Notes: generated by a model from the sequence alone, not told the origin. A stretch of DNA of 64,000 nucleotides from Selaginella moellendorffii (GCF_000143415.4 NW_003314351.1:245490-309489); one strand, 5' to 3'; shown: positions 1-64,000, numbered from the stretch's first letter. Program-made: numbers and translations.

Positions 1-1279
1 TGAACTGGATGTCGCCACCAAGCGCGTCGGTGATGATCGATCTGTACTCGCTGGCCAGGCTCTTCCGGATGAGAAGAATCGACGAGACGAAGTACATCCC
101 CATGATCTCGGACAGGAACAAGACGAGGACGTTGCTGGAGGAGTTCCTGGCGCCGCCGCTGCTGGCGATCGAGAAGAACTTCATCAAGCTCTGGAGGAAT
201 CCACGCAGCGACATGGCGATCATCATCCCCACGAACGCGAGGGAGACGTACTGCGACCAGAGAGCTACGTTGAAGTTGATGTGGAAGATCCGGAGAAAGA
301 TGGCGATGGCGTTTGTGGCCGGATCCACGCTGCCCGTGTCGCGGAGGACGATGCTTTGGAGCGAGCGTAGCATCTTGTAGACGCAGTAGAGCGAGAGAGC
401 GTATCCCCAAATGTTCTTGACGTGGCCCCTCCAAGTTCTCGAGTAGATCGCGGCTTGCTTGGCCTTCCTCAGCTCGAAAATGTCGAGAAAGAGCTGCCTG
501 GAGAGCTCCTCCAATCCATTGATCTCCACCTCCAAGTTGTGGATCTGCTCGTCCTCGCTCACGGATCTCACCACCGTCCTCACAAGCCGGCTGAAAAAGC
601 TCGTCGATTTGGCCTCGCCCTTGAGCAGCGATCTCCTCATCTCCGATTGAGCCAGGAGAATCCTCTTCTTCTTCTTGGCGATCCCCATCTCCAGCGCTTG
701 CATGAGCTGTCGCTCTAGAGACGCGATATCGCTGTCCTGGATGTCGCGGATGAAGAGCGAGAGATAGCTGTAGGGGAGATCCACAGCTCCAAATCCGGCT
801 AGAACAGCCATGACCGAGACCCCGATCACTCCCACCCGGCTCACCATCTGTGCAACCGTGAAGAATCCCTTGTCCGGCGATGGCATTGGGAAGTGGACGC
901 CCATCCGCCAGAACGCGTAGAGGAATCCAAGCAAGAAGCACAATGCGGCTATGGCAGCCCTCTCCCGCCTGGATCCCTTGTTGCGAAAGACGAGATAGCA
1001 GTGGTAGTAGGGCAGCACGAATACCAGGAGCGCGACAATGCAGTAGAGATCCAGCTTCCAGTTGAGCCATCGCGCCTGGGGCGAGAGCAGCGGGACGATC
1101 TCGAAGAGGACGAGCTGCAAGAGATTGCAAGAGAGCGCGAACACGGCACCAAACAGGATCTGGACGAGCGCGCGGCGCTCCTCATATTCCCGGTAGAGCT
1201 TGCGATTGAGAAACCAGATCCCGGACCATCCCAGCAGGGCCAGCGATGCCGCCATCGCCAGGCCCTCCCACGCATTCAT
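1..1279 (-). CDS. GTG: GPCR-type G protein / GPR89-Golgi pH regulator family (GTG1/GTG2/COLD1 homolog), 3' end beyond window, no introns in visible part
   Basis: Manual translation from ATG 1279: [61 protein letters not shown]...[12 protein letters not shown]...[27 protein letters not shown]...YSRTWRGH...[17 protein letters not shown]...LGGDIQF. Frame is open to the window edge, so it is absent from the ORF track. Confidence 0.93.
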
Positions 1280-1348
1280 CGCGAAACCTAGAAATATTTC
1301 TTTTAGGGTTCTTTAGAAAAAGAAATTTAGGGTTCTTAGATTTTGGCG
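1280..1348. promoter_or_regulatory. 69-bp bidirectional spacer (GTG/DOHH) with telo-box-like motifs
   Basis: Divergent ATGs at 1279 and 1349; spacer contains gaaacctag and two tttagggtt copies (telo-box AAACCCTA variants). Confidence 0.65.
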
Positions 1349-2342
1349 ATGGTGGGAGTGGCCGCCGTGAAAGACGTGGGATTCCTCCTCGATCGTCTCC
1401 TGGATCCCAAGCAGCCGATCTCCGAGCGCTTCCGGGTGCTGTTCGCCATCAGGAATCACCACGGCGATGCATCTCGATCAGCGCTCATCGCCGCAATGCG
1501 CGATCCCTCCAATCTCCTGGCTCACGAGGCCGCATTCGCTCTAGGTCAGATGCAAGATCCAGTCTCCATCGCCGCACTACGCGAAATCCTCTGCGATGTC
1601 GACGGCGCGCACCCGATCGTCCGCCATGAGGCCGCCGAGGCGATGGGAGCGATCGGCGATCCCAGCTGCGTGGATCTCTTGAGGAGCGTATGGCGGAGCG
1701 ATCCAGCGCGGGAGGTCCGGGAGACTTGCGAGCTTGCTCTCCACAGAATCGAGATAAGTTCTTCCAATTCCAATCCCACGAACGAAGATCGAGTACCAAA
1801 GTTCTTGTCCGTGGATCCAATGCTACCAGCATCAGGCAAGCATTCTTTCTTCCTCCTTTCTCCTGGAATTCACCATGAAAACCTTTGTTCCAGGAGATTC
1901 AAGCACTTCCCAGCTCCGCCAGCTTCTTCTCGACGATTCTCTTCCAATGCACGAGAGGTACGCTGCGTTGTTTGCTCTACGCAACCGCGGAGATAGAGAA
2001 TCCACCGACGCCATCGCCGCGGCGCTAGAAACATCCAAGAGCGCCTTGCTCAAGCACGAGGTAGCGTATGTTCTTGGCCAGCTCCAAGACATGGCCACAG
2101 TGGAGATTTTGGAGAGAACTTTGGGTGATCCCGGCGAGCATCCCATGGTGAGACACGAGGCCGCGGAGGCGCTGGGCTCCATAGCCGATCCAAACTGTGT
2201 GGAGCTCCTCACGAAGTTCTTGGATGATCCGGAGCCTATAGTTCATCAAAGCTGCGAGGTTGCTCTAAGCATGCTTGAGTTTGAGCAGCAGGGGAAACCA
2301 TTCGAGTACCTTTTCCAGGAAATCAAAGTTGGCTCGGAGTAG
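1349..2342 (+). CDS. DOHH: Deoxyhypusine hydroxylase, 2 exons (1349-1835, 1894-2342)
   Basis: Four HE motifs in HEAT-like repeats ([46 protein letters not shown]). A 58-nt GC-AG intron (1836-1893) joins the two ORFs in frame. Confidence 0.95.
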
Positions 2343-2385
2343 CTTTCGTTCTAAAACTTGGCTCGATCGAATTTGGTTTTTCTTT

Positions 2386-4101
2386 TCAGTGTGAATCATC
2401 TTTTTGACAGGAGAGAACTTTCACCTCGTCTCCAACAATCTCTATCACCTGAAACGATGGCTTTTGTCAGCAAGAAAAGATTGCGAGGAACTGATATCTT
2501 CGTTTCTTACTTGAGGTGTTGCGTTTAGAACACCCCGAGACATTCCCACGTCAATTCGCCACACCTTGCCATCACACTCACTGTAAAAAAAGAAGGAAAA
2601 AACTGATTTTTAGATCTAAAATGCGAGGCAAGGCAAGTATTTTACCTGTTGGCTCCTTCAACCTGTGGAGTGTGTCCAATAACCAGCCCTTTTGCCTTGG
2701 CAGCATCCAAAGTTTGTTGAAGCACTGCACAAGCCTGAACACGAACAGAGAAAAAAATGAGGGATAATGGTGAACGAATTCCATGCTCACCTTGGGTTGT
2801 GGTATCTCTTTGGTTTTCCTGGAATACAATCTGCTCCATACAATGGAGTCGAAACCTTTGGTTGCTATGAATGGTTGCTTCCCATTGTAAGCTCCACCCT
2901 TCATCCAGTTACTCACTTCGCTGTTCATTTTCTCCAGGCCGTAAGCAACTGCATAACACTGCCAGTCATTACTTGAAGATCGACTTTATACGAGCATACC
3001 GTGGTGAGGTAGAAGGCCACCATGAGCAAAGAGCCAGTCGTTGATTTTCAGAACCACGCCATGCCTCGACAACTCCAGTGCTAACGGACCCCCCGGACTG
3101 AAAAGCAAAACTCTCGCATCCATCTTCTTCCTCACCTGCTTTGCAATTCTCCAAAAGTAAGATTCGACGACCTTGAGCATAGCTTTACCTTGAAAACGTT
3201 CCAAAATGGTAACCAGGTTGAGGACTCGAATCTGCTCTTCTTCCACTCTGGCCATTCTAGTCTCCACTGCACAAATGCCGTATGCCAGTGGCCGTCGTGT
3301 CGCTCGTTACAGTAGTCCACAAAATGCTGCGAGTCCTCGAATCCACAATCAGGTGTGTCGTTGAATTCATGGCTCACGTTCATTGTCTCGTGATTTCCAT
3401 GTACCTGCATATCAAAACTACAAAGTTCCGTAATGCAAAGATACAAAATAAAAAGAGCGAAAGAGCTAGCTATCGTAGTATTGCAAAAACAAAACCTGAA
3501 AGACAGCCCCACCCTTGGAACGAGCTTGCTCGGTTAGATGCCACAGGAGTGACAGTATGGCGATTTCATCAGGACCACGGTCGAGGACATCTCCAACTTG
3601 GACAAGAACCTGCGACAATTCTCGTGAATATCAATCAGTAACGAACTCAACTGCACAAACAAACCGGACAATTCAGAGAGAAGATAGCGTGACTTAACAG
3701 TGGTGCCTCCAGTCCAATTATCTTGTTCATCGTCGGATAAAACTCCAGCCACTCTCAATGCTCTCTTGGTCTGACGTAAATCTCCGTGCAAATCTCCAAC
3801 TGCACAGAACGAAAGGGAAGAAAAGAAGTTATCTGGGACAAAACATAGATTTTTTCGGCTTACCAGCGACAATGCGTCTCTCGGGTGCCGAAATCATAGT
3901 CGGAGGTTCCTTGCCATCCGTGTGAATTCCTTGGCGAGCACTAGCAGCGATGAATCTGGTGTTTTTGCTGAGGCCGATTGCTGCTAGCAGCCCCCAGCTT
4001 GATTTAAAGTGGAGCGTCGAAGAAGCTCTGGCATGGTAGCTACAAACACCAAAATCGAGCGCCACGAACCTTGGAGCACAGAGGCTGGCCTGCATTGCCA
4101 T
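2386..4101 (-). CDS. SLP1: Shewanella-like protein phosphatase 1 (PPP family, probable plastid transit peptide), multi-exon
   Basis: RRIVA-VGDLHGD, GDVLDRG, VHGNHETMN, FAHGG, WSRLYS, IGHTPQ and WRIDVGMS motifs across spliced exons; Ser/Ala-rich N-terminus; stop at 2386-2388. Confidence 0.9.
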
Positions 4102-4231
4102 GACGGAGAGAGAGAATGATACCCTAATGCTTGCCTTTAAGAAAAGTGAGAAATCACTGAAAGAAACAATGTGAAACTCGGTGACAGTAAACGATAGAAT
4201 TAGCATAGGAACGAAATTTCTAAGTTCTTAC

Positions 4232-5295
4232 TCAAGTTCCACTCCGCGGTTTGATGCTGCTGGTCCAGAGAAGATCACTGTCCGAGGAAACAGTGACTTT
4301 ATCCGACGCGAACATGTTGGAAGTGCTAACCAGGCCTCCAAATTCCATGGAAGTTTGATCTGGAAAACAAGGTTAGAGAGAGTGAGAAGAATGGTGGAAG
4401 TATTTTACTCAAGTTCCATTTGAGTCCCGTGGTTGTGGCTGTGCAGGGTCTGCCGAGAGGAATGATCCCGCAATTCGGACCTTCGTGCTCGGGCGAGACG
4501 TGGATGGTGTGAAGAACGTCTCTGGGAAGCAGAAAGACCAAACTCTCATCGTTGAAAAGTATGATCCGGAAGCTCCTGAAAGAAAAGAGTACGTTGATGT
4601 TTCCCATCTCGTGATCAAATCTTCCACCCAACGCTCCCACCACCAAAATCTTCATCTGTTACGAAGAACACACACGCGGCAGTAAAGAAGAAGCTAAACA
4701 AAGAAAACAACGAAGAAAAACGGCTAGAACAGTTCTTACATTGATACTTGCTGGATTTGTGGTGGTCTCGGCGACGAAAGAGATGCACTTGTGAAGATCT
4801 ACCGTGTCTTGATCGTGAGATTTGTCTAGAACAGCAGTACCCTGAGAAGAAAAATATGAAACAAACTTTCCAGAGATAAACGAGCGAAACCACATACTCT
4901 TGATTCGTAGAACTGCCTCACTTCCGGGAGAATGGAGTCCAAATCCCCAATGATCGCATCCGGTATGAACCTACACAAGGGAGAATCTCATCTCATCCAT
5001 CTCTCGAATCGATTCATCTCACCTTTCTCTCACGATCGATTCCTCCTGTCCCAGCAGCAACGGAAGCTCGTTGTAGAGCCGATTAGCTCCTCCATCGGCG
5101 CACATTCGCAACCTAGCTGCAAGGAAAAAGGGAAAACAATGCGACGCGCCATCCGCGAAAGATTTGGATCAAACCTCTCTGCCACAGCAATGCCGCCAGC
5201 GATGGCAGGCGATAGTTGAGGATCACAAGCACGTAGGAGCAGTCGGAACTATGGGCGCCGCATCCACTGAGAAGCTCTCCCATGCAATGCTCCAT
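4232..5295 (-). CDS. TPK: Thiamine pyrophosphokinase, multi-exon
   Basis: YVLVILNYRLP, ADGGANRL, FIPDAIIGDLDSI, HDQDTVDLHKC, GALGGRFDHEMGNIN, TTTGLKWNL and FGGLVSTSN motifs. Confidence 0.93.
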
Positions 5296-5296
5296 T

Positions 5297-6361
5297 TTAA
5301 AATAGACGAAGACCTAGACAGGTCATACCGTACATCGGGAAGAACCTTAAAACAGAGGATCGTGTCGTACAGTGGTACGGAACTAGCCCACTCTCGCGGG
5401 CTTGGACTTTCTCCCGAAGTCTCTTGCGAATCGCATCCGATTGCTCGGCTCTTCCCATCCTCTTCGCAGCGATGTCATACTCCTGGAGCCTCCCCACGGC
5501 GGCCAGCGTTCGTTTCTCCAGCTCCATCTCCAACTGGCGAATCTCTCCGCGGGAAATCGCAGCCTCACGGGCAATGGCCAGTCGAGATACCTAGAGAATG
5601 GAGTCACGAGAAGAGCTTTCCGGGTTGCGATGGTACCTGGTCGACGATATCGATCGACGCCGGCACCTACGATGAACCAGAAGAGAAATCCATGGTCGAG
5701 GAGGAGAAATTTCGAGAAAAATCTTAGCAATACCTGATTGCCGGTTGGAGCAGCAGATATAGAGATCTTTCTCGATGAGCGCCATGGAAGATCGGTTGAA
5801 AATCGTGCCGATACCTGATCGCTGGCTGGAGCAGCAGCCACTGTCGACGCTGGAGCACCAGGATTTCGAGCCGTCGGAGGAGAACTCTACAGATTTGGGA
5901 GAGATCGGCCATGGCATTCTCGAAATATGACAAAGATACCTCGTGAATCGGAGTGCCTGGATGCAGAGGCAATGAGGAAGACGACGGATTGCCGGATCGC
6001 ACCCTCTTCTTGCGAAGCTGGGATTTCGATACCTGGTTGCCGGTTGGAGCAGCAAATGCCGCGACGCTAGGAGGAACCTATAGAGATCATTCTCGATGAG
6101 CGTCAGGGAAGATCGCTTGAAAATCGTGCCGGTACCTGATCGCTGGCTGGAGGAGCAGCCACTGTCGACGCTGGAGCACCGGGATTTCGAGCCGTCGGAG
6201 GAGAACTCCAGAGATTTGGGAGAGATCGGCCATGGCATTCTCAAATCCAGCTGAGATACCTCGCCAATGGGAGTGCCAGGAAGTGGCGCCAGTGAGTAAG
6301 ACGACGCATCGCCGGATCGCACCTTCTTCTTGCGGCTCTGCGATTTCGATCCGCCCGCCAT
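5297..6361 (-). other. Unidentified coding-like or degenerate element 'X' (copy 1)
   Basis: ATG at 6361 is divergent from RPT3; overlapping ORFs in several frames with no recognisable domain; homologous copies at about 9300-9492 and about 16500-17175. Confidence 0.35.
5730..6335. repeat. About 300-bp imperfect tandem duplication (2 units) inside element X
   Basis: 5730-6015 and 6030-6335 share long runs such as gcagccactgtcgacgctggagcacc and agatttgggagagatcggccatggcattctc; the peptide RMPWPISPKS.EFSSDGSKS occurs twice. Confidence 0.9.
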
Positions 6362-6432
6362 AGCTAGCTCTCTCTCACAAAAGTATAAGGGCGGCAATCT
6401 ATTCAAACGAGCTTTCTTAGGGTTTATATTTC

Positions 6433-7934
6433 ATGGCCCTCGTCGATATGATGACTAGCTCCGGCGATGGCGAGGTCTATCTCCGGCTCAAGGCCTTGGA
6501 GGACGAAATCAGGTACCACGACATCCGATTAGAGTGCACCGAGACGGAGATGAGATTCACGCGCCGCCAGATCCTTTTCGCGATGGAAGAGGCAGCGAGG
6601 CTTCGATCCATGCCGCTATGCATAGGCCACTTGGTGGAGGTGATCGACGGGGACCACGCGATTGTCTTGTGGGAGCATACGCCGCGGTATGTTAGGATCC
6701 AGAGCACTGTGAACAGAGAGCTTCTCAAGCCGGGGAGCTCGGTTGGTCTAAACAGGCACTCGTTGGCTCTCGTGGATGTTCTTCCATTGGAGGTGGACTC
6801 TTCGGTGTCGATTCTCACGGATTCTCTCAGACCTGAGGTCACGTATGCGGTACGAAGTTCCTTCTTTTGTTTCCTTCTCTTTTGTAGACAAACTTTACAC
6901 CACCTTTGATCTAGTTTTCTTCCATTCAAGCTTATCATTTTTCTTTTCTAGAAACTTTACCAGATTTGGTAAAACTTTTCTTTGGTTTTGCAGGAAATTG
7001 GGGGCTTAGAGTTACAGAAGCAAGAGATTCGAGAAGCTGTGGAGCTTCCGCTGACGCACCCCGAGCTCTACAGGCAGCTCGGAGTTGATCCACCCAAAGG
7101 AGTTTTGTTGTATGGTGCTCCGGGAACTGGAAAAACCATGCTCGTCAAGGCTGTGGCACATCACACCTCCGCTGCTTTCATCCGGGTTGTGGCATCAGAG
7201 TTCGTGCAAAAGTACCTTGGAGAGGTAAGTTCTTTCTGCTCATTTTTCGTAAGCTCTCAACAGGAGAACTTTCGTGTCGAAACGTTGTGCAGGGTCCACG
7301 GATGATGCGCGATGTTTTCAAGCTTGCCAAAGAAAATGCGCCAGCGATCATCTTTATAGATGAAGTAGATGCCATCGCCACTGCTCGCTTTGATTCTCAA
7401 ACTGGCGCAGACAGGGAAGTGCAGAGAATTTTAATGGAGCTTCTTACCCAGGTTTTTCTTTCCTTTCCATTTTCTAAAAACCTTTGCTCAAAGCGTTCTC
7501 CTGCAGTTGGATGGATTCGATCAATGTCTCAACGTGAAGGTTATCATGGCTACAAACCGTGCTGATACTTTGGACCCCGCTCTACTGAGGCCTGGAAGAC
7601 TCGACAGGAAGATCGAGTTCCCCTATCCAGATCGGCGAGAGAAGCGACTCATTTTCCAGGTTTGCACGTCCAAGATGAACCTCAGCGATGAAGTTGATTT
7701 CGAGGACTTCATTTCGAGGCCAGACAAGATCACGGCTGCCGAAGTAAGCGCTCATTAGGACTTTTGACAAGAAAAAACCCACGAACTTGTGCTTTCCAGA
7801 TATCAGCAGTTTGTCAGGAAGCTGGGATGCAAGTAGTGCGTAGGAACCGATACATAGTTCTTGCCAAGGACTTCGAGAAAGGGTATAAAGCCAACGTGAA
7901 GAAATCCAGCAAGGAGATGACCTTTTACCAGTAA
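6433..7934 (+). CDS. RPT3: 26S proteasome AAA-ATPase RPT3 (subunit 6B)-like, divergent N-terminus, copy A, 5 exons
   Basis: GAPGTGKT Walker [13 protein letters not shown] pore loop, IIFIDEVD Walker [31 protein letters not shown]-terminal FYQ (HbYX). Confidence 0.92.
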
Positions 7935-7989
7935 CTGAGGTTGATCAAATTATTTGAAACCACTTTATCTTTACAGAGAAAGCAGCTCT

Positions 7990-8300
7990 CTTGGGCTTCG
8001 AGTTCCTTAACTTGCCTTCGCAGGTCTCCAGAGTTACAGGCGAAGAGGCCTTTACTCACACAGATCTTATGAGACCACGTCCCTCCACACTGAATCTCTC
8101 GGCTTGCAAGTTCTCAGCTTTCCCCAGTGCTAACTTGCTTCACAGGCGAGTCGTAATTCCTCGTAACGCGTGCTTTCTGGAACAGTGCAGAAAGGGAAAG
8201 CTTTAATCAAACTTTCAAAGCATACCCATTTATCCACGATGGTTTTTGTTGCTGCACGAAGTGACAAAAGATTCAACATGACATGCTAAATGATGTCAAA
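7990..8300 (-). pseudogene. Deleted relic of the IWS1 3' region
   Basis: Discontinuous matches to 18900-19690 (ggtctccagagttacaggcgaagaggcctttactcacacag; agcatacccatttatccacga; gctaaatgatgtca). Confidence 0.85.
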
Positions 8301-8309
8301 GTTAATCCT

Positions 8310-8440
8310 TTAAAACGGAGCGCGAAGAAGCTCTGGCATGGTAGCTAACACCAAAATCGAGCGCCACGAAGGCTTGCCTTGACGGAGCGAGAATGATCCC
8401 CTAATGCTTGCTTTGAAATCACTGTGAGAACAAAAGAAAG
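8310..8440 (-). pseudogene. Relic of the SLP1 5' end
   Basis: Matches about 4005-4165 (gaagaagctctggcatggtagcta...caccaaaatcgagcgccacgaa) with internal deletions. Confidence 0.8.
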
Positions 8441-8459
8441 TGATAGTGAAAGTGAAAGT

Positions 8460-9292
8460 AAGCGAGGAAACAGTGATTTTATCGAGAGGAATGGTGGAAG
8501 TACTTTACGAATTTGAGTCTTGCCGAGAGGATTTGGCCCTTCAAGTTCGGGCGAGACGTGGATGGTGTGAAGAACGTCTCTAGGAAGAAAATAGACCATG
8601 ATCCGGAAGCTCCTGAAGGAAAAGAGTACGTTGATGTTTCCCATCTCGTGGTCAAATCTTCCACCCAACGCTCCCACCACCAAGATCTTCATCTGTTACG
8701 AAGAACACACACGCGATAGTAAAGAAGAAGCCAAACAACGAAGAAAAACGGCTAAACAGTTCTTACATTGGATTTCTCGGCGACGAAAGAGATCCACTTG
8801 TGAAGATCTATCGTGTCTTGGTCGTGAGATTTGTCTAGAACAGCAGTGCCCTGAGGAGAAACAAACTTTCCAGAAATCAAACGAACGAAACCAGACTCCT
8901 GATTCGTAGAACTGCCTCACTTCCGGGAGAATGGAGTCCAAATCCCCAATGATCGCATCCGGTATGAACCTACACAAGGGAAAATCTCATTCGATTCATT
9001 TTACCTCTAACAATTTCTTACCTCTCGCACGATCGATTCCTCCTGTTCCAGAAGCAACGCCAGCTCGTTGTAGAGCCGATTAGCTCCTCCATCGGCGCAC
9101 ATTCGCAACCTAGCTGCAAGGAACAAGGGAAAACAATGCGACGCGCCATCCGCGAAAGATTTGGATCAAACCTCTGTGCCACAGCAATGCCGCCAGCGAT
9201 GGCAGGCGATAGTTGAGGATCACAAGCACGTAGGAGCAGTCGGAGCTATGGGCGCCGCATCCACTGAGAAGCTCTCCCATGCAATGCTCCAT
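8460..9292 (-). pseudogene. Second TPK copy with internal deletions and truncated C-terminus
   Basis: Near-identical first exons to 4232-5295, but lacks ILFNDESL, TTTGLKWNL and most of the last exon. Confidence 0.82.
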
Positions 9293-9299
9293 TTCAAAA

Positions 9300-9492
9300 T
9301 AGCCGAAGACCTCGTACATTGGGAAGATGATGCCGTACAATGGTACGGACTACCCGCGGGCTTTCTCTTGCGAATCGCATTCGATTGCTCGGCTCTTCCC
9401 ATCCTCTTCGCAGCGATGTCATACTCCTGGAGCCTCCACGGCGGCCAGCGTTCGTTTCTCCAGCTCCATCTCCAACTGTCCACGGGAAATCG
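9300..9492 (-). repeat. Partial copy of the 3' part of element X
   Basis: Matches about 5300-5555 (gattgctcggctcttcccatcctcttcgcagcgatgtcatactcctggagcc), then switches abruptly to AT-rich DNA. Confidence 0.85.
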
Positions 9493-10329
9493 ACGGATCG
9501 GGGGCTTTACAAGAATGTTAATCTTACTTCCTTGTAATGCTTTAATCAATATTGTTGTGAAATATATTAATCATTAGTTGTCATTTTTTTTTCGTTTTTG
9601 TTGTTCTTGTGTCTCTGCAACAGGAAGTAATGAGCAAATGCTCACACTTCTATGATGGTTGTCTCAATGCAACTGAAAACAAAACTTTCATGTAATGACA
9701 CTCACCATAAGCATACCATAAAGTTAATATTTGTTGTTGGTGACCCAACTAATATTTATCAAAATTTTATGTAAATAATAAACATATTAATATTGATTTT
9801 TAAACATTAATAATGTGTAAAAAATAGTCAGCATAACATAAGCTCACACAAATAGCATAAAATTAATGTCATTCATAAACACATAAAAACATACATAAAA
9901 GAAATGCAAAAATATAAATTAATAGATTCATTTGTCAAATCCATTCAACACACTAAGTTTTAAGAAATATTATATGACTCAACAAAACATTTAAACTCTA
10001 CAAAAGCATTGCCCTTTCTAAGTGCAGCTATGAACAATACATACCTGTTAATATTTCATTTTGTTGTGGATCTCACACCATATGAATCCTTCTTTGTTAC
10101 TCATAAACCCCTAAACCTTAAACTTAAAAAATTTCAACAACTGTTATTTATTTGTAAGTATTAATCACTCACTAAAATAAACAACATATGAACAATTTTC
10201 AATTCACACACTTCTTAATTTAAATGTCCTCACCTTTTATAAAAAAAAGTGTAACAATTCTTATTATTCAACCATGACATTTATCACATGATACCAACTA
10301 GCCAAAATGAACCATTGTTCTATATGCTG

Positions 10330-10669
10330 ATGTAAGCCCAAGACTTGCACATGTAAGCCTGAGGATATGTTACCGCATGGCATTGTGCCGTACAGCAACA
10401 ATAATTAGACAACACCACGGGCTGCCCAATCTGGTTATACCCCTGAAGAATGACATTCTGCAAGTAAAAGTTCGACTGCCTGATCCCTCTGAATATCTGC
10501 TCTGCCTCTTCCAAGCTTCCACAGCGGCATACATGTCAAAATTCGCCACGAACACATCCTCCCTGTAAGGACCCTAATCAATCTGGGCATGAACCCGCTT
10601 TGCTCTTGCCAAATTCCTGTCTCTGCTGCAGCTTCTGATCAACTGAGTAAGCAGCAGCCTCTCTTTCAT
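10330..10669 (-). pseudogene. 5' fragment of a PLS-class PPR gene
   Basis: MKERLLLTQLIRSCSRDRNLARAKRVHAQI...DVFVANFDMY and MEEAEQIFRGI...NVILQGYNQIG lie in different frames (frameshifted). Confidence 0.75.
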
Positions 10670-11527
10670 GCGGTGGAGGTCGCTGAAACAGACACAAGCC
10701 TTTGTAAAATGCGAAGTGACTAAAATATTGCCTTTAACAGAAATTTACACAAATGTGAAATAGGTATTATATAGGCCGGTTAAAATTGCATTTGAATATT
10801 CCATTTCTGTTCAAATGCAGCCGACGTGAGAATTTGACAGTGTCCAGTACATACTAGTTTACAAGATCAGTCAGTTAATATTTCGCTTCTTGTCAATTCC
10901 GTTGCGAAGAGTGAAAACATCTTATTCGGAAAGGATCCCATAGCCCCAAAGGACGGCCAAGAAAGTAGATACCGAGCATGGTGAAGCATGGAAGTGGCGG
11001 ATTTGGACCATGCGTCGGGTCCCCACCCCAGACGCAAGTACCCTGATTTCACATCTCCAGATCTTCCTTTGAAGAAATGAGCCTGACGATTCCAACGGGT
11101 CACTTTAGTCATCTCGTGCGTGGAATCAATCTTTCTGTCTGCGAGAGCTGCTCTTCTTGACCTTTCTTCTCGGCCTCTCTTCCACCTCGCGGAACAAAGA
11201 TTCATCGACAGTCTGGTAGCACGGGCTCTTTCCAAAAATCTCCTCAAACGTGTAGCCCTCGGATAGGACTTTGCGATGCAGCTAGTATGTAGCTCGCCCT
11301 TGATTTGTCTGCGCCTGGAAGTTCTTTTCGCCACAGCAAATGGTCAAAAAGTTTGGATCGGTTGGGTGTGGCTTTTGGCAGAGAGTGTCAAATGAGTTTC
11401 TCATGGATGGTAGCTGAACATGTAGATGGTTATGAATCTTTTGTTCAACGTGTGGCTGTCCACACATGATGAATGCCAGAGATGCACAAGGTACAAAATA
11501 TGAACAGGAAGTTCTTTGTCAAAAGGC

Positions 11528-12207
11528 TGCAGCATCGGACCCGGAAAAGCATCCACCTTTGAGACTTTGAATGAAATGGACAACTTTTTCATGCACCACA
11601 ATTCGAACGAAACACTAAGAAAGCTCAGGATTCATGTGAAGACTTGCTGGCTAGTGTCCTTTACTGCACAAACATCACTGCAAGAAATTGACACACTTAA
11701 TCAAATTCCTGACCTTAAAATCTGACCAATTATAAAAGTGTCAGGTGATCAAAAAGTTTAATATGAGAATAATGTGTGTCTGGGATGGCTTATATGCCAG
11801 TCTGAAGTGCCCGAACATCTATCCCAAGCTGTCAACTCATTGTTGACAGCTTGGGGTCCCATTCACTGGGACGATTTCATCGACATATTCATACCAGGCT
11901 TCTCTGGCATGTGTGATGGTTTATATTCTGTGACCAGGAAGTGTGAGAGGGCCGTTCAAAGTGAAGACTTGCTTGCTGGCTAGTGTCAGAAGGCTGCAGA
12001 ATCGGTCCCGCATCGGATCCCATCCCATCCAATCGATCCCATCCAAAGTCTTAAAGGTGGATGGGATCGATTGACACTAGCCAGCAAGTCTTCACAATCT
12101 TGGGCTTTCTTAGTGTTTCGTTCGAATTGTGGTGCATGAAAAAGAATGGTATTGTCCATTTCATTCAAAGTCTCAAAGGTGGATGCCTTTCCGGGTCCGA
12201 TGCTGCA
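11528..12207. repeat. About 130-bp inverted repeat (11528-11658 / 12073-12207) with nested shorter hairpins
   Basis: tgcagcatcggacccggaaaagcatccacctttgagactttgaatgaaatggacaa...gtgaagacttgctggctagtgtc is the reverse complement of 12073-12207, with few differences. Confidence 0.9.
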
Positions 12208-12467
12208 CTAAGAAAGCATCAATTCCTCTCCTAACTCTGGTGGAATTGAACCCTCCAGCATGTTGGCCTGGAGAACAAGCACCAGCAGTGATCCCATCCA
12301 TCATCCAAAGTCTTAAAGGTGGATGGGATCAATTAACACTCAAGGTGGACATTGGCAGACATTGGACCCCAGCGCAACTGTCGTGTATGGAGAAGACTAT
12401 AAGAATGGTATTGTCATTCTTATAGCCTTCTCCATGTACCACAATTGCGCTCAAGAGCCTGAGCCAT

Positions 12468-15287
12468 ATGGCATTCTGCGACATGCTGATGTTGCTGCTG
12501 CTGCTGCTGCTGCCAGTGGGACAAGCTTTGACCATCAATCACAGTGACCAGCAAATGCAGGCTTTGCTCAACTTCAAGTCCGGGATCACTGCTGATGCTT
12601 CAGGAGTCCTGGCGAACTGGACGCGCAAGAAGAAAGCTTCTTTGTGTTCTTCGAGCTGGAGCGGAATAATCTGTGACTCTGACAATCTCAGTGTTGTGGG
12701 TATCAATCTCTCCAACTGCACGCTTCAAGGTACGATCCTCCCTTCTTCTCTTGGAAGCATTGGTAGCTTGAAAGTTCTGAATCTGAGTCGAAACAACCTG
12801 TCGGGGAAGATACCACTTGACTTCGGCCAGTTGAAAAATCTGAGGACTCTGGCGCTGAACTTCAATGAGCTCGAGGGCCAAATTCCAGAAGAGCTTGGAA
12901 CCATCCAAGAGTTGACATATCTCAACCTCGGGTACAACAAACTTCGCGGTGGAATACCTGCTATGCTCGGACACCTCAAGAAGCTCGAAACTCTGGCACT
13001 CCACATGAACAATCTCACCAACATCATTCCCAGGGAACTCAGCAACTGTAGCAATCTTCAGGTGCTTGTTCTCGAGGCCAACATGCTGGAGGGTTCAATT
13101 CCACCAGAGTTAGGAGTGTTGCCCCAGCTGGAGCTGCTTGCCTTGGATAGCAATCACTTGTCAGGAAGTTTACCATCTTCTCTTGGGAATTGTACCAACA
13201 TGCAGGAGATCTGGCTGGGAGTCAACAGCTTGAAGGGTCCAATTCCAGAAGAGCTTGGACGATTGAAGAATCTTCAGGAGCTGCATCTGGAGCAAAACCA
13301 GCTGGACGGACATATTCCACTGGCCCTCGCTAATTGCTCAATGATCATCGAGCTGTTTCTGGGAGGAAATTCCCTGAGTGGACAGATTCCAAGTTCCTTC
13401 GGTCAGCTTCAGAACATGCAAGCCCTCTCCCTGTATGGATCCCAAAGGCTCACCGGCAAGATCCCAGAAGAGCTAGGAAATTGCAGCCAGCTAGAATGGT
13501 TGGATATCGGCTGGTCCCCCAATCTGGATGGTCCTATCCCATCATCATTGTTTCGGCTTCCGCTAACCACATTGGCTTTGGCTGAACTCGGACTGACGAA
13601 GAACAACTCCGGCACTTTATCACCAAGGATTGGCAACGTAACAACGCTGACCAATCTAGACCTGGGAATTTGTACTTTCCGAGGAAGCATTCCGAAGGAG
13701 CTGGCAAATCTGACAGCGCTTGAGCGTTTGAATCTAGGATCGAATCTGTTTGACGGAGAAATTCCACAAGATCTGGGACGACTCGTTAATCTGCAGCACT
13801 TATTCCTTGATACGAACAACTTGCATGGAGCCGTACCACAGTCGCTCACAAGCTTGAGCAAGCTCCAGGATTTGTTCATTCACAGGAACTCTCTGTCCGG
13901 AAGGATTTCCCACCTGTCATTCGAAAACTGGACACAGATGACAGATCTGAGGATGCACGAAAACAAACTCACAGGCTCAATACCTGAGTCACTTGGTGAC
14001 CTTTCCCAGCTCCAAATTCTCTATATGTTTAGTAATAGCTTCAGCGGGACAGTCCCCTCCATCGTCGGGAAGCTTCAGAAGTTGACTCAAATGGATCTAT
14101 CCAAGAATCTGCTCATTGGAGAAATTCCTCGAAGCCTTGGGAACTGCAGTTCATTGAAGCAGTTGGACCTGTCAAAGAATGCCATTAGTGGAAGAGTCCC
14201 GGATGAAATTGGTACAATATGTAAAAGCCTTCAAACATTGGGAGTAGAAGGAAACAAACTGACTGGGAACCTTCCGGTTACCTTGGAGAACTGCACCTTG
14301 TTGGAGCGCCTTAAGGTTGGGAATAACTCACTGAAGGGAGAGCTTGGTATGAACATTTCGAAGTTGTCCTCTTTGAAGATCCTCTCGCTCTCACTCAACA
14401 ATTTCCAAGGCCAGTTTCCACTGTTAAACGCAACTTCCATCGAGCTGATTGATCTGCGGGGGAACAGGTTTACTGGTGAGCTCCCTTCATCTCTGGGAAA
14501 GTACCAAACGCTGAGAGTGCTAAGCTTGGGGAACAACAGCTTCCGTGGTTCCTTGACATCCATGGATTGGCTGTGGAATCTCACCCAACTTCAGGTGCTC
14601 GACTTATCAAATAACCAGTTTGAAGGATCACTGCCCGCCACCCTCAACAATCTACAGGGTTTCAAGTTAACACCGGAGGGCGATGCTGCGGATGCCGATC
14701 GACTATATCAAGACCTGTTCCTCAGTGTGAAAGGCAATTTATTTGCTCCATACCAGTACGTCTTACGCACCACGACTCTGCTGGATTTATCGACGAATCA
14801 GCTGACTGGCAAGCTTCCTGTAAGCATGGGCGACCTCGTTGGTCTTCGTTACCTTAACCTGTCCCACAACAATTTTAGTGGTGAGATTCCAAGTTCCTAT
14901 GGGAAAATCACTCAACTGGAGCAGCTCGACCTGTCCTTCAACCACCTGCAAGGCTCCATTCCAACCTTACTCGCAAATCTCGACTCGCTTGCCTCCTTCA
15001 ACGTGTCTTTCAATCAGCTGGAGGGTGAGATCCCGCAGACGAAGCAGTTTGACACATTCGACAACTCAAGCTTCATCGGAAATCTCGGCCTCTGTGGTCG
15101 CCCACTCTCCAAACAATGCCACGAAACAGAATCAGGAGCAGCCGGACCTGTGGGAGCTGGAAGCATCTCTGAGTCGGACTCCAACGAGACCTGGTGGGAA
15201 GAAAATGTGTCACCTGTTTCTTTCGCACTGTCCTCCGCCATTAGCTTCTGCTTGTCGTGGTTGATGCTACGCTGGAGGCAGCTGTAA
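12468..15287 (+). CDS. LRR receptor-like protein (no kinase), intronless, 939 aa
   Basis: Leu-rich signal peptide, N-cap (QALLNFK...W...C...WSGIIC), many plant LRRs (LxxLxLxxNxLxGxIP), island domain near GFKLTPEG, C-cap GNLGLCGRPL, transmembrane helix and a tail of only a few residues. Confidence 0.95.
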   Translation: MAFCDMLMLLLLLLLPVGQALTINHSDQQMQALLNFKSGITADASGVLANWTRKKKASLCSSSWSGIICDSDNLSVVGINLSNCTLQGTILPSSLGSIGSLKVLNLSRNNLSGKIPLDFGQLKNLRTLALNFNELEGQIPEELGTIQELTYLNLGYNKLRGGIPAMLGHLKKLETLALHMNNLTNIIPRELSNCSNLQVLVLEANMLEGSIPPELGVLPQLELLALDSNHLSGSLPSSLGNCTNMQEIWLGVNSLKGPIPEELGRLKNLQELHLEQNQLDGHIPLALANCSMIIELFLGGNSLSGQIPSSFGQLQNMQALSLYGSQRLTGKIPEELGNCSQLEWLDIGWSPNLDGPIPSSLFRLPLTTLALAELGLTKNNSGTLSPRIGNVTTLTNLDLGICTFRGSIPKELANLTALERLNLGSNLFDGEIPQDLGRLVNLQHLFLDTNNLHGAVPQSLTSLSKLQDLFIHRNSLSGRISHLSFENWTQMTDLRMHENKLTGSIPESLGDLSQLQILYMFSNSFSGTVPSIVGKLQKLTQMDLSKNLLIGEIPRSLGNCSSLKQLDLSKNAISGRVPDEIGTICKSLQTLGVEGNKLTGNLPVTLENCTLLERLKVGNNSLKGELGMNISKLSSLKILSLSLNNFQGQFPLLNATSIELIDLRGNRFTGELPSSLGKYQTLRVLSLGNNSFRGSLTSMDWLWNLTQLQVLDLSNNQFEGSLPATLNNLQGFKLTPEGDAADADRLYQDLFLSVKGNLFAPYQYVLRTTTLLDLSTNQLTGKLPVSMGDLVGLRYLNLSHNNFSGEIPSSYGKITQLEQLDLSFNHLQGSIPTLLANLDSLASFNVSFNQLEGEIPQTKQFDTFDNSSFIGNLGLCGRPLSKQCHETESGAAGPVGAGSISESDSNETWWEENVSPVSFALSSAISFCLSWLMLRWRQL

Positions 15288-16499
15288 GCAGCCAGACGAG
15301 CTATCGAACCATCGTCCAAATGTTCATTGTACATACGAGGAACAGCTGGCCAGTTGCTGGTGACCAAGGTTCCTCAGATCACCACCTAATAGGAAAACCA
15401 TGCGCATTTTAAAGAGCTGCACTTTTGTTCTTATCATCCTAGTGAAAAAGAAAACGCAGTTTGTCACTGCGACTTGTACGAAGATCTGCTTATTGGAGAG
15501 GATCAAGTAGGATGATCACCATATCACTTATAATATCACATCACGTTATCGTCACCAAAAGAATAAAACGTTAAAACACTTACCGAACCCCCCAGGAGTT
15601 CTTTCTAGTGGCTTATTCAAGTCCCATAACACAACTGCAAGGAGCTTTGATCATAAGGTTCCCAAGACAGGTTGTTCACGTAAAATGATTTCCTCTACAG
15701 AAATCCATCCGGAAGTTTCATGAGGCCCTTCCTAAACTTGCTCAGCAATCATTGAAGCCAAGGGCAGAAGCCCCTCAAGATCTCACCTTCAAAAAAGCCG
15801 CAAGAAAGAGAGCGCCGCTCAGCTTTACTACTGCTCCCAGCTTCTCAAAAAATATCGCAGTTGATGAGATACATATCTCCTTCGCTTTTTCCCTTCAAAA
15901 TGAGAAGCTAAACGATGCCTCAAGGATGACTGACAAGTACCCAGAGGCCAGTGCCAACAGAGTGTGTCTTCTTTGTTCCAAAGTTCCATTATTCGGCCAC
16001 ATTGTGCAAGTCTGGGATTGAAGGTGAAGAATATCATGCCAGACTGAAGTAAGTGCCTAAAATCAATTTCTGTAAGTACAGAGAGTATCACACACTAGGA
16101 GGTTTGTTCCAAGTTGAGAATCCTACCTCAGACCCTTACCAAAACCCTGTCACATGCCAGACTAACCAGGCGACTGGCCACAGTCTGGTGTCCACGGACA
16201 TGCAACTAGATGAATGAAATGTGAAAACCTGGATCAAATTCAAGATCGAATGACAAAACTCACCGCCTTATTGGCGCCTCCAGCAGCAGCAGAGAGATGA
16301 GAAGAATCACAGGCGCCAATGGCCATGTAAACCTAATCTCTGTGATCGCTGTGTGCGGTTATGTTGTTGTAAGAGATTTGTAATTTGAGTGGTTTCAATT
16401 CTACCTCTAAGTCCTTTGGTAAATTCAACCATGATCCAGGAATGTGGATTTGTCAATCCAGCTCAGTACTTGGCCACGCCCAAACAGTGCGTAGCTGAG

Positions 16500-17175
16500 G
16501 GCCATACCGTACACGAAGAACCCTAAAATAGAGCCGTACGGGTACAAACTAGCGCTCCCGGAGCCTGGCCTGCGATTTCTCGGCTCTTCCCATCCTCTTC
16601 GCGGCGTTGTCATACTCCTGGAGCCTTCCCATGGCGGCCAGCGTTCGTTTCTCCAGCTCCATCTCCCACTGGCGAATCTCTCCGCGGGAGATCGCAGCCT
16701 CACGGGCAATGGCCAGTCGAGATACCTAGAGAATGGAGTCACGAGAAGAGCTTTCCGGGTTGCGATGGTACCTGGTCGACGATATCGATCGACGCCGGCA
16801 CCTAGGATGATCGAGGGGAGAAATCCATGGTCTAGGAGGAGAAATTTGGAGAAATTCTTAGCAATGCCTGGTTGCCGGTTTGGAGCAGCAGATGCCACGA
16901 CGCCAAGAGGGACCTATAGAGATCATTTTCGATGAGCACCATGGAAGATCGCTAGAAAATCGTGCCGATACCTGATCTAGTGGCCATTGTCGACGCTGGA
17001 GCACCGGGATTTCGAGCAGTCGGAGGAGAACTCTAGAGATTTGGGAGAGATCGGCCATGGTATTCTCGAAATATCACAAATCCAGCTGAGATACCTCTCG
17101 AATCGGAGTGCCAGGATGCGGCGCCAGTGAGGAAGACGACGCATCGCTCTTCTGGGATTTCGATCCGTCCGCCAT
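16500..17175 (-). other. Element X copy 2 (single internal unit)
   Basis: Collinear with about 5330-6361 but has one copy of the about 300-bp unit; ATG at 17175. Confidence 0.6.

Positions 17176-17177
<2 letters not shown>

Positions 17178-17214
<37 letters not shown>
17178..17214. repeat. (CT)n microsatellite, about 18 units
   Basis: Perfect ctctct run; the paralogous site near 6368 has only about 5 units. Confidence 0.97.
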
Positions 17215-17217
<3 letters not shown>

Positions 17218-17276
17218 CAAAAGAAGTACAAGGGCGGCAATCTATTCAAACGAGCTTTCTTTAGGGTTTTGATTCA

Positions 17277-18791
17277 ATGGCGCTGGTCGATAGGAGACAA
17301 TGCGCTGCCGCCGGCGATGGCGAGGTCTACCTCCGGCTCAAGGCCTTGGAGGACGAAATCAGGTACCGCGACACCCGATTAGAGTGCATGGAGACGGAGA
17401 TGAGATTCGCGCGGCGCCAGATCCTTTTCGCGAGTGAAGAGCTAGCGATGCTTCGATCCGTGCCGCTTATGCTGGGGCTCTTGATGGAGGTGATCGATGG
17501 GGATCATGCGATTGTCTTGTGGAATAACACGCCGCGGTATGTTCGGATCCAGAGCATCGTCAACAGGGAGCTTCTCAAGCCCGGGAGCTCGGTTGCTCTC
17601 CACACGCACTCGTTTGCTCTCATGGATGTTCTTTCATTGGAGGTGAACTCTTCGGTGACGCTCCTCACGGATCCTCTCAGGCCGGACGTCACGTATGCGG
17701 TATAAGTTCCTTCGATTTTTCTTCTCTTTTGCAGACAAACTTCACACCACCTTTGATCTTCTTTTCTCGTTTCTTTTTTTCCTGGAGAGAAGCTTTCACC
17801 ACCTTTGCTAAAACTTTTCTTTCGTTTTCCAGGATATCGGGGGATTGGAAGTCCAGAAGCAAGAGATTCGAGAAGTTGTGGAGCTTCCACTGACCCATCC
17901 CGAGCTGTACGCGCAACTCGGAGTTGATCCGCCCAAGGGGGTTTTGTTGTATGGTGCTCCGGGAACTGGCAAAACCATGCTCGTCAAGGCCGTGGCGCAT
18001 CACACCTCCGCTGCTTTCATCCGGGTTGTGGCATCGGAGTTTATTCAAAGGTACCTTGGAGAGGTAAGTTTCTACTCTTTCTCGTCGAAAGCTCTCAGCC
18101 TTTCGGGTTCAACGTTCAAACGTTGTGCAGGGTCCACGGATGATGCGCGATGTTTTCAAGCTTGCCAAAGCAAATGCGCCGGCCATCATCTTCATCGATG
18201 AAGTGGATGCCATCGCCACTGCTCGTTTTGATTCTCAAAATGGTGCAGACAGGGAAGTGCAGCGGATTTTAATGGAGCTTCTTACTCAGGTTTCTTTTCT
18301 TTCGGTTTTTTTTTTTTTTTCAGATTTTCTACCTTTGCTGAAAGTGTTCTCTTGCAGTTGGATGGATTCGATCAAAGTCTCAATGTGAAGGTTATCATGG
18401 CTACAAATCGTGCCGATACTTTGGACCCTGCTCTACTGAGGCCTGGACGACTCGACAGGAAGATCGAGTTCCCCTATCCAGATAAGCGAGAGAAGCGACT
18501 CATTTTCCAGGTTTGCACGTCCAAGATGAACCTCAGCGATGAAGTTGATTTGGAGGACTTTATTTCGAGGCCGGACAAGATCACGGCAGCCGAAGTAAGC
18601 GCTCGCGTTGCGATTTAGAAGAGGAAAAACTCACGAACAATTCTTGTGCTTTCCAGATATCAGCCGTTTGCCAGGAAGCTGGGATGCAAGCAGTGCGAAA
18701 GAACCGATACGTAGTTCTTGCCAAGGACTTCGAGAAGGGGTATAAAGCCAATGTGAAGAAATCCAGCAAGGAGATGAGCTTTTACCAGTAG
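17277..18791 (+). CDS. RPT3: 26S proteasome AAA-ATPase RPT3-like, copy B, 5 exons
   Basis: Same motifs and intron positions as copy A; pore loop FIQRYLGE; ends SFYQ*. Confidence 0.92.
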
Positions 18792-18939
18792 AACTTGAGT
18801 GGTATGCTCTGTGGTTTAAATTTTGGTTGATCGAATGATTTGAAACCATCTTATCTTTACAGAGAAAGCTATCTTGGTTCCTTAACTTGCATTTGGAGAA
18901 GAAGATGGTCTCCAGAGTTACAGGCGAAGAGGCCTTTAC

Positions 18940-20941
18940 TCACACAGTTCTTACGAGACCACGTCCCTCCACACTGATCCTCTCGGCTTGCAACTTTCGT
19001 TTCTTGGGAGTTCTCAGTTGCTGCAACTTCTTGTTCATCTGGATCAAAGATCGGGTTAACGAGAATTCCGAAGCTAAGAACACTCGTTCGCTTACCTTCG
19101 AGCGCTTTGTTTCGGCCTTTTGCTGCTGCTTGCGACTGTTTAGTATCTCGTCCATGTCCACTTTCGACTGCGGACGAACGACGAAGTCCATTGCCACTGC
19201 TTCCGGACGAGACGCGTGGTTCCTGTAGCCGGGTTGGCCAGGCTTTGCTTCCCTGGAGAGCACAAAACGTTAGCACCAAGTTCTAAAGCCATTTAGAATC
19301 CACAGGCACTCACTCGGATCCATCATCCAGTAAGTCGTCTTCCACAGAATTGCGCATTACTCGCCTGTAGAAACAAGTTAGCACTGGGAAAAGGCCCCTC
19401 CCTGTTCTTACTTTTTCGGTTGTGCCTTTCTTGCGATAGGCCTTTCTTCATCGTAATTCCTCAGGTGCTCGTAACGGGTGCTTTTCTGAAACAGTGGCCG
19501 GCTCTGCAGAAAGGCAAACAAAGAAAACAGCTTAATCACACACTCGACTTTGCTAAAAGCATACCCATTTATCCACGAGATCTTTGGCCAGCTTTTTGTT
19601 GCTAGGCGTTTCTTCATCCAGCTTTGACAAGAACATCACCACCTAAAGTGACAGAAAAGAAAATTAACATGACACGCTAAATGATGTCACGGCCATACCT
19701 TTCCAAGACCACTCTTTTTTAATTGCTCTCGCCTGTCCTCGTGCTCCAAATCGATTGGCAGCTACAGAACACACAAAATCTTTTGAGGCAATCAGAAAAA
19801 AAGCATTAGTGTCTGCTTACGTCCGTGAGGAGCTGGAGAATTGCGGTACGAACGTTCATGTTCGGCAGAGAACCGTCCGGAAGAGACTCAAGCCACGACT
19901 TTAGCAAGCCAAGAACACCCCGATCGAGGAACTCATTCTGATACTGGCGTCTGGAAAAACCAATTAGAAATCAAGACCCAGCGACCGATGTTCACTTTAC
20001 TTTTGCAGCGAGTTCACAAGCGTCGGAAGCAGCTTGAGCTTGTTGATGGCAGGCTTTGATCGCCGGTTTAGTTTTATGTCATCCTCGGCCGCGTTCGCTA
20101 GCTTCGTAATAACATGCTCCACCAGAGCTGCAATCTCTTCGTCTGTCTGTCCAGCCTGTTTTCGTTTCTTCCCGCTCTTAAATATCCGTTTCAAGTCGTC
20201 CTCCTCTTCGCCTTCTTCTGCCTGTACAAGGAAAAAACGTGGTGAGCTCAACTGTCACAGACAACTTGACAAATAAAAAATTCTCAGTACCTGTGGAGCA
20301 TCTCCGGCCGAGCCAGCTTCATCATCGCTGCCAATGTAATGAGCTGCTGGTTCCACTCCAGTGTCGTCAATGAAAGCCATGTCAGCTTGAGTTCGCTGCC
20401 CCTCATTGTCATCCTAGAAGAAAGCAAAGAACTTTAGACAACCAAAAGAAAAGAAAGGAGAAAAGAAAGAACTGTCACCGACCTCGGAGTCGTTCCCTCC
20501 AGCAACCGAGTTCCACATCTCGTTCATCTCACTCTCCTTTCCACCTCGATCATGCTTGAAAAGCCGCGACGATCGCTCTCTCCTTTCTTCCCTGGGTTTC
20601 CTGCGCTCGTCATCCCTCCCGACCTTGCTGGATTGCCCAATAGCGCTCTTCTTGACAAGCCTCTTCCGGGGTTTCTCAGATTTGGACGCCTCCTCGGCAT
20701 CGCCATCGTCTGATCCAGCGCCGCCGTGCGCCGACGACGGCGATTCCTCTCGCCGTTGGGGCTGATCGTCTTCCTCCTGTTGCTGCCAATCATCCTCAAT
20801 TGGGGGTTGCTGCCATTCCTCCTCAGCTGCATCCTCGTCTGGATCGAAGATTGGCTGCCCGCCCTCGTCGCGATCGCTGCATATGCGGGCCGCCTATCAA
20901 AATCTAAGCACGCAGGAGAGAATTTCTTACTAGTCCTCCAT
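18940..20941 (-). CDS. IWS1: IWS1/SPN1 transcription elongation factor, multi-exon
   Basis: MEDYDRDEGGQPIFDPDE start (micro first exon), acidic linker, AAEDDIKLNRRSKPAINKLKLLP, WLSLFRTVLC (variant of the LPDGSLP region), KPGQPGYRNHASRPE, MDFVVRPQSK, and ISVEGRG C-terminus. One internal exon looks atypical and the exact stop is approximate. Confidence 0.85.
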
Positions 20942-21386
20942 GGCGAGCGTTGATGCCTCCCCCAAGAACCCTAGACACAGAGCTTTACTTTAGGGCAAGG
21001 AAAAAAAGGATAATGGTAATGGTACCAAAAATGGTAATGGTAACTTGGTCATGGTAACGTCGGCGAAATAACCGCGCTCTTCAAGCCCACCGGAGTTGAC
21101 GGGCATTGACGTGTGCCTCGTGCATGGCTATGGTTGCTTCTAGGGTTCTTGTTCTTCTATTGCCGTTGCTTCCTCGGTGTCTCCTTTCTCCCTGTTAGGG
21201 TTTTCCAATCTTCTTGGCGCTTACCCGGTCTACGCCGGCGGCTGCTGACGCGCTCGAATCTCTCGACCTTGCGTTCTTGGATCCAATGCCCCGGGTAAGA
21301 AATTTCAGCTGTGAGCGGTGCGATAGGCAGTGATTGCCAGCGATTGGATAGGTTTTCATGGGAATTGAGGAAGAATCGGTCGAGGA

Positions 21387-22740
21387 ATGCTGAATCTGGG
21401 TCTCAAGATCTCGAGCTGGCGCTACAAGCAATCCATCCGGCGATGCGTGGTGATGAGAGATGGAAGGGCGGTGTCGAATCGAGCCGCCCAGGGCAGTAAC
21501 ACTCGCCTCCCTCCCAATGCTTCCTTCGTCGACGGGGTAGCGACCAAGGATTGCATCATTGATCCAGCGACCGGGGTGGCAATTCGGATCTTCCTCCCTC
21601 ACCACTGTCTCGGGGTTAGCGACGCGGCGGGCAGCAAGGGATTCGGATGGCTGCCGCGAGATCACACAGCGCCAGGGGACGAGGAATCCTTGAGATCTTC
21701 GCTGGAGCTCTCGGATGGAAGCTCCGTCGGTAGCAGCAATGGGAATTCCGACAATGAGAAGCTCCTGGCACTGGAAGAAGCTCTCAAGTTCTCTGGCGGC
21801 TACTTTCCAGCGAGCAAGCAAGAACACGTCAAGCTTCCAGTGATAGTCCAGTTCCATGCCGGGGCTTTCGTGAGTGGCAGCAAGGATTCCTCCTCCAACG
21901 ACGTGTTTTGCCGAAGGATCGCCAAAGCTTGCAAGTGTATCGTGATCGCGGTGGGCTATCGTCTCGCTCCAGACAATAAGTTCCCAGCTCCAAGAGACGA
22001 TGGGATCTTCACGCTCAAGTGGCTAGCAAAGCAGGGAAATCTAGCCGCGTTTCCAGCCACGGCTGTCTCTCACGGGATCATCGAGAGCTTTGGACAAATG
22101 CCAGCGGATCCATGGATCTCCGCTCACGTTGATTACTCGAGGTAAGAAAAGATAGAAAAAGAGCAACTTTGCTGAATTTCTTCAAAGTTCTTACACCTTT
22201 CTTCGATCCACCAGGTGTGCTTTGATGGGGATTGGAGCTGGAGGAACCATCGCCGAGCAAGTCTCCCAGGCGTGTGTAAGTTTAAAGCTGGAACTAGAGC
22301 CGCTGAAAGTCGTGAGCCAGGTTCTTATTTATCCATTGCTGGGTGGAAGCACGCCTCTCCCCTCAGAGATCTCGCTGGCTGATGCGTATTTTCTGGACAG
22401 AGAAATGTTGGCTCTGGCCTGGAGCTGGTTTCTCCCGGAAGAACATCTCGCGGTAGCTAGCTCCATCGATCCTATCAGTTCTTCTCGCAGCTCGATCCTC
22501 TCCAAGATGCCGTCGACGCTAGTGATCAGTGCCGAGCTAGACATGCTGAGAGACCGCGCGGCGGCCTACGTCCAAGCTCTCAAGATGGTGAGCGTGGACG
22601 CGAGCTTTCTCACGTACAGGAACGCCGTCCATGGCTTTGCGACCATCGACTGCTTCCTCGACACGAAGCTTGCGCAAGCTTGTGTGGAAGACATCGCGAT
22701 TTGGTTCGCTAAGCACGTCAAGTGTGACTACTGGGGGTGA
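21387..22740 (+). CDS. CXE/HSL-family alpha/beta hydrolase (CXE11/CXE16-like), 2 exons, nucleophile Ser absent
   Basis: DGVATKDCIID, KLPVIVQFHAGAFVSGS, VGYRLAP, DPWISAHVDYSRC, ELDMLRD and AVHGF motifs; intron 22142-22214; nucleophile elbow reads GIGAG. Confidence 0.88.
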
Positions 22741-22825
22741 ATCGCTGCCAAAAATCCGATTTTTTCATCGCCAATGTAAAGTTTGTTTATCTTCTGATGC
22801 GATCGATCCTTTGGTCCAATGTATT

Positions 22826-24712
22826 CTACGAGCTGCGAATCATTTGTTGACGAAAGTTATCATCTAGCTGTGTTTTAAGGCCCGATAGCAAACTTATCCA
22901 AGCGATGGTATCACTCTCGTGCTCGTAAGATATGGCTTTGAGGAGCTCCTCGGCCTCGTCTAGCTGACCAAGGCGAGCAAGCATGTCAATGACGCAGTGG
23001 TAGTGCTCCAGCGTCCGTTGGATGCCATAGTCGCGCTCCATCCACCGTAGGATCTCTAGCGTTTCGTGGAAGAGGCCTTCGTGGCCACAGGCGTGGAGAA
23101 TGCTAGTGTAAGTTACGTAGTCGGGGCTCAAGCCTTGGTGGATCATCTCCCGGAAGAGCTCTAAGGATTGCGGAACCTGGCAGTGTTGAGCGTATCCAAG
23201 GATCATGGAAGTCCACGAGATGGTATCCTTGATCTGGATGGTTTTAAAGATTTCCAGCGCGTTCTCCAGGTTTCCACACTTGGCATAAGTGTTGAGGAGA
23301 GCTTTGAGCACGATTTCGTCCTTGGAGAATCCTCTGGAAACGATTTCCTTGTGGACGAGCGCGGCCTCGTCGATCGCCCCGAGAGCTGTGAAGGCTCCAA
23401 GAACTGTGGAGAAGGTGAAAGCATCCGGCATTACATCCGGAGTTTGCAGCAATCGCTTGTAGACGTTGGCGGCGGTGTTTGGATCTCCGGACTGGACGTG
23501 AGCTGCGATGAGTGAGTTCCAGGCAGCCGTGTTCTTGGAGCAAAACGACTCGAAAACCTTGGTGGATTCGTCCAGCCTTCCACACTTCGCGTAGAGATTT
23601 AGTAGCGAGTTTTGTACGATCGAGTCGGAGGTGATCATGTCCCGGGTGTTTTGCAGGAGCCTCTCGTGAACTTGTCGGCCTTGCTCCAAATCTCCACTGC
23701 TCGCGCAGGCACCAAGAACAATGGAGTAAGTTGTGGAATCAGGCTCCACTTCCATTCTGCGATAGAGCTTCAAAAGTTCTTCCAAATGCCCGGCTGTGGC
23801 ATATGCTGCAAGCATAGCATTCCACGAGACAACGTTCTTTAACTCCGTCTTGTCAAATTGTCTTCTTGCTTGATCGATCTGACCAAGCTTGGAGTAGAAA
23901 CTCGTAAGACAAGTTCCAACACCAACGTCGCATTCCAGTCCCAGTAGAATCACTCTCTCGTGGATCATTCTCCCAGTAGCTCCAAGAAGTTGGGAAGAAC
24001 TAGAACAAGAAGATGCTCCAAGAAAAACATCACTCCCGGTGAAAGAACAAGCTGTGATAATGCTGCAAAATGTATAGCGGTCGGGTCTCTCTCCTTGATT
24101 CTCCATCCTCCTTAGCAGCTCAACTGCCTTGAAACTTTGCCCAGACCTGGCAAATGCTGAGATCATTGCATTCCAAGAGATTAAGTTTCTTTCTGGAATT
24201 TGATCAAAGATCCCCTTTGCGTCTTCTACGCTACCACATTTAGTATACATTGTGATCAGCGAGTTGTAAACTTTTGTCCCAAGGCGAATGTGCCGATTCA
24301 CGATCTCTTTGTGGAGTAATCTAGCAGCGCTCAAATCCCCGAGCTTGGAACACGCAGCCAAGATGGCAACGTTGGTCACGTCGTCCGGGACGAGATCCCT
24401 GTCCATGCCGCAGTAAGCTTCGATCGCCGCACGAAAATCGCCATGCTGGTCGAGAGCTGTGATGAGAATTGCATAGGAGAAAAGGTTCTTCCTCACAATT
24501 GACTGGAAAGTGGAGACTGCCTGATGGATGCTGCCGCATTTTCCATACATCTGGACGACGAGATTGGCGAGAAAGGTGTCGGCTTGCAAGCCATCGGCCT
24601 GGATCTTTGCATGGACCCTCTTGCCAGTTCTAAGATCACAGGGAGTTTCGCATTGCTTGAGTAGCGAGGCATAGGAAGCCTGGAGGAGTTGAAAATTTGG
24701 GCATTTTCGCAT
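22826..24712 (-). CDS. PLS-class PPR protein with partial E domain, intronless
   Basis: PLS repeats (NSLITMYTKCGSVEDA, VVSWNAML), EHYHCVIDMLARLGQLDEAEE; no DYW domain. Confidence 0.93.
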   Translation of the reverse strand: MRKCPNFQLLQASYASLLKQCETPCDLRTGKRVHAKIQADGLQADTFLANLVVQMYGKCGSIHQAVSTFQSIVRKNLFSYAILITALDQHGDFRAAIEAYCGMDRDLVPDDVTNVAILAACSKLGDLSAARLLHKEIVNRHIRLGTKVYNSLITMYTKCGSVEDAKGIFDQIPERNLISWNAMISAFARSGQSFKAVELLRRMENQGERPDRYTFCSIITACSFTGSDVFLGASSCSSSSQLLGATGRMIHERVILLGLECDVGVGTCLTSFYSKLGQIDQARRQFDKTELKNVVSWNAMLAAYATAGHLEELLKLYRRMEVEPDSTTYSIVLGACASSGDLEQGRQVHERLLQNTRDMITSDSIVQNSLLNLYAKCGRLDESTKVFESFCSKNTAAWNSLIAAHVQSGDPNTAANVYKRLLQTPDVMPDAFTFSTVLGAFTALGAIDEAALVHKEIVSRGFSKDEIVLKALLNTYAKCGNLENALEIFKTIQIKDTISWTSMILGYAQHCQVPQSLELFREMIHQGLSPDYVTYTSILHACGHEGLFHETLEILRWMERDYGIQRTLEHYHCVIDMLARLGQLDEAEELLKAISYEHESDTIAWISLLSGLKTQLDDNFRQQMIRSS

Positions 24713-24873
24713 TGAAAGACCATTTGTTCTCTCACATCATTTACTTTTAGGGTTATTTTAAAACATGGGCAATATAGAGATATAATATGTTTTACACAAC
24801 AGATTATCTATTTTAAGGTTATTCAAATTAAACTCAGAATACATTATTTATATTCTCATATATATAATTTAGA

Positions 24874-25731
24874 TTAACAAAATGTTTTTGATGCCCATAC
24901 CGGTGTTGATAATGGTTTAATGCTAAATCTTTTTTGATATGTAAAATATAAAACTAAGGTACAATCATTTTGAATAATTAAATATGCATTTTCATAACAA
25001 TTTAAATATTTGCAATATCTATTTGTAGTCCAAACAACTTTTTTATTGTAAGAATATAAAACCAAATTTCAATCTTCTAATCTTAATATACATTTAATGC
25101 CTTTGGAAGATCATATATTGTTTTTTTAAAATATATTAATAAGTTAGAATCAATACTCACATAAAAATAAGCTTTTTGGTTTAAGGAAATTAAAGATTGT
25201 GTAGATAGTAAGTATTGGTGTGGCATATTAAAATATCCACCTATTAATATATTTTTTAAAATATTGCAACCAGTATTTTTTATTGTCATTTGTTGTGATT
25301 TTGGTAAATTATATTTCTTTATAATTAATAAATATAAAATGTTTCTTTACTTATAATAATATGTGAAGCACAAAATATTAATATATCTTTATAATTTTCT
25401 CGTAACATATCATATAATAAAGTTTTTATAATTGATCCTGCATCTAAACCCCCTTCATTATATACGGGACAAAATTGTTTAATTGTATTTAAAATAAAAA
25501 TATCATATAAAATAGTTTTTATTTTAACATTTAAGCTTCCATGTAGACTTTGACCTAATGGAATTTTAGAATTTGGTATAGTGTTAATTGCTTTTGCAAC
25601 AGTGTTTACAATATTATTTAATACAAGTTCATTTAAAATATCTGAATCTCCAATATCAAGTTCAGTTCCCTTAGTAAATATTTCTAAAAAGAAAATTAGT
25701 AAGAATAAATATACAGCCTTTGTTTTTACAT
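24874..25731 (-). pseudogene. Very AT-rich pseudogene of a secreted protein with a C-terminal bulb-type (GNA-like) lectin domain
   Basis: About 135-codon stop-free frame (25729-25325) with a signal-peptide-like start KTKAVYLFLLIFFLEIFTKG next to an out-of-frame ATG; downstream SIDSNLLIY, LED*NLVLY...VVWTT and IIQNDCTLVLY...PVWASKT are QxDxNxVxY-type repeats. Confidence 0.7.
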
Positions 25732-27409
25732 GTTAAGTTAATTTTTTTTATAACTAAGAAATACTAAATTTGTTTCCAATATTAATTCACCCAATGTCTT
25801 ATTTTCTAAGGATTAATACTTCTAATTTGTAATACTTCTTTATTTGTAAAAAAAAAGAAGTTAAACTCATAGGAAGTCTATTCGTTCATTCATATAGTAT
25901 TCTAAAAACTATTGGATTCCATAGTATTAAATTGTCTACATGTAGTGATAACTTCAACTCAAAAGATATGCTTATAGAATCTTTTCAATTTTTCAGTCAG
26001 TCTATTAATAAATAAGAAAAATCTCAGCTTGTAAGGTGGATTAGAGACTAAATAAAATTTTCAAGTTTATAAATTGATAACTTTGGATTTTACAACTTTT
26101 AATTTATAAAAAGGGTGAAAACTGGTAAAACTAACATGAAATTTCTGCCTTAATAAGGACTCAATATGTTTGTGTCCTACTTTAGAGCATATAAATGATT
26201 GCACTTTTATCTTCCACCAAGAGTTATCATCTTGTTTTGTTTAAACAATCAATTATGAAAATGAACTTCAGATGGAAGCAATTGAAACTTGGAAAGTATC
26301 ATGGATATAATTATGGATATCAAAGTTATTTATTAATAAATCCTTTCAAATACATTCTCCTTTTACTGCCATGTTGATAAGAGATTAGTATTGCTAAACC
26401 TTTATTAAAAATTAATTAACCATCTAAACTTGGTATAATGCACTAAAGAAGGAAATCCTAAGTTGTTATGTAATCAAACATACTTGATATGGTGATAAGA
26501 AATTTATATTGTTAACTTGCATTTATTGGGATTAGTCTATCAATGTTCACTATATGATTAGTATCATTATTAACCACCCTGGGTCAAAAAACAATTTCAC
26601 GAACACACTATTCACAATTATAAATCAAGATTTTTAATGATTTAATCATTAATTGAGCAATACCACAAGTAAAGCCTATTAACTTACTAGCTGGTGAAGT
26701 ATCCTCCTATGTTGAAATAATATTACTAATTATACATGATTATAAGTTGAAAAGGATTAGTCTATTAGTTTAAGTGGTCATTGCTATGCTTTTTCATAAA
26801 TTGTTTTTAGATTGGTTTCAATGCAAACTTGAGGTTTAATAAAGTTGAGTCTGAAAAGAGATTATTAGGGACAAATGATCAAATATGTAAATCATCTTTT
26901 CTTCTGTAAAAAATAATTTGCAACAAGGGGTGATCTTATTATGTATTTTACATAATGCAATTGAGAGTTCCTATAATGGTCTTATGAGTGGTGTGTAGTG
27001 AATTAGAAAGAGGTGAAATGATAAATTATTTCACTTAGACTTATCATCAAAAAGCTTGAGTTGGAATACTTAATTCTTTTCTCAGAAACATTCTTATTGC
27101 TCTATGAGTAGCTTATTGCTAGATTAGTTTTAAGTTTAGTTAAAGGGAGAGTAGCATCTGTGTTGCATCTTGTTATTTAAATTAGCATTTGATACTAGCG
27201 TAAACCTTTGTAATAATTATTGCTTGAGGATGGTACTCCTCAACACAGGTGCTGGAAGAGAAATTCCAAAAGTGTGTTTATGATTGTTTTTAATTTTGTT
27301 TGAACGAGCATTGCTTATGATTTCTCATACAGAGTTTTTGCTAATCCTGAAGAGGTTTGTTCATCTGTGTGGTATCTTTGTTTGCAAAGTCACTTATTTG
27401 GTTTCATTG

Positions 27410-28503
27410 CAGATTACCTTGACATCATCAAGGAGCCCATGGACTTCAAAAGAAACTCTCCAAAATCGATTGAACTTTTTGAGTATTTCTTCCTGGAATT
27501 ATTGACTAATTGTGCCTATTGCAGAGGGATGTTAATTTAATTCGCAGCAACGCTATGAAATACAACACTCCGAGGACAATTGATCACAAACAGGTCTGAG
27601 CTTGTTAAACTTGCAAATTCAGTTTTACAGTTGCACTGATGAAACAGGCCAAAGATCGAGGACATCGCCCGAAAAGCTGCTCAATGGTCAACGCAAAGGC
27701 AATCCAAACTGAAGCGATGTGCAACCAGAAGGTCTTCTGAACAGCAAGGCTCTGATGCAACGCCCGGGCCTGGTTTAGCGTATGGAAAAAATCGGCATCG
27801 ACCATCCATTTCAAAGTTCTGGAAACGATTTCAAAATTCAGGAAGGTAAACACGCTGCTGTTTGCGCATTATTAATCGCATTCATCGCCTGTGCGTGTTA
27901 CTTTCAGGTTCTTTATCAAAAGCTGCCTCTCTCAAGGGACGCCGACTGCTTATTATGGATGAGAATCGTGCCACACTTACCGTCCTTCTGAGCCTTTTGA
28001 TGAAGCTGTTGTCGCACAAATTGTATTATTCCCGCCTGCCTCGTGATGCTGATGGATTCTATGTTGTGGTTCTTACGCCCAAAGCCTCGCCTTGTTCGGT
28101 GCAAACTTCAAGCGTCCGGCCTGGGACTTTGTTGCAAGGAAGATTCGCAAGGTTTTGGCTCCAGGATAGCACGAGAAGTCTGACTTCACGACCTGACAGC
28201 TTACGAACCGAGCCCGTGGAACAAAAGATTCCTCCAAGGGACGAGGCATCACAGCAACGTTTTGCCATCGAAGTGCCATCCAGCACGTCTGCTGCTCCTG
28301 CGGCTCTCCTGTCTCGAAAGTTTTCGACGTACAACTACAGCAGGACAGGAACGGGGTCCAAAACTACAGAAACGTCGAGGCAGTGGCCCAGCAGCAGCTT
28401 CAGAAGCCGCCCGCGAGGCTTCCTCCTCTGCTTCAAAGAGATCATCCAGGCAGTGCCGCAGCTGAGAACCGAAAAAAATATGCGGAAGAGCCGAAAAAAA
28501 TAA
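27410..28503 (+). pseudogene. Fragment of a bromodomain gene (BRD7/9-like plant BRD family)
   Basis: DYLDIIKEPMDF; DVNLIRSNAMKYNTPRTIDHKQ-AK; MDENRAT; frameshifts, and the 5' part is missing. Confidence 0.7.
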
Positions 28504-28749
28504 ACGAAATGAAATGAGAACAAACCTGGTTAGCGTACTGGAAGCTTTTCTCCGAAATAACGTTCCTTCTCCGCCAAGATGTGGCAGTCTTCGTGACCAA
28601 AAAAATACATGCTCGTCAGAAAAGAGGATACACTGACGTGATCCACACAAATTCAAACAATTGCGAATAATCTTTGGAAACATTATATAGTGATTTGGAA
28701 AGCCGCTTTACCTCAGAAACATTAGTAAGAACAGTTAATTGAACACTAA

Positions 28750-31700
28750 CTATGCAAATGCAATCTTCACTGGTGACTTCCTCACCTTTCGACGATCCTC
28801 CTTCCCCTTGACAAAAATATCCAGCGCCATTTCCAGCGTCAGCTCCTCCACCTTTTGATCCTTTGGGACGTAAACGGAGTAGCCTTCCCTCCGGATGTAG
28901 CACCCAAACCTCCCGATCCCGATCATCACCGGCTTTCCTTCCGGATCCACTCCCAGCTCCTTGGGATACTTCATCAGCTCCATCGCCATCTCCAGGGTGA
29001 AGGCATTGTAGTTTATGCTCTCGGGAACTCTCACTCGCTTTGGCTTGAGCTTCCCTTTGGCATCCTCGCCGATCTGCACGTAGTCTCCATACGGCCCCTC
29101 CTTGTACAAGACCGGAAGCCCCGTGCTGGAATCCACCCCGAGAACTTTGCTCCTGGATTTCGCCACCGGCGAGCCGCATTCTTCCTCCTCCTCCTCCTCG
29201 TCCTTGTCGAGACTGTTGCTGTAGTGGCACGAAGGATAGCGATTGCAGCCGAGGAAATAGCCAGTTCCAAACTTCGTGAGCTTGAGCTGGAGCTCGCCGG
29301 TGTGGCAATTCGGGCACGTCTTGTCTTTTCCAGCGAGCTTGTCCGAGAAGAGGCTGGCGAGCATGTCCGCTACCTGTTGAGTCGGAACTTTGGCCGTGGA
29401 TGTCACCTTGTCGTGGAAGTTTGGCCAGAACTGCTGCAACACTTCTTTCCACTTCATGCTCCCAGATGAGACAGCGTCGAGTTGCTCCTCCATCTTGGCT
29501 GTGAAGCCGTAGTCCACAAACTCGGTGAAGTAGCGCGAGAGGAACGCCGCCACCATCCGGCCTCGAACGCGTGGGATGATCCGCTGCTTCTCGATTTGCA
29601 TGTACTGCCGCAGCTGGAGAGTCTTGAGGACGTGAGCATACGTCGACGGCCTCCCGATGCCAAGCTCTTCCATCTTCTTCACCAAGCTTCCTTCTGTGTA
29701 TCGAGGTGGCGGCTCCGTGAAGTGCTGCTTGTGCTTGACGTCTATGGCTGAGACGCAGCTGCCAGCTTTGAGAGATGGAAGCTTCTTCTCCGTGGCTGAT
29801 TCTTCCTCTTCGTTGTCACCGGCGAGGGCGTCTTTGTCCCTGTAGACGATCTGAAAGCCTGGAAACTCCATGGTCGATGCTGTCGATCGCAGCCTCACAA
29901 CGCCTTTCGGGTCCTCCACGTCCAGAGAGACGTGATTAAACACGGCTTGCTCCAGCTGACACGCCATCGTTCTCCTCCAGATGAGAGCATACAGCCGCAA
30001 CGCATCCTGCTCCAAAACTTTCGCCAGCTCCGATGGAATTCGCTCGATGCCTGTCGGTCTTATTGCCTCGTGAGCTTCCTGGGCGTTCTTCACTTTGGAT
30101 GAAAACTTCCGGGGACTGCTGAGGACGTAGTTCTTGCCATATCTCTCCTCGCCAAACTTTCGAATGCTTTCGATGGCTTGAGCCGACAGCTGCATGCTGT
30201 CCGTCCTCATGTAAGTTATGAGCCCGACCAGTTCACCATCTGGAAGCTTGACACCTTCGTAAAGCTTCTGCGCCAGAAGCATCGTTTTGGAAGCACCGAA
30301 TCCAAGCTTGCTTGATGCGTCTTGCTGTAGCGAGGATGTAATGTACGGTCCCGGAGCATTCCTTCGTATAACACTGTTCTTCATGCCATCAACTCTGAGG
30401 GAGCTCTGCCCGATGTAGCTGGCAGCAGCCTCGGCCTCGCTACCTGTGAGCGAGAACTGGTCCAGTTTGACACCGTTGTAGCTCACAAGTCGTGCCGGAA
30501 AGCTAACTTGTCCCTTGCTGTCTGCTGGACAAATCTCTGCCTCCACCGTCCAGTACTCGCGAGGAGTAAAGCTCTCGATCTCCTTCTCCCGGTCAGCGAG
30601 GAGACACAGAGCAGCAGACTGGACCCTCCCAGCGGATTTGCTACCCGGCAACTTCCGCCACAGGAGCGGAGAGATGTCGAAACCGATGAGATAGTCGAGT
30701 GCTCGTCTCGCCAAGTACGCGTCCACAAGCTCCTGACTTATGTTTCGGGGTGACTTCATTCCCTGCTGGACAGCCGTTTTGGTTATCTCGTTGAATGTCA
30801 CCCTCTGGATCTTCAGTCCCTTCTTCATGATGCCTTCCAGCCTAATCATCTCGAGAATGTGCCAGGCGATGGCTTCTCCTTCCCTGTCCGGGTCAGAAGC
30901 TAGAACCATCGCCTGTGCTCCTTTAAGCGCTGTTTTGATCTGGTTGAAGCGCGACTTTGCAGTGTCCGGGACTTCCCAGACCAGATCAAAGTCGTCCTGG
31001 GGACGAACCGAGCCGGAGCGTGCTGCCAGGTCTCTTACGTGACCATAGCTCGCCACCACCACGTAGTTCTCTCCCAGATACTTCTCGATCGTTTTGGCCT
31101 TGGCAGGAGACTCCACCACGACCACCACCTTTCCAGAGAGCGCGGCCCCGTTCTCTTGTTCTCCCGTCTCTATGGTGGAATCGATGGTAGTAGCAGCTAC
31201 TACTTCAGCTTTCTTCTTGCTTCTCTTACTTGGAGCTTCCTTCAAATCTCCACCATCTTTTACTTCCTTGGCAGGCTTCAGCTTCGCGGCATCCTTGGGC
31301 TTCGTTGTTTTAGCAGCACTTTTCACCTTTCCTCCGTCATCTTCTTTCGTAGCATTCGATTCGTTCTTCTTCTTCTTCTTCGTGGCATTGGTAGCGTCAC
31401 TGGGCTTTTGTTCCACAGCCACCTTGGATCTGGCCTTTTTCTTATCTACCGCTTGGGGATCCTGGGTCTCTTCTTCCGGCTTTGCTGTGCCTTTAGATTT
31501 TCTCCCAGGAGACTTCTTCGCCACATTCTCGGCCCCGGCAGTCTGCTGGCTTTCAGCAGTCGACGCGTTCAAAGCCGCTCCCTTCTTCCCTTTCCTTCGA
31601 AACCATCTTCTACTGCTAGCGGAAGAAAAATCTCTGGAGAATTGGTAGAGCACGAATTTCTGGCCTGACTGTGCAATCCCCCATCGCCCCTGGCTCCCGC

Positions 31701-31887
31701 TCTCGAAAATCCCACACGAAATCCTACCTGGGGCAATCGAAGGAAGGAATGCCGCCGAGGACGAGCACAGCAGCCGCGAGAACAGAGAACTGCTGGCCTT
31801 GAGAGCTCCCATTCTCGGCGCTGACGTGTTAGGAGGCAGGATTCGGCCGCGCACGTCGAGGGAGAGATTCATTCCCGGCAGCGCCAT
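28750..31887 (-). CDS. TOP1A: Organellar type IA DNA topoisomerase (TopA-like), intronless, 1045 aa
   Basis: Transit-peptide-like N-terminus, TOPRIM VVVESPAKAKTI and ASDPDREGEAI, SAGRVQS, catalytic LITYMRTDS, QEAHEAIRPT, GIGRPSTY, Zn ribbon CPNC...GCNRYPSC, C-terminal repeats. Confidence 0.96.
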   Translation of the reverse strand: MALPGMNLSLDVRGRILPPNTSAPRMGALKASSSLFSRLLCSSSAAFLPSIAPGRISCGIFESGSQGRWGIAQSGQKFVLYQFSRDFSSASSRRWFRRKGKKGAALNASTAESQQTAGAENVAKKSPGRKSKGTAKPEEETQDPQAVDKKKARSKVAVEQKPSDATNATKKKKKNESNATKEDDGGKVKSAAKTTKPKDAAKLKPAKEVKDGGDLKEAPSKRSKKKAEVVAATTIDSTIETGEQENGAALSGKVVVVVESPAKAKTIEKYLGENYVVVASYGHVRDLAARSGSVRPQDDFDLVWEVPDTAKSRFNQIKTALKGAQAMVLASDPDREGEAIAWHILEMIRLEGIMKKGLKIQRVTFNEITKTAVQQGMKSPRNISQELVDAYLARRALDYLIGFDISPLLWRKLPGSKSAGRVQSAALCLLADREKEIESFTPREYWTVEAEICPADSKGQVSFPARLVSYNGVKLDQFSLTGSEAEAAASYIGQSSLRVDGMKNSVIRRNAPGPYITSSLQQDASSKLGFGASKTMLLAQKLYEGVKLPDGELVGLITYMRTDSMQLSAQAIESIRKFGEERYGKNYVLSSPRKFSSKVKNAQEAHEAIRPTGIERIPSELAKVLEQDALRLYALIWRRTMACQLEQAVFNHVSLDVEDPKGVVRLRSTASTMEFPGFQIVYRDKDALAGDNEEEESATEKKLPSLKAGSCVSAIDVKHKQHFTEPPPRYTEGSLVKKMEELGIGRPSTYAHVLKTLQLRQYMQIEKQRIIPRVRGRMVAAFLSRYFTEFVDYGFTAKMEEQLDAVSSGSMKWKEVLQQFWPNFHDKVTSTAKVPTQQVADMLASLFSDKLAGKDKTCPNCHTGELQLKLTKFGTGYFLGCNRYPSCHYSNSLDKDEEEEEEECGSPVAKSRSKVLGVDSSTGLPVLYKEGPYGDYVQIGEDAKGKLKPKRVRVPESINYNAFTLEMAMELMKYPKELGVDPEGKPVMIGIGRFGCYIRREGYSVYVPKDQKVEELTLEMALDIFVKGKEDRRKVRKSPVKIAFA

Positions 31888-31929
31888 CGCGCCTCGGCAT
31901 CTTTGTCGATAAACCCTAACCCCTAGGGC

Positions 31930-32410
31930 TCGGAAATCTGGACCGTTGGATTCTCATTAGTTGGAATTCCGGAATGGAACTGGAGCTTGTAGGTCTGACA
32001 GATCGAAGGGTATAGGTTTTAGCAGCGATGGAGTGGACGGCGAGGAGGTCCAGGGAGCCGAGAGCCGGCCACAGTGTGGAGTATTTCATCACTGGTTGGT
32101 AGTTTCATTAAGTCCTCTTTGTTTTCTTTTTCTTCTAGGCGTTGAAAGTTTGGATGTTGCTAAGGTTCTGGCTCAATGTAGTATACCCTGTCCCGAAGAT
32201 CACTGATTATCCGAAGGTGAATATGGCAACAATATTGTTTATGGTACGCTATATAATGGATTGCTTACGTGAAGCCAAATTTCCTTATAGAGCAACAGTA
32301 GGAAAGAGGAAGCGAGAAGAAATGCATCAGCTCTGTCGAGAGAAGCTAGGAAGCAGCCATTCTCTGTGCTACGAAGTGGGGCTCTCCATGTTGGATTTAG
32401 CATTTGTAGA
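31930..32410 (+). pseudogene. Deleted relic of the TWD40-2 promoter and 5' exons
   Basis: Matches 38400-38730 and 39915-40245 (gcgatggagtggacggcgagg; ggcgttgaaagtttggatgttgctaaggttctggctcaatgtag) with many deletions. Confidence 0.9.
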
Positions 32411-32419
32411 CATCCAGTA

Positions 32420-33870
32420 AAGCTCTTGACCTCCTCCCGGTCAGTCGTGAGAGAAGCGGATTTGCTCGACTTGCATCCACTCCTAGCTTATCTTCTGGGG
32501 TGACTTGTTTCCCTCTTGGACACCCGTTTAGGCTATCTCATTGCCTTCCAGCGTAGGCGATGGCTTCTACTTCTCTGTCTGGATCAGAAGCTAGAACCAT
32601 CCCCTGTGCTCCCTTGAGTGCTGTTTTGATCTGGTTGTGGCGAGTACTTCCAACACCTCTCACATTTCTGGCCCTCAACCCTCCATCTTGCAGCTCCCGT
32701 GTATGCATAATATGCGTCTTCGCAATTGACAACTTCCACCTGAGCGAGAGAAGAAAATTGTTTTTTTCTCTCCCTGTGCGTATAGAACATCTAACGCGGA
32801 AGATCTTAATTGTCAAGAATATAACGTGTAGCTTGCCATCATCCTGCCATTCCTTGGAGTGTGGAGTGCAGTACGTCTCCCAGTGAGGCAAACCTTTGTG
32901 TCGAGCTTTGTCCTATCAGATTTGCCATCGTTGCTGACTGCAAGACTTTGTTAACTTCCACCCGGAGCTGTGCATGCAAACGAGTGTCACGACGTACAAG
33001 TGTCGATTCGCAAGGAGAGTTTCTCACCTCTAGAAGAAGTGACCACAGCTTCGTGAAAACGCACAGAAATCGTCCGCCATCACGGGTCTAGTTTGGGCCA
33101 CCACGCCTCAAACACGCTCTCGGCTTTGGAGCCCGTCTGGTAGAGCTGCGTCCTTTGCCAGGTGTGGAACAACAGGCGATACCCCACAGGCCAGATACAG
33201 CAACTAGAACCGTTTGGCAGTTTCTTCTTTTAGAGCTATCATAGTCCCCCCTGCAGGAAAACTGATCAGAAACGAGGGAAGATCCGAACGAAACAAGCTT
33301 GATCACCCAAGGTATAATCTGTCCTTCGAAAAGTCCAGATAGAAGTTGGTCAGATCAAACACCGCATACCGTTGCACCGACTGCATTCACGTGGAGACAC
33401 ACAGAGTTAATAGGAAAGCTTGTATAGCAACCTGGAAGAATTTTCGAAACTGGTACTCGTCTAGGCTGTCCTTGAGGCTATCCATTACGCTTGCGAGCTG
33501 GAAGAGAGCGTACTTATCTATTCCAGGGAGGTCACTCGACCTGTGCTAACTTCAGCTTGGTCTCGTATGCTCGCCACGTAGTTCTCTTCCAGGTACTTCT
33601 CTATTGTTTTGGCCTTGGCAGGAGACTCCACCACGGCCACCCACCTTTCCCGTGAGAGCAGCCCGTTTTCTTGTTCTATTGTCTCTTTGGAGGAATCGAT
33701 GGCAGTTGCAGCTCTTACTTCTTGTTCTATCGTAATTGATGGCAGTTGCAGGTATTACTTCAGCCCTTTTCTTGCGTCTCGAGGATTTTGCTCAGCCTCG
33801 GATGTCTGCTGGCTTTTGGCTTTGACAGCCACTCCTTTCCTTCCAAACCAGTGCTTGATCAGCCGCTAGC
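32420..33870 (-). pseudogene. TOP1A relic B, split by an inserted IleRS fragment
   Basis: 33560-33870 matches the TOP1A N-terminal/VESPAKAKTI region; 32420-32637 resumes NQIKTALKGAQGMVLASDPDREVEAI. Confidence 0.85.
32640..33545 (-). pseudogene. Intron-containing C-terminal fragment of an organellar-type isoleucyl-tRNA synthetase
   Basis: DLPGIDKYALFQL...EYQFRKFFQ; FDLTNFYLDFSKDRLY; RRNCQTVL; PVVPHLA; LRVEVNKVLQSA; Zn finger GQKCERCWKY. Confidence 0.82.
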
Positions 33871-34559
33871 ATCTCAAACCAAAGCTGGATCTCAAGTGCA
33901 TATCTGGAGGGCAGTCACACGGAACAAGAAAGAAGCAAAATATACTCGTTGATCGTTTGTGATCCGTTGAAGGATAAGTCTCTTGGAGTAAAGCTTGAGG
34001 ATAGTCGATCTCAGTCTTGAAGGCCCTCCAAGTAGTGTCGCAATGTCATGGGAATGGAGTGGAGTTCATCAAAGGAACCCTGGACAAGCACCAAACATTT
34101 TCAAAACCAATATGACATTTAGAAGAACTTACTTGGCCAATTTCTTCTTGGTGGAAATCTCCAGCAGCCTTTAGAAACTGTGTCGCATGGAAGATTAGCA
34201 GCTTTGCATTATTGGAAACGTATGTTCATCGTCTTGCTTGAGCGTGCCTGTGAAGAATCAAAGGAGAAAAACACTCCAACATATAGAGAAAAGAAAAATT
34301 GCACAAGCACACACCTTCCACAATCCTGCTTGCCCAAAGGCAGAGCAAGCTGTGGAGCTCTTCCACGAGTCCCCTGTCCCTCACTAGTTTCCCTGCTTCG
34401 AAGTTCTCAGCACTGATGCAACCTTCAATATGAGAACGTCCATCACTTGTCATGTTTTGTAATCACCTGGTTCATTTGTGATATTTTCCCACCCTTGTCT
34501 CTCAGCTACACGAACACTGGGTTGATCCAGTTCTCGCATTTTGGAGCTACAGTTTCCTT

Positions 34560-34890
34560 GGGGCTTTCCATCTTCTTTCGTTCCTTCTTCTTCGCGGCAT
34601 TGGTAGTGTCATCGCATTGCCTACTGTTTGGATCTAGCATTTTTCTTATATTTCTCTGGTATAGGTCTCCCTCTAGAGATCCATCACATTCTCAGCCTCA
34701 TTTTCTACTCTTAATTTCTGCCATCACCCCTGGCCCAAAAATCCCACACGATACCCTACTTGTGGCAATGGAATAGAAATGCTGCTGAGGACCAGCTTGA
34801 GAGCTCTCATTGTACTCATTACTAGTCGACAATTTGGTGGAGCATGTCGAGGCCAAGCAGTATCTTCGTTGATAAACCCTAATCCCTCGT
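34560..34890 (-). pseudogene. TOP1A relic C (5' end and telo-box)
   Basis: Diverged match to 31370-31925 (cttcttcgcggcattggtag; aaaatcccacacga; gataaaccctaa). Confidence 0.7.
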
Positions 34891-37058
34891 AAATATATTC
34901 GTATATATGCTTCAAATATGCATGCCCATACGAGTGAAATCAACAAAACAGTGAAGCCAAATGTAAATGCCCAGAATGACACATTTTCCTGCCACCAGCT
35001 GCTGCTGCTGAAATGCTCATAAACCACTAAGGTGAAATTGCTATTGTAGGGACACTCTTTGTCAAGTGGCTTTCCACACAGGCCTGGATTTTCCAAATAG
35101 CTTGACTTATCAAATGTGCTCATCTGCCCCAAGCCAAATGGAATCTTGCCCTCAAGCCTGTTGAATGAAAGATTCAGAACTGATAGTGAATGAATTTTTT
35201 GAAACGTGTTGGGGATGGGTCCAATAATGTTGTTGAAGGAGAAGTCATCTTGCCTAGAGTTTGGGGAATGTTTCCAGAAAAGTGATTATTGGAGAGATTG
35301 AGGATGCGGAATCTAACCAACTCACCCAAACTTGGAGGAATCACTCCCGTCAACTGGTTGGAAATTGTCGTTCTCTTCCTTTGACCATAAGCATTAATGT
35401 TTTCCTAAACAATCCTATAGGTCTCCATTCAGGAATATCATTGGTATGTTTGAATGCATATAATTGGCTTAGAGAACCTGAAAGACTTCCTTCAAACTTG
35501 TTGTGGGAGAGGTCAAGGATGTGAAGGTGGGTCATGTTCCACAACCAATCAGGTATTGGGCCATGGAATCTGTTTCCACCAATGATTAGCACTGTGAGAT
35601 TTTTGAAATGTGAAAGAAATGAAGGAATTTTGCCAGAAAACTTGTTATCACTGATGATAATGTGCTGTACTTTTTGTGATAGACTTTCTGGTAGCTCACC
35701 TTCAAATTTGTTATATGAGAGTGAAACATATTGAAGATTTGTCATGCTTTTGAAGACATCTGCTCCAAGCTTTCCACTCAGAGAGTTATTATCAACCCGA
35801 AGAAAAATTAGATTAGTGCAGTGCTTGAGCCAATTTGGCAAACCCCCAACTAATCTATTACCACTCACATCCAGGTAATTCAAATTACACAAAGGCCCAA
35901 TACTTATTCCCAATATTTCCCCAGTGAGCATGTTGTTTGACAAAAATAGGAATTGCATGTCCCTTGAAATGGGTGGCATATGTCCATTGAATTTGTTGTC
36001 TGATAGATCCAAGTATTCAATTGAAGTCGTTGTCAAGATATATGATAAGCTGCCATTTAAGCTGTTGTTACTCAACTCAAGAAATTTCAGATTCAATAGC
36101 TGCCTTAAATTTATTGGTATGGCACCAGTCAACAAATTGTTACCCAAGTGTAGCTCATTTAAATTTGATAGATGTCCCAAGCTAGCTGGTATACTACCTG
36201 TGAACCTGTTATTCCTAAGGTTAAGGTTGATTAGTCCTCCCATTTGTCCTAAGCTGAGTGGTATCGTACCACTGAACATGTTGTAACTGAGATTTAAACG
36301 CTGGAAATTACTTGAATATGATGGAATATCACTTGATAGAAATGAGCTTGTCAAGGAGCAATGTTTTAGAGTAAGATCCTCCAAATGAGTCAAGTTCCAT
36401 ATTTCTTTTGGGATTGCCCCAGTACCATTCAAATGACTCAAAGACAAAACTTTGAGAAGAGGTAGAAGCGTGAGTGACACTTTCAATAATGTTATCAGGG
36501 AAAATGTGTATCTCCTCCAGCTTACTGCAATTACCAAGCTCCTCAGGGATTGACCCAAAAATATAGCCAAAGGAAATTTCAACATGACGTAGGTTTTTTA
36601 GCTGCCCAATTGACCTGGGTATTTCTCCAATAGCAATGTCAGCCCAAATAACTTCAAGCGATGATAAATTGCCAATAAATTCCGGAATTTCACATGGCAA
36701 ATACAACGTTTTCAGTTTCTTCATCATTCCAAACTCTTTTGGTAGAGGGCCAACCAGGTTATTCAAAGAGAGGTGAAGCACCTCCAGATTTTTCAACCTG
36801 GATACTTCCGGACTGATTATTCCTTCGAGATTGAGACCCCCCAAATCGAGCATGACCAGTAACATTACTGCAGGTCACTCCTTCCCAAGACACACAGAGA
36901 CTGTGAGAATTTTCCATGGTCCAGCTGGATAGAGCAGTGTGATTTGATAAACCTCCTTTAAACGCAAGCAAAGCCTGGGGCTCATACATTTCCCATGCCT
37001 GTATACAAGCTGAGATGCAGAGCATCACATAAGCACCAAGAACAAAAGCCCCTCCCAT
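34890..37058 (-). pseudogene. Frameshifted LRR receptor-like protein
   Basis: Signal peptide and N-cap (QALLAFK...CVSWEGVTC), LRRs, ENPGLCGKPL, WWQENVSFWAF transmembrane region; split over at least 4 frames. Confidence 0.88.
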
Positions 37059-37439
37059 GCCTTCAATGAACTAAATCTCTTCTCTCCTCTTTGCCACGAA
37101 GCTCTGCTCGAACGGCTTTCCTTTTTATGTCGAGCAACCTTTACAAGTCAAAAGCTCTCATGGAATATGACACTACTGCAAAATGGGGCGGAAAGCTAGT
37201 CGTCTGGAAAAGAAAAAGGAGAAAGAGTCCTCCATACTCGTGAAGGATTCGTCCATACGGAAGTCTTCGTGGTCCAAATGATTTCGTATTAGTCGTGAGT
37301 CTATATTCCTCCATGCTCATGAAGGCTATCCAGATCCAAGATGTGATATACAGAAGGATTTCACACAATTGAGAAAGAGCTGTTTAACATTGGCAATCAA
37401 CCTTGGCCGGAAAGCTAGTCGTCTACCTGTTGCATGTCT

Positions 37440-38400
37440 GCTACTTTTGTCGTGGAAGTTTGGCCAGAACTGCTTCCACTTCATGTTCCCGGACGAAACA
37501 GCGTCGAGTTGCTGCTCCTCCATCCTGGCCGTGAAGCGGTAGTCCACATCCTCTGTGAAGTAGCGCGACAAGAATGCCGCCACCATCCGGCCTCGAACGC
37601 GTGCTGGAGAGTACGTCTACGGCCTTAGCGTCGCCAGCAGTGAGCGACAACTGGTCCAGTTTGACGCCGTTGTAGCTCACAAGCTGTGCCGGAAAGCTCA
37701 CTTGTCCCTTGCTTTCTGTTGGAGAAATCTCTGCACAGTACTCTCGAGGAGCTCTCGATCTCCTTCTCCAAGGCAGCAGACTGGACTCTTCCAGCGGATT
37801 TGCTAAGCCCCTTCTTCATGATGCCTTCCAGCTTAATCATCTCGAGAATGTGCCAGGCGATGGTTGCTACTACTTCAGCCTTCTTGAGGACTTACTTCGA
37901 ATCTCCACCATCCTTTCCTCCCTTGGGAGGCTTCTTCGCGGCATTTGTAGTGTCGCTGGGCTTTTGTTCCACAGCCACCGGTTGCTGCTTGGATCTGGCA
38001 TTTTCCTTATCTTTCCCTGGCGGATCCTGGTTCTCTTCTTGCGGCTTTGCTGTCCGTTTAGATTTTCCCGCAGGAGGCTTCTTCGTCACATTGTCAGCCT
38101 TTCAGCAGTCGAGGCTTTCAAAGCCACTCCTTTCTTCCGAAACCATGACTGTTAGCAGAAGAGCATGCAATCCAATCCCCCTGGCTGGAATCTACTGCTA
38201 GCGGAAGAGCACGGATTTGTAGCCTGAAGGCTAGCAGAAGAGCACGGGTTTTAGGCCCGACCGATCCAATTCCCCTGGCTCGAAAATCCCATCTGGGGCA
38301 ATGGAAGGCAGGAATGCCGCATACCAGCCGTGAGAACAGAGAACTCTTGGCGCTAGGAGGCAGAATTAGCCCCCGCGCGTCGATAAACCCTAAGCCCTAA
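37440..38400 (-). pseudogene. TOP1A relic D, heavily deleted
   Basis: Collinear pieces of 29370-31925 (MVAAFLSRYFTE, SAGRVQSAAL, VSYNGVKLDQ) joined across large deletions. Confidence 0.9.
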
Positions 38401-38415
38401 GGCTCGGAAATCTGC

Positions 38416-38424
38416 ACCGTTGGA
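38416..38424 (-). promoter_or_regulatory. MSA-like element (TCCAACGGT) beside a telo-box in the TOP1A/TWD40-2 promoter
   Basis: accgttgga here and in the duplicate at 31942-31950; fits the YCYAACGGY consensus. Confidence 0.4.
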
Positions 38425-38602
38425 TTTTAATCACTTGGAATTCCGGAATGGAATGTGGTGCGAGCTCTACACTGGCAGTAGTATAGCTTGTAGGAGCTTC
38501 GCGCGAGGTGAGCTAGGGTTTTGTGGATGTGGATCCGGGAGCGACGCGATGGCGCTAGAGGTGTGACGCAGATCTAAGGGGGTTTATAGGGTTTTAGCAG
38601 CG

Positions 38603-41600
38603 ATGGAGTGGACGGCGAGGCAGTATCTGGAGGTCCAGGGAGCCCAGAGCGATGGAGCTCGGCCACAGTGCGGAGCATTTCATCACTCGCAGGCGCTCTT
38701 CGCGGCTGCGGTCGGGCAACACATCACTGGTGAGATTTCCGAGCTAAATTCTCCGAATTGACGCGAGGATTTCGCGTGATCCGGAAATTTTACTAAGAAT
38801 GTGAGAGGGTTGGCTGATGATGGTGAATTTTCTTGCAGAGTTTGATGCTCTCACGGGCTGTAAGCTCTCGAGCATCAATATTGGAGCTTCCGTCGTGCGT
38901 ATGGCATATAGTCCTGCTGGCGGGCATGTAATTGTCGCTGTTCTAGAGGTATGATACAGCTCTTGGCATAGATCTTTTGCATGAATTGGATTCTTTTTTT
39001 TTCCTCCCAGGATTGGAGCATTAAGTCGTGGGATCTAGATACCGAGCATACGCATTTTCTTTATTCTCCAGCCAAGAAAACAGACAGGATCTCAGAAGGG
39101 ATGGAGATACACATTGCTCTGACACCACTTCGACCGTGGCTGTTCTTTGGAACGTATCGGCGTTCAAGTGTAAATGGTAAGTCTTTTCTTGTATCAAGAT
39201 AAACTATTTGATGCGTCACGTTTGGTTGTAGTTGTGGGGACTATAGAAGGTGCCAAACCAGCGACCATTATTAAGACGGATCTGAAAAAGCCAGTCACTG
39301 GCCTTGCTTGCCATCCAAGAAGTCCTCTTCTGGTACCTACATCTTTTCGTTAGATTTTTTCGCATTTTTGGTAATTCGGATCTGTTTGGACAGTTCGTTG
39401 CGTATGCCGAAGGGCTTATTCGGGCATATCACATACAGTCTTTCACCGTGCAGTATACCTTGCAAAGTATGTTCCTTCTATGTCTTTCACTCAACTATTT
39501 GTAACCGAACCATTTTTGCAGTTGATACGTCAATAAAACTAGTTGGAGCAGGAGCGTTTGCGTTTCATCCGACTTTAGAATGGGTTTTTGTTGGCGACAG
39601 AAGCGGCACACTAATAGCATGGGACGTCTCAGTTCCAACACAACCCAGTATGATCGGGATGTAAGTACCAGTCTACGTGTTTGCTTCAGGATGCTAAATG
39701 TTCATTGAACTTGGCAGCACTCAAGCGGGTTCAAATCCAATTTCAGCTCTTTCCTGGCATTCTATGTTGCGGTTACTTGTGACTCTTTCAAGGGATGGCA
39801 TGGTGCAGGTGTGGAGGACGAGGGTCATTCTAAATTCGAATAAGCCTCCCATGCGTGCGAACTTCTTCGAGTCTGCAGGTACATAATACTGGTTATTCAA
39901 TATACGGGTAGTTTTATTAAGTCTTCTTTGTTTTCTTTTTCTTCTAGGCGTTGAAAGTTTGGATGTTGCTAAGGTTCTGGCTCAATGTAGTGGCGACACT
40001 ATATACCCTGTCCCGAAGATTACTGATTTTCTCCTACATCCGAAGCTGAATTTGGCAACAATATTGTTTCCGGTACGCTATATAATAGACTGTTACGTGA
40101 AGCTAAATCTTGTCCTTATAGAGCAACAGTAGGAAAGAGGAAGCGAGAAGAAGAGCATCAGCTGTGTCGAGAGAAGCTAGGAAGCAGCTATTCTCTGTGC
40201 TACAAAGTGCTAGGGGCTCTCCAGGTTGGATTTAGCATTTGTAGAAATGATCTTGAGCTGATATTTTAAGATTTAGGATCGGTCTTGAAGGAAAAACTTG
40301 CACTTTTGGGCTCGACTGGCATTCTACCCGATTATCAGCTGCAGATGCAATTACAGCAGGCGAGAGGCCAGCAAGGGTAAGCATCATACCATTCATCAAA
40401 TACAGTAATGACGTCTCTTTAACAGCCTGACAATGTCGGACCTTGCGCGAAAGGCATTTTTGTATGGAGTAAGCACACACTATGTTTGATGCCATAATAT
40501 TGACACTTCACGTTATTTTGGCAGAAACATGGAGGGGAGCCAAGAGACACTACTTCATTTAGACTACCGCTTTTATCCATTGCAGATCCGAGTCATCACT
40601 TGCGTGATCTCCCTGTTTGCCAGGTACTAAACTTCAAGCATTAAGTATTTGAAACTAATTTCTGTTTTCTTCAGCCATTGCAACAAGACCTTGGGTTCTT
40701 TACCTCTGAACAAGGCATATTCAATTATCCTGTCCGTGCTTTTTTCATGGACGGTTGTAACCTTTCTGCTTACAATCTTGCATCTGGAGACTATAATATC
40801 TACAAAAAGCTTTCTCCGACCGTAAGCACTGAGTTCAATTGGCTGTAAAATTGCGTTGACATACCTTGCACAGGCACTTGGAGGTCAAGAACGGTCGCCT
40901 ACTCACATGCTATATAGTTCTCGACAGCATCTTTTTCTTATATTCTTTGAGTGCCGAGGAGCCATTGGCGAAATCGTTATCTATCGGGAATCCTTAACTG
41001 CTGAAGCTGTTGGTGAACGTTTGAACACTATAACAGGTTCAGTCCGTTTTCGATCTCGAACTCTCTGTTTCTTACATTTCAGTTGCAGGCCGCGATGGTG
41101 CTTTTCTGGGATTTAAGGAGGACAAGTATGCAATTCTTGATGAAGACGGGGTTGGATTGACTCTTTATCCTCTTGAAGACGAAGTTAAATCAGCCACATC
41201 CAATGGCGATACAAATGGTGCTTTAGACGCCAGTACATTTTCAGAACTTCATGCAAAGGCTCAAACGTACGAGAACGGACAGAAAGGCTTGATACAGTTT
41301 GTGTTTGATAGTCCCGTGCAACGCATATATTCTACTCCCTTAGGTTCGATCTCTTATACTGCCTCTTTTGTACTCACACATGGGTTTTCAGATTCTCTGT
41401 TAATGTATGTCTCCTCTGGGAGTCATATAGGACTGACACGAATATTTTCAAGTGGTTATGGAGCCAGCGGCGACATGTTTGAGCTTTCTACGAAACAAGA
41501 AGACGGTCGCTTCTTGAAAATCAGGCAATTTGAAACGGTTTTGCAGGTACTCGTAATGTGTATCAATCTGTTATATTTTTCTATTTAATTTTTTCCTTCA

Positions 41601-44600
41601 TGCAGGTTCGTTGGCAGGAAACCATGGTTGGTCAGTTTGCTGGAATTCTTACGACTGAGAGAGTCATGATCGTCTCTCAAAATCTTGAAGTCATCAATTC
41701 TACGTCTGCAACATTTGACAAGGGATTCCCTCCAATATCCACCAAAATATGTTTTTTGTTTGTTGTTTGCCATGTGTTCAACCTTAACTCTTTAATACTT
41801 CAGATCTCTAGTATGGGTTGGACCGGCATTACTGTTTTCAACTCCGACGACCGTCGCTGTACTTGGGTGGGATGGACCCGCGTGTGCAGTCACGACGCTA
41901 GCAGCGCCAAATTCGGGTTAGCCAGTTTCATCTGATTTCCTCTCATTGCCTTGATTTTCTGTCTTTAGTGCTTGTTGGGACGCTGAACGATCGCCTCTTA
42001 CTGGTCTGCCACAATGATCCAAGTCCAAGACAAAAGCAACTTGTCGAAATAAAGACCCGTTTAGCAGGTCTTTTGGAGCCACTCCTGATCGGATGGACAA
42101 CACTTCAAGTCAAACTTCAGCCTAAACTTGATCTGTCCGAAATCCTGTTTAGACTGACGTCGAGGTACTTCCTCCTTTGTTTCATTTGTGATGTATTTAT
42201 CGTTTCTTACAGGTTTGATAGTCTTCGGGTCACACCGAGGTCACTTGATGCACTTGCACGGGTTCCATCCGTCTGTGGAGAGCTCGCTGTTGAACTTTCA
42301 CAAGCAGGGCCACAGTTTACTCAGGTATATCATCTAAGCTTGAGTTACTTATTCCGAATTTCATGCTACAGGAATTGCGATGCAAGTATGCAGTAGTCGC
42401 TCGCCGGTTTCAAACTGCTCTTTCCATTTTGAAAGATGAGTTTCTTCGATCTCGAGATTATCCTCGTTGCCCTCGAACTTCACGCTTGTTCCACAGATTC
42501 CAAGAGCTTGGAAGAGAATGCATTAAGTAAGTTATCTTCGTTTCTTTCTTGTTTGGTAGATGACAAGACTTTGTTGCAGGTTTGGTCAATTCGACCAAGC
42601 GAAAGAAGTATATGAAGCCGTCTCAGATTATGAGAGCATGCTGGATTTATTTATATGTCACTTGAATCCCAGCGCTCTAAGAAGGCTAGTCCAAAAGTTA
42701 GAGGAAACAGGCGTCGAGCCAGAGCTGAAGCGGTTATCAGAAAAAATACTTATTGTCCGATCTTCGGGATGGGGACAAGGTGGTGTTTTCGCAAACTTTG
42801 CTGCTGAAAGTCTTGCTCCCAAGGGCCCAGAATGGGCTGGAGGTAACTGGCAAATCAAAACGTTCCCTGAAGTGAAGAGTTCTCGGGAATGGGAACTGTC
42901 TGGAGAAGTAACTGCGTACATGAAGACTCCTAGTGGACCTATTCCTACGCTTATTCCGGATCACATTGGAGTTTACTTTGGTACGTTAAAGGGTCGGGGC
43001 TCCGTTGTGGAAGTACGTGACGATGCGTTAGTGAGAAGACTTACAAACGGGGAAGCTGACATCGAGAAACCGGCACCAGCTCTGGCATTACCTTCAACAG
43101 AGTCTAAAGCTGCCGAAGACAGTTTATTGAACAAGATCAGAGCTGCAAAGAAAGACGACGGGATTGTTGACGAACAAGCAAAGGCCGCAGAAGAGTTCAA
43201 GAAAGGATTGTACGGTGTCGATGGTAGCAGCAGCGAAGAGGATGAAACATCTACCACGAAGAAAAAGATCAGAATTAAAATCCGAGACAAGCCGGCTACT
43301 ACTACTGTGGACGTGGATAAAGTGAAGGAAGCTACGAAGCAGTTCAAGCTGGCAGACACCTTACCACCACGTACAAGGCGTGCTTCAGGAGGCTCACAGG
43401 GCAGTTTTGGCAGTAGTGGGGGAATTCAAGACATTCCGATCCAAACTACGACAACTCAAACCAACACCGAGGTGTTCCCTGTGATAATGGGAATGGGTGT
43501 ATCAGCTGCCAGCGGACCAATTCCAGAAGACTTCTTTCACGCGAATGGAACAGGTCAAGGCAGTGGTGCTGCGCAGCCTCTCACTGTCAATATCACTCCG
43601 GATGGTCTCACACCAGGACTTTGGACTTCAAATGTTCCTCAAGTCCAAAATATGGCCGGTGCACCAGCAGGCATAGTGGGCGGTCCTGGCATTATGTCGA
43701 ATGGCGTTCCTCCTCAAGCTGATATTTCCTTACCGGATGGTGGTATTCCTCCTCAAAGCGGCGATCTTTCCTTACCGGATGGTGGTGTCCCTCCGCAAGC
43801 TGCTCCTCAGACTGAAAAGACCAGCACTGCTCCTGTTAATGTTAACTTTGAGTCTTCGATGCCTGCAGCTGCTCTAGGAGTTAAAGCTCCTTCACCTCCA
43901 CGACAATGGAAGCCAGGCCAAGTAACGTGCTCTTTTATCCTTTATATTCTTGAGCTAATTCGCTTGTCTTTCTAGGTGCCGCGTGGAGCTTCTGCATCAA
44001 CGTGCTTCAAAGCTGCCGTTGCACATCTGGAACAGAATCAGCTTTCTGATGCCATGTCGTGCTTGGATGAATCTTTCCTCGCGCTTGCTAAAGATCGATC
44101 TCTCGGAGTCGACGTCAAGGCTCAAGCTAAAATCTGTTCTCAGTACAAAGTTGCTGTTCTACTTTTGCAGGTAATACTTCTTTCAGTAGTTGCTAATATA
44201 ACTCCTGCTGCTTTTCTTCAGGAAATTGCCAAGCTGTTAAAGGTCGACGGAACAGCGGCTGTTGGCGCGAAAGACGAAATCGCCCGACTGGCAAGACACC
44301 TGAGCACATTACCATTGCAAGCGAAACATCGGATCACTTGCATACGGACAGCTATCAAGAGAAACATGGACGTGCAAAACTACGCTTTTGCAAAATCACA
44401 GCTGGACTTGCTACTTTCGAAGGCCCCTCCCAACAAGCAGGAAGAACTGAGATCACTCATTGCTGTTTGCACCCAGAGAGGATTATTCGACAGAACAATA
44501 GAGGACACAGAAGATCCCGCACAGTTCTGCTCTGCAACACTGGGACGACTGCCAACCATAGGCCACGACTCTTGCGATCTTTGTAGCGCTAAGTTTTCGG

Positions 44601-44692
44601 CCCTGACGTCTCCAGGATGCACCATCTGCGGCATGGGTACCATCAGACGATCAGATGGTGTTGGAGCTCCTGTTTCATCACCTTTTTCTTAA
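38603..44692 (+). CDS. TWD40-2: TPLATE/TSET complex WD40 subunit TWD40-2, many exons
   Basis: MEWTARQYL...EFDALTGCKLSSINIG start; GAFAFHPTLEWVFVGDRSGTL; KPPMRANFFE; PKGPEWAGGNW; C-terminal CDLCSAKFSALTSPGCTICGMGTIRRSD. Confidence 0.9.
41735..41798 (+). other. U12-type (AT-AC) intron in TWD40-2
   Basis: 5' ATATCC, branch site ACCTTAAC at 41781-41788, 3' AC; removal gives in-frame DKGFPP-FRSLVWVGPALL. Confidence 0.88.
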
Positions 44693-45027
44693 GTCGTACT
44701 TGGAAGCTCCAAATTTTGGCGTGAAAAGGCTGACGTGAGGACTTAGTACCGGGAGGAGGACTTAGTAGCGTGACCAGACCTTACGAGCAACAGAATTTTC
44801 ATCTTCCAGGTGAGTAAACATCCTCTCTATGTTATTGCTGGTTTTAAAGCTGTGTACATTCGCTTGCAGGAAACTTACTCCATTTTGTGAGAGTGTTTGT
44901 ACAATGCGTAGGACGAGTGAGTTTTGCTGTATTCTTTTCGTTGTGATTATTCATTTTTATCGGCCTCACTGCTGTAAGAGTTAAACCTTGTCTTTTGTTC
45001 TGCCATGAGCTCTACTTCAAGTGTCAT

Positions 45028-45697
45028 TCAGTAATTCATGTGCGTAGTGGCTGCGACAAGATCCGAGACAGTCGTCGCAACTTTGCATTTTGGAGGTGAG
45101 TTGAAGATAACGTTATGTACCTTGTGCTCATAAATCTTTCCTTTACTGTCCAGTTTGTACTCGGAAACGCCGTCGAAGAGACCTCTGGCTTCCCACGGCA
45201 CTCGTGGAATGCCGCGAACAGACCATCTGATCACAATAGTGCTCTCCGAAGGCTGCCAGACGCTCAAGATTTCCACCCAGATCGACTTGAAGAGCATTCT
45301 ACCATTCAGCCGGAGCACCTGTACAATAAACTTGTAGTTCCCAAGTCCGTGAAAGCAGTTCACTGGATCTCTGAAAGAGATGTCCTCTCTGCACCAAACA
45401 AGGTAAGCCACTCTACCTTTACTTCATTCTCATCTCCTACCTGTATATCTGATAGCTCAGATCTCTGTGGAACAGAACAGGCAGCTCCTCCCGCAAAGTC
45501 CTGATGGCATAGCCTACGTTGACATGGTAATCCAGACTTCCTTGCTTGCTCTTTGCTACTAACGGATCCTCTACTTTGCTATTCAGCTTGGTCGAGAGAT
45601 TGCGACACTGCACTCGCAGAGGTTGCTTGAATCTATCTCCGCTGCTATGCGCCAAGCTCAGCGCTACCTCTACTGGAAGCAGCTTACTACACACCAT
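45028..45697 (-). CDS. DUF2358 (NTF2/SnoaL-like) protein, probably plastid-targeted, 2 exons
   Basis: YHVNVGYAIRTLREELP...IY-REDISFRDP...WQP...RWSVRG...FDGVSEYKLD...IYEHKV; start codon is approximate. Confidence 0.82.
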
Positions 45698-46096
45698 CTC
45701 GTGAAGTTCGCTAGGAAACCGTGGAGACTCGTTTGCATTCGATCTGGGAGAGGACTGTGGATATGGATGGGGGTGGATTTCAGAGAGATACTGAAGTAAA
45801 AGAAAGGTACACACGCTAAAGTTTGCGGGGTCTACTGATATTGACATCTTACAGAAGCCAGGAACTTGAGGCGCTGGAAACGAAGATGGGTGTTTCGGTT
45901 TGGATCTTCGTCCCAAAGTTGGAGTTTGATGGATTCACTGGTACGAGCAAAGAACTCCAGTGATAGATCCAGCGAGTTGGTAGCGATCCAGCGATCTTTG
46001 ACAGGTAAATATTTCGTTTTTAATCGATGGGTTTCTTTTCCTTTAGATCACATTATCGGTTTAATATAGGTCGGGGTTTAGGGTTCTTGGCAGGGA

Positions 46097-48365
46097 ATGG
46101 AGGTCGTGACGAAGATCGAATTCGCGGCGCTGGAGCCAAAGCTTTCGCCGGAGACGCTCCGGGTGTTAGAGCAGCAGCTTGGATTCTTGCGCGCGACGCC
46201 AGTCCAGGTCGCGACGATCCCCCTGCTGTGCAGCTTCAAGGATGTGGCCGTGGATGCCGCTACTGGATCCGGGAAAACGCTCGCGTTCGTGGTTCCTGTC
46301 GTGGAGATTCTCCGCCGCCTCGCGACGCCGTTGAGGAGGAATGAGGTACGCAGGGATTTCTTTGCTGGAGATTTTTACAAGAGAATGTGCAGGTGGGAGC
46401 GATGATAATCTCTCCAACGAGGGAATTGGCTTCTCAGATTTTCGGTGTCGCTCAAAAGTTTGTGAAAACGTTGGAAAATCTCACGGCATTGTTGCTCGTG
46501 GGTGGAACCGATGTCACAGCTGATCTGGAGAGAGTGAAAGAGCAAGGCGGGAATGTGCTCATTGGAACACCGGGACGACTTCATGATATCATGGAGCGAT
46601 CGACAGCTTTGGAGTTTCGGCATCTCGAGGCAAGAACTTCTGATCTAAGTTCTCTTGACACGATAACATCTCTTTTCATTGTTTCTTTCCAGATTTTGAT
46701 CCTCGATGAGGCTGACAGGCTTCTTGACATGGGCTTTCAGCGGCAAGTATCAGCCATCATAGAACTCTTGCCAAAGCAACGACGAACGGGACTTTTCTCC
46801 GCAACACAGACGCAGGCAGTGGAGGAGCTTTCAAAGGCCGGGTTAAGAAATCCTGTAAGAGTGGAGGTTCGCAGTGAAGTGAAAGGAGCGTCGACTACCT
46901 TTAAGACGCCTGCCGGTTTGAATATTGAGGTATGCTTTGGCTTTTATTGCTCTTGCGATTGTTCTTGCTTGTGTCGTTCAGTACCTGGAATGTGAAGGTG
47001 AGGAGAAATCTTCGCAGCTTGTCAACTTCTTGCGAGAGAATGCCTCCAGGAAAACTATTGTGTAAGTGATACAGGTTTATGCTTCTTGTATTTATTCTTT
47101 CCGACTGTTTTGTCTTTTGATAGATATTTCATGACCTGTGCTTCTGTCGATTACTGGGGCACTGTCCTTCCTCGGCTCAAGACTCTCAAGGATGTACCGA
47201 TAGTTGTACTGCATGGGAAAATGAAACAAGTATGTAAGTGTTACATTTTCTGTTCCTATTATTCTTCTCCTTACACTTGCGGAGCTGTTTTTCAGAGTGT
47301 CAGAGTAAAGGCTCTAGAAAAATTCACCGCTATGCCTGCGGGAGTGCTGTTTTGTACAGATGTGGCTGCTCGTGGACTGGACATACCTGGGGTGGATTGG
47401 ATCGTGCAGGTATTTGAAACCTTATAATGATATGTGGTTTTATAACATCGTTGTTCTTTCGCGTGACAGTATGATCCTCCCCAAGACCCAAACGTTTTCG
47501 TTCATAGGGTCGGCCGAACTGCCAGAATGGGAAGAGCGGGAGATGCTTTAGTTTTTCTTCTTCCAAAGGTGAAACGAGTTTTTGTGGTTTGTTTGTTTAT
47601 AATCTGGGGCCATTTCGCAGGAAGACGCTTACGCAGAGTTCCTTCGTATAAGAAACGTCCCGATAGAAAAGAGAGACAAAACTGAAGTGCCTCATATTAT
47701 ACCCAAGGTTTGCTTGACTTCGCAGAAGGACAAAGTCACTGTTTGTTGTTCTCGTTCTGCAGTTACGGGCCGCTGCTATGAAGGATAGGGACGTGATGGA
47801 GAAAGGACTCAAGGCATTTGTGTCCTACTTCCGAGCGTACAAAGAGCACCACTGCACTTTTATCTTCCAGTAAGAGTTGTCTGTTTGATTGATCAATGAC
47901 GAGAGTGAGCTGCAGATGGAAGCAACTGGAACTTGGCAAGATCGCCATGAGCTTCGGTCTATTGCAACTCCCTTCCATGCCAGAACTAAAGCGTGGTGTG
48001 CTCACGTCGCAGCATTTTACTCCTGTGGAGAACATTGACGTCGATTCCATTCCATATCGGTACGTGTTAGTACTCGCTTTGTTCCCATCGTGAACGTTTT
48101 CATTCTCAGAGAGAAAGCTCGGGAGAAGCAAAGGAGGAAAAACCTCGAGAAGAAACCAGATACGTCGAGAGAAGAAAGAAAAGCTCTGGCACCATCGAAG
48201 CACCAAAAGGATCGTCCCGCGAAGAGAGCAAAGAAGCGCTCGCACAGAGATAGAGAAGAACTGGAAGAGATTAACAGTGACTACAGGCTCTTGAAAAAAT
48301 TGAAGAAGGGATCTATCTCCGAGAAAGCATACTCGAAGCTGATGAGCTTGGAAGGCGATGTATGA
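46097..48365 (+). CDS. RH18: DEAD-box RNA helicase RH18/DDX55/Spb4, multi-exon
   Basis: TPVQ Q-motif, [42 protein letters not shown], and C-terminal [11 protein letters not shown]. Confidence 0.92.
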
Positions 48366-48450
48366 GAAAAATTCGTTGTGTCAATCAAAAAAATTTCACA
48401 AGGTTGGGTTTGTAAAGTTTTGATCCAATAAGATCAAGGGGTGGTTTGCA

Positions 48451-48486
48451 GCCGTTGGATCTTGAGCGTACGTGTTGACCGTTGGA
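48451..48486 (-). promoter_or_regulatory. Two MSA-like CCAACGG motifs upstream of RZ-1
   Basis: gccgttggat at 48451 and accgttggat at 48478, followed by aaccctag. Confidence 0.35.
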
Positions 48487-48645
48487 TTGGCTTTTGAGTC
48501 GGTTTCTCTAGTGAATAACCCTAGGGCCAGTCGCGCCGCGCAGCTCTCGTCCGGATCTACGCGCCCCACTTGTAAGTCTCTCGCCAGATCTGCCGTGGTT
48601 GAAGCTCGATCCCTCCCGCCGTTTCCTCTTGCGCAGATTCTCGCG

Positions 48646-49725
48646 ATGGCGGCGGCAGTCGATGAATTCCGGTGCTTCGTTGGGGGTTTGTCTTGGGCAA
48701 CCACTGATCGCAACCTGGAAGACGCATTCAGCCCCTATGGCACCGTTATTGAAGCCAAGGTTTTCAAGGAAACTTTGAAATGATCTCTGTGTGGCTGGCT
48801 CTCTCTTTGGATCCCGTCCGGTTTTGTTACGCTCTTGTTCTTGCTACTAGAGAGTTGCTATTGTTCTTCTTTTTACAGGCCCCAAACAGGTAGGATACTG
48901 AGACAGATGAAACCCTTGGCCTCCCCAATCTGTCCTCGTTCTTTCCACAAGAAAAACTTGGATGTCTGGATGGTTGCAAAAGGATTTTTTGCTCAGTCTT
49001 CTTGCAAGCTTCTTTCTTTCTTTTTTTTCATTTCCTGCTTGCTTGATTTGCCTGTGTGATGCTACTAACGCAGCTTTGATGTTTTGTTTTTCGTAGAGCT
49101 CGTAGCTAGTTTTTGTTCGCTCGATTTGCAGAGGTTCTAACTTTTGGAACTCTTTTTTCTTGCTTTGTAGGTGGTGCTTGACAGGGACACTGAAAGATCT
49201 CGCGGCTTTGGCTTCGTCACCTTTGGCGACGAGAACTCCATGCAAGACGCGATTGATGGCATGCACGGCAAAGATCTGGACGGCCGCTCCATCACTGTGA
49301 GTAAAGCCCAGCCAAAGTCTGGCGGCGGAGGAGGCGGTGGCGGTGGCCGAGACCGCGATGGAGGCCGAGATGGGGGCCGAGATGGCGGAGGCTATGGAAG
49401 AAGAAGCGGCAGTGGCGGCGGCGGCGGCGGCGGGGGTGGCGGCGGTGGCGGCAACGGTGGCTGCTTTAAGTGTGGCGAGAGTGGCCACTGGGCGAGAGAC
49501 TGTACCAGCGGCGGTGGCGGCGGCGGCGGTGACAAGTATGGTGGAAGCCGAGGCGGTGACCGAGGCGGAAGCGGACGCTACGGTGGTGGGAGTGACCGTG
49601 GTAACGGGGGGTATAATAGACCCCGTGATGGCGGTGGCCGGAGCAGGTCTGGACCGTACGATCGCCCCGCTGGCGGGGGTCGATCCAACGGTGGGAGCCG
49701 CGGCTCTTACGACGATGGGTATTAA
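48646..49725 (+). CDS. RZ-1: Glycine-rich RNA-binding protein RZ-1 (RRM + CCHC knuckle), exons 48646-48759 and 49171-49725
   Basis: RNP2 CFVGGL, RNP1 [22 protein letters not shown], Gly/RD repeats, RSGPYDR. Confidence 0.93.
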
Positions 49726-49946
49726 GTGGTGTTTGTGTGAAAGGAGGTGTGGTTCTACTTGTATGTTCCCTCTTTTAGCTTGGAAGTAAGCTACTCTGCA
49801 AGACAAATTTTCTTTTATAACTAGAGAGTATAGTCGTTTCGATTATTCTCTTTTCGAATCTTGTAGGGCTTGACAGGATATTCTCTTTTATAGATCAGAA
49901 TATGCTCTAATCATTTAGGGTTCCTGATAAAAATGCGGTAAGCAGC

Positions 49947-52112
49947 ATGGCGGAAATCCTCGATCCCTCGGTGAATCCCATCGCCAGGGCGAAGCGGGAG
50001 AATCTAGGGAAGAAGAATGGCGCTATCACGGAGCTCATTGCGGCGTTGAAATCATGCAGCAGCTCCAGGGATCTGGAGAGCGGGAGGAGAATCCACGCCC
50101 GAGCGGTGGAGGCAGGGAGCGATGGGAATCTCTTCGTGGCCAACACGCTGATCGATATGTATGCCAAGGCTGGGAGCATGCCGGATGCGCGATCGGTGTT
50201 TGACACGATGAAGCAGCGAAGCCTTGTGTCTTGGAACACCATTGTTTTGGGGTATGCCCAGTGTGGCGAGGGCGAGCTAGCGCTGGAGCTCTTCGAGGCA
50301 ATGCAGGGACAGGGATTTCTTCCAGATTCGTGTAGCATGGTGGCGGCGCTGAGAGCTTGTACGAGCTTGGCCGAGCAAGAACAGTGGCGGAGGAAGCAGC
50401 TTCCAAAGAAAATGGACAAAGAGATGGTTTTTCGGGAGGAGCGTGCTCTAGAGAAGGCCCTGGCTCTACACGCTCTTGCAGCGAAGAGAGGACACGAATC
50501 CAACCTCTTTGTGGCGAGCTCGCTGGTGAATCTCTACTGCAAAGTTGGCAAAGTCGACGAGGCAGTGAAAGTTTTCAACCGGATGAAGAAGAGATCAGTG
50601 GTGACTTGGAACTCGATCATCATCGGGTGTGCTCAGAACGGGGAGGGCGAGCTCGCCATGAGATTGTTTTCGAGGATGCGAGAAGAGGAGAGTATGATCT
50701 CGCCAGACTCTTGGACTTTCGTCGCTGCTCTTGAGGCTTGCATTGGCCTGGCGGAGAAAGAAGAAGGTACACGCGTAAATGGAGAGCTTGTGAAGATGGA
50801 GAGCCTGGAAAAAGGAATGGAGATTCACTCCCAGGCTCGAGAGACGGGTCATACAGCGGATATGTTCGTGGCCAACACTTTGATCGACATGTACTCGAAG
50901 TGTGGAAGGATTGTGGAGGCACTGGCGGTGTTTGACAAGATGAAAACTCGCGATTTAGTCTCGTGGAACATCATGCTACTGTCGCTGGCTCAGAATGGAC
51001 GAGAACGCCTGGCCTTGACGCTCTTCCAGCTGATGCAACACGGAGATGGAAGGCCGATGGAACCGGACTCTCGAACTTACGTCGCGGCTCTCAAAGCTTG
51101 CAGCTCTCTGGCTGCTCGAGAAACACCATCGCAGATTGGAGGTGAGCTTCTCAAAGTTGTGAGTTTGGAGATAGGATTTGCTCTTCACTCACAGGTGCTA
51201 AGGTCCGTTTACAGGAAGGACGTATTCATAGCCAACACGCTGCTGGATCTGTATTGCAAGTGTGGATTACTCGTCGAAGCTCGTCGGGTCTTCGATGGTA
51301 TGATCCAACGAAGCGTGGTCTCGTGGAACACACTGATCCTCGGACACGCACAGAGCGCTCAAGGAGAAGCTAGAGTCGCTCTGGAGCTCCTGGAACAGAT
51401 GAAAGGTAGCGGGATTGAGCCGGACGCTCTAACTTACGTCGCGGCTCTCAAGGCCTGTGGGAATCTAGCAGCTCTCTCGACCGGCAGGAAGATCCACAGC
51501 GAAGTAGCGAGCAGTCCCAGGATTGATCTGGCCAGGGACACGGTTCTAGCAACAGCAGTAGTCGATTTCTACGGGAAGTGTGGGAGCATGGTGGAAGCTC
51601 AAGCAGTGTTTGATTCGATCCAGAGGAAAGATTCGGTGGCTTGGGGAGCTCTAGTCGCGGGGTTTAGCCAGCAGGGTGACACTCAAGGGGTGTTCCAGGT
51701 GGGGGAGAGGATGAAAAGAGAGCGCGTAGCGATCGATGGGATCGTCTTCCTTCACGTCTTGACGGCGTGCAGTCACGCTGGATTGGTGGAGAGAGGAATG
51801 GAGTTCTTCCAGATGATGATCTCCGAGGATCACAGGGTGGTTCCCAGCGTGGAGCACTACACTTGCGTGGTGGATCTTCTAGCTCGAGCAAACCATCTGG
51901 AAGAGGCGGTGGCGATGGTGAAGAGCATGCCTTTCGAGCCGGACTTGACAGTGTGGACATCGATCATGAACGCGTCGAGGAAGTGGAGGAACTTGGAGAT
52001 TGGGAAGCTGGCGTTTGAGGCGATGCTGCGGCTGGACGCTAGAGATCCAGGAGCGTACGCGCTCATGGCCAACACTTTCTCCGAGTCAAAGGTGGTCAGC
52101 GTCGTTGACTGA
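49947..52112 (+). CDS. PLS-class PPR protein with E domain, intronless
   Basis: PLS repeats; EHYTCVVDLLARA...MPFEPD...W...YALMAN; no DYW domain. Confidence 0.94.
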   Translation: MAEILDPSVNPIARAKRENLGKKNGAITELIAALKSCSSSRDLESGRRIHARAVEAGSDGNLFVANTLIDMYAKAGSMPDARSVFDTMKQRSLVSWNTIVLGYAQCGEGELALELFEAMQGQGFLPDSCSMVAALRACTSLAEQEQWRRKQLPKKMDKEMVFREERALEKALALHALAAKRGHESNLFVASSLVNLYCKVGKVDEAVKVFNRMKKRSVVTWNSIIIGCAQNGEGELAMRLFSRMREEESMISPDSWTFVAALEACIGLAEKEEGTRVNGELVKMESLEKGMEIHSQARETGHTADMFVANTLIDMYSKCGRIVEALAVFDKMKTRDLVSWNIMLLSLAQNGRERLALTLFQLMQHGDGRPMEPDSRTYVAALKACSSLAARETPSQIGGELLKVVSLEIGFALHSQVLRSVYRKDVFIANTLLDLYCKCGLLVEARRVFDGMIQRSVVSWNTLILGHAQSAQGEARVALELLEQMKGSGIEPDALTYVAALKACGNLAALSTGRKIHSEVASSPRIDLARDTVLATAVVDFYGKCGSMVEAQAVFDSIQRKDSVAWGALVAGFSQQGDTQGVFQVGERMKRERVAIDGIVFLHVLTACSHAGLVERGMEFFQMMISEDHRVVPSVEHYTCVVDLLARANHLEEAVAMVKSMPFEPDLTVWTSIMNASRKWRNLEIGKLAFEAMLRLDARDPGAYALMANTFSESKVVSVVD

Positions 52113-52180
52113 TCTGGTCAAAGTTAAGATTAGGGTTCTTGGGCAAACAACGAGATTTTTGGTTTAGGGTTCTTGGGGCA

Positions 52181-52670
52181 ATGGCGGACGAGGAGCCGGC
52201 TCGCGCGCCCGATTCCAAGGACAGGCAGCAGCAATCCAAGGCGCTAGACAAGATTACCGATCATGTGGAGGAGAGGCAGCTGGATTCTACTCGTGTTCAA
52301 CAGGTGAGTGGATTTTTTTCTTCGAAATCTAGCAAAAGTCGACTGTTTTCTAGGCTATGGCTTCGATTGCGGCGACGTCTGATGCCGATAGAGACATCCA
52401 GAGATTAAGGTGCTGTGTTTCTCTTGCCTGGTTCTTTCTCTTCTAAGTGTTTTTTTGCATTTTAGGGAGAAAGAACTCGCAGCTGTGAAGATAGATCCAG
52501 CGCACATTGACGTTATCGCGAATGAGCTCGAGGTATTCTTGGCGAAGTTCTTCCAAATATCTCCTCCTCACTCTTGCAAATTCTTCCAGATTGATAGGAA
52601 GATCGCCGAGAGAACGCTGCGAGAGCACAAGGGAGACGCAGTAGCAGCACTTCGATCGTTCCTCACTTGA
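52181..52670 (+). CDS. HYPK: Huntingtin-interacting protein K homolog, 4 exons
   Basis: KALDKITDHVEERQLD; REKELAAVKI; IANELE-IDRKIAERTLREHKGDAVAAL (UBA-like). Confidence 0.9.
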
Positions 52671-53036
52671 TAGACTTAAAATATAAAAAAATACTACCCT
52701 AAACGAAGACACTGTTGCCCTTTGGCACATTTTTCTTTTTTAAGGGCTTGGCGACTAGCTGCTGCTAGGGTTTGTGTTTTAGGGCTTTAATAATGTAAGG
52801 ACGAGTTCGTTCCATCGTCGAGAGTGATCCACCCCGGCACGCCAAGCTCTCGCTAGGTCATCTCGAGCGCATCGATATTTCCTCCCTCCCGCGACGATTC
52901 CATTCACTCCAGCGCGACGATCAAAGCTCGCAACTATCTTCCAGGTATAAGGCTGCAATCTCCGGGCCGGCATCGTCTCCGCGGGGCAGGGTTTAGTGGA
53001 ATAGATCTTTGCAGGAGCTCGCCAGGGTGATAATCC

Positions 53037-56000
53037 ATGGGGGATGGCGCTACAGTCACCACCGCCGTCGATAGCTGCCTTTGCAACTATTCAAACTTCG
53101 ATGACGAGCAAGTGATTGCGGCATCCGCGACGATTTCCAAGAATGTGGAGGAGGATTTGGCCGGGGATGGGATTCTGGCCAAGGAATTCCTGCTGGGAGA
53201 GGTGAAGAGGAGCGAGAGCGATGGGGATTTGCTAGGCTGCGTGCTGAGCTCCCAGGAAGAACTTGCAAAGGACTTGGCCGGGAAAGAAATTTTGGAGGAG
53301 GATGAACAGGGCAGCCCGGGTTGTGGAAAAAGTTTAACTGGGGTCGTGAGTACAAGTGGGGACGGTGGACGTAAGGCAAGACCTAAGGGATGGAGTAAGA
53401 AAAAGGGTGTTTCCGCGACTACCACGAGCATTATAGGCATAAGTGAGATGCAAGAGCCGACCATGACGCAGGAAGGTGGAATAGCTCTTTGGGTCAAGGT
53501 GCGTAAATTTCGATTCTTTAGTTCCTTCTTCTCAAAGTTCGTTCTTTTTCTTGGTGGGTATGTTGATTCTTTGAGTTCCTTTCATGCATTCGAGGCATCT
53601 TATAGAAGCTAGCATTCGTGCAAGGTCCTGGATCTAGTGCCTAGGGTAATGGATTTAAATCTCGCGATCATTAGTTGACTTGGCCCTGCATGAGTTCTTG
53701 GTGCATGCTTTTTGGGGCTTTCAAAAATGGATGATTTTGGTTCTTGTTCTAGAGTTGGAATTTCGCCTGGCAGTAAATTGTTGAGTCTCTGAGCTTTTTT
53801 TCTCTTTCTCCTTTTACAGTGGCGAGGGAAATGGCGAGCTTGTATACAGTGCTACCCAAGCGATTGCTCGTCCGCGACGGTGAGAGCCATGCCTACGTAC
53901 AGCAAGAAGACATATGTGGTGGTGTTCTTTCCGAATTCTCGAACGTACTCTTGGGTGGACCTTGAGTATGCTTGCCATATCACGGAGAGTCCCGAGCCGC
54001 TCGCCTTTGGAACACATCAAAGCGGTAGAGATGCGGTGGAAAATCTCGACCTTCCAAAGCACCACATGCTCCGTGTCTTGGCCGCCAACATGCTTGACAT
54101 CAGCGACCGCCTGCCCATTAAGGTTTTTCCTGAATAGTTTTTTGGTTTGGTTTCCCAACAGTGGTAATTTTGCAGGCAGTCGTAGATAGCGCTCAGAATG
54201 TCAACGCGTGGAAGACTTTTGCGAACCAGGCCGTGGAATCTAAAGAGTATTCAGACGTTAGCAAAATGCTTGTCAAGCTTTTCGGGGTGCGTAACGTAAC
54301 GTTTTGAAAAAGGTGTGCTGCTTATGTCTTAAGGTAATTGCAGATGATCCAGCTAACGTGCTATAACGAGACATGGCTTCAAGAAAGCTTTAACAGGTGG
54401 AAGAATGACTGTGAAGTTGCTAAGAGTGCACAAACCGTTGAACATCTTAACAAGGTCAATAACGTGTGTAATACTTTCGGAACTTTAAATCTCGGTTTTC
54501 TTTTCTGTTTTGCAGGAGCTGGTAAACGCTGTTCTATGGGAAACTGTCCATGCGCTTTGGGATGCACCAGAACAGTCCGCTGTTGGAACAGAATGGAAAG
54601 ATTGGAAGCGAGCAGTGATCGAAAACAGAAGCGTCTATCCGAGCATCTCGATGACGCCAGACTCGTCGCTGTTTGCGGATTCCGAGACTCTTAAGCGCCG
54701 GAGGTTGAGTTCGGACGCAGCGAACGTGGAGCTGGCTCTAAAGAGGTCGAAGCTAGATGTTCGCCGAAGATACCCAACGCAACTTATTCCCGTCTCAACC
54801 CCAGTGAAAAAGGAAGACGAAGTGAACGGCTACACTGCCGACAACCAACAGAGGCCCAAAGCACCATCCGCTGAAGTACTTACGTCGACACCAGCATCGG
54901 TACCGAAATCCGAGGATGACGACCTGTCTGGCCGCTCGAGCTCGCTGATAAATCAGTCTACAGCGCCTATCAGTAAGAGGCTCAGCTCGAACTACCAGCT
55001 TTGTGCTGCGTATATGGAGAAGAAGAAAAGGCAGTGCACCCGGTTTCCAAGCCAAGGCTCTCTGTACTGCTGCAAGCATATGAGTTTGGCTTTTGGGGAC
55101 GGCATAGAAGGCGTGAAAAAACTGGAGTATACACCACCACCACCGCCGCCGCCGCCGCCCAAAGCCGTCGCAGCTACACCGAAGTCTTCGACAACGATTA
55201 TTCCGAAAATGCCGGGTGATAAGATATGCGAAGGGATCACGAAGTATGGGAGGCGCTGCACGCACAGAGCCAAAGAAGATTCATTGTTTTGCAAGAAGCA
55301 CAGTTTTGCGGACGCACCTCATTTAAATCCGCAGTTGGTAACCGCTGAAAGCTCCCAGAGGGCGACCGAAGAAAACGTGGAACCAGAACCTCAGCAGCAC
55401 GAATTCAAGGAGGAAGCAGAAACAGATGCGAAAACACAACAAGAGCCTCCGACTGGCGAAGACGTTAGAGAAGAAAGCAGTCCCAGGAGAAGAAAGGTGA
55501 CGGCTTCTATAGAGCGAGCGAGAAACTATAGTTGGCATCTCAAGCGGATGGGAAGAATAATTAGAAACAACGGGCCTGCAGCGACGCGGGTTCGCTGCCT
55601 TGGGAGGTGCGTAAATGGCGATCAGTGCTCTCACAAATCAAGACCGGGAAGTTTCTACTGTGAGAAGCATCAGCCGGATAGCAACTCGCAGCAAGAAGAT
55701 GCGGCTCCGTCTGAAGTGAAGAAGCTGGACGAAGCACAAACTGTGCTTAAAGCAAAAAGCTGGCTCAGCAGGTATATGGAAAGTGCGAAAATGGAAGGAG
55801 CCAGTACCAGTGACACTACCGACTCGGCTGACAAGCTACTGGATTGGGTGCTTGCTGAAGCCTCCAAGGATATCCATGCTGCCACGGCACTGATGAAGCT
55901 AGTAAACCAGCGGAAGGACAAGCTCGGGAGGTTCTTGAAGCTTCAAGAGCGTGCGGAGGCATCGAAACCAACTCCAGAAGGGGCCGCGGAGGTTGAAGGC

Positions 56001-58408
56001 AAATGTCCAGAGCAGCTATCGGGTGACCACGCCGAGCAAAAGCAGCAAGAAAAGATAAAGTGCAGCATCTGTGACGACGAGTTTGCGGAGATGGTGGAGC
56101 TCGGCAACCACTGGAAGGCTTCTCATGAGACAGAGGCACACTGGTTCTTGAAAGGCTATGCCTGCAAGGAATGCAACAAGGAGTTTACGAACAAGTCGAG
56201 CCTGGAGAGACACTGTAAGGCCGATCATGAAGCCTTGACGGACGTTCCCGCCGTTCACATCTGTATCAACTGTGACGAGCAGTTTCCACACTTCGAGGCT
56301 CTGTGGGATCACGTGGTGTCGGGACATTCGGATCATCTCAGTGCAATGCCAACACTCGCTCTACCAGCTGAGGATCCTGCGGAAGACACGAAGATGCCGG
56401 ACGACGATCTTGTCACTGCAGAAGAACCATTCCCGGTACTTTCAGATGACAACCAGCAAGATTCTCTGGACGACGAAGACTTCATGGACATTCCTAGCTC
56501 GGACTACTCGGCTGACGAGATGGAAGCACTCGAGTACCTCGATGGGAACTGCTACTCTGTAGACAACGACGGCTCGGAGCACAAGTACACCTGCAAGCTG
56601 TGCGGGAAAAAATTCCGTGCGCTACCAGACTTGGGCCGGCATCATCAAGCAGTACACATGTCCTCACACGTTGGGACAATCTCGAAATCGAGAACGGGCG
56701 TGACTCAAGGCAACCGTAGTAACCGGAGGCGTGGAAAACTCAGCCAGCATGGGATGAACTCCATTCTTCGCATCAAGAAGGCACTGCACAGCGTGCAGCA
56801 ACAGAAGAGCGAGAGATCGGAAGCTGGACGTGGGGCTGCTGCCAAGCTGCCTGGACCTCCTGGAGATGATGAAATTCTAGCTGCTGCTCGGTCTGCATGC
56901 TGCGAGGCACGGTTCTACCGCACTCTGGAAGAACAGTACGACTCAGTCCCCAAGGGAACGCACGCAAACGCTGTGAAACTGGCTGCCCCGCAGGAGATTG
57001 AGTGGGCTCGAGATGGTTTCACTTGTCCTCAAAACTGTACCGTTAGAGCTCCAGAGCGCACCTCGGAAATGAGGCTGCATGTTTTCCGGAAGGGTGCCGT
57101 TGCTGCGTCGGCCAGGAAAAAGAGTGTGGTTCTTTGCGAAGACATAAGCTTCGGGAAAGAGCGTGTACCGGTTCCTTGTGTGGAGGACGAAGAGACCGAT
57201 CCCTGCAACTGCTTGCAGTGTAGGGAGGGAAAGTCGTACCACGTCGACTCTCTAAAACCGTGGGAGACTTTCAGCTACGTCACAGATCGTTTGCTTGATC
57301 CGTCTTTGGGACTTGATACGAAGGTTTGTTTATATTGGTTCTCAAGTTCTAATTTCTCGGTTTTCTGTTTTTTGTCTTTGTAACTTCCAGGATTCGCAAA
57401 TCGGCTGTTCTTGCGGACGGGGTCGATGCTCAGCAAGGTCGTGCGATCACGTGGAAATGTTTGATAGTGATTACGCAGATGCATGTGACATATGGGGAGA
57501 AGAAATGCTTCGGAGGTTTCCATACGATGGAGAAGGCCGCATCGTTCTTCAAGTAAGCGTCATTATTCTACCTAGTAGGATAGCTCATTCGTATCTTGTT
57601 TTGCAGGAGGGTTACCTCGTTTACGAGTGCAATACGAGTTGTATGTGCTCCGAGGAGTGTCCGAATCGTGTTCTTCAGAGAGGTGTAAACGTTAAACTGG
57701 AGGTTTTCAAGACGAGGCACAAGGTATTATTTGTTTTCCTCGGTGAAGATGGATTAACTAAGTGCCTGTGTTGTCAAAGGGATGGGCTGTGAGGGCCGCT
57801 CAAAACATCTCCCGTGGAACGTTTGTTTGCGAGTACCTTGGTGAAGTACTGAACGACCAAGAAGCAAATCGGCGAGGGGAAAGGTGATTTTCTTGCAGAT
57901 CTGGATTCCGGATTTCGTCTTACACTTTGATTGGACAGATACGATCAAGTTGGTTGTAGCTATCTGTACGACATTGATGTGCACTTAAACACCGGAGGGA
58001 GATCTCGAAGGGGACCAAGCAGAGTTCCAAGAATAAAACCGTTTGTTATAGATGCAACAAAGCATGGAAACGTTGCGAGGTTTATAAACCACAGGTACTG
58101 TGACGGCAATATCGTGGATGCGTTGCTGATTGAATGCTGGCTTTACGCAGTTGTTCCCCGAACCTTGTAAACTATCAGGTGTTAGTGGAGAGCATGGACT
58201 ATCAACTCGCGCACATTGGATTATTTGCTAGCCGTGATGTAAGTACCGAGCCATGGGTGACAAACGGACCTCCACTAAGTTTTTTTTTTGTTTCTCGCAG
58301 ATTCTTTGCGGAGAAGAACTATCTTACGACTACAGGTACAAGTTATTACCAGGGAGGGGTTGCCCGTGCCACTGTGGATCGTCTGGATGCCGAGGAAGGT
58401 TGTATTAG
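53037..58408 (+). CDS. SUVR5: SUVR5-type histone H3K9 methyltransferase (zinc fingers + pre-SET/SET/post-SET)
   Basis: ALWVK-WRGKW N-domain, three C-C-C-H motifs, C2H2 fingers ([12 protein letters not shown]), [40 protein letters not shown]. Confidence 0.93.
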
Positions 58409-58456
58409 TGTTGTAAATATTCACAGAGACCAAAAGAGAAAAGCCTTTTTGAAACT

Positions 58457-60457
58457 CTAGAGACGAACAAGCTTTTGCTTCGGGACCTCGATGTTCGCCC
58501 ACAGCACGTAAGTGGAAGCGTCTTTTGGTTCTAACTCGATTGCCTGCCTTGCAGCTCGAGCGCCACCTCTGCGGTTCTCGCTGCTCCCTCGGCAAGCTCC
58601 GAGCAAGCACTGCCAGTCGACAAAGTCTGGAGCGTAAGGCATGGAGCGAATGAGATCCTCGGCGTCTCTGAGGTAACCAGCCCTGCTAAGTATATCGATC
58701 ATGCACGAGTAACTTTGTCTGGATGGTGTGACAGAGTGTTCGAACATCGATCGGAAGCACGACCAGCCAGAAGCAACGTTTCCGTTGTGGTTGCAACCGA
58801 GGAGCCAGCAAACGAAAGTCGTCTCGCTCACCTTGGATCCCTCGAGAACCATCTCCTGGAAAATCTCCACAGCGCTACTCAGGCGTCCATTGCTTCCAAA
58901 AGCTGCAATGAGAGCGTTCCAGGAGATGGGATTGGGCTCCGGCATCAAGCGTAGCAATTGCCGCGCGTGGTTGAGAAGACCCTTGTTCGCAAACGCGGTG
59001 ATCATGGCGTTCCAGGTGATTGTATCCCACTCCGGCATTTGGAAAAACAGCGCTTTTGCTCGATCCAGATCCTTGTTTTGAGCGTGCGCTGCGATCATTG
59101 TGTTGTAGGCGACGATACCTCTCTCGGGCATGGAGTGGAAGACGTCCAAGGCTTCTTCCAGATGCCCGTTCTGGGCATATACCGAGAGCATCACATTCCA
59201 GGAGTAGTAGTCCTTGAACTTCATTTCTTCAAAGAGAGCTTTTCCCCTCATGACATGACCAGCTTGGCTGAGGGAATACAGCGTGGCATTCCACGTCACC
59301 ATGCTCACCTCGGGCATTTGCTCCACGAAGCTCTTGGCCTCGTCGACGAGGCCGAGATGGGTGTAGGCCGAGAGCATCGCGTTCCATGACACGATATCGC
59401 GCTCGGGCAATCGATCGAAGATTTTTCTTGCGTTTTGGAGATCACCCTCTTGAGCGTAGGCGATGAGCAGCCCGTTGCTGGCGATCAGATCGACCTCCGG
59501 CATCGAATCGACGATGTTTTTCGTCTCGTCCAAGAGACCCCTTTGCACGCAGACGGAGAGGATTGCGTTCCAGGGCACCAGGTTCCGCTCCGGCATCGAA
59601 TCCAGCAAGAAAAACGCGGTCTCCAGATGCCCGTTTTGGGCATATCCTGTGAGCAGTGCGCACCATGCAAAAAGATCTCTCTCGGGCATCGAATCAAAAG
59701 TTTTCTTCGCATTTTCTATCTTTCCGGCTTGTGCGTACATCGCTAGCATCGCATTCCAGGACACTAGATCAGTCTCCGGCATCAAGCGAAAGAGTTTTTC
59801 TGCGCTGAAAAACTGCCCGTTTTGGGCAAATGCAGTGATCATCGCGCTCCAGCAAACCATGTCCCTCTCGGCCATGAATTCAAACACAAGACTAGCTTTT
59901 CGAGCATCACCAGATCTTCCGTACGCGGTCAGCATGGCCGTCCACGAGACCCTGTCCCAAATCGGCATCTCTTTGTAGAGACGCTCGAGCTCTTCCAGAT
60001 GGCCGGTAAGGGCATATGCCGAAAGCATCGTGTTCCAAAGTGCGAGGCTCTGCCACTCGGGCTCGCGCAACGAATCAAACAGATTTCTTGCTGCGGCGAG
60101 ATCGCCGGCGTGGGCGTACGCCGACAGCAACGCATTCGCCGCCACGGGATTGGCGTGAGGGATCTGGTCGAACAGCGCTTTGGCGCGATCCAGAAACCCG
60201 TTTTGGACGTAAGCCGTGAGCATGAGCACCCAGGAGAAGGAGTTCCTTCTGGGGATTCGATCGAAGAGGGCGCGCGCCTCGTCCACGCTGCCCAATCGCC
60301 CATACATCTGGACGAGGAGATTGGCGAGGAAGGCATCCTGGGTGAGGAGATTCCGGAGGGAGATTTGGATTTGCAAGTGGAGGTCGCGCGCCTGTCCTAT
60401 GCTACTGCACGATCGAATCAACCCCGCGCACTCGGCCTTGGTCGAGGGGAGAATCAT
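58457..60457 (-). CDS. PPR protein dominated by about 31-aa short (SS-type) repeats, with E domain, intronless
   Basis: Tandem MPERDxVSWNAMLxAYAQxGxL units; YSCMIDILSRAG...MPYAPD; no DYW domain. Confidence 0.94.
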   Translation of the reverse strand: MILPSTKAECAGLIRSCSSIGQARDLHLQIQISLRNLLTQDAFLANLLVQMYGRLGSVDEARALFDRIPRRNSFSWVLMLTAYVQNGFLDRAKALFDQIPHANPVAANALLSAYAHAGDLAAARNLFDSLREPEWQSLALWNTMLSAYALTGHLEELERLYKEMPIWDRVSWTAMLTAYGRSGDARKASLVFEFMAERDMVCWSAMITAFAQNGQFFSAEKLFRLMPETDLVSWNAMLAMYAQAGKIENAKKTFDSMPERDLFAWCALLTGYAQNGHLETAFFLLDSMPERNLVPWNAILSVCVQRGLLDETKNIVDSMPEVDLIASNGLLIAYAQEGDLQNARKIFDRLPERDIVSWNAMLSAYTHLGLVDEAKSFVEQMPEVSMVTWNATLYSLSQAGHVMRGKALFEEMKFKDYYSWNVMLSVYAQNGHLEEALDVFHSMPERGIVAYNTMIAAHAQNKDLDRAKALFFQMPEWDTITWNAMITAFANKGLLNHARQLLRLMPEPNPISWNALIAAFGSNGRLSSAVEIFQEMVLEGSKVSETTFVCWLLGCNHNGNVASGWSCFRSMFEHSVTPSRQSYSCMIDILSRAGYLRDAEDLIRSMPYAPDFVDWQCLLGACRGSSENRRGGARAARQAIELEPKDASTYVLWANIEVPKQKLVRL

Positions 60458-60507
60458 TTACCGAATCTTTTTTGAATTTAAATTCAAAGGTTTTTGGGCG
60501 CTTGGCT

Positions 60508-61649
60508 ATGGCTTCTCACGCGCAGAATCTCGCGGCTCTGTGGGAGATGGCCATCGGCCATGCGACTTCTTTCGGGATCAAGGCCGCGGTTTTTCTTAGA
60601 ATTCCAGACATTCTCTCCGATTCTTTGGAGAAATCTATGAGCTTGGAAGAAATCGCGGCCCGGCTCCAAGGCACAAACATCCAACTAGCCCCTCTTCGTC
60701 GTCTCCTCGACTACTTGGTGGTAAAGAAAGTTCTTCTAAAGATTCAATCTCTGGAAGTTCCAGGCGAATTCAAGTATGGAAGCACCGAGCTCTGCGAGAT
60801 GCTCACTGAATCGAAGTTTGCTCGGCTGCTCATGCTGCAAGACGAGGTCGTAACTTCAGGGTGGCATCACATACACGAATTCATACTTCACGGTGGCGAG
60901 GTCCCCTTCCAGAGAGCCCAAGGGATGTTTATCTGGGAGTACATGGAGAAAAATCCAGAGTTTCTGGGGCTTTTTAGCCAGGGAATGGTGGCCATCTCCA
61001 ATGTTACCATGGACTCGGTTCTACAAACTTATCATGGTTTTGATGAGATTAGAGGAGTTTTAGTGGATGCGGGAGGAGGTTTTGGAGCCGATATTGGCAG
61101 GGTTATGGAAAAGTATCCCCACATTGCTGGTGTGAATTATGAGCTTCCTCATGTTGCCCACGCTGCTCCAGCCATTCCAGGTAAAAAAATATATACATCT
61201 TTTTGAAAATAATTTTATATTTCTAAAGGTGTGAGGCATGTTCGTGGTGACATGATGGAAAACATTCCACCAGCTGATGCAATTCTCCTCAAAGTAAGGA
61301 ACTCTCATAGGATATCAACTTTGATCTCTCTTTTTGATTATAGACTATACTACATGACTTTGACGATGACGAAGTGATTCTTGTTCTCCAAAACTGCTAC
61401 AAGGCACTTCCCCATGGAGGAAAGCTGATAATTGTTGACATTGACATGGATCCAGCAGAAAGAGGACCATTCGAATCACTCAAATTTGCATTCGACTTGG
61501 TCCTCTTGGCCCTCACCAAAGGAGGCAAAGAGAGAACAAGCGTGCAGTTCATAGAGCTCCTCACTCAAGCACAGTTTAGTAACATCAAAACTATAGGTGA
61601 TGTGAATTGTCTCTGCTCTATAGTGGAGGCTCATAAGCTCGAGACTTAG
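60508..61649 (+). CDS. COMT-like (class II) SAM-dependent O-methyltransferase, 3 exons
   Basis: Dimerisation N-domain, LVDAGGGFG, YELPHV, GDM, ILLK-TILHDF, GGKER. Confidence 0.92.
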
Positions 61650-61697
61650 TGAGACTTAAAAGGAAAACTTTTATTATGCTTTTCACTCAATTATCAA

Positions 61698-63083
61698 TCA
61701 TACCGTGAGGAAGTCTTCTAGTTTGGCCATCTTTTCAAACTCCATACCCATAAACACGTCCAGTCCGCCATCTCCCATACAGTTGGACAGCAAAACCACA
61801 TATTCTTTCCTGTCATGCACGGCTGACGTAACGTAGTCCGGGTTCCCCCATCCAAAATCAAGCTTGTGAAAGGCCAACTTCGACCATGGTGTGATGATCA
61901 TGCCACCTGGCAAGTCAATGAAGCCATGCCTGCCCTCGCACCAATCCATTACTGACCGCACATATTCCTCCGTTCCACGCCTAATGGCTGCTTGGACCTT
62001 TCGTACGCACAACGACAATGTTGCGTTGCAAAGATCCTCTACTGTGGTGTCGCAGGAGGGAGCAGCCACCACCGCGTTTCCAACGAAGTCCTTCGGAAAA
62101 TTTTTTACCTTGTGACGAACGTTTACAACCACAAAGAGGTTCGCCACCTTTGTTGTTGCATGGGAGTCATGCGAGGCTTTTGCTCGTGCCTGCCAGATAT
62201 GGGCTGTCAAAGCTTCGAAAGATGAGCATCTGGCTATAGTGCCATCCGACAGCGCCTTTTTCTTTAATGAATCCAGCATGGCGGGCGTGAAGGAGAATAA
62301 CTTAAAAGAGAACCCCGGGAGGAGAGATTTAGAAGGGTGATAGTGCGCTGGGCTGAAGATCAACTTGGCTGGGACATCAGGCATCGAAACGAGCTCGGGG
62401 TGATCGAGCGTTGGTCGGGGTGGATTTGAGCTGCGAAAGACGGAGCGATCAAGATTGAGGGTCATCGTCGCTGGGTTGAGATCCCCTCTTGCAGTTCTTG
62501 CAATGGCATCGTAAAACTCGCAGCCAGCGGTTCCATCAAAGATCGCATGGCTTGCTAAAATACCAACAATGAATCCTCCACATATGAATCTGGTAACCTG
62601 CAAGGTTGATGCAACTTATAAGTGGAAGTAACGGAAGTTCATCCAAGAAGAAACACTTACTTGGATCGTTACGAGCGGAACGTCGCAGATTTCCGTGGGC
62701 ATTTCGGTAGGAAAAACGAGAAAGTTTCTCGCGCTTGGATTTGGCATTCGGAGGTCTCCAGCGTCACGAATCGTGGACGAGCAGCTCGCACTGGCAAACA
62801 AGACTCCAGCCCCGTTGCAGTCGAGCTCAACTCGGCCTTGCTCCTCGTTCACTCGGATCCTTCCGGCCACAAAGTAGTACGGGACGAGAACCTGTTGCAG
62901 AGCATCTCGCACGACATGGGCAACGTTTCGGGTGGAACCCGGGGAGTCGACTTTGTAGGAGAAGAGCATTTCTACTGGGAAGAAGAGCTGCTGCTCGAGA
63001 TTGTGGAGGAAGAGAGTGGTGCAAGGAGTGGAGATGGGAGGCTTCAAAACAGAAACCTCTTCTACAAAAACATGCTGACCCAT
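61698..63083 (-). CDS. BAHD acyltransferase (HHT/ASFT-like), 2 exons
   Basis: LVPYYFVAGR, IQ-VTRFICGG with the conserved Q intron (62598-62660), HAIFD (HxxxD), DFGWG. Confidence 0.93.
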
Positions 63084-63790
63084 TTCTTTCTCGATGGCAA
63101 AGAGTGTGATTTTGCTGGCTCTTTTATAGGTTGATTTTCTATACAACCTTCCTAGAGTATGTAACTTGACAAACTTACGGAGAACTTGTGGCCATAAGCT
63201 GGACACGACATTGGAGAACATGTACAAATCATTTCAGCCTGTAAATCACCCATGATGTTCATCACATCCCTCTCTACCAGAGCTTCACAGTTTGAGGACC
63301 CCCACATTGTGGCACGTCTTCCTCACGTAGTCAAAATCCAGCCTTTGCCATTGACAAATGAGCATGCTCTTGCAGAAGCCGAGTAGCCAATCTAGCATTG
63401 CTCGTTCTTCACACCTAATAAGAATATGAGTGTCGGTGCACGATAAAAGTACATCTCTAAGTACGGTTTATCATTATAAATAATTTAGCATTATCTTTCT
63501 TCAAGTTTAAATTCTTTTATTTGCTGTATTCAAAGCTCTATGAATTGTGATATTCCCAGCCACAAAGTAGAAGGATAACAGTGGTCACCAGAGGGCACTG
63601 GAAACAAAAGCGGCAAACACAAATCTATATGAAGAAACAGTAAGGAACAGTATTTGGGACGTGCAAAGTATTTTATTGTGCCTTCCGTGAAATCTAGAGG
63701 AGTCGCCTGGACGATAGTTCTATAGTTCTATCCTTGGTAGATAATGCCACCTAAATCTTTGGAAATTTAGGACAAGCCAAGCAATCACAC

Positions 63791-64000
63791 TCAAACAATG
63801 AGGAAGTCTTCCAGTTTGCCCATTTTCTTAAAACTCATGCCCATAAACACGTCCACTCCTCCATCTTCCTTGCAATTTTACAGAAAAACCATGTATTATT
63901 TTCCGTCATGCACAATTGTAACATAATACAGCATCCCATATGGCTGACCGGAAAAACTCCTCGGACGTACCATGGCCAATGGCTGCTTGGATCTTCCGTA
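63791..64000 (-). pseudogene. 3' relic of a tandem BAHD paralog
   Basis: Matches 61698-62000 (tgaggaagtcttc...cccataaacacgtcca...gtcatgcac...aatggctgcttgga) but lacks the DFGWG segment and is frameshifted. Confidence 0.8.

What the first reader, a model, noticed from the sequence alone, without database searches (positions are those of the whole stretch)
4005..40245. Recurrent architecture: an LRR-RLP cargo sandwiched between reciprocally decayed duplicates of housekeeping blocks, seen twice in 36 kb
Seen: Block 1 is [SLP1 5', TPK, X, RPT3a, IWS1 relic] then [SLP1 relic, TPK pseudogene, X relic, about 7 kb cargo with a PPR fragment and an intact RLP, X, RPT3b, intact IWS1]. Block 2 is [intact TOP1A, TWD40 relic] then [TOP1A relics with an IleRS fragment and an RLP pseudogene] then [TOP1A relic, intact TWD40-2]. 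Both RLPs share a WWxENVS juxtamembrane motif, and no transposase is visible. Inference: either these receptor genes spread by a route that duplicates kilobases of flanking DNA, or redundant duplicates act as safe landing pads in a genome with almost no intergenic space. Either would be a distinctive mode of immune-receptor turnover.
Basis: partly seen in the sequence, partly recalled or inferred. Interest (0 to 1): 0.8.

Follow-up and report, generated by a model that had tools for sequence, protein, structure and literature searches.

The report
Receptor genes lodged in old duplicates
In a gene-dense stretch of the spikemoss Selaginella moellendorffii, two receptor-like genes sit inside old local tandem duplications, but the plant's second chromosome copy carries one duplication without its receptor, so at that block the duplication came first and the receptor-bearing DNA was patched into spare DNA later, which is a known kind of event.

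Summary
Self-alignment shows two local direct duplications: 4003-8112 versus 8309-9505 plus 16497-18996, and 29408-32413 versus 37447-40248. Each is interrupted by DNA carrying an LRR receptor-like protein (RLP) gene. RLP1 is intact at 939 aa and probably transcribed. RLP2 is broken in both haplotypes.

The window is S. moellendorffii GL377655.1. The other haplotype (GL377638.1) has the Block 1 duplication but lacks the 7.0-kb RLP1 cargo, so the kilobase duplication was not made by the RLP's arrival.

The truncated edge genes follow from a tandem duplication whose breakpoints lie inside the flanking genes. They are not reciprocal decay, and RPT3a looks intact.

The cargo has no transposon ends. 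It is bracketed by a 244-bp repeat of the target, and the left copy of that repeat was copied from paralog A. The cargo also holds scraps of other genes. Together these point to double-strand-break repair with ectopic templates.

RLP1 and RLP2 share only 37-41% identity. WWxENVS is a family-wide Selaginella motif. About 59% of the non-genic DNA here is duplicate relic, so two inserts landing in relics is close to the null expectation.

Verdict: a well-documented local example of known processes, of moderate-to-low interest. Earlier scan notes on this genome record similar gene-fragment patchworks that involve no RLPs.

The parts
4003..8112 (.). Block 1, tandem unit A. It contains the SLP1 5' exon part, intact TPK (4232-5295, minus), the unknown gene X (about 5383-6406, minus), RPT3a (6433-7934, plus) and a short IWS1 3' relic (7935-8112).
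   Evidence: Self-blastn; gene calls and Pfam; RPT3a ORFs and indel pattern.
8113..8308 (.). Junction filler between units A and B, with no match elsewhere in the window. The other haplotype lacks 8047-8415.
8309..9310 (-). Unit B, left part: the SLP1 exon-1 relic (8309-8417) and a TPK pseudogene. The pseudogene keeps only TPK_catalytic pieces, and it shares deletions with the other haplotype's copy.
9311..9505 (-). Second copy of the target (the 3' end of X plus spacer), abutting the cargo. Its sequence is of the copy-A type, not the copy-B type.
   Evidence: Alignment and coordinates. Site patterns at 9319-9488: B=A 16, B=alt 4.
9506..16496 (.). The 6,991-bp cargo, absent from the other haplotype. 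It contains a PPR-like scrap (10404-10651, minus), two exon-sized pieces of other expressed genes (11141-11266 and 11353-11462), a foldback (11528-12207), an inverted 61-bp piece of RLP1 (12228-12288) and RLP1 itself.
12468..15287 (+). RLP1: an intact, intronless 939-aa LRR receptor-like protein. It has a signal peptide, LRRNT_2, LRRs, an island, WWEENVS, a transmembrane segment and a short tail.
   Evidence: Contigs of three probable RNA runs from three studies cover the ORF only.
16497..18996 (.). Unit B, right part: the first copy of the target (16497-16707), X' (minus), RPT3b (17277-18791, plus) and the start of intact IWS1 (18940-20941, minus).
28750..31887 (-). Intact TOP1A (1045 aa: Toprim, Topoisom_bac, zinc ribbon, C-terminal repeats).
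29408..32413 (.). Block 2, unit 1: TOP1A codons 1-827, the shared promoter and a TWD40 5' relic (31981-32413). The relic has an internal 1.2-kb deletion.
32444..34796 (-). Middle partial TOP1A copy. It holds pieces of codons 41-69, 148-176, 228-288, 283-342 and 366-398, interleaved with foreign DNA that includes an IleRS-like scrap at 33390-33545.
34884..37058 (-). RLP2 pseudogene, in at least five frame pieces. It has a signal peptide and LRRNT, LRRs, WWQENVS and a transmembrane segment. It is also fragmented in the other haplotype.
37447..40248 (.). Block 2, last unit: a heavily deleted TOP1A relic (37431-38356, minus), the promoter, and the 5' part of intact TWD40-2 (from 38603, plus).

Best explanation
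Two separate, old local tandem duplications occurred in a gene-dense region. One copied about 4.1 kb (SLP1 5' end to IWS1 3' end). The other copied about 3 kb or more (the TOP1A 5' 2.5 kb, the shared promoter and the TWD40 5' end).

In each case the breakpoints lay inside the two outer genes. One full copy of each outer gene therefore survives at the outside of the array, and truncated pieces lie at the inner junction. Redundant inner genes then began to erode by deletion: TPK', the TOP1A relics and the TWD40 relic.

Later, DNA breaks inside this dispensable DNA were repaired by error-prone, template-switching repair that pasted in foreign DNA. In Block 1, a break in the spacer between X' and TPK' was repaired in three steps:
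1. The TPK'-side end copied from paralog A. It overshot the break by 244 bp, which produced the flanking 'target duplication'.
2. That end then joined a 7.0-kb mosaic carrying RLP1 and scraps of other genes.
3. The mosaic's far end joined the other broken end at 16497.

The result is a presence/absence polymorphism of an intact, probably transcribed RLP. Block 2 is an older, degraded case of the same kind, with RLP2 dead in both haplotypes.

What is shown: the duplications, the empty allele, the copy-A origin of the left flank, the absence of terminal repeats at the cargo ends, and the gene scraps. What is inferred: the repair pathway, and that selection tolerates insertions only in spare DNA.
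For: - Duplications and their edges.
- Window identified as S. moellendorffii GL377655.1, and its allelic scaffold as GL377638.1.
- The allele aligns at 96.7% from window 25753 down to 16497, then continues at about 9478-8415. It therefore holds RPT3b, X', TPK', the IWS1 relic and RPT3a but no cargo.
- Breakpoints and the 244-bp repeated target.
- Left flank next to the cargo is copy-A-like (9319-9488: 16 sites against 4). Further out it is allelic (8425-8592: 24 sites against 1, with shared deletions).
- A/B divergence is JC 0.14-0.15, against 0.011-0.025 between alleles.
- No terminal inverted repeats or LTRs at the cargo ends. Pfam gave no transposase hit for the cargo and Block 2 ORFs I tested (not every ORF).
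- Exon-sized pieces of other expressed genes lie in the cargo, and their RNA contigs run on into sequence that is not in the window.
- An independent DNA run has a contig bridging the left junction (9449-9577) and carries RLP1 at about 99.3% identity.
- Block 2 is present in both haplotypes, each with its own deletions.
- Gene movement by break repair, with filler DNA and without transposon signatures, is established in grasses (PMC3615480, which cites Wicker et al. 2010; PMC2686159).
Against: - The donor of the cargo was not found. No protein at 50% identity or more to RLP1 exists in either library, so copy-and-paste from a surviving donor is unproven.
- The empty allele could in principle be a secondary loss.
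- Only about 4 kb of the allele's Block 1 was retrievable. Its unit A beyond RPT3a was not seen, and its RPT3a is truncated.
- For Block 2 the order of events cannot be resolved. M plus RLP2 sit exactly at the unit junction, which also fits a single complex event.
- Two cases in 36 kb, plus a third RLP lying between P450 copies elsewhere, leave room for a real association that I could not test genome-wide.
Confidence: 0.62

Rival explanations
1. One reading: RLP genes move by a route that itself duplicates the flanking DNA, so duplication and RLP arrive together.
For: - Each RLP insert is bracketed by direct repeats of local sequence: 244 bp in Block 1, and TOP1A codons about 41-176 on both sides of RLP2 in Block 2.
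- M plus RLP2 lie exactly at the unit junction at 32413/37447.
- A third family member lies between two P450 copies that are 93.9% identical.
Against: - The kilobase-scale Block 1 duplication exists without the RLP on the other haplotype.
- That duplication is far older than the allelic split.
- The repeated 244 bp on the left comes from paralog A, not from the target itself.
- RLP1, RLP2 and the other motif-bearing RLPs are only 35-41% identical.
- The P450 case reads as an ordinary 17-kb tandem unit that includes the RLP.
Confidence: 0.07
2. Block 2, and possibly the wider region, arose in one complex replication-based event (template switching of the FoSTeS/MMBIR or chromoanasynthesis type). 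That single event would have laid down unit 1, a partial TOP1A copy, a foreign RLP-bearing stretch and unit 2 in one pass.
For: - The foreign DNA sits precisely at the duplication junction.
- A-M and A-B divergences are similar, at JC 0.13-0.14.
- Gene scraps such as the IleRS-like piece are interleaved.
- Block 1 has a similar age, at JC 0.14-0.15.
Against: - The Block 1 cargo clearly arrived later than its duplication.
- The divergence estimates rest on short, decayed segments and range from 0.06 to 0.14.
- No junction microhomology could be established, because the donors are unknown.
Confidence: 0.2
3. The RLP1 cargo is old, and the 'empty' allele is a secondary deletion produced by recombination between the two 244-bp repeats.
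For: - Direct repeats flank the cargo.
- RLP1 has no close paralog that could be a recent donor.
- Cargo alleles in other runs differ from the window by about 0.4-0.7% and by several indels, so the insertion is not brand new.
- Deletions are frequent in both haplotypes.
Against: - The allele's single repeat is B-right type throughout, and the sequence just beyond it differs from the copy-A-like left flank of the window. A simple repeat-to-repeat crossover would not produce this.
- Paralog A also has the uninterrupted X-TPK arrangement, so 'empty' is the ancestral state of unit B in any case.
Confidence: 0.15
4. Assembly artefact: haplotype mixing or mis-joins in the two-haplotype Sanger assembly created the apparent duplications or the insertion.
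For: The assembly holds both haplotypes. Some allelic stretches here are unusually diverged.
Against: - Both scaffolds carry both duplications, each with its own private indels.
- A contig from a 2024 DNA run bridges the left cargo junction, and a 3.8-kb contig spans the region upstream of RLP1 into RLP1.
- The copies are 7-15% diverged, not collapsed or near-identical.
Confidence: 0.03

Closest known systems
Gene movement by double-strand-break repair ('patching gaps' with copied foreign DNA; Wicker, Buchmann and Keller 2010 as cited in PMC3615480; the Oryza analysis in PMC3615480)
   Same: - Several kilobases of gene-bearing DNA sit at a non-syntenic site with no transposon ends.
- An empty orthologous or allelic site exists.
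- There are short or no homologies at the joints.
- A minority of the rice cases show long homology between acceptor and template.
   Different: - The donor is unknown here.
- One flank was demonstrably copied from a neighbouring paralog, which created a 244-bp flanking repeat.
- The host is a lycophyte with a very compact genome.
- The cargo is an intact cell-surface receptor gene.
Complex filler DNA at non-homologous end-joining junctions in plants (maize p1/p2 region, PMC2686159)
   Same: Both show mosaic insertions copied from several templates, often nearby, at the junctions of rearranged tandem gene copies. Gene conversion between tandem copies occurs in both.
   Different: The maize filler is tens of base pairs long. 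Here the inserted mosaic is kilobases long and contains a whole gene.
Presence/absence and copy-number variation of plant immune-receptor genes through unequal crossing over and break repair (for example wheat 2D NLR indels, PMC6097286)
   Same: A receptor gene is present on one haplotype and absent on the other, and the breakpoints carry repair signatures.
   Different: This is an LRR-RLP singleton rather than an NLR cluster. The scale is kilobases rather than hundreds of kilobases. The insertion lies inside duplicated housekeeping genes, not inside a receptor cluster.
Gene-capturing transposons (Pack-MULEs, Helitrons)
   Same: The cargo is a mosaic of gene fragments from several loci.
   Different: I found no terminal inverted repeats. 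By inspection, the cargo lacks 5'-TC and 3'-CTRR Helitron ends. The flanking repeat is 244 bp rather than a short fixed-length target-site duplication. Pfam gave no transposase hit for the ORFs I tested.

Membership tests
Plant LRR receptor-like protein (Cf-9/EIX2/RLP type) | Signal peptide plus LRRNT_2 cap, followed by a long extracellular LRR array. | tested here: met
   Pfam finds LRRNT_2 at 27-70 and LRR_8/LRR_1/LRR_14 across RLP1. RLP2 has an N-terminal hydrophobic leader and an LRRNT-like piece at 36759-37058.
Plant LRR receptor-like protein (Cf-9/EIX2/RLP type) | An island domain followed by about four LRRs, then an acidic juxtamembrane stretch, a single transmembrane helix, a short tail and no kinase. 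| tested here: met
   The RLP1 C-terminus reads island, four LRRs, a cysteine pair, an acidic S/E/D stretch, WWEENVS, a hydrophobic segment and a 7-residue tail. There is no kinase domain. A search with the C-terminal 170 aa returns angiosperm RLP7/EIX/9DC-type proteins at 40-58% local identity.
Simple tandem segmental duplication | Two collinear direct copies that abut, with the junction joining the end of the unit to its start. The outer genes are complete, and their truncated parts lie only at the junction. | tested here: met
   In Block 1, 8112 (IWS1 3' end) is joined through 197 bp to 8309 (SLP1 exon 1). In Block 2, 32413 (TWD40 5' part) is followed, after the inserted DNA, by 37447 (TOP1A codon about 827)..
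Break-repair insertion with ectopic templates (SDSA/BIR-like with end joining) | An empty allelic or paralogous site, and no transposon termini. | tested here: met
   The empty allele is on GL377638.1. No terminal inverted repeats or LTRs were found.
Break-repair insertion with ectopic templates (SDSA/BIR-like with end joining) | A tract at the junction copied from a homologous template other than the broken copy. | tested here: met
   At 9319-9488 the sequence is copy-A type at 16 of 22 informative sites. At 8425-8592 it is allelic at 24 of 26.
Break-repair insertion with ectopic templates (SDSA/BIR-like with end joining) | An identifiable donor locus, with microhomology at the donor/acceptor joints. 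| not testable with these tools
   No tool searches the Selaginella genome. The protein libraries hold no close relative of RLP1.
DNA transposon or Helitron carrying captured genes | Terminal inverted repeats with a short target-site duplication, or 5'-TC/3'-CTRR ends with a subterminal hairpin. | tested here: not met
   The cargo ends read TTACAAGAATG... and ...CAGTGCGTAGCT. There are no terminal inverted repeats, and the flanking repeat is 244 bp.

The most novel reading that the evidence does not exclude
Local paralogous duplicates may not be merely tolerant landing sites. They may actively promote the capture of foreign, gene-bearing DNA. A break in one copy invades the neighbouring paralog, copies it imperfectly, and then switches template. 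In a compact genome, duplicated housekeeping blocks would then become preferred entry points for new receptor genes. The copy-A-derived tract that ends exactly at the RLP1 cargo would be the footprint of this process.
Probability: 0.15. Interest if true: 0.6.

Novelty: new member of a known kind. Interest (0 to 1): 0.35.

Why it matters
The locus gives a cleanly resolved example from a lycophyte of how an intact cell-surface receptor gene becomes a presence/absence polymorphism. Both the filled and the empty alleles are in one assembly, and the repair footprint identifies the neighbouring paralog as a template.

It also shows that an apparently special 'sandwich' architecture can arise from two ordinary processes, tandem duplication and break-repair insertion, combined with survivorship in a genome that has little spare DNA.

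If the association with duplicates proved to be genome-wide, it would bear on how immune-receptor repertoires turn over in compact genomes. As it stands, the locus is a useful case study rather than a new mechanism.

Tried and rejected
- **Finding RLP1 paralogs or a donor.** I tried the whole protein, the C-terminal 170 residues, and an exhaustive representative search. All three were swamped by long LRR proteins. None returned a relative at 50% identity or more. RLP1's exact sequence is not in the cluster collection.
- **Pfam on cargo and Block 2 ORFs**. No transposase, PPR or tRNA-synthetase domains reached significance. The PPR and IleRS scraps rest on weak similarity only.
- **Terminal repeats at the cargo ends**. 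None were found.
- **Loose-end sequences of the RNA contigs.** I searched the window for them to test whether the exon-like pieces belong to a local gene. They are absent.
- **Extending the other haplotype beyond L004.** This was not possible, because the neighbouring genes (TPK, SLP1, RPT3, IWS1) are spliced and the look-up needs exact products.
- **A genome-wide enrichment test.** The tools do not allow it. Two further RLP loci were sampled. They show an ordinary tandem array that includes the RLP, which neither supports nor refutes an association.
- **Earlier-findings searches by words**. These gave leads only.

Full report
**Identity of the window.** Exact-product look-ups of the two long intronless ORFs place the window on Selaginella moellendorffii assembly GCA_000143415.2, scaffold GL377655.1, with window position 1 at about 245,490. 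They show:
- a Metallophos phosphatase;
- a thiamine pyrophosphokinase with both domains;
- an AAA/RPT3-type ATPase, present twice;
- a Med26-domain IWS1-like gene;
- an alpha/beta hydrolase and a PPR gene;
- a bacterial-type topoisomerase I of 1045 aa;
- a 1594-aa WD40 protein;
- two LRR genes.

**The observation.** A self-blastn dot plot confirms both blocks.

In Block 1, unit A (4003-8112) matches unit B, which is split into 8309-9505 and 16497-18996. The roughly 7.0 kb between the halves holds an uninterrupted 939-aa LRR-RLP ORF (12468-15287).

In Block 2, 29408-32413 matches 37447-40248. Between these lie a third, partial TOP1A copy (pieces of codons 41-398, at 32444-34796) and a fragmented RLP (34884-37058, minus strand).

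Both RLPs carry WW(E/Q)ENVS before the membrane segment. The IleRS scrap (33390-33545) and the PPR scrap (10404-10651) are only weakly supported. I found no terminal repeats, and Pfam gave no transposase hit for the ORFs I tested, which were not all of them.

**Why the edge genes look 'reciprocally decayed'.** In both blocks the unit's ends lie inside the outer genes. For Block 1 these are SLP1 exon 1 and the last about 57 coding bp of IWS1. For Block 2 they are TOP1A codon about 827 and the TWD40 5' region. A plain tandem duplication of such a unit must leave one complete outer gene on each side and the truncated parts at the internal junction, and that is what is seen.

True decay is confined to the inner, redundant genes. 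TPK' has lost the B1-binding domain. The TOP1A and TWD40 relics are riddled with deletions.

RPT3a is not decayed in this haplotype. It keeps long ORFs with OB, AAA and lid domains. Its indels against RPT3b are few, and they are either multiples of three or short.

**The other haplotype.** Cluster look-up of TOP1A and the PPR protein found alleles on GL377638.1, and I fetched 10-kb flanks around both.

For Block 1, the allele aligns to the window at 96.7% from 25753 down to 16497. It then continues directly into the TPK' copy (window about 9478-8415), the IWS1 relic and RPT3a. The allele therefore has the tandem duplication but not the cargo.

Base-level alignment puts the cargo at 9506-16496 (6,991 bp). 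A 244-bp piece of the target (allele L004 18006-18249: the 3' end of gene X plus spacer) is present once in the allele and once in paralog A. In the window it is present twice, at 16497-16707 and at 9311-9505.

Block 2, including the broken RLP2, is present on both haplotypes. Each haplotype carries private deletions: the window lacks about 1.2 kb of the TWD40 relic, and the allele lacks window 32207-33512.

**Relative ages.** With gaps excluded, units A and B of Block 1 differ by JC 0.14-0.15 in RPT3 and the IWS1 relic. Block 2 copies differ by 0.06-0.14. Alleles differ by 0.011-0.025. Both duplications therefore long predate the haplotype split.

X and TPK show lower A/B divergence (0.074-0.078) and mosaic site patterns, which indicates gene conversion between the units.

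**The junction footprint.** I compared B-left, paralog A and the allele site by site. Next to the cargo (9319-9488), B-left agrees with A at 16 sites and with the allele at 4. Further out (8425-8592), it agrees with the allele at 24 sites and with A at 1, and it shares several large deletions with the allele.

The left 'target duplication' is therefore not a copy of the broken target. It is a tract copied from the neighbouring paralog that ends at the cargo, and the first about 20 bp at the joint are scrambled.

The simplest reading is a break in the X'-TPK' spacer of unit B. The TPK'-side end invaded unit A and copied past the break position by 244 bp. It was then joined to foreign DNA, and the far end of that DNA was joined to the other broken end. 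This pathway is inferred. The copy-A origin of the tract is observed.

**What the cargo is.** Upstream of RLP1 lies a patchwork:
- a PPR-like scrap;
- two exon-sized pieces (11141-11266 and 11353-11462) that match contigs of other, more highly covered transcripts, whose neighbouring sequence is not in the window;
- a foldback at 11528-12207;
- an inverted 61-bp piece of RLP1's own LRR region.

A 2024 DNA run carries the same insertion. One of its contigs bridges 9449-9577. It holds RLP1 at about 99.3% identity, but it lacks 11097-11479 and differs by several indels upstream. The insertion is therefore real, is not private to the reference, and its non-coding part is still being remodelled.

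Contigs from three probable RNA runs in three studies cover the RLP1 ORF and not the surrounding cargo. This argues for transcription, although the runs' RNA status is the tool's guess.

**Is there an RLP-specific process?**
- RLP1 and RLP2 are 37-41% identical.
- The WWxENVS motif also occurs in three other S. moellendorffii RLPs that are about 35% identical to RLP1, and in none of the 239 other proteins fetched up to that point, none of which carried a S. moellendorffii motif-bearing RLP label. It is therefore a family trait, not a mark of recent common origin.
- No relative of RLP1 at 50% identity or more was found. This means there is no evidence of a spreading clade. It also means the donor is unknown.
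- One sampled family member (P0045) lies between two P450 genes that are 93.9% identical and 17.2 kb apart. Comparison with a second scaffold shows the same unit order, so the RLP there is simply part of an ordinary tandem unit.
- Using the gene-call coordinates, about 6.1 of about 10.3 kb of non-genic DNA between 4 and 40 kb is duplicate relic. Two tolerated insertions would both fall in relics about one time in three. This figure is my arithmetic.
- Earlier scan notes on this genome describe RLP-free gene-fragment patchworks and a scrambled mosaic just upstream of this window. These are unchecked leads, but they point the same way.

**Comparison with known systems.** Insertion of kilobases of gene-bearing DNA at breaks, without transposon signatures and sometimes with homology-driven copying, is documented as a main route of gene movement in grasses (PMC3615480, which cites Wicker et al. 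2010). Mosaic filler DNA and conversion among tandem copies are documented in maize (PMC2686159). Presence/absence of immune receptors through break repair and unequal crossing over is documented in wheat (PMC6097286). The present locus is a new, well-resolved member of this kind, in a lycophyte.

**Limits.**
- The neighbouring spliced genes could not be used for exact-product look-ups without joining exons.
- No tool searches the Selaginella genome, so the donor search and the genome-wide enrichment test remain undone.
- Only Logan contigs, not raw reads, were available for the runs, so zygosity could not be measured.

Noticed in passing
window 24713-27781: An AT-rich stretch (GC about 0.32) lies between the PPR gene and the next gene. 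Within it, 26680-27220 is inverted between the two haplotypes (L003 15286-15825 matches it in the opposite relative orientation).
   Followed up: no
window 13074-13344: All four runs laid on the window (one DNA, three probable RNA, from four studies) share the same five base differences from the window's RLP1. The allele they carry is therefore not the reference one. This region overlaps the piece (13056-13116) that is copied in inverted form at 12228-12288.
   Followed up: partly
window 14166-15214: In run X12, three joints with CT..AC ends (skips of 113, 58 and 57 bp) lie in the 3' half of RLP1. They would be GT..AG introns of an antisense transcript. The supporting sides are under 30 letters, and LRR repeats could cause the same pattern.
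   Followed up: no
window 5758-6350: A 273-bp tandem duplication (5758-6030 versus 6079-6350, 87.5% identity) lies inside gene X of unit A. A single stretch of unit B (16864-17147) matches both copies.
   Followed up: no
L004 19285-21878 (GL377638.1): On the other haplotype RPT3a is called as only 261 aa, and the 1 kb beyond it (20901-21878) matches nothing in the window. Unit A is therefore rearranged or interrupted there.
   Followed up: partly
L005 1-19224 and L006 (GL377576.1, GL377708.1): An RLP with TWWKENVS, preceded by a PPR-DYW gene or gene fragment, lies between two P450 genes that are 93.9% identical with a period of about 17.2 kb. It looks like an ordinary tandem array that includes the RLP.
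   Followed up: partly
window 11141-11266: A 126-bp piece is identical to an exon of a highly covered transcript from elsewhere in the genome. Its reading frame gives a weak (E 0.2) match to CHCHD1/mS37. A 2024 DNA run lacks the 381 bp (11097-11479) that contain it.
   Followed up: partly
window 49900-52200 and 58400-60600: Two further long PPR ORFs (733 and 666 aa) lie here, about 25-29% identical to the PPR gene at 22826-24712.
   Followed up: no
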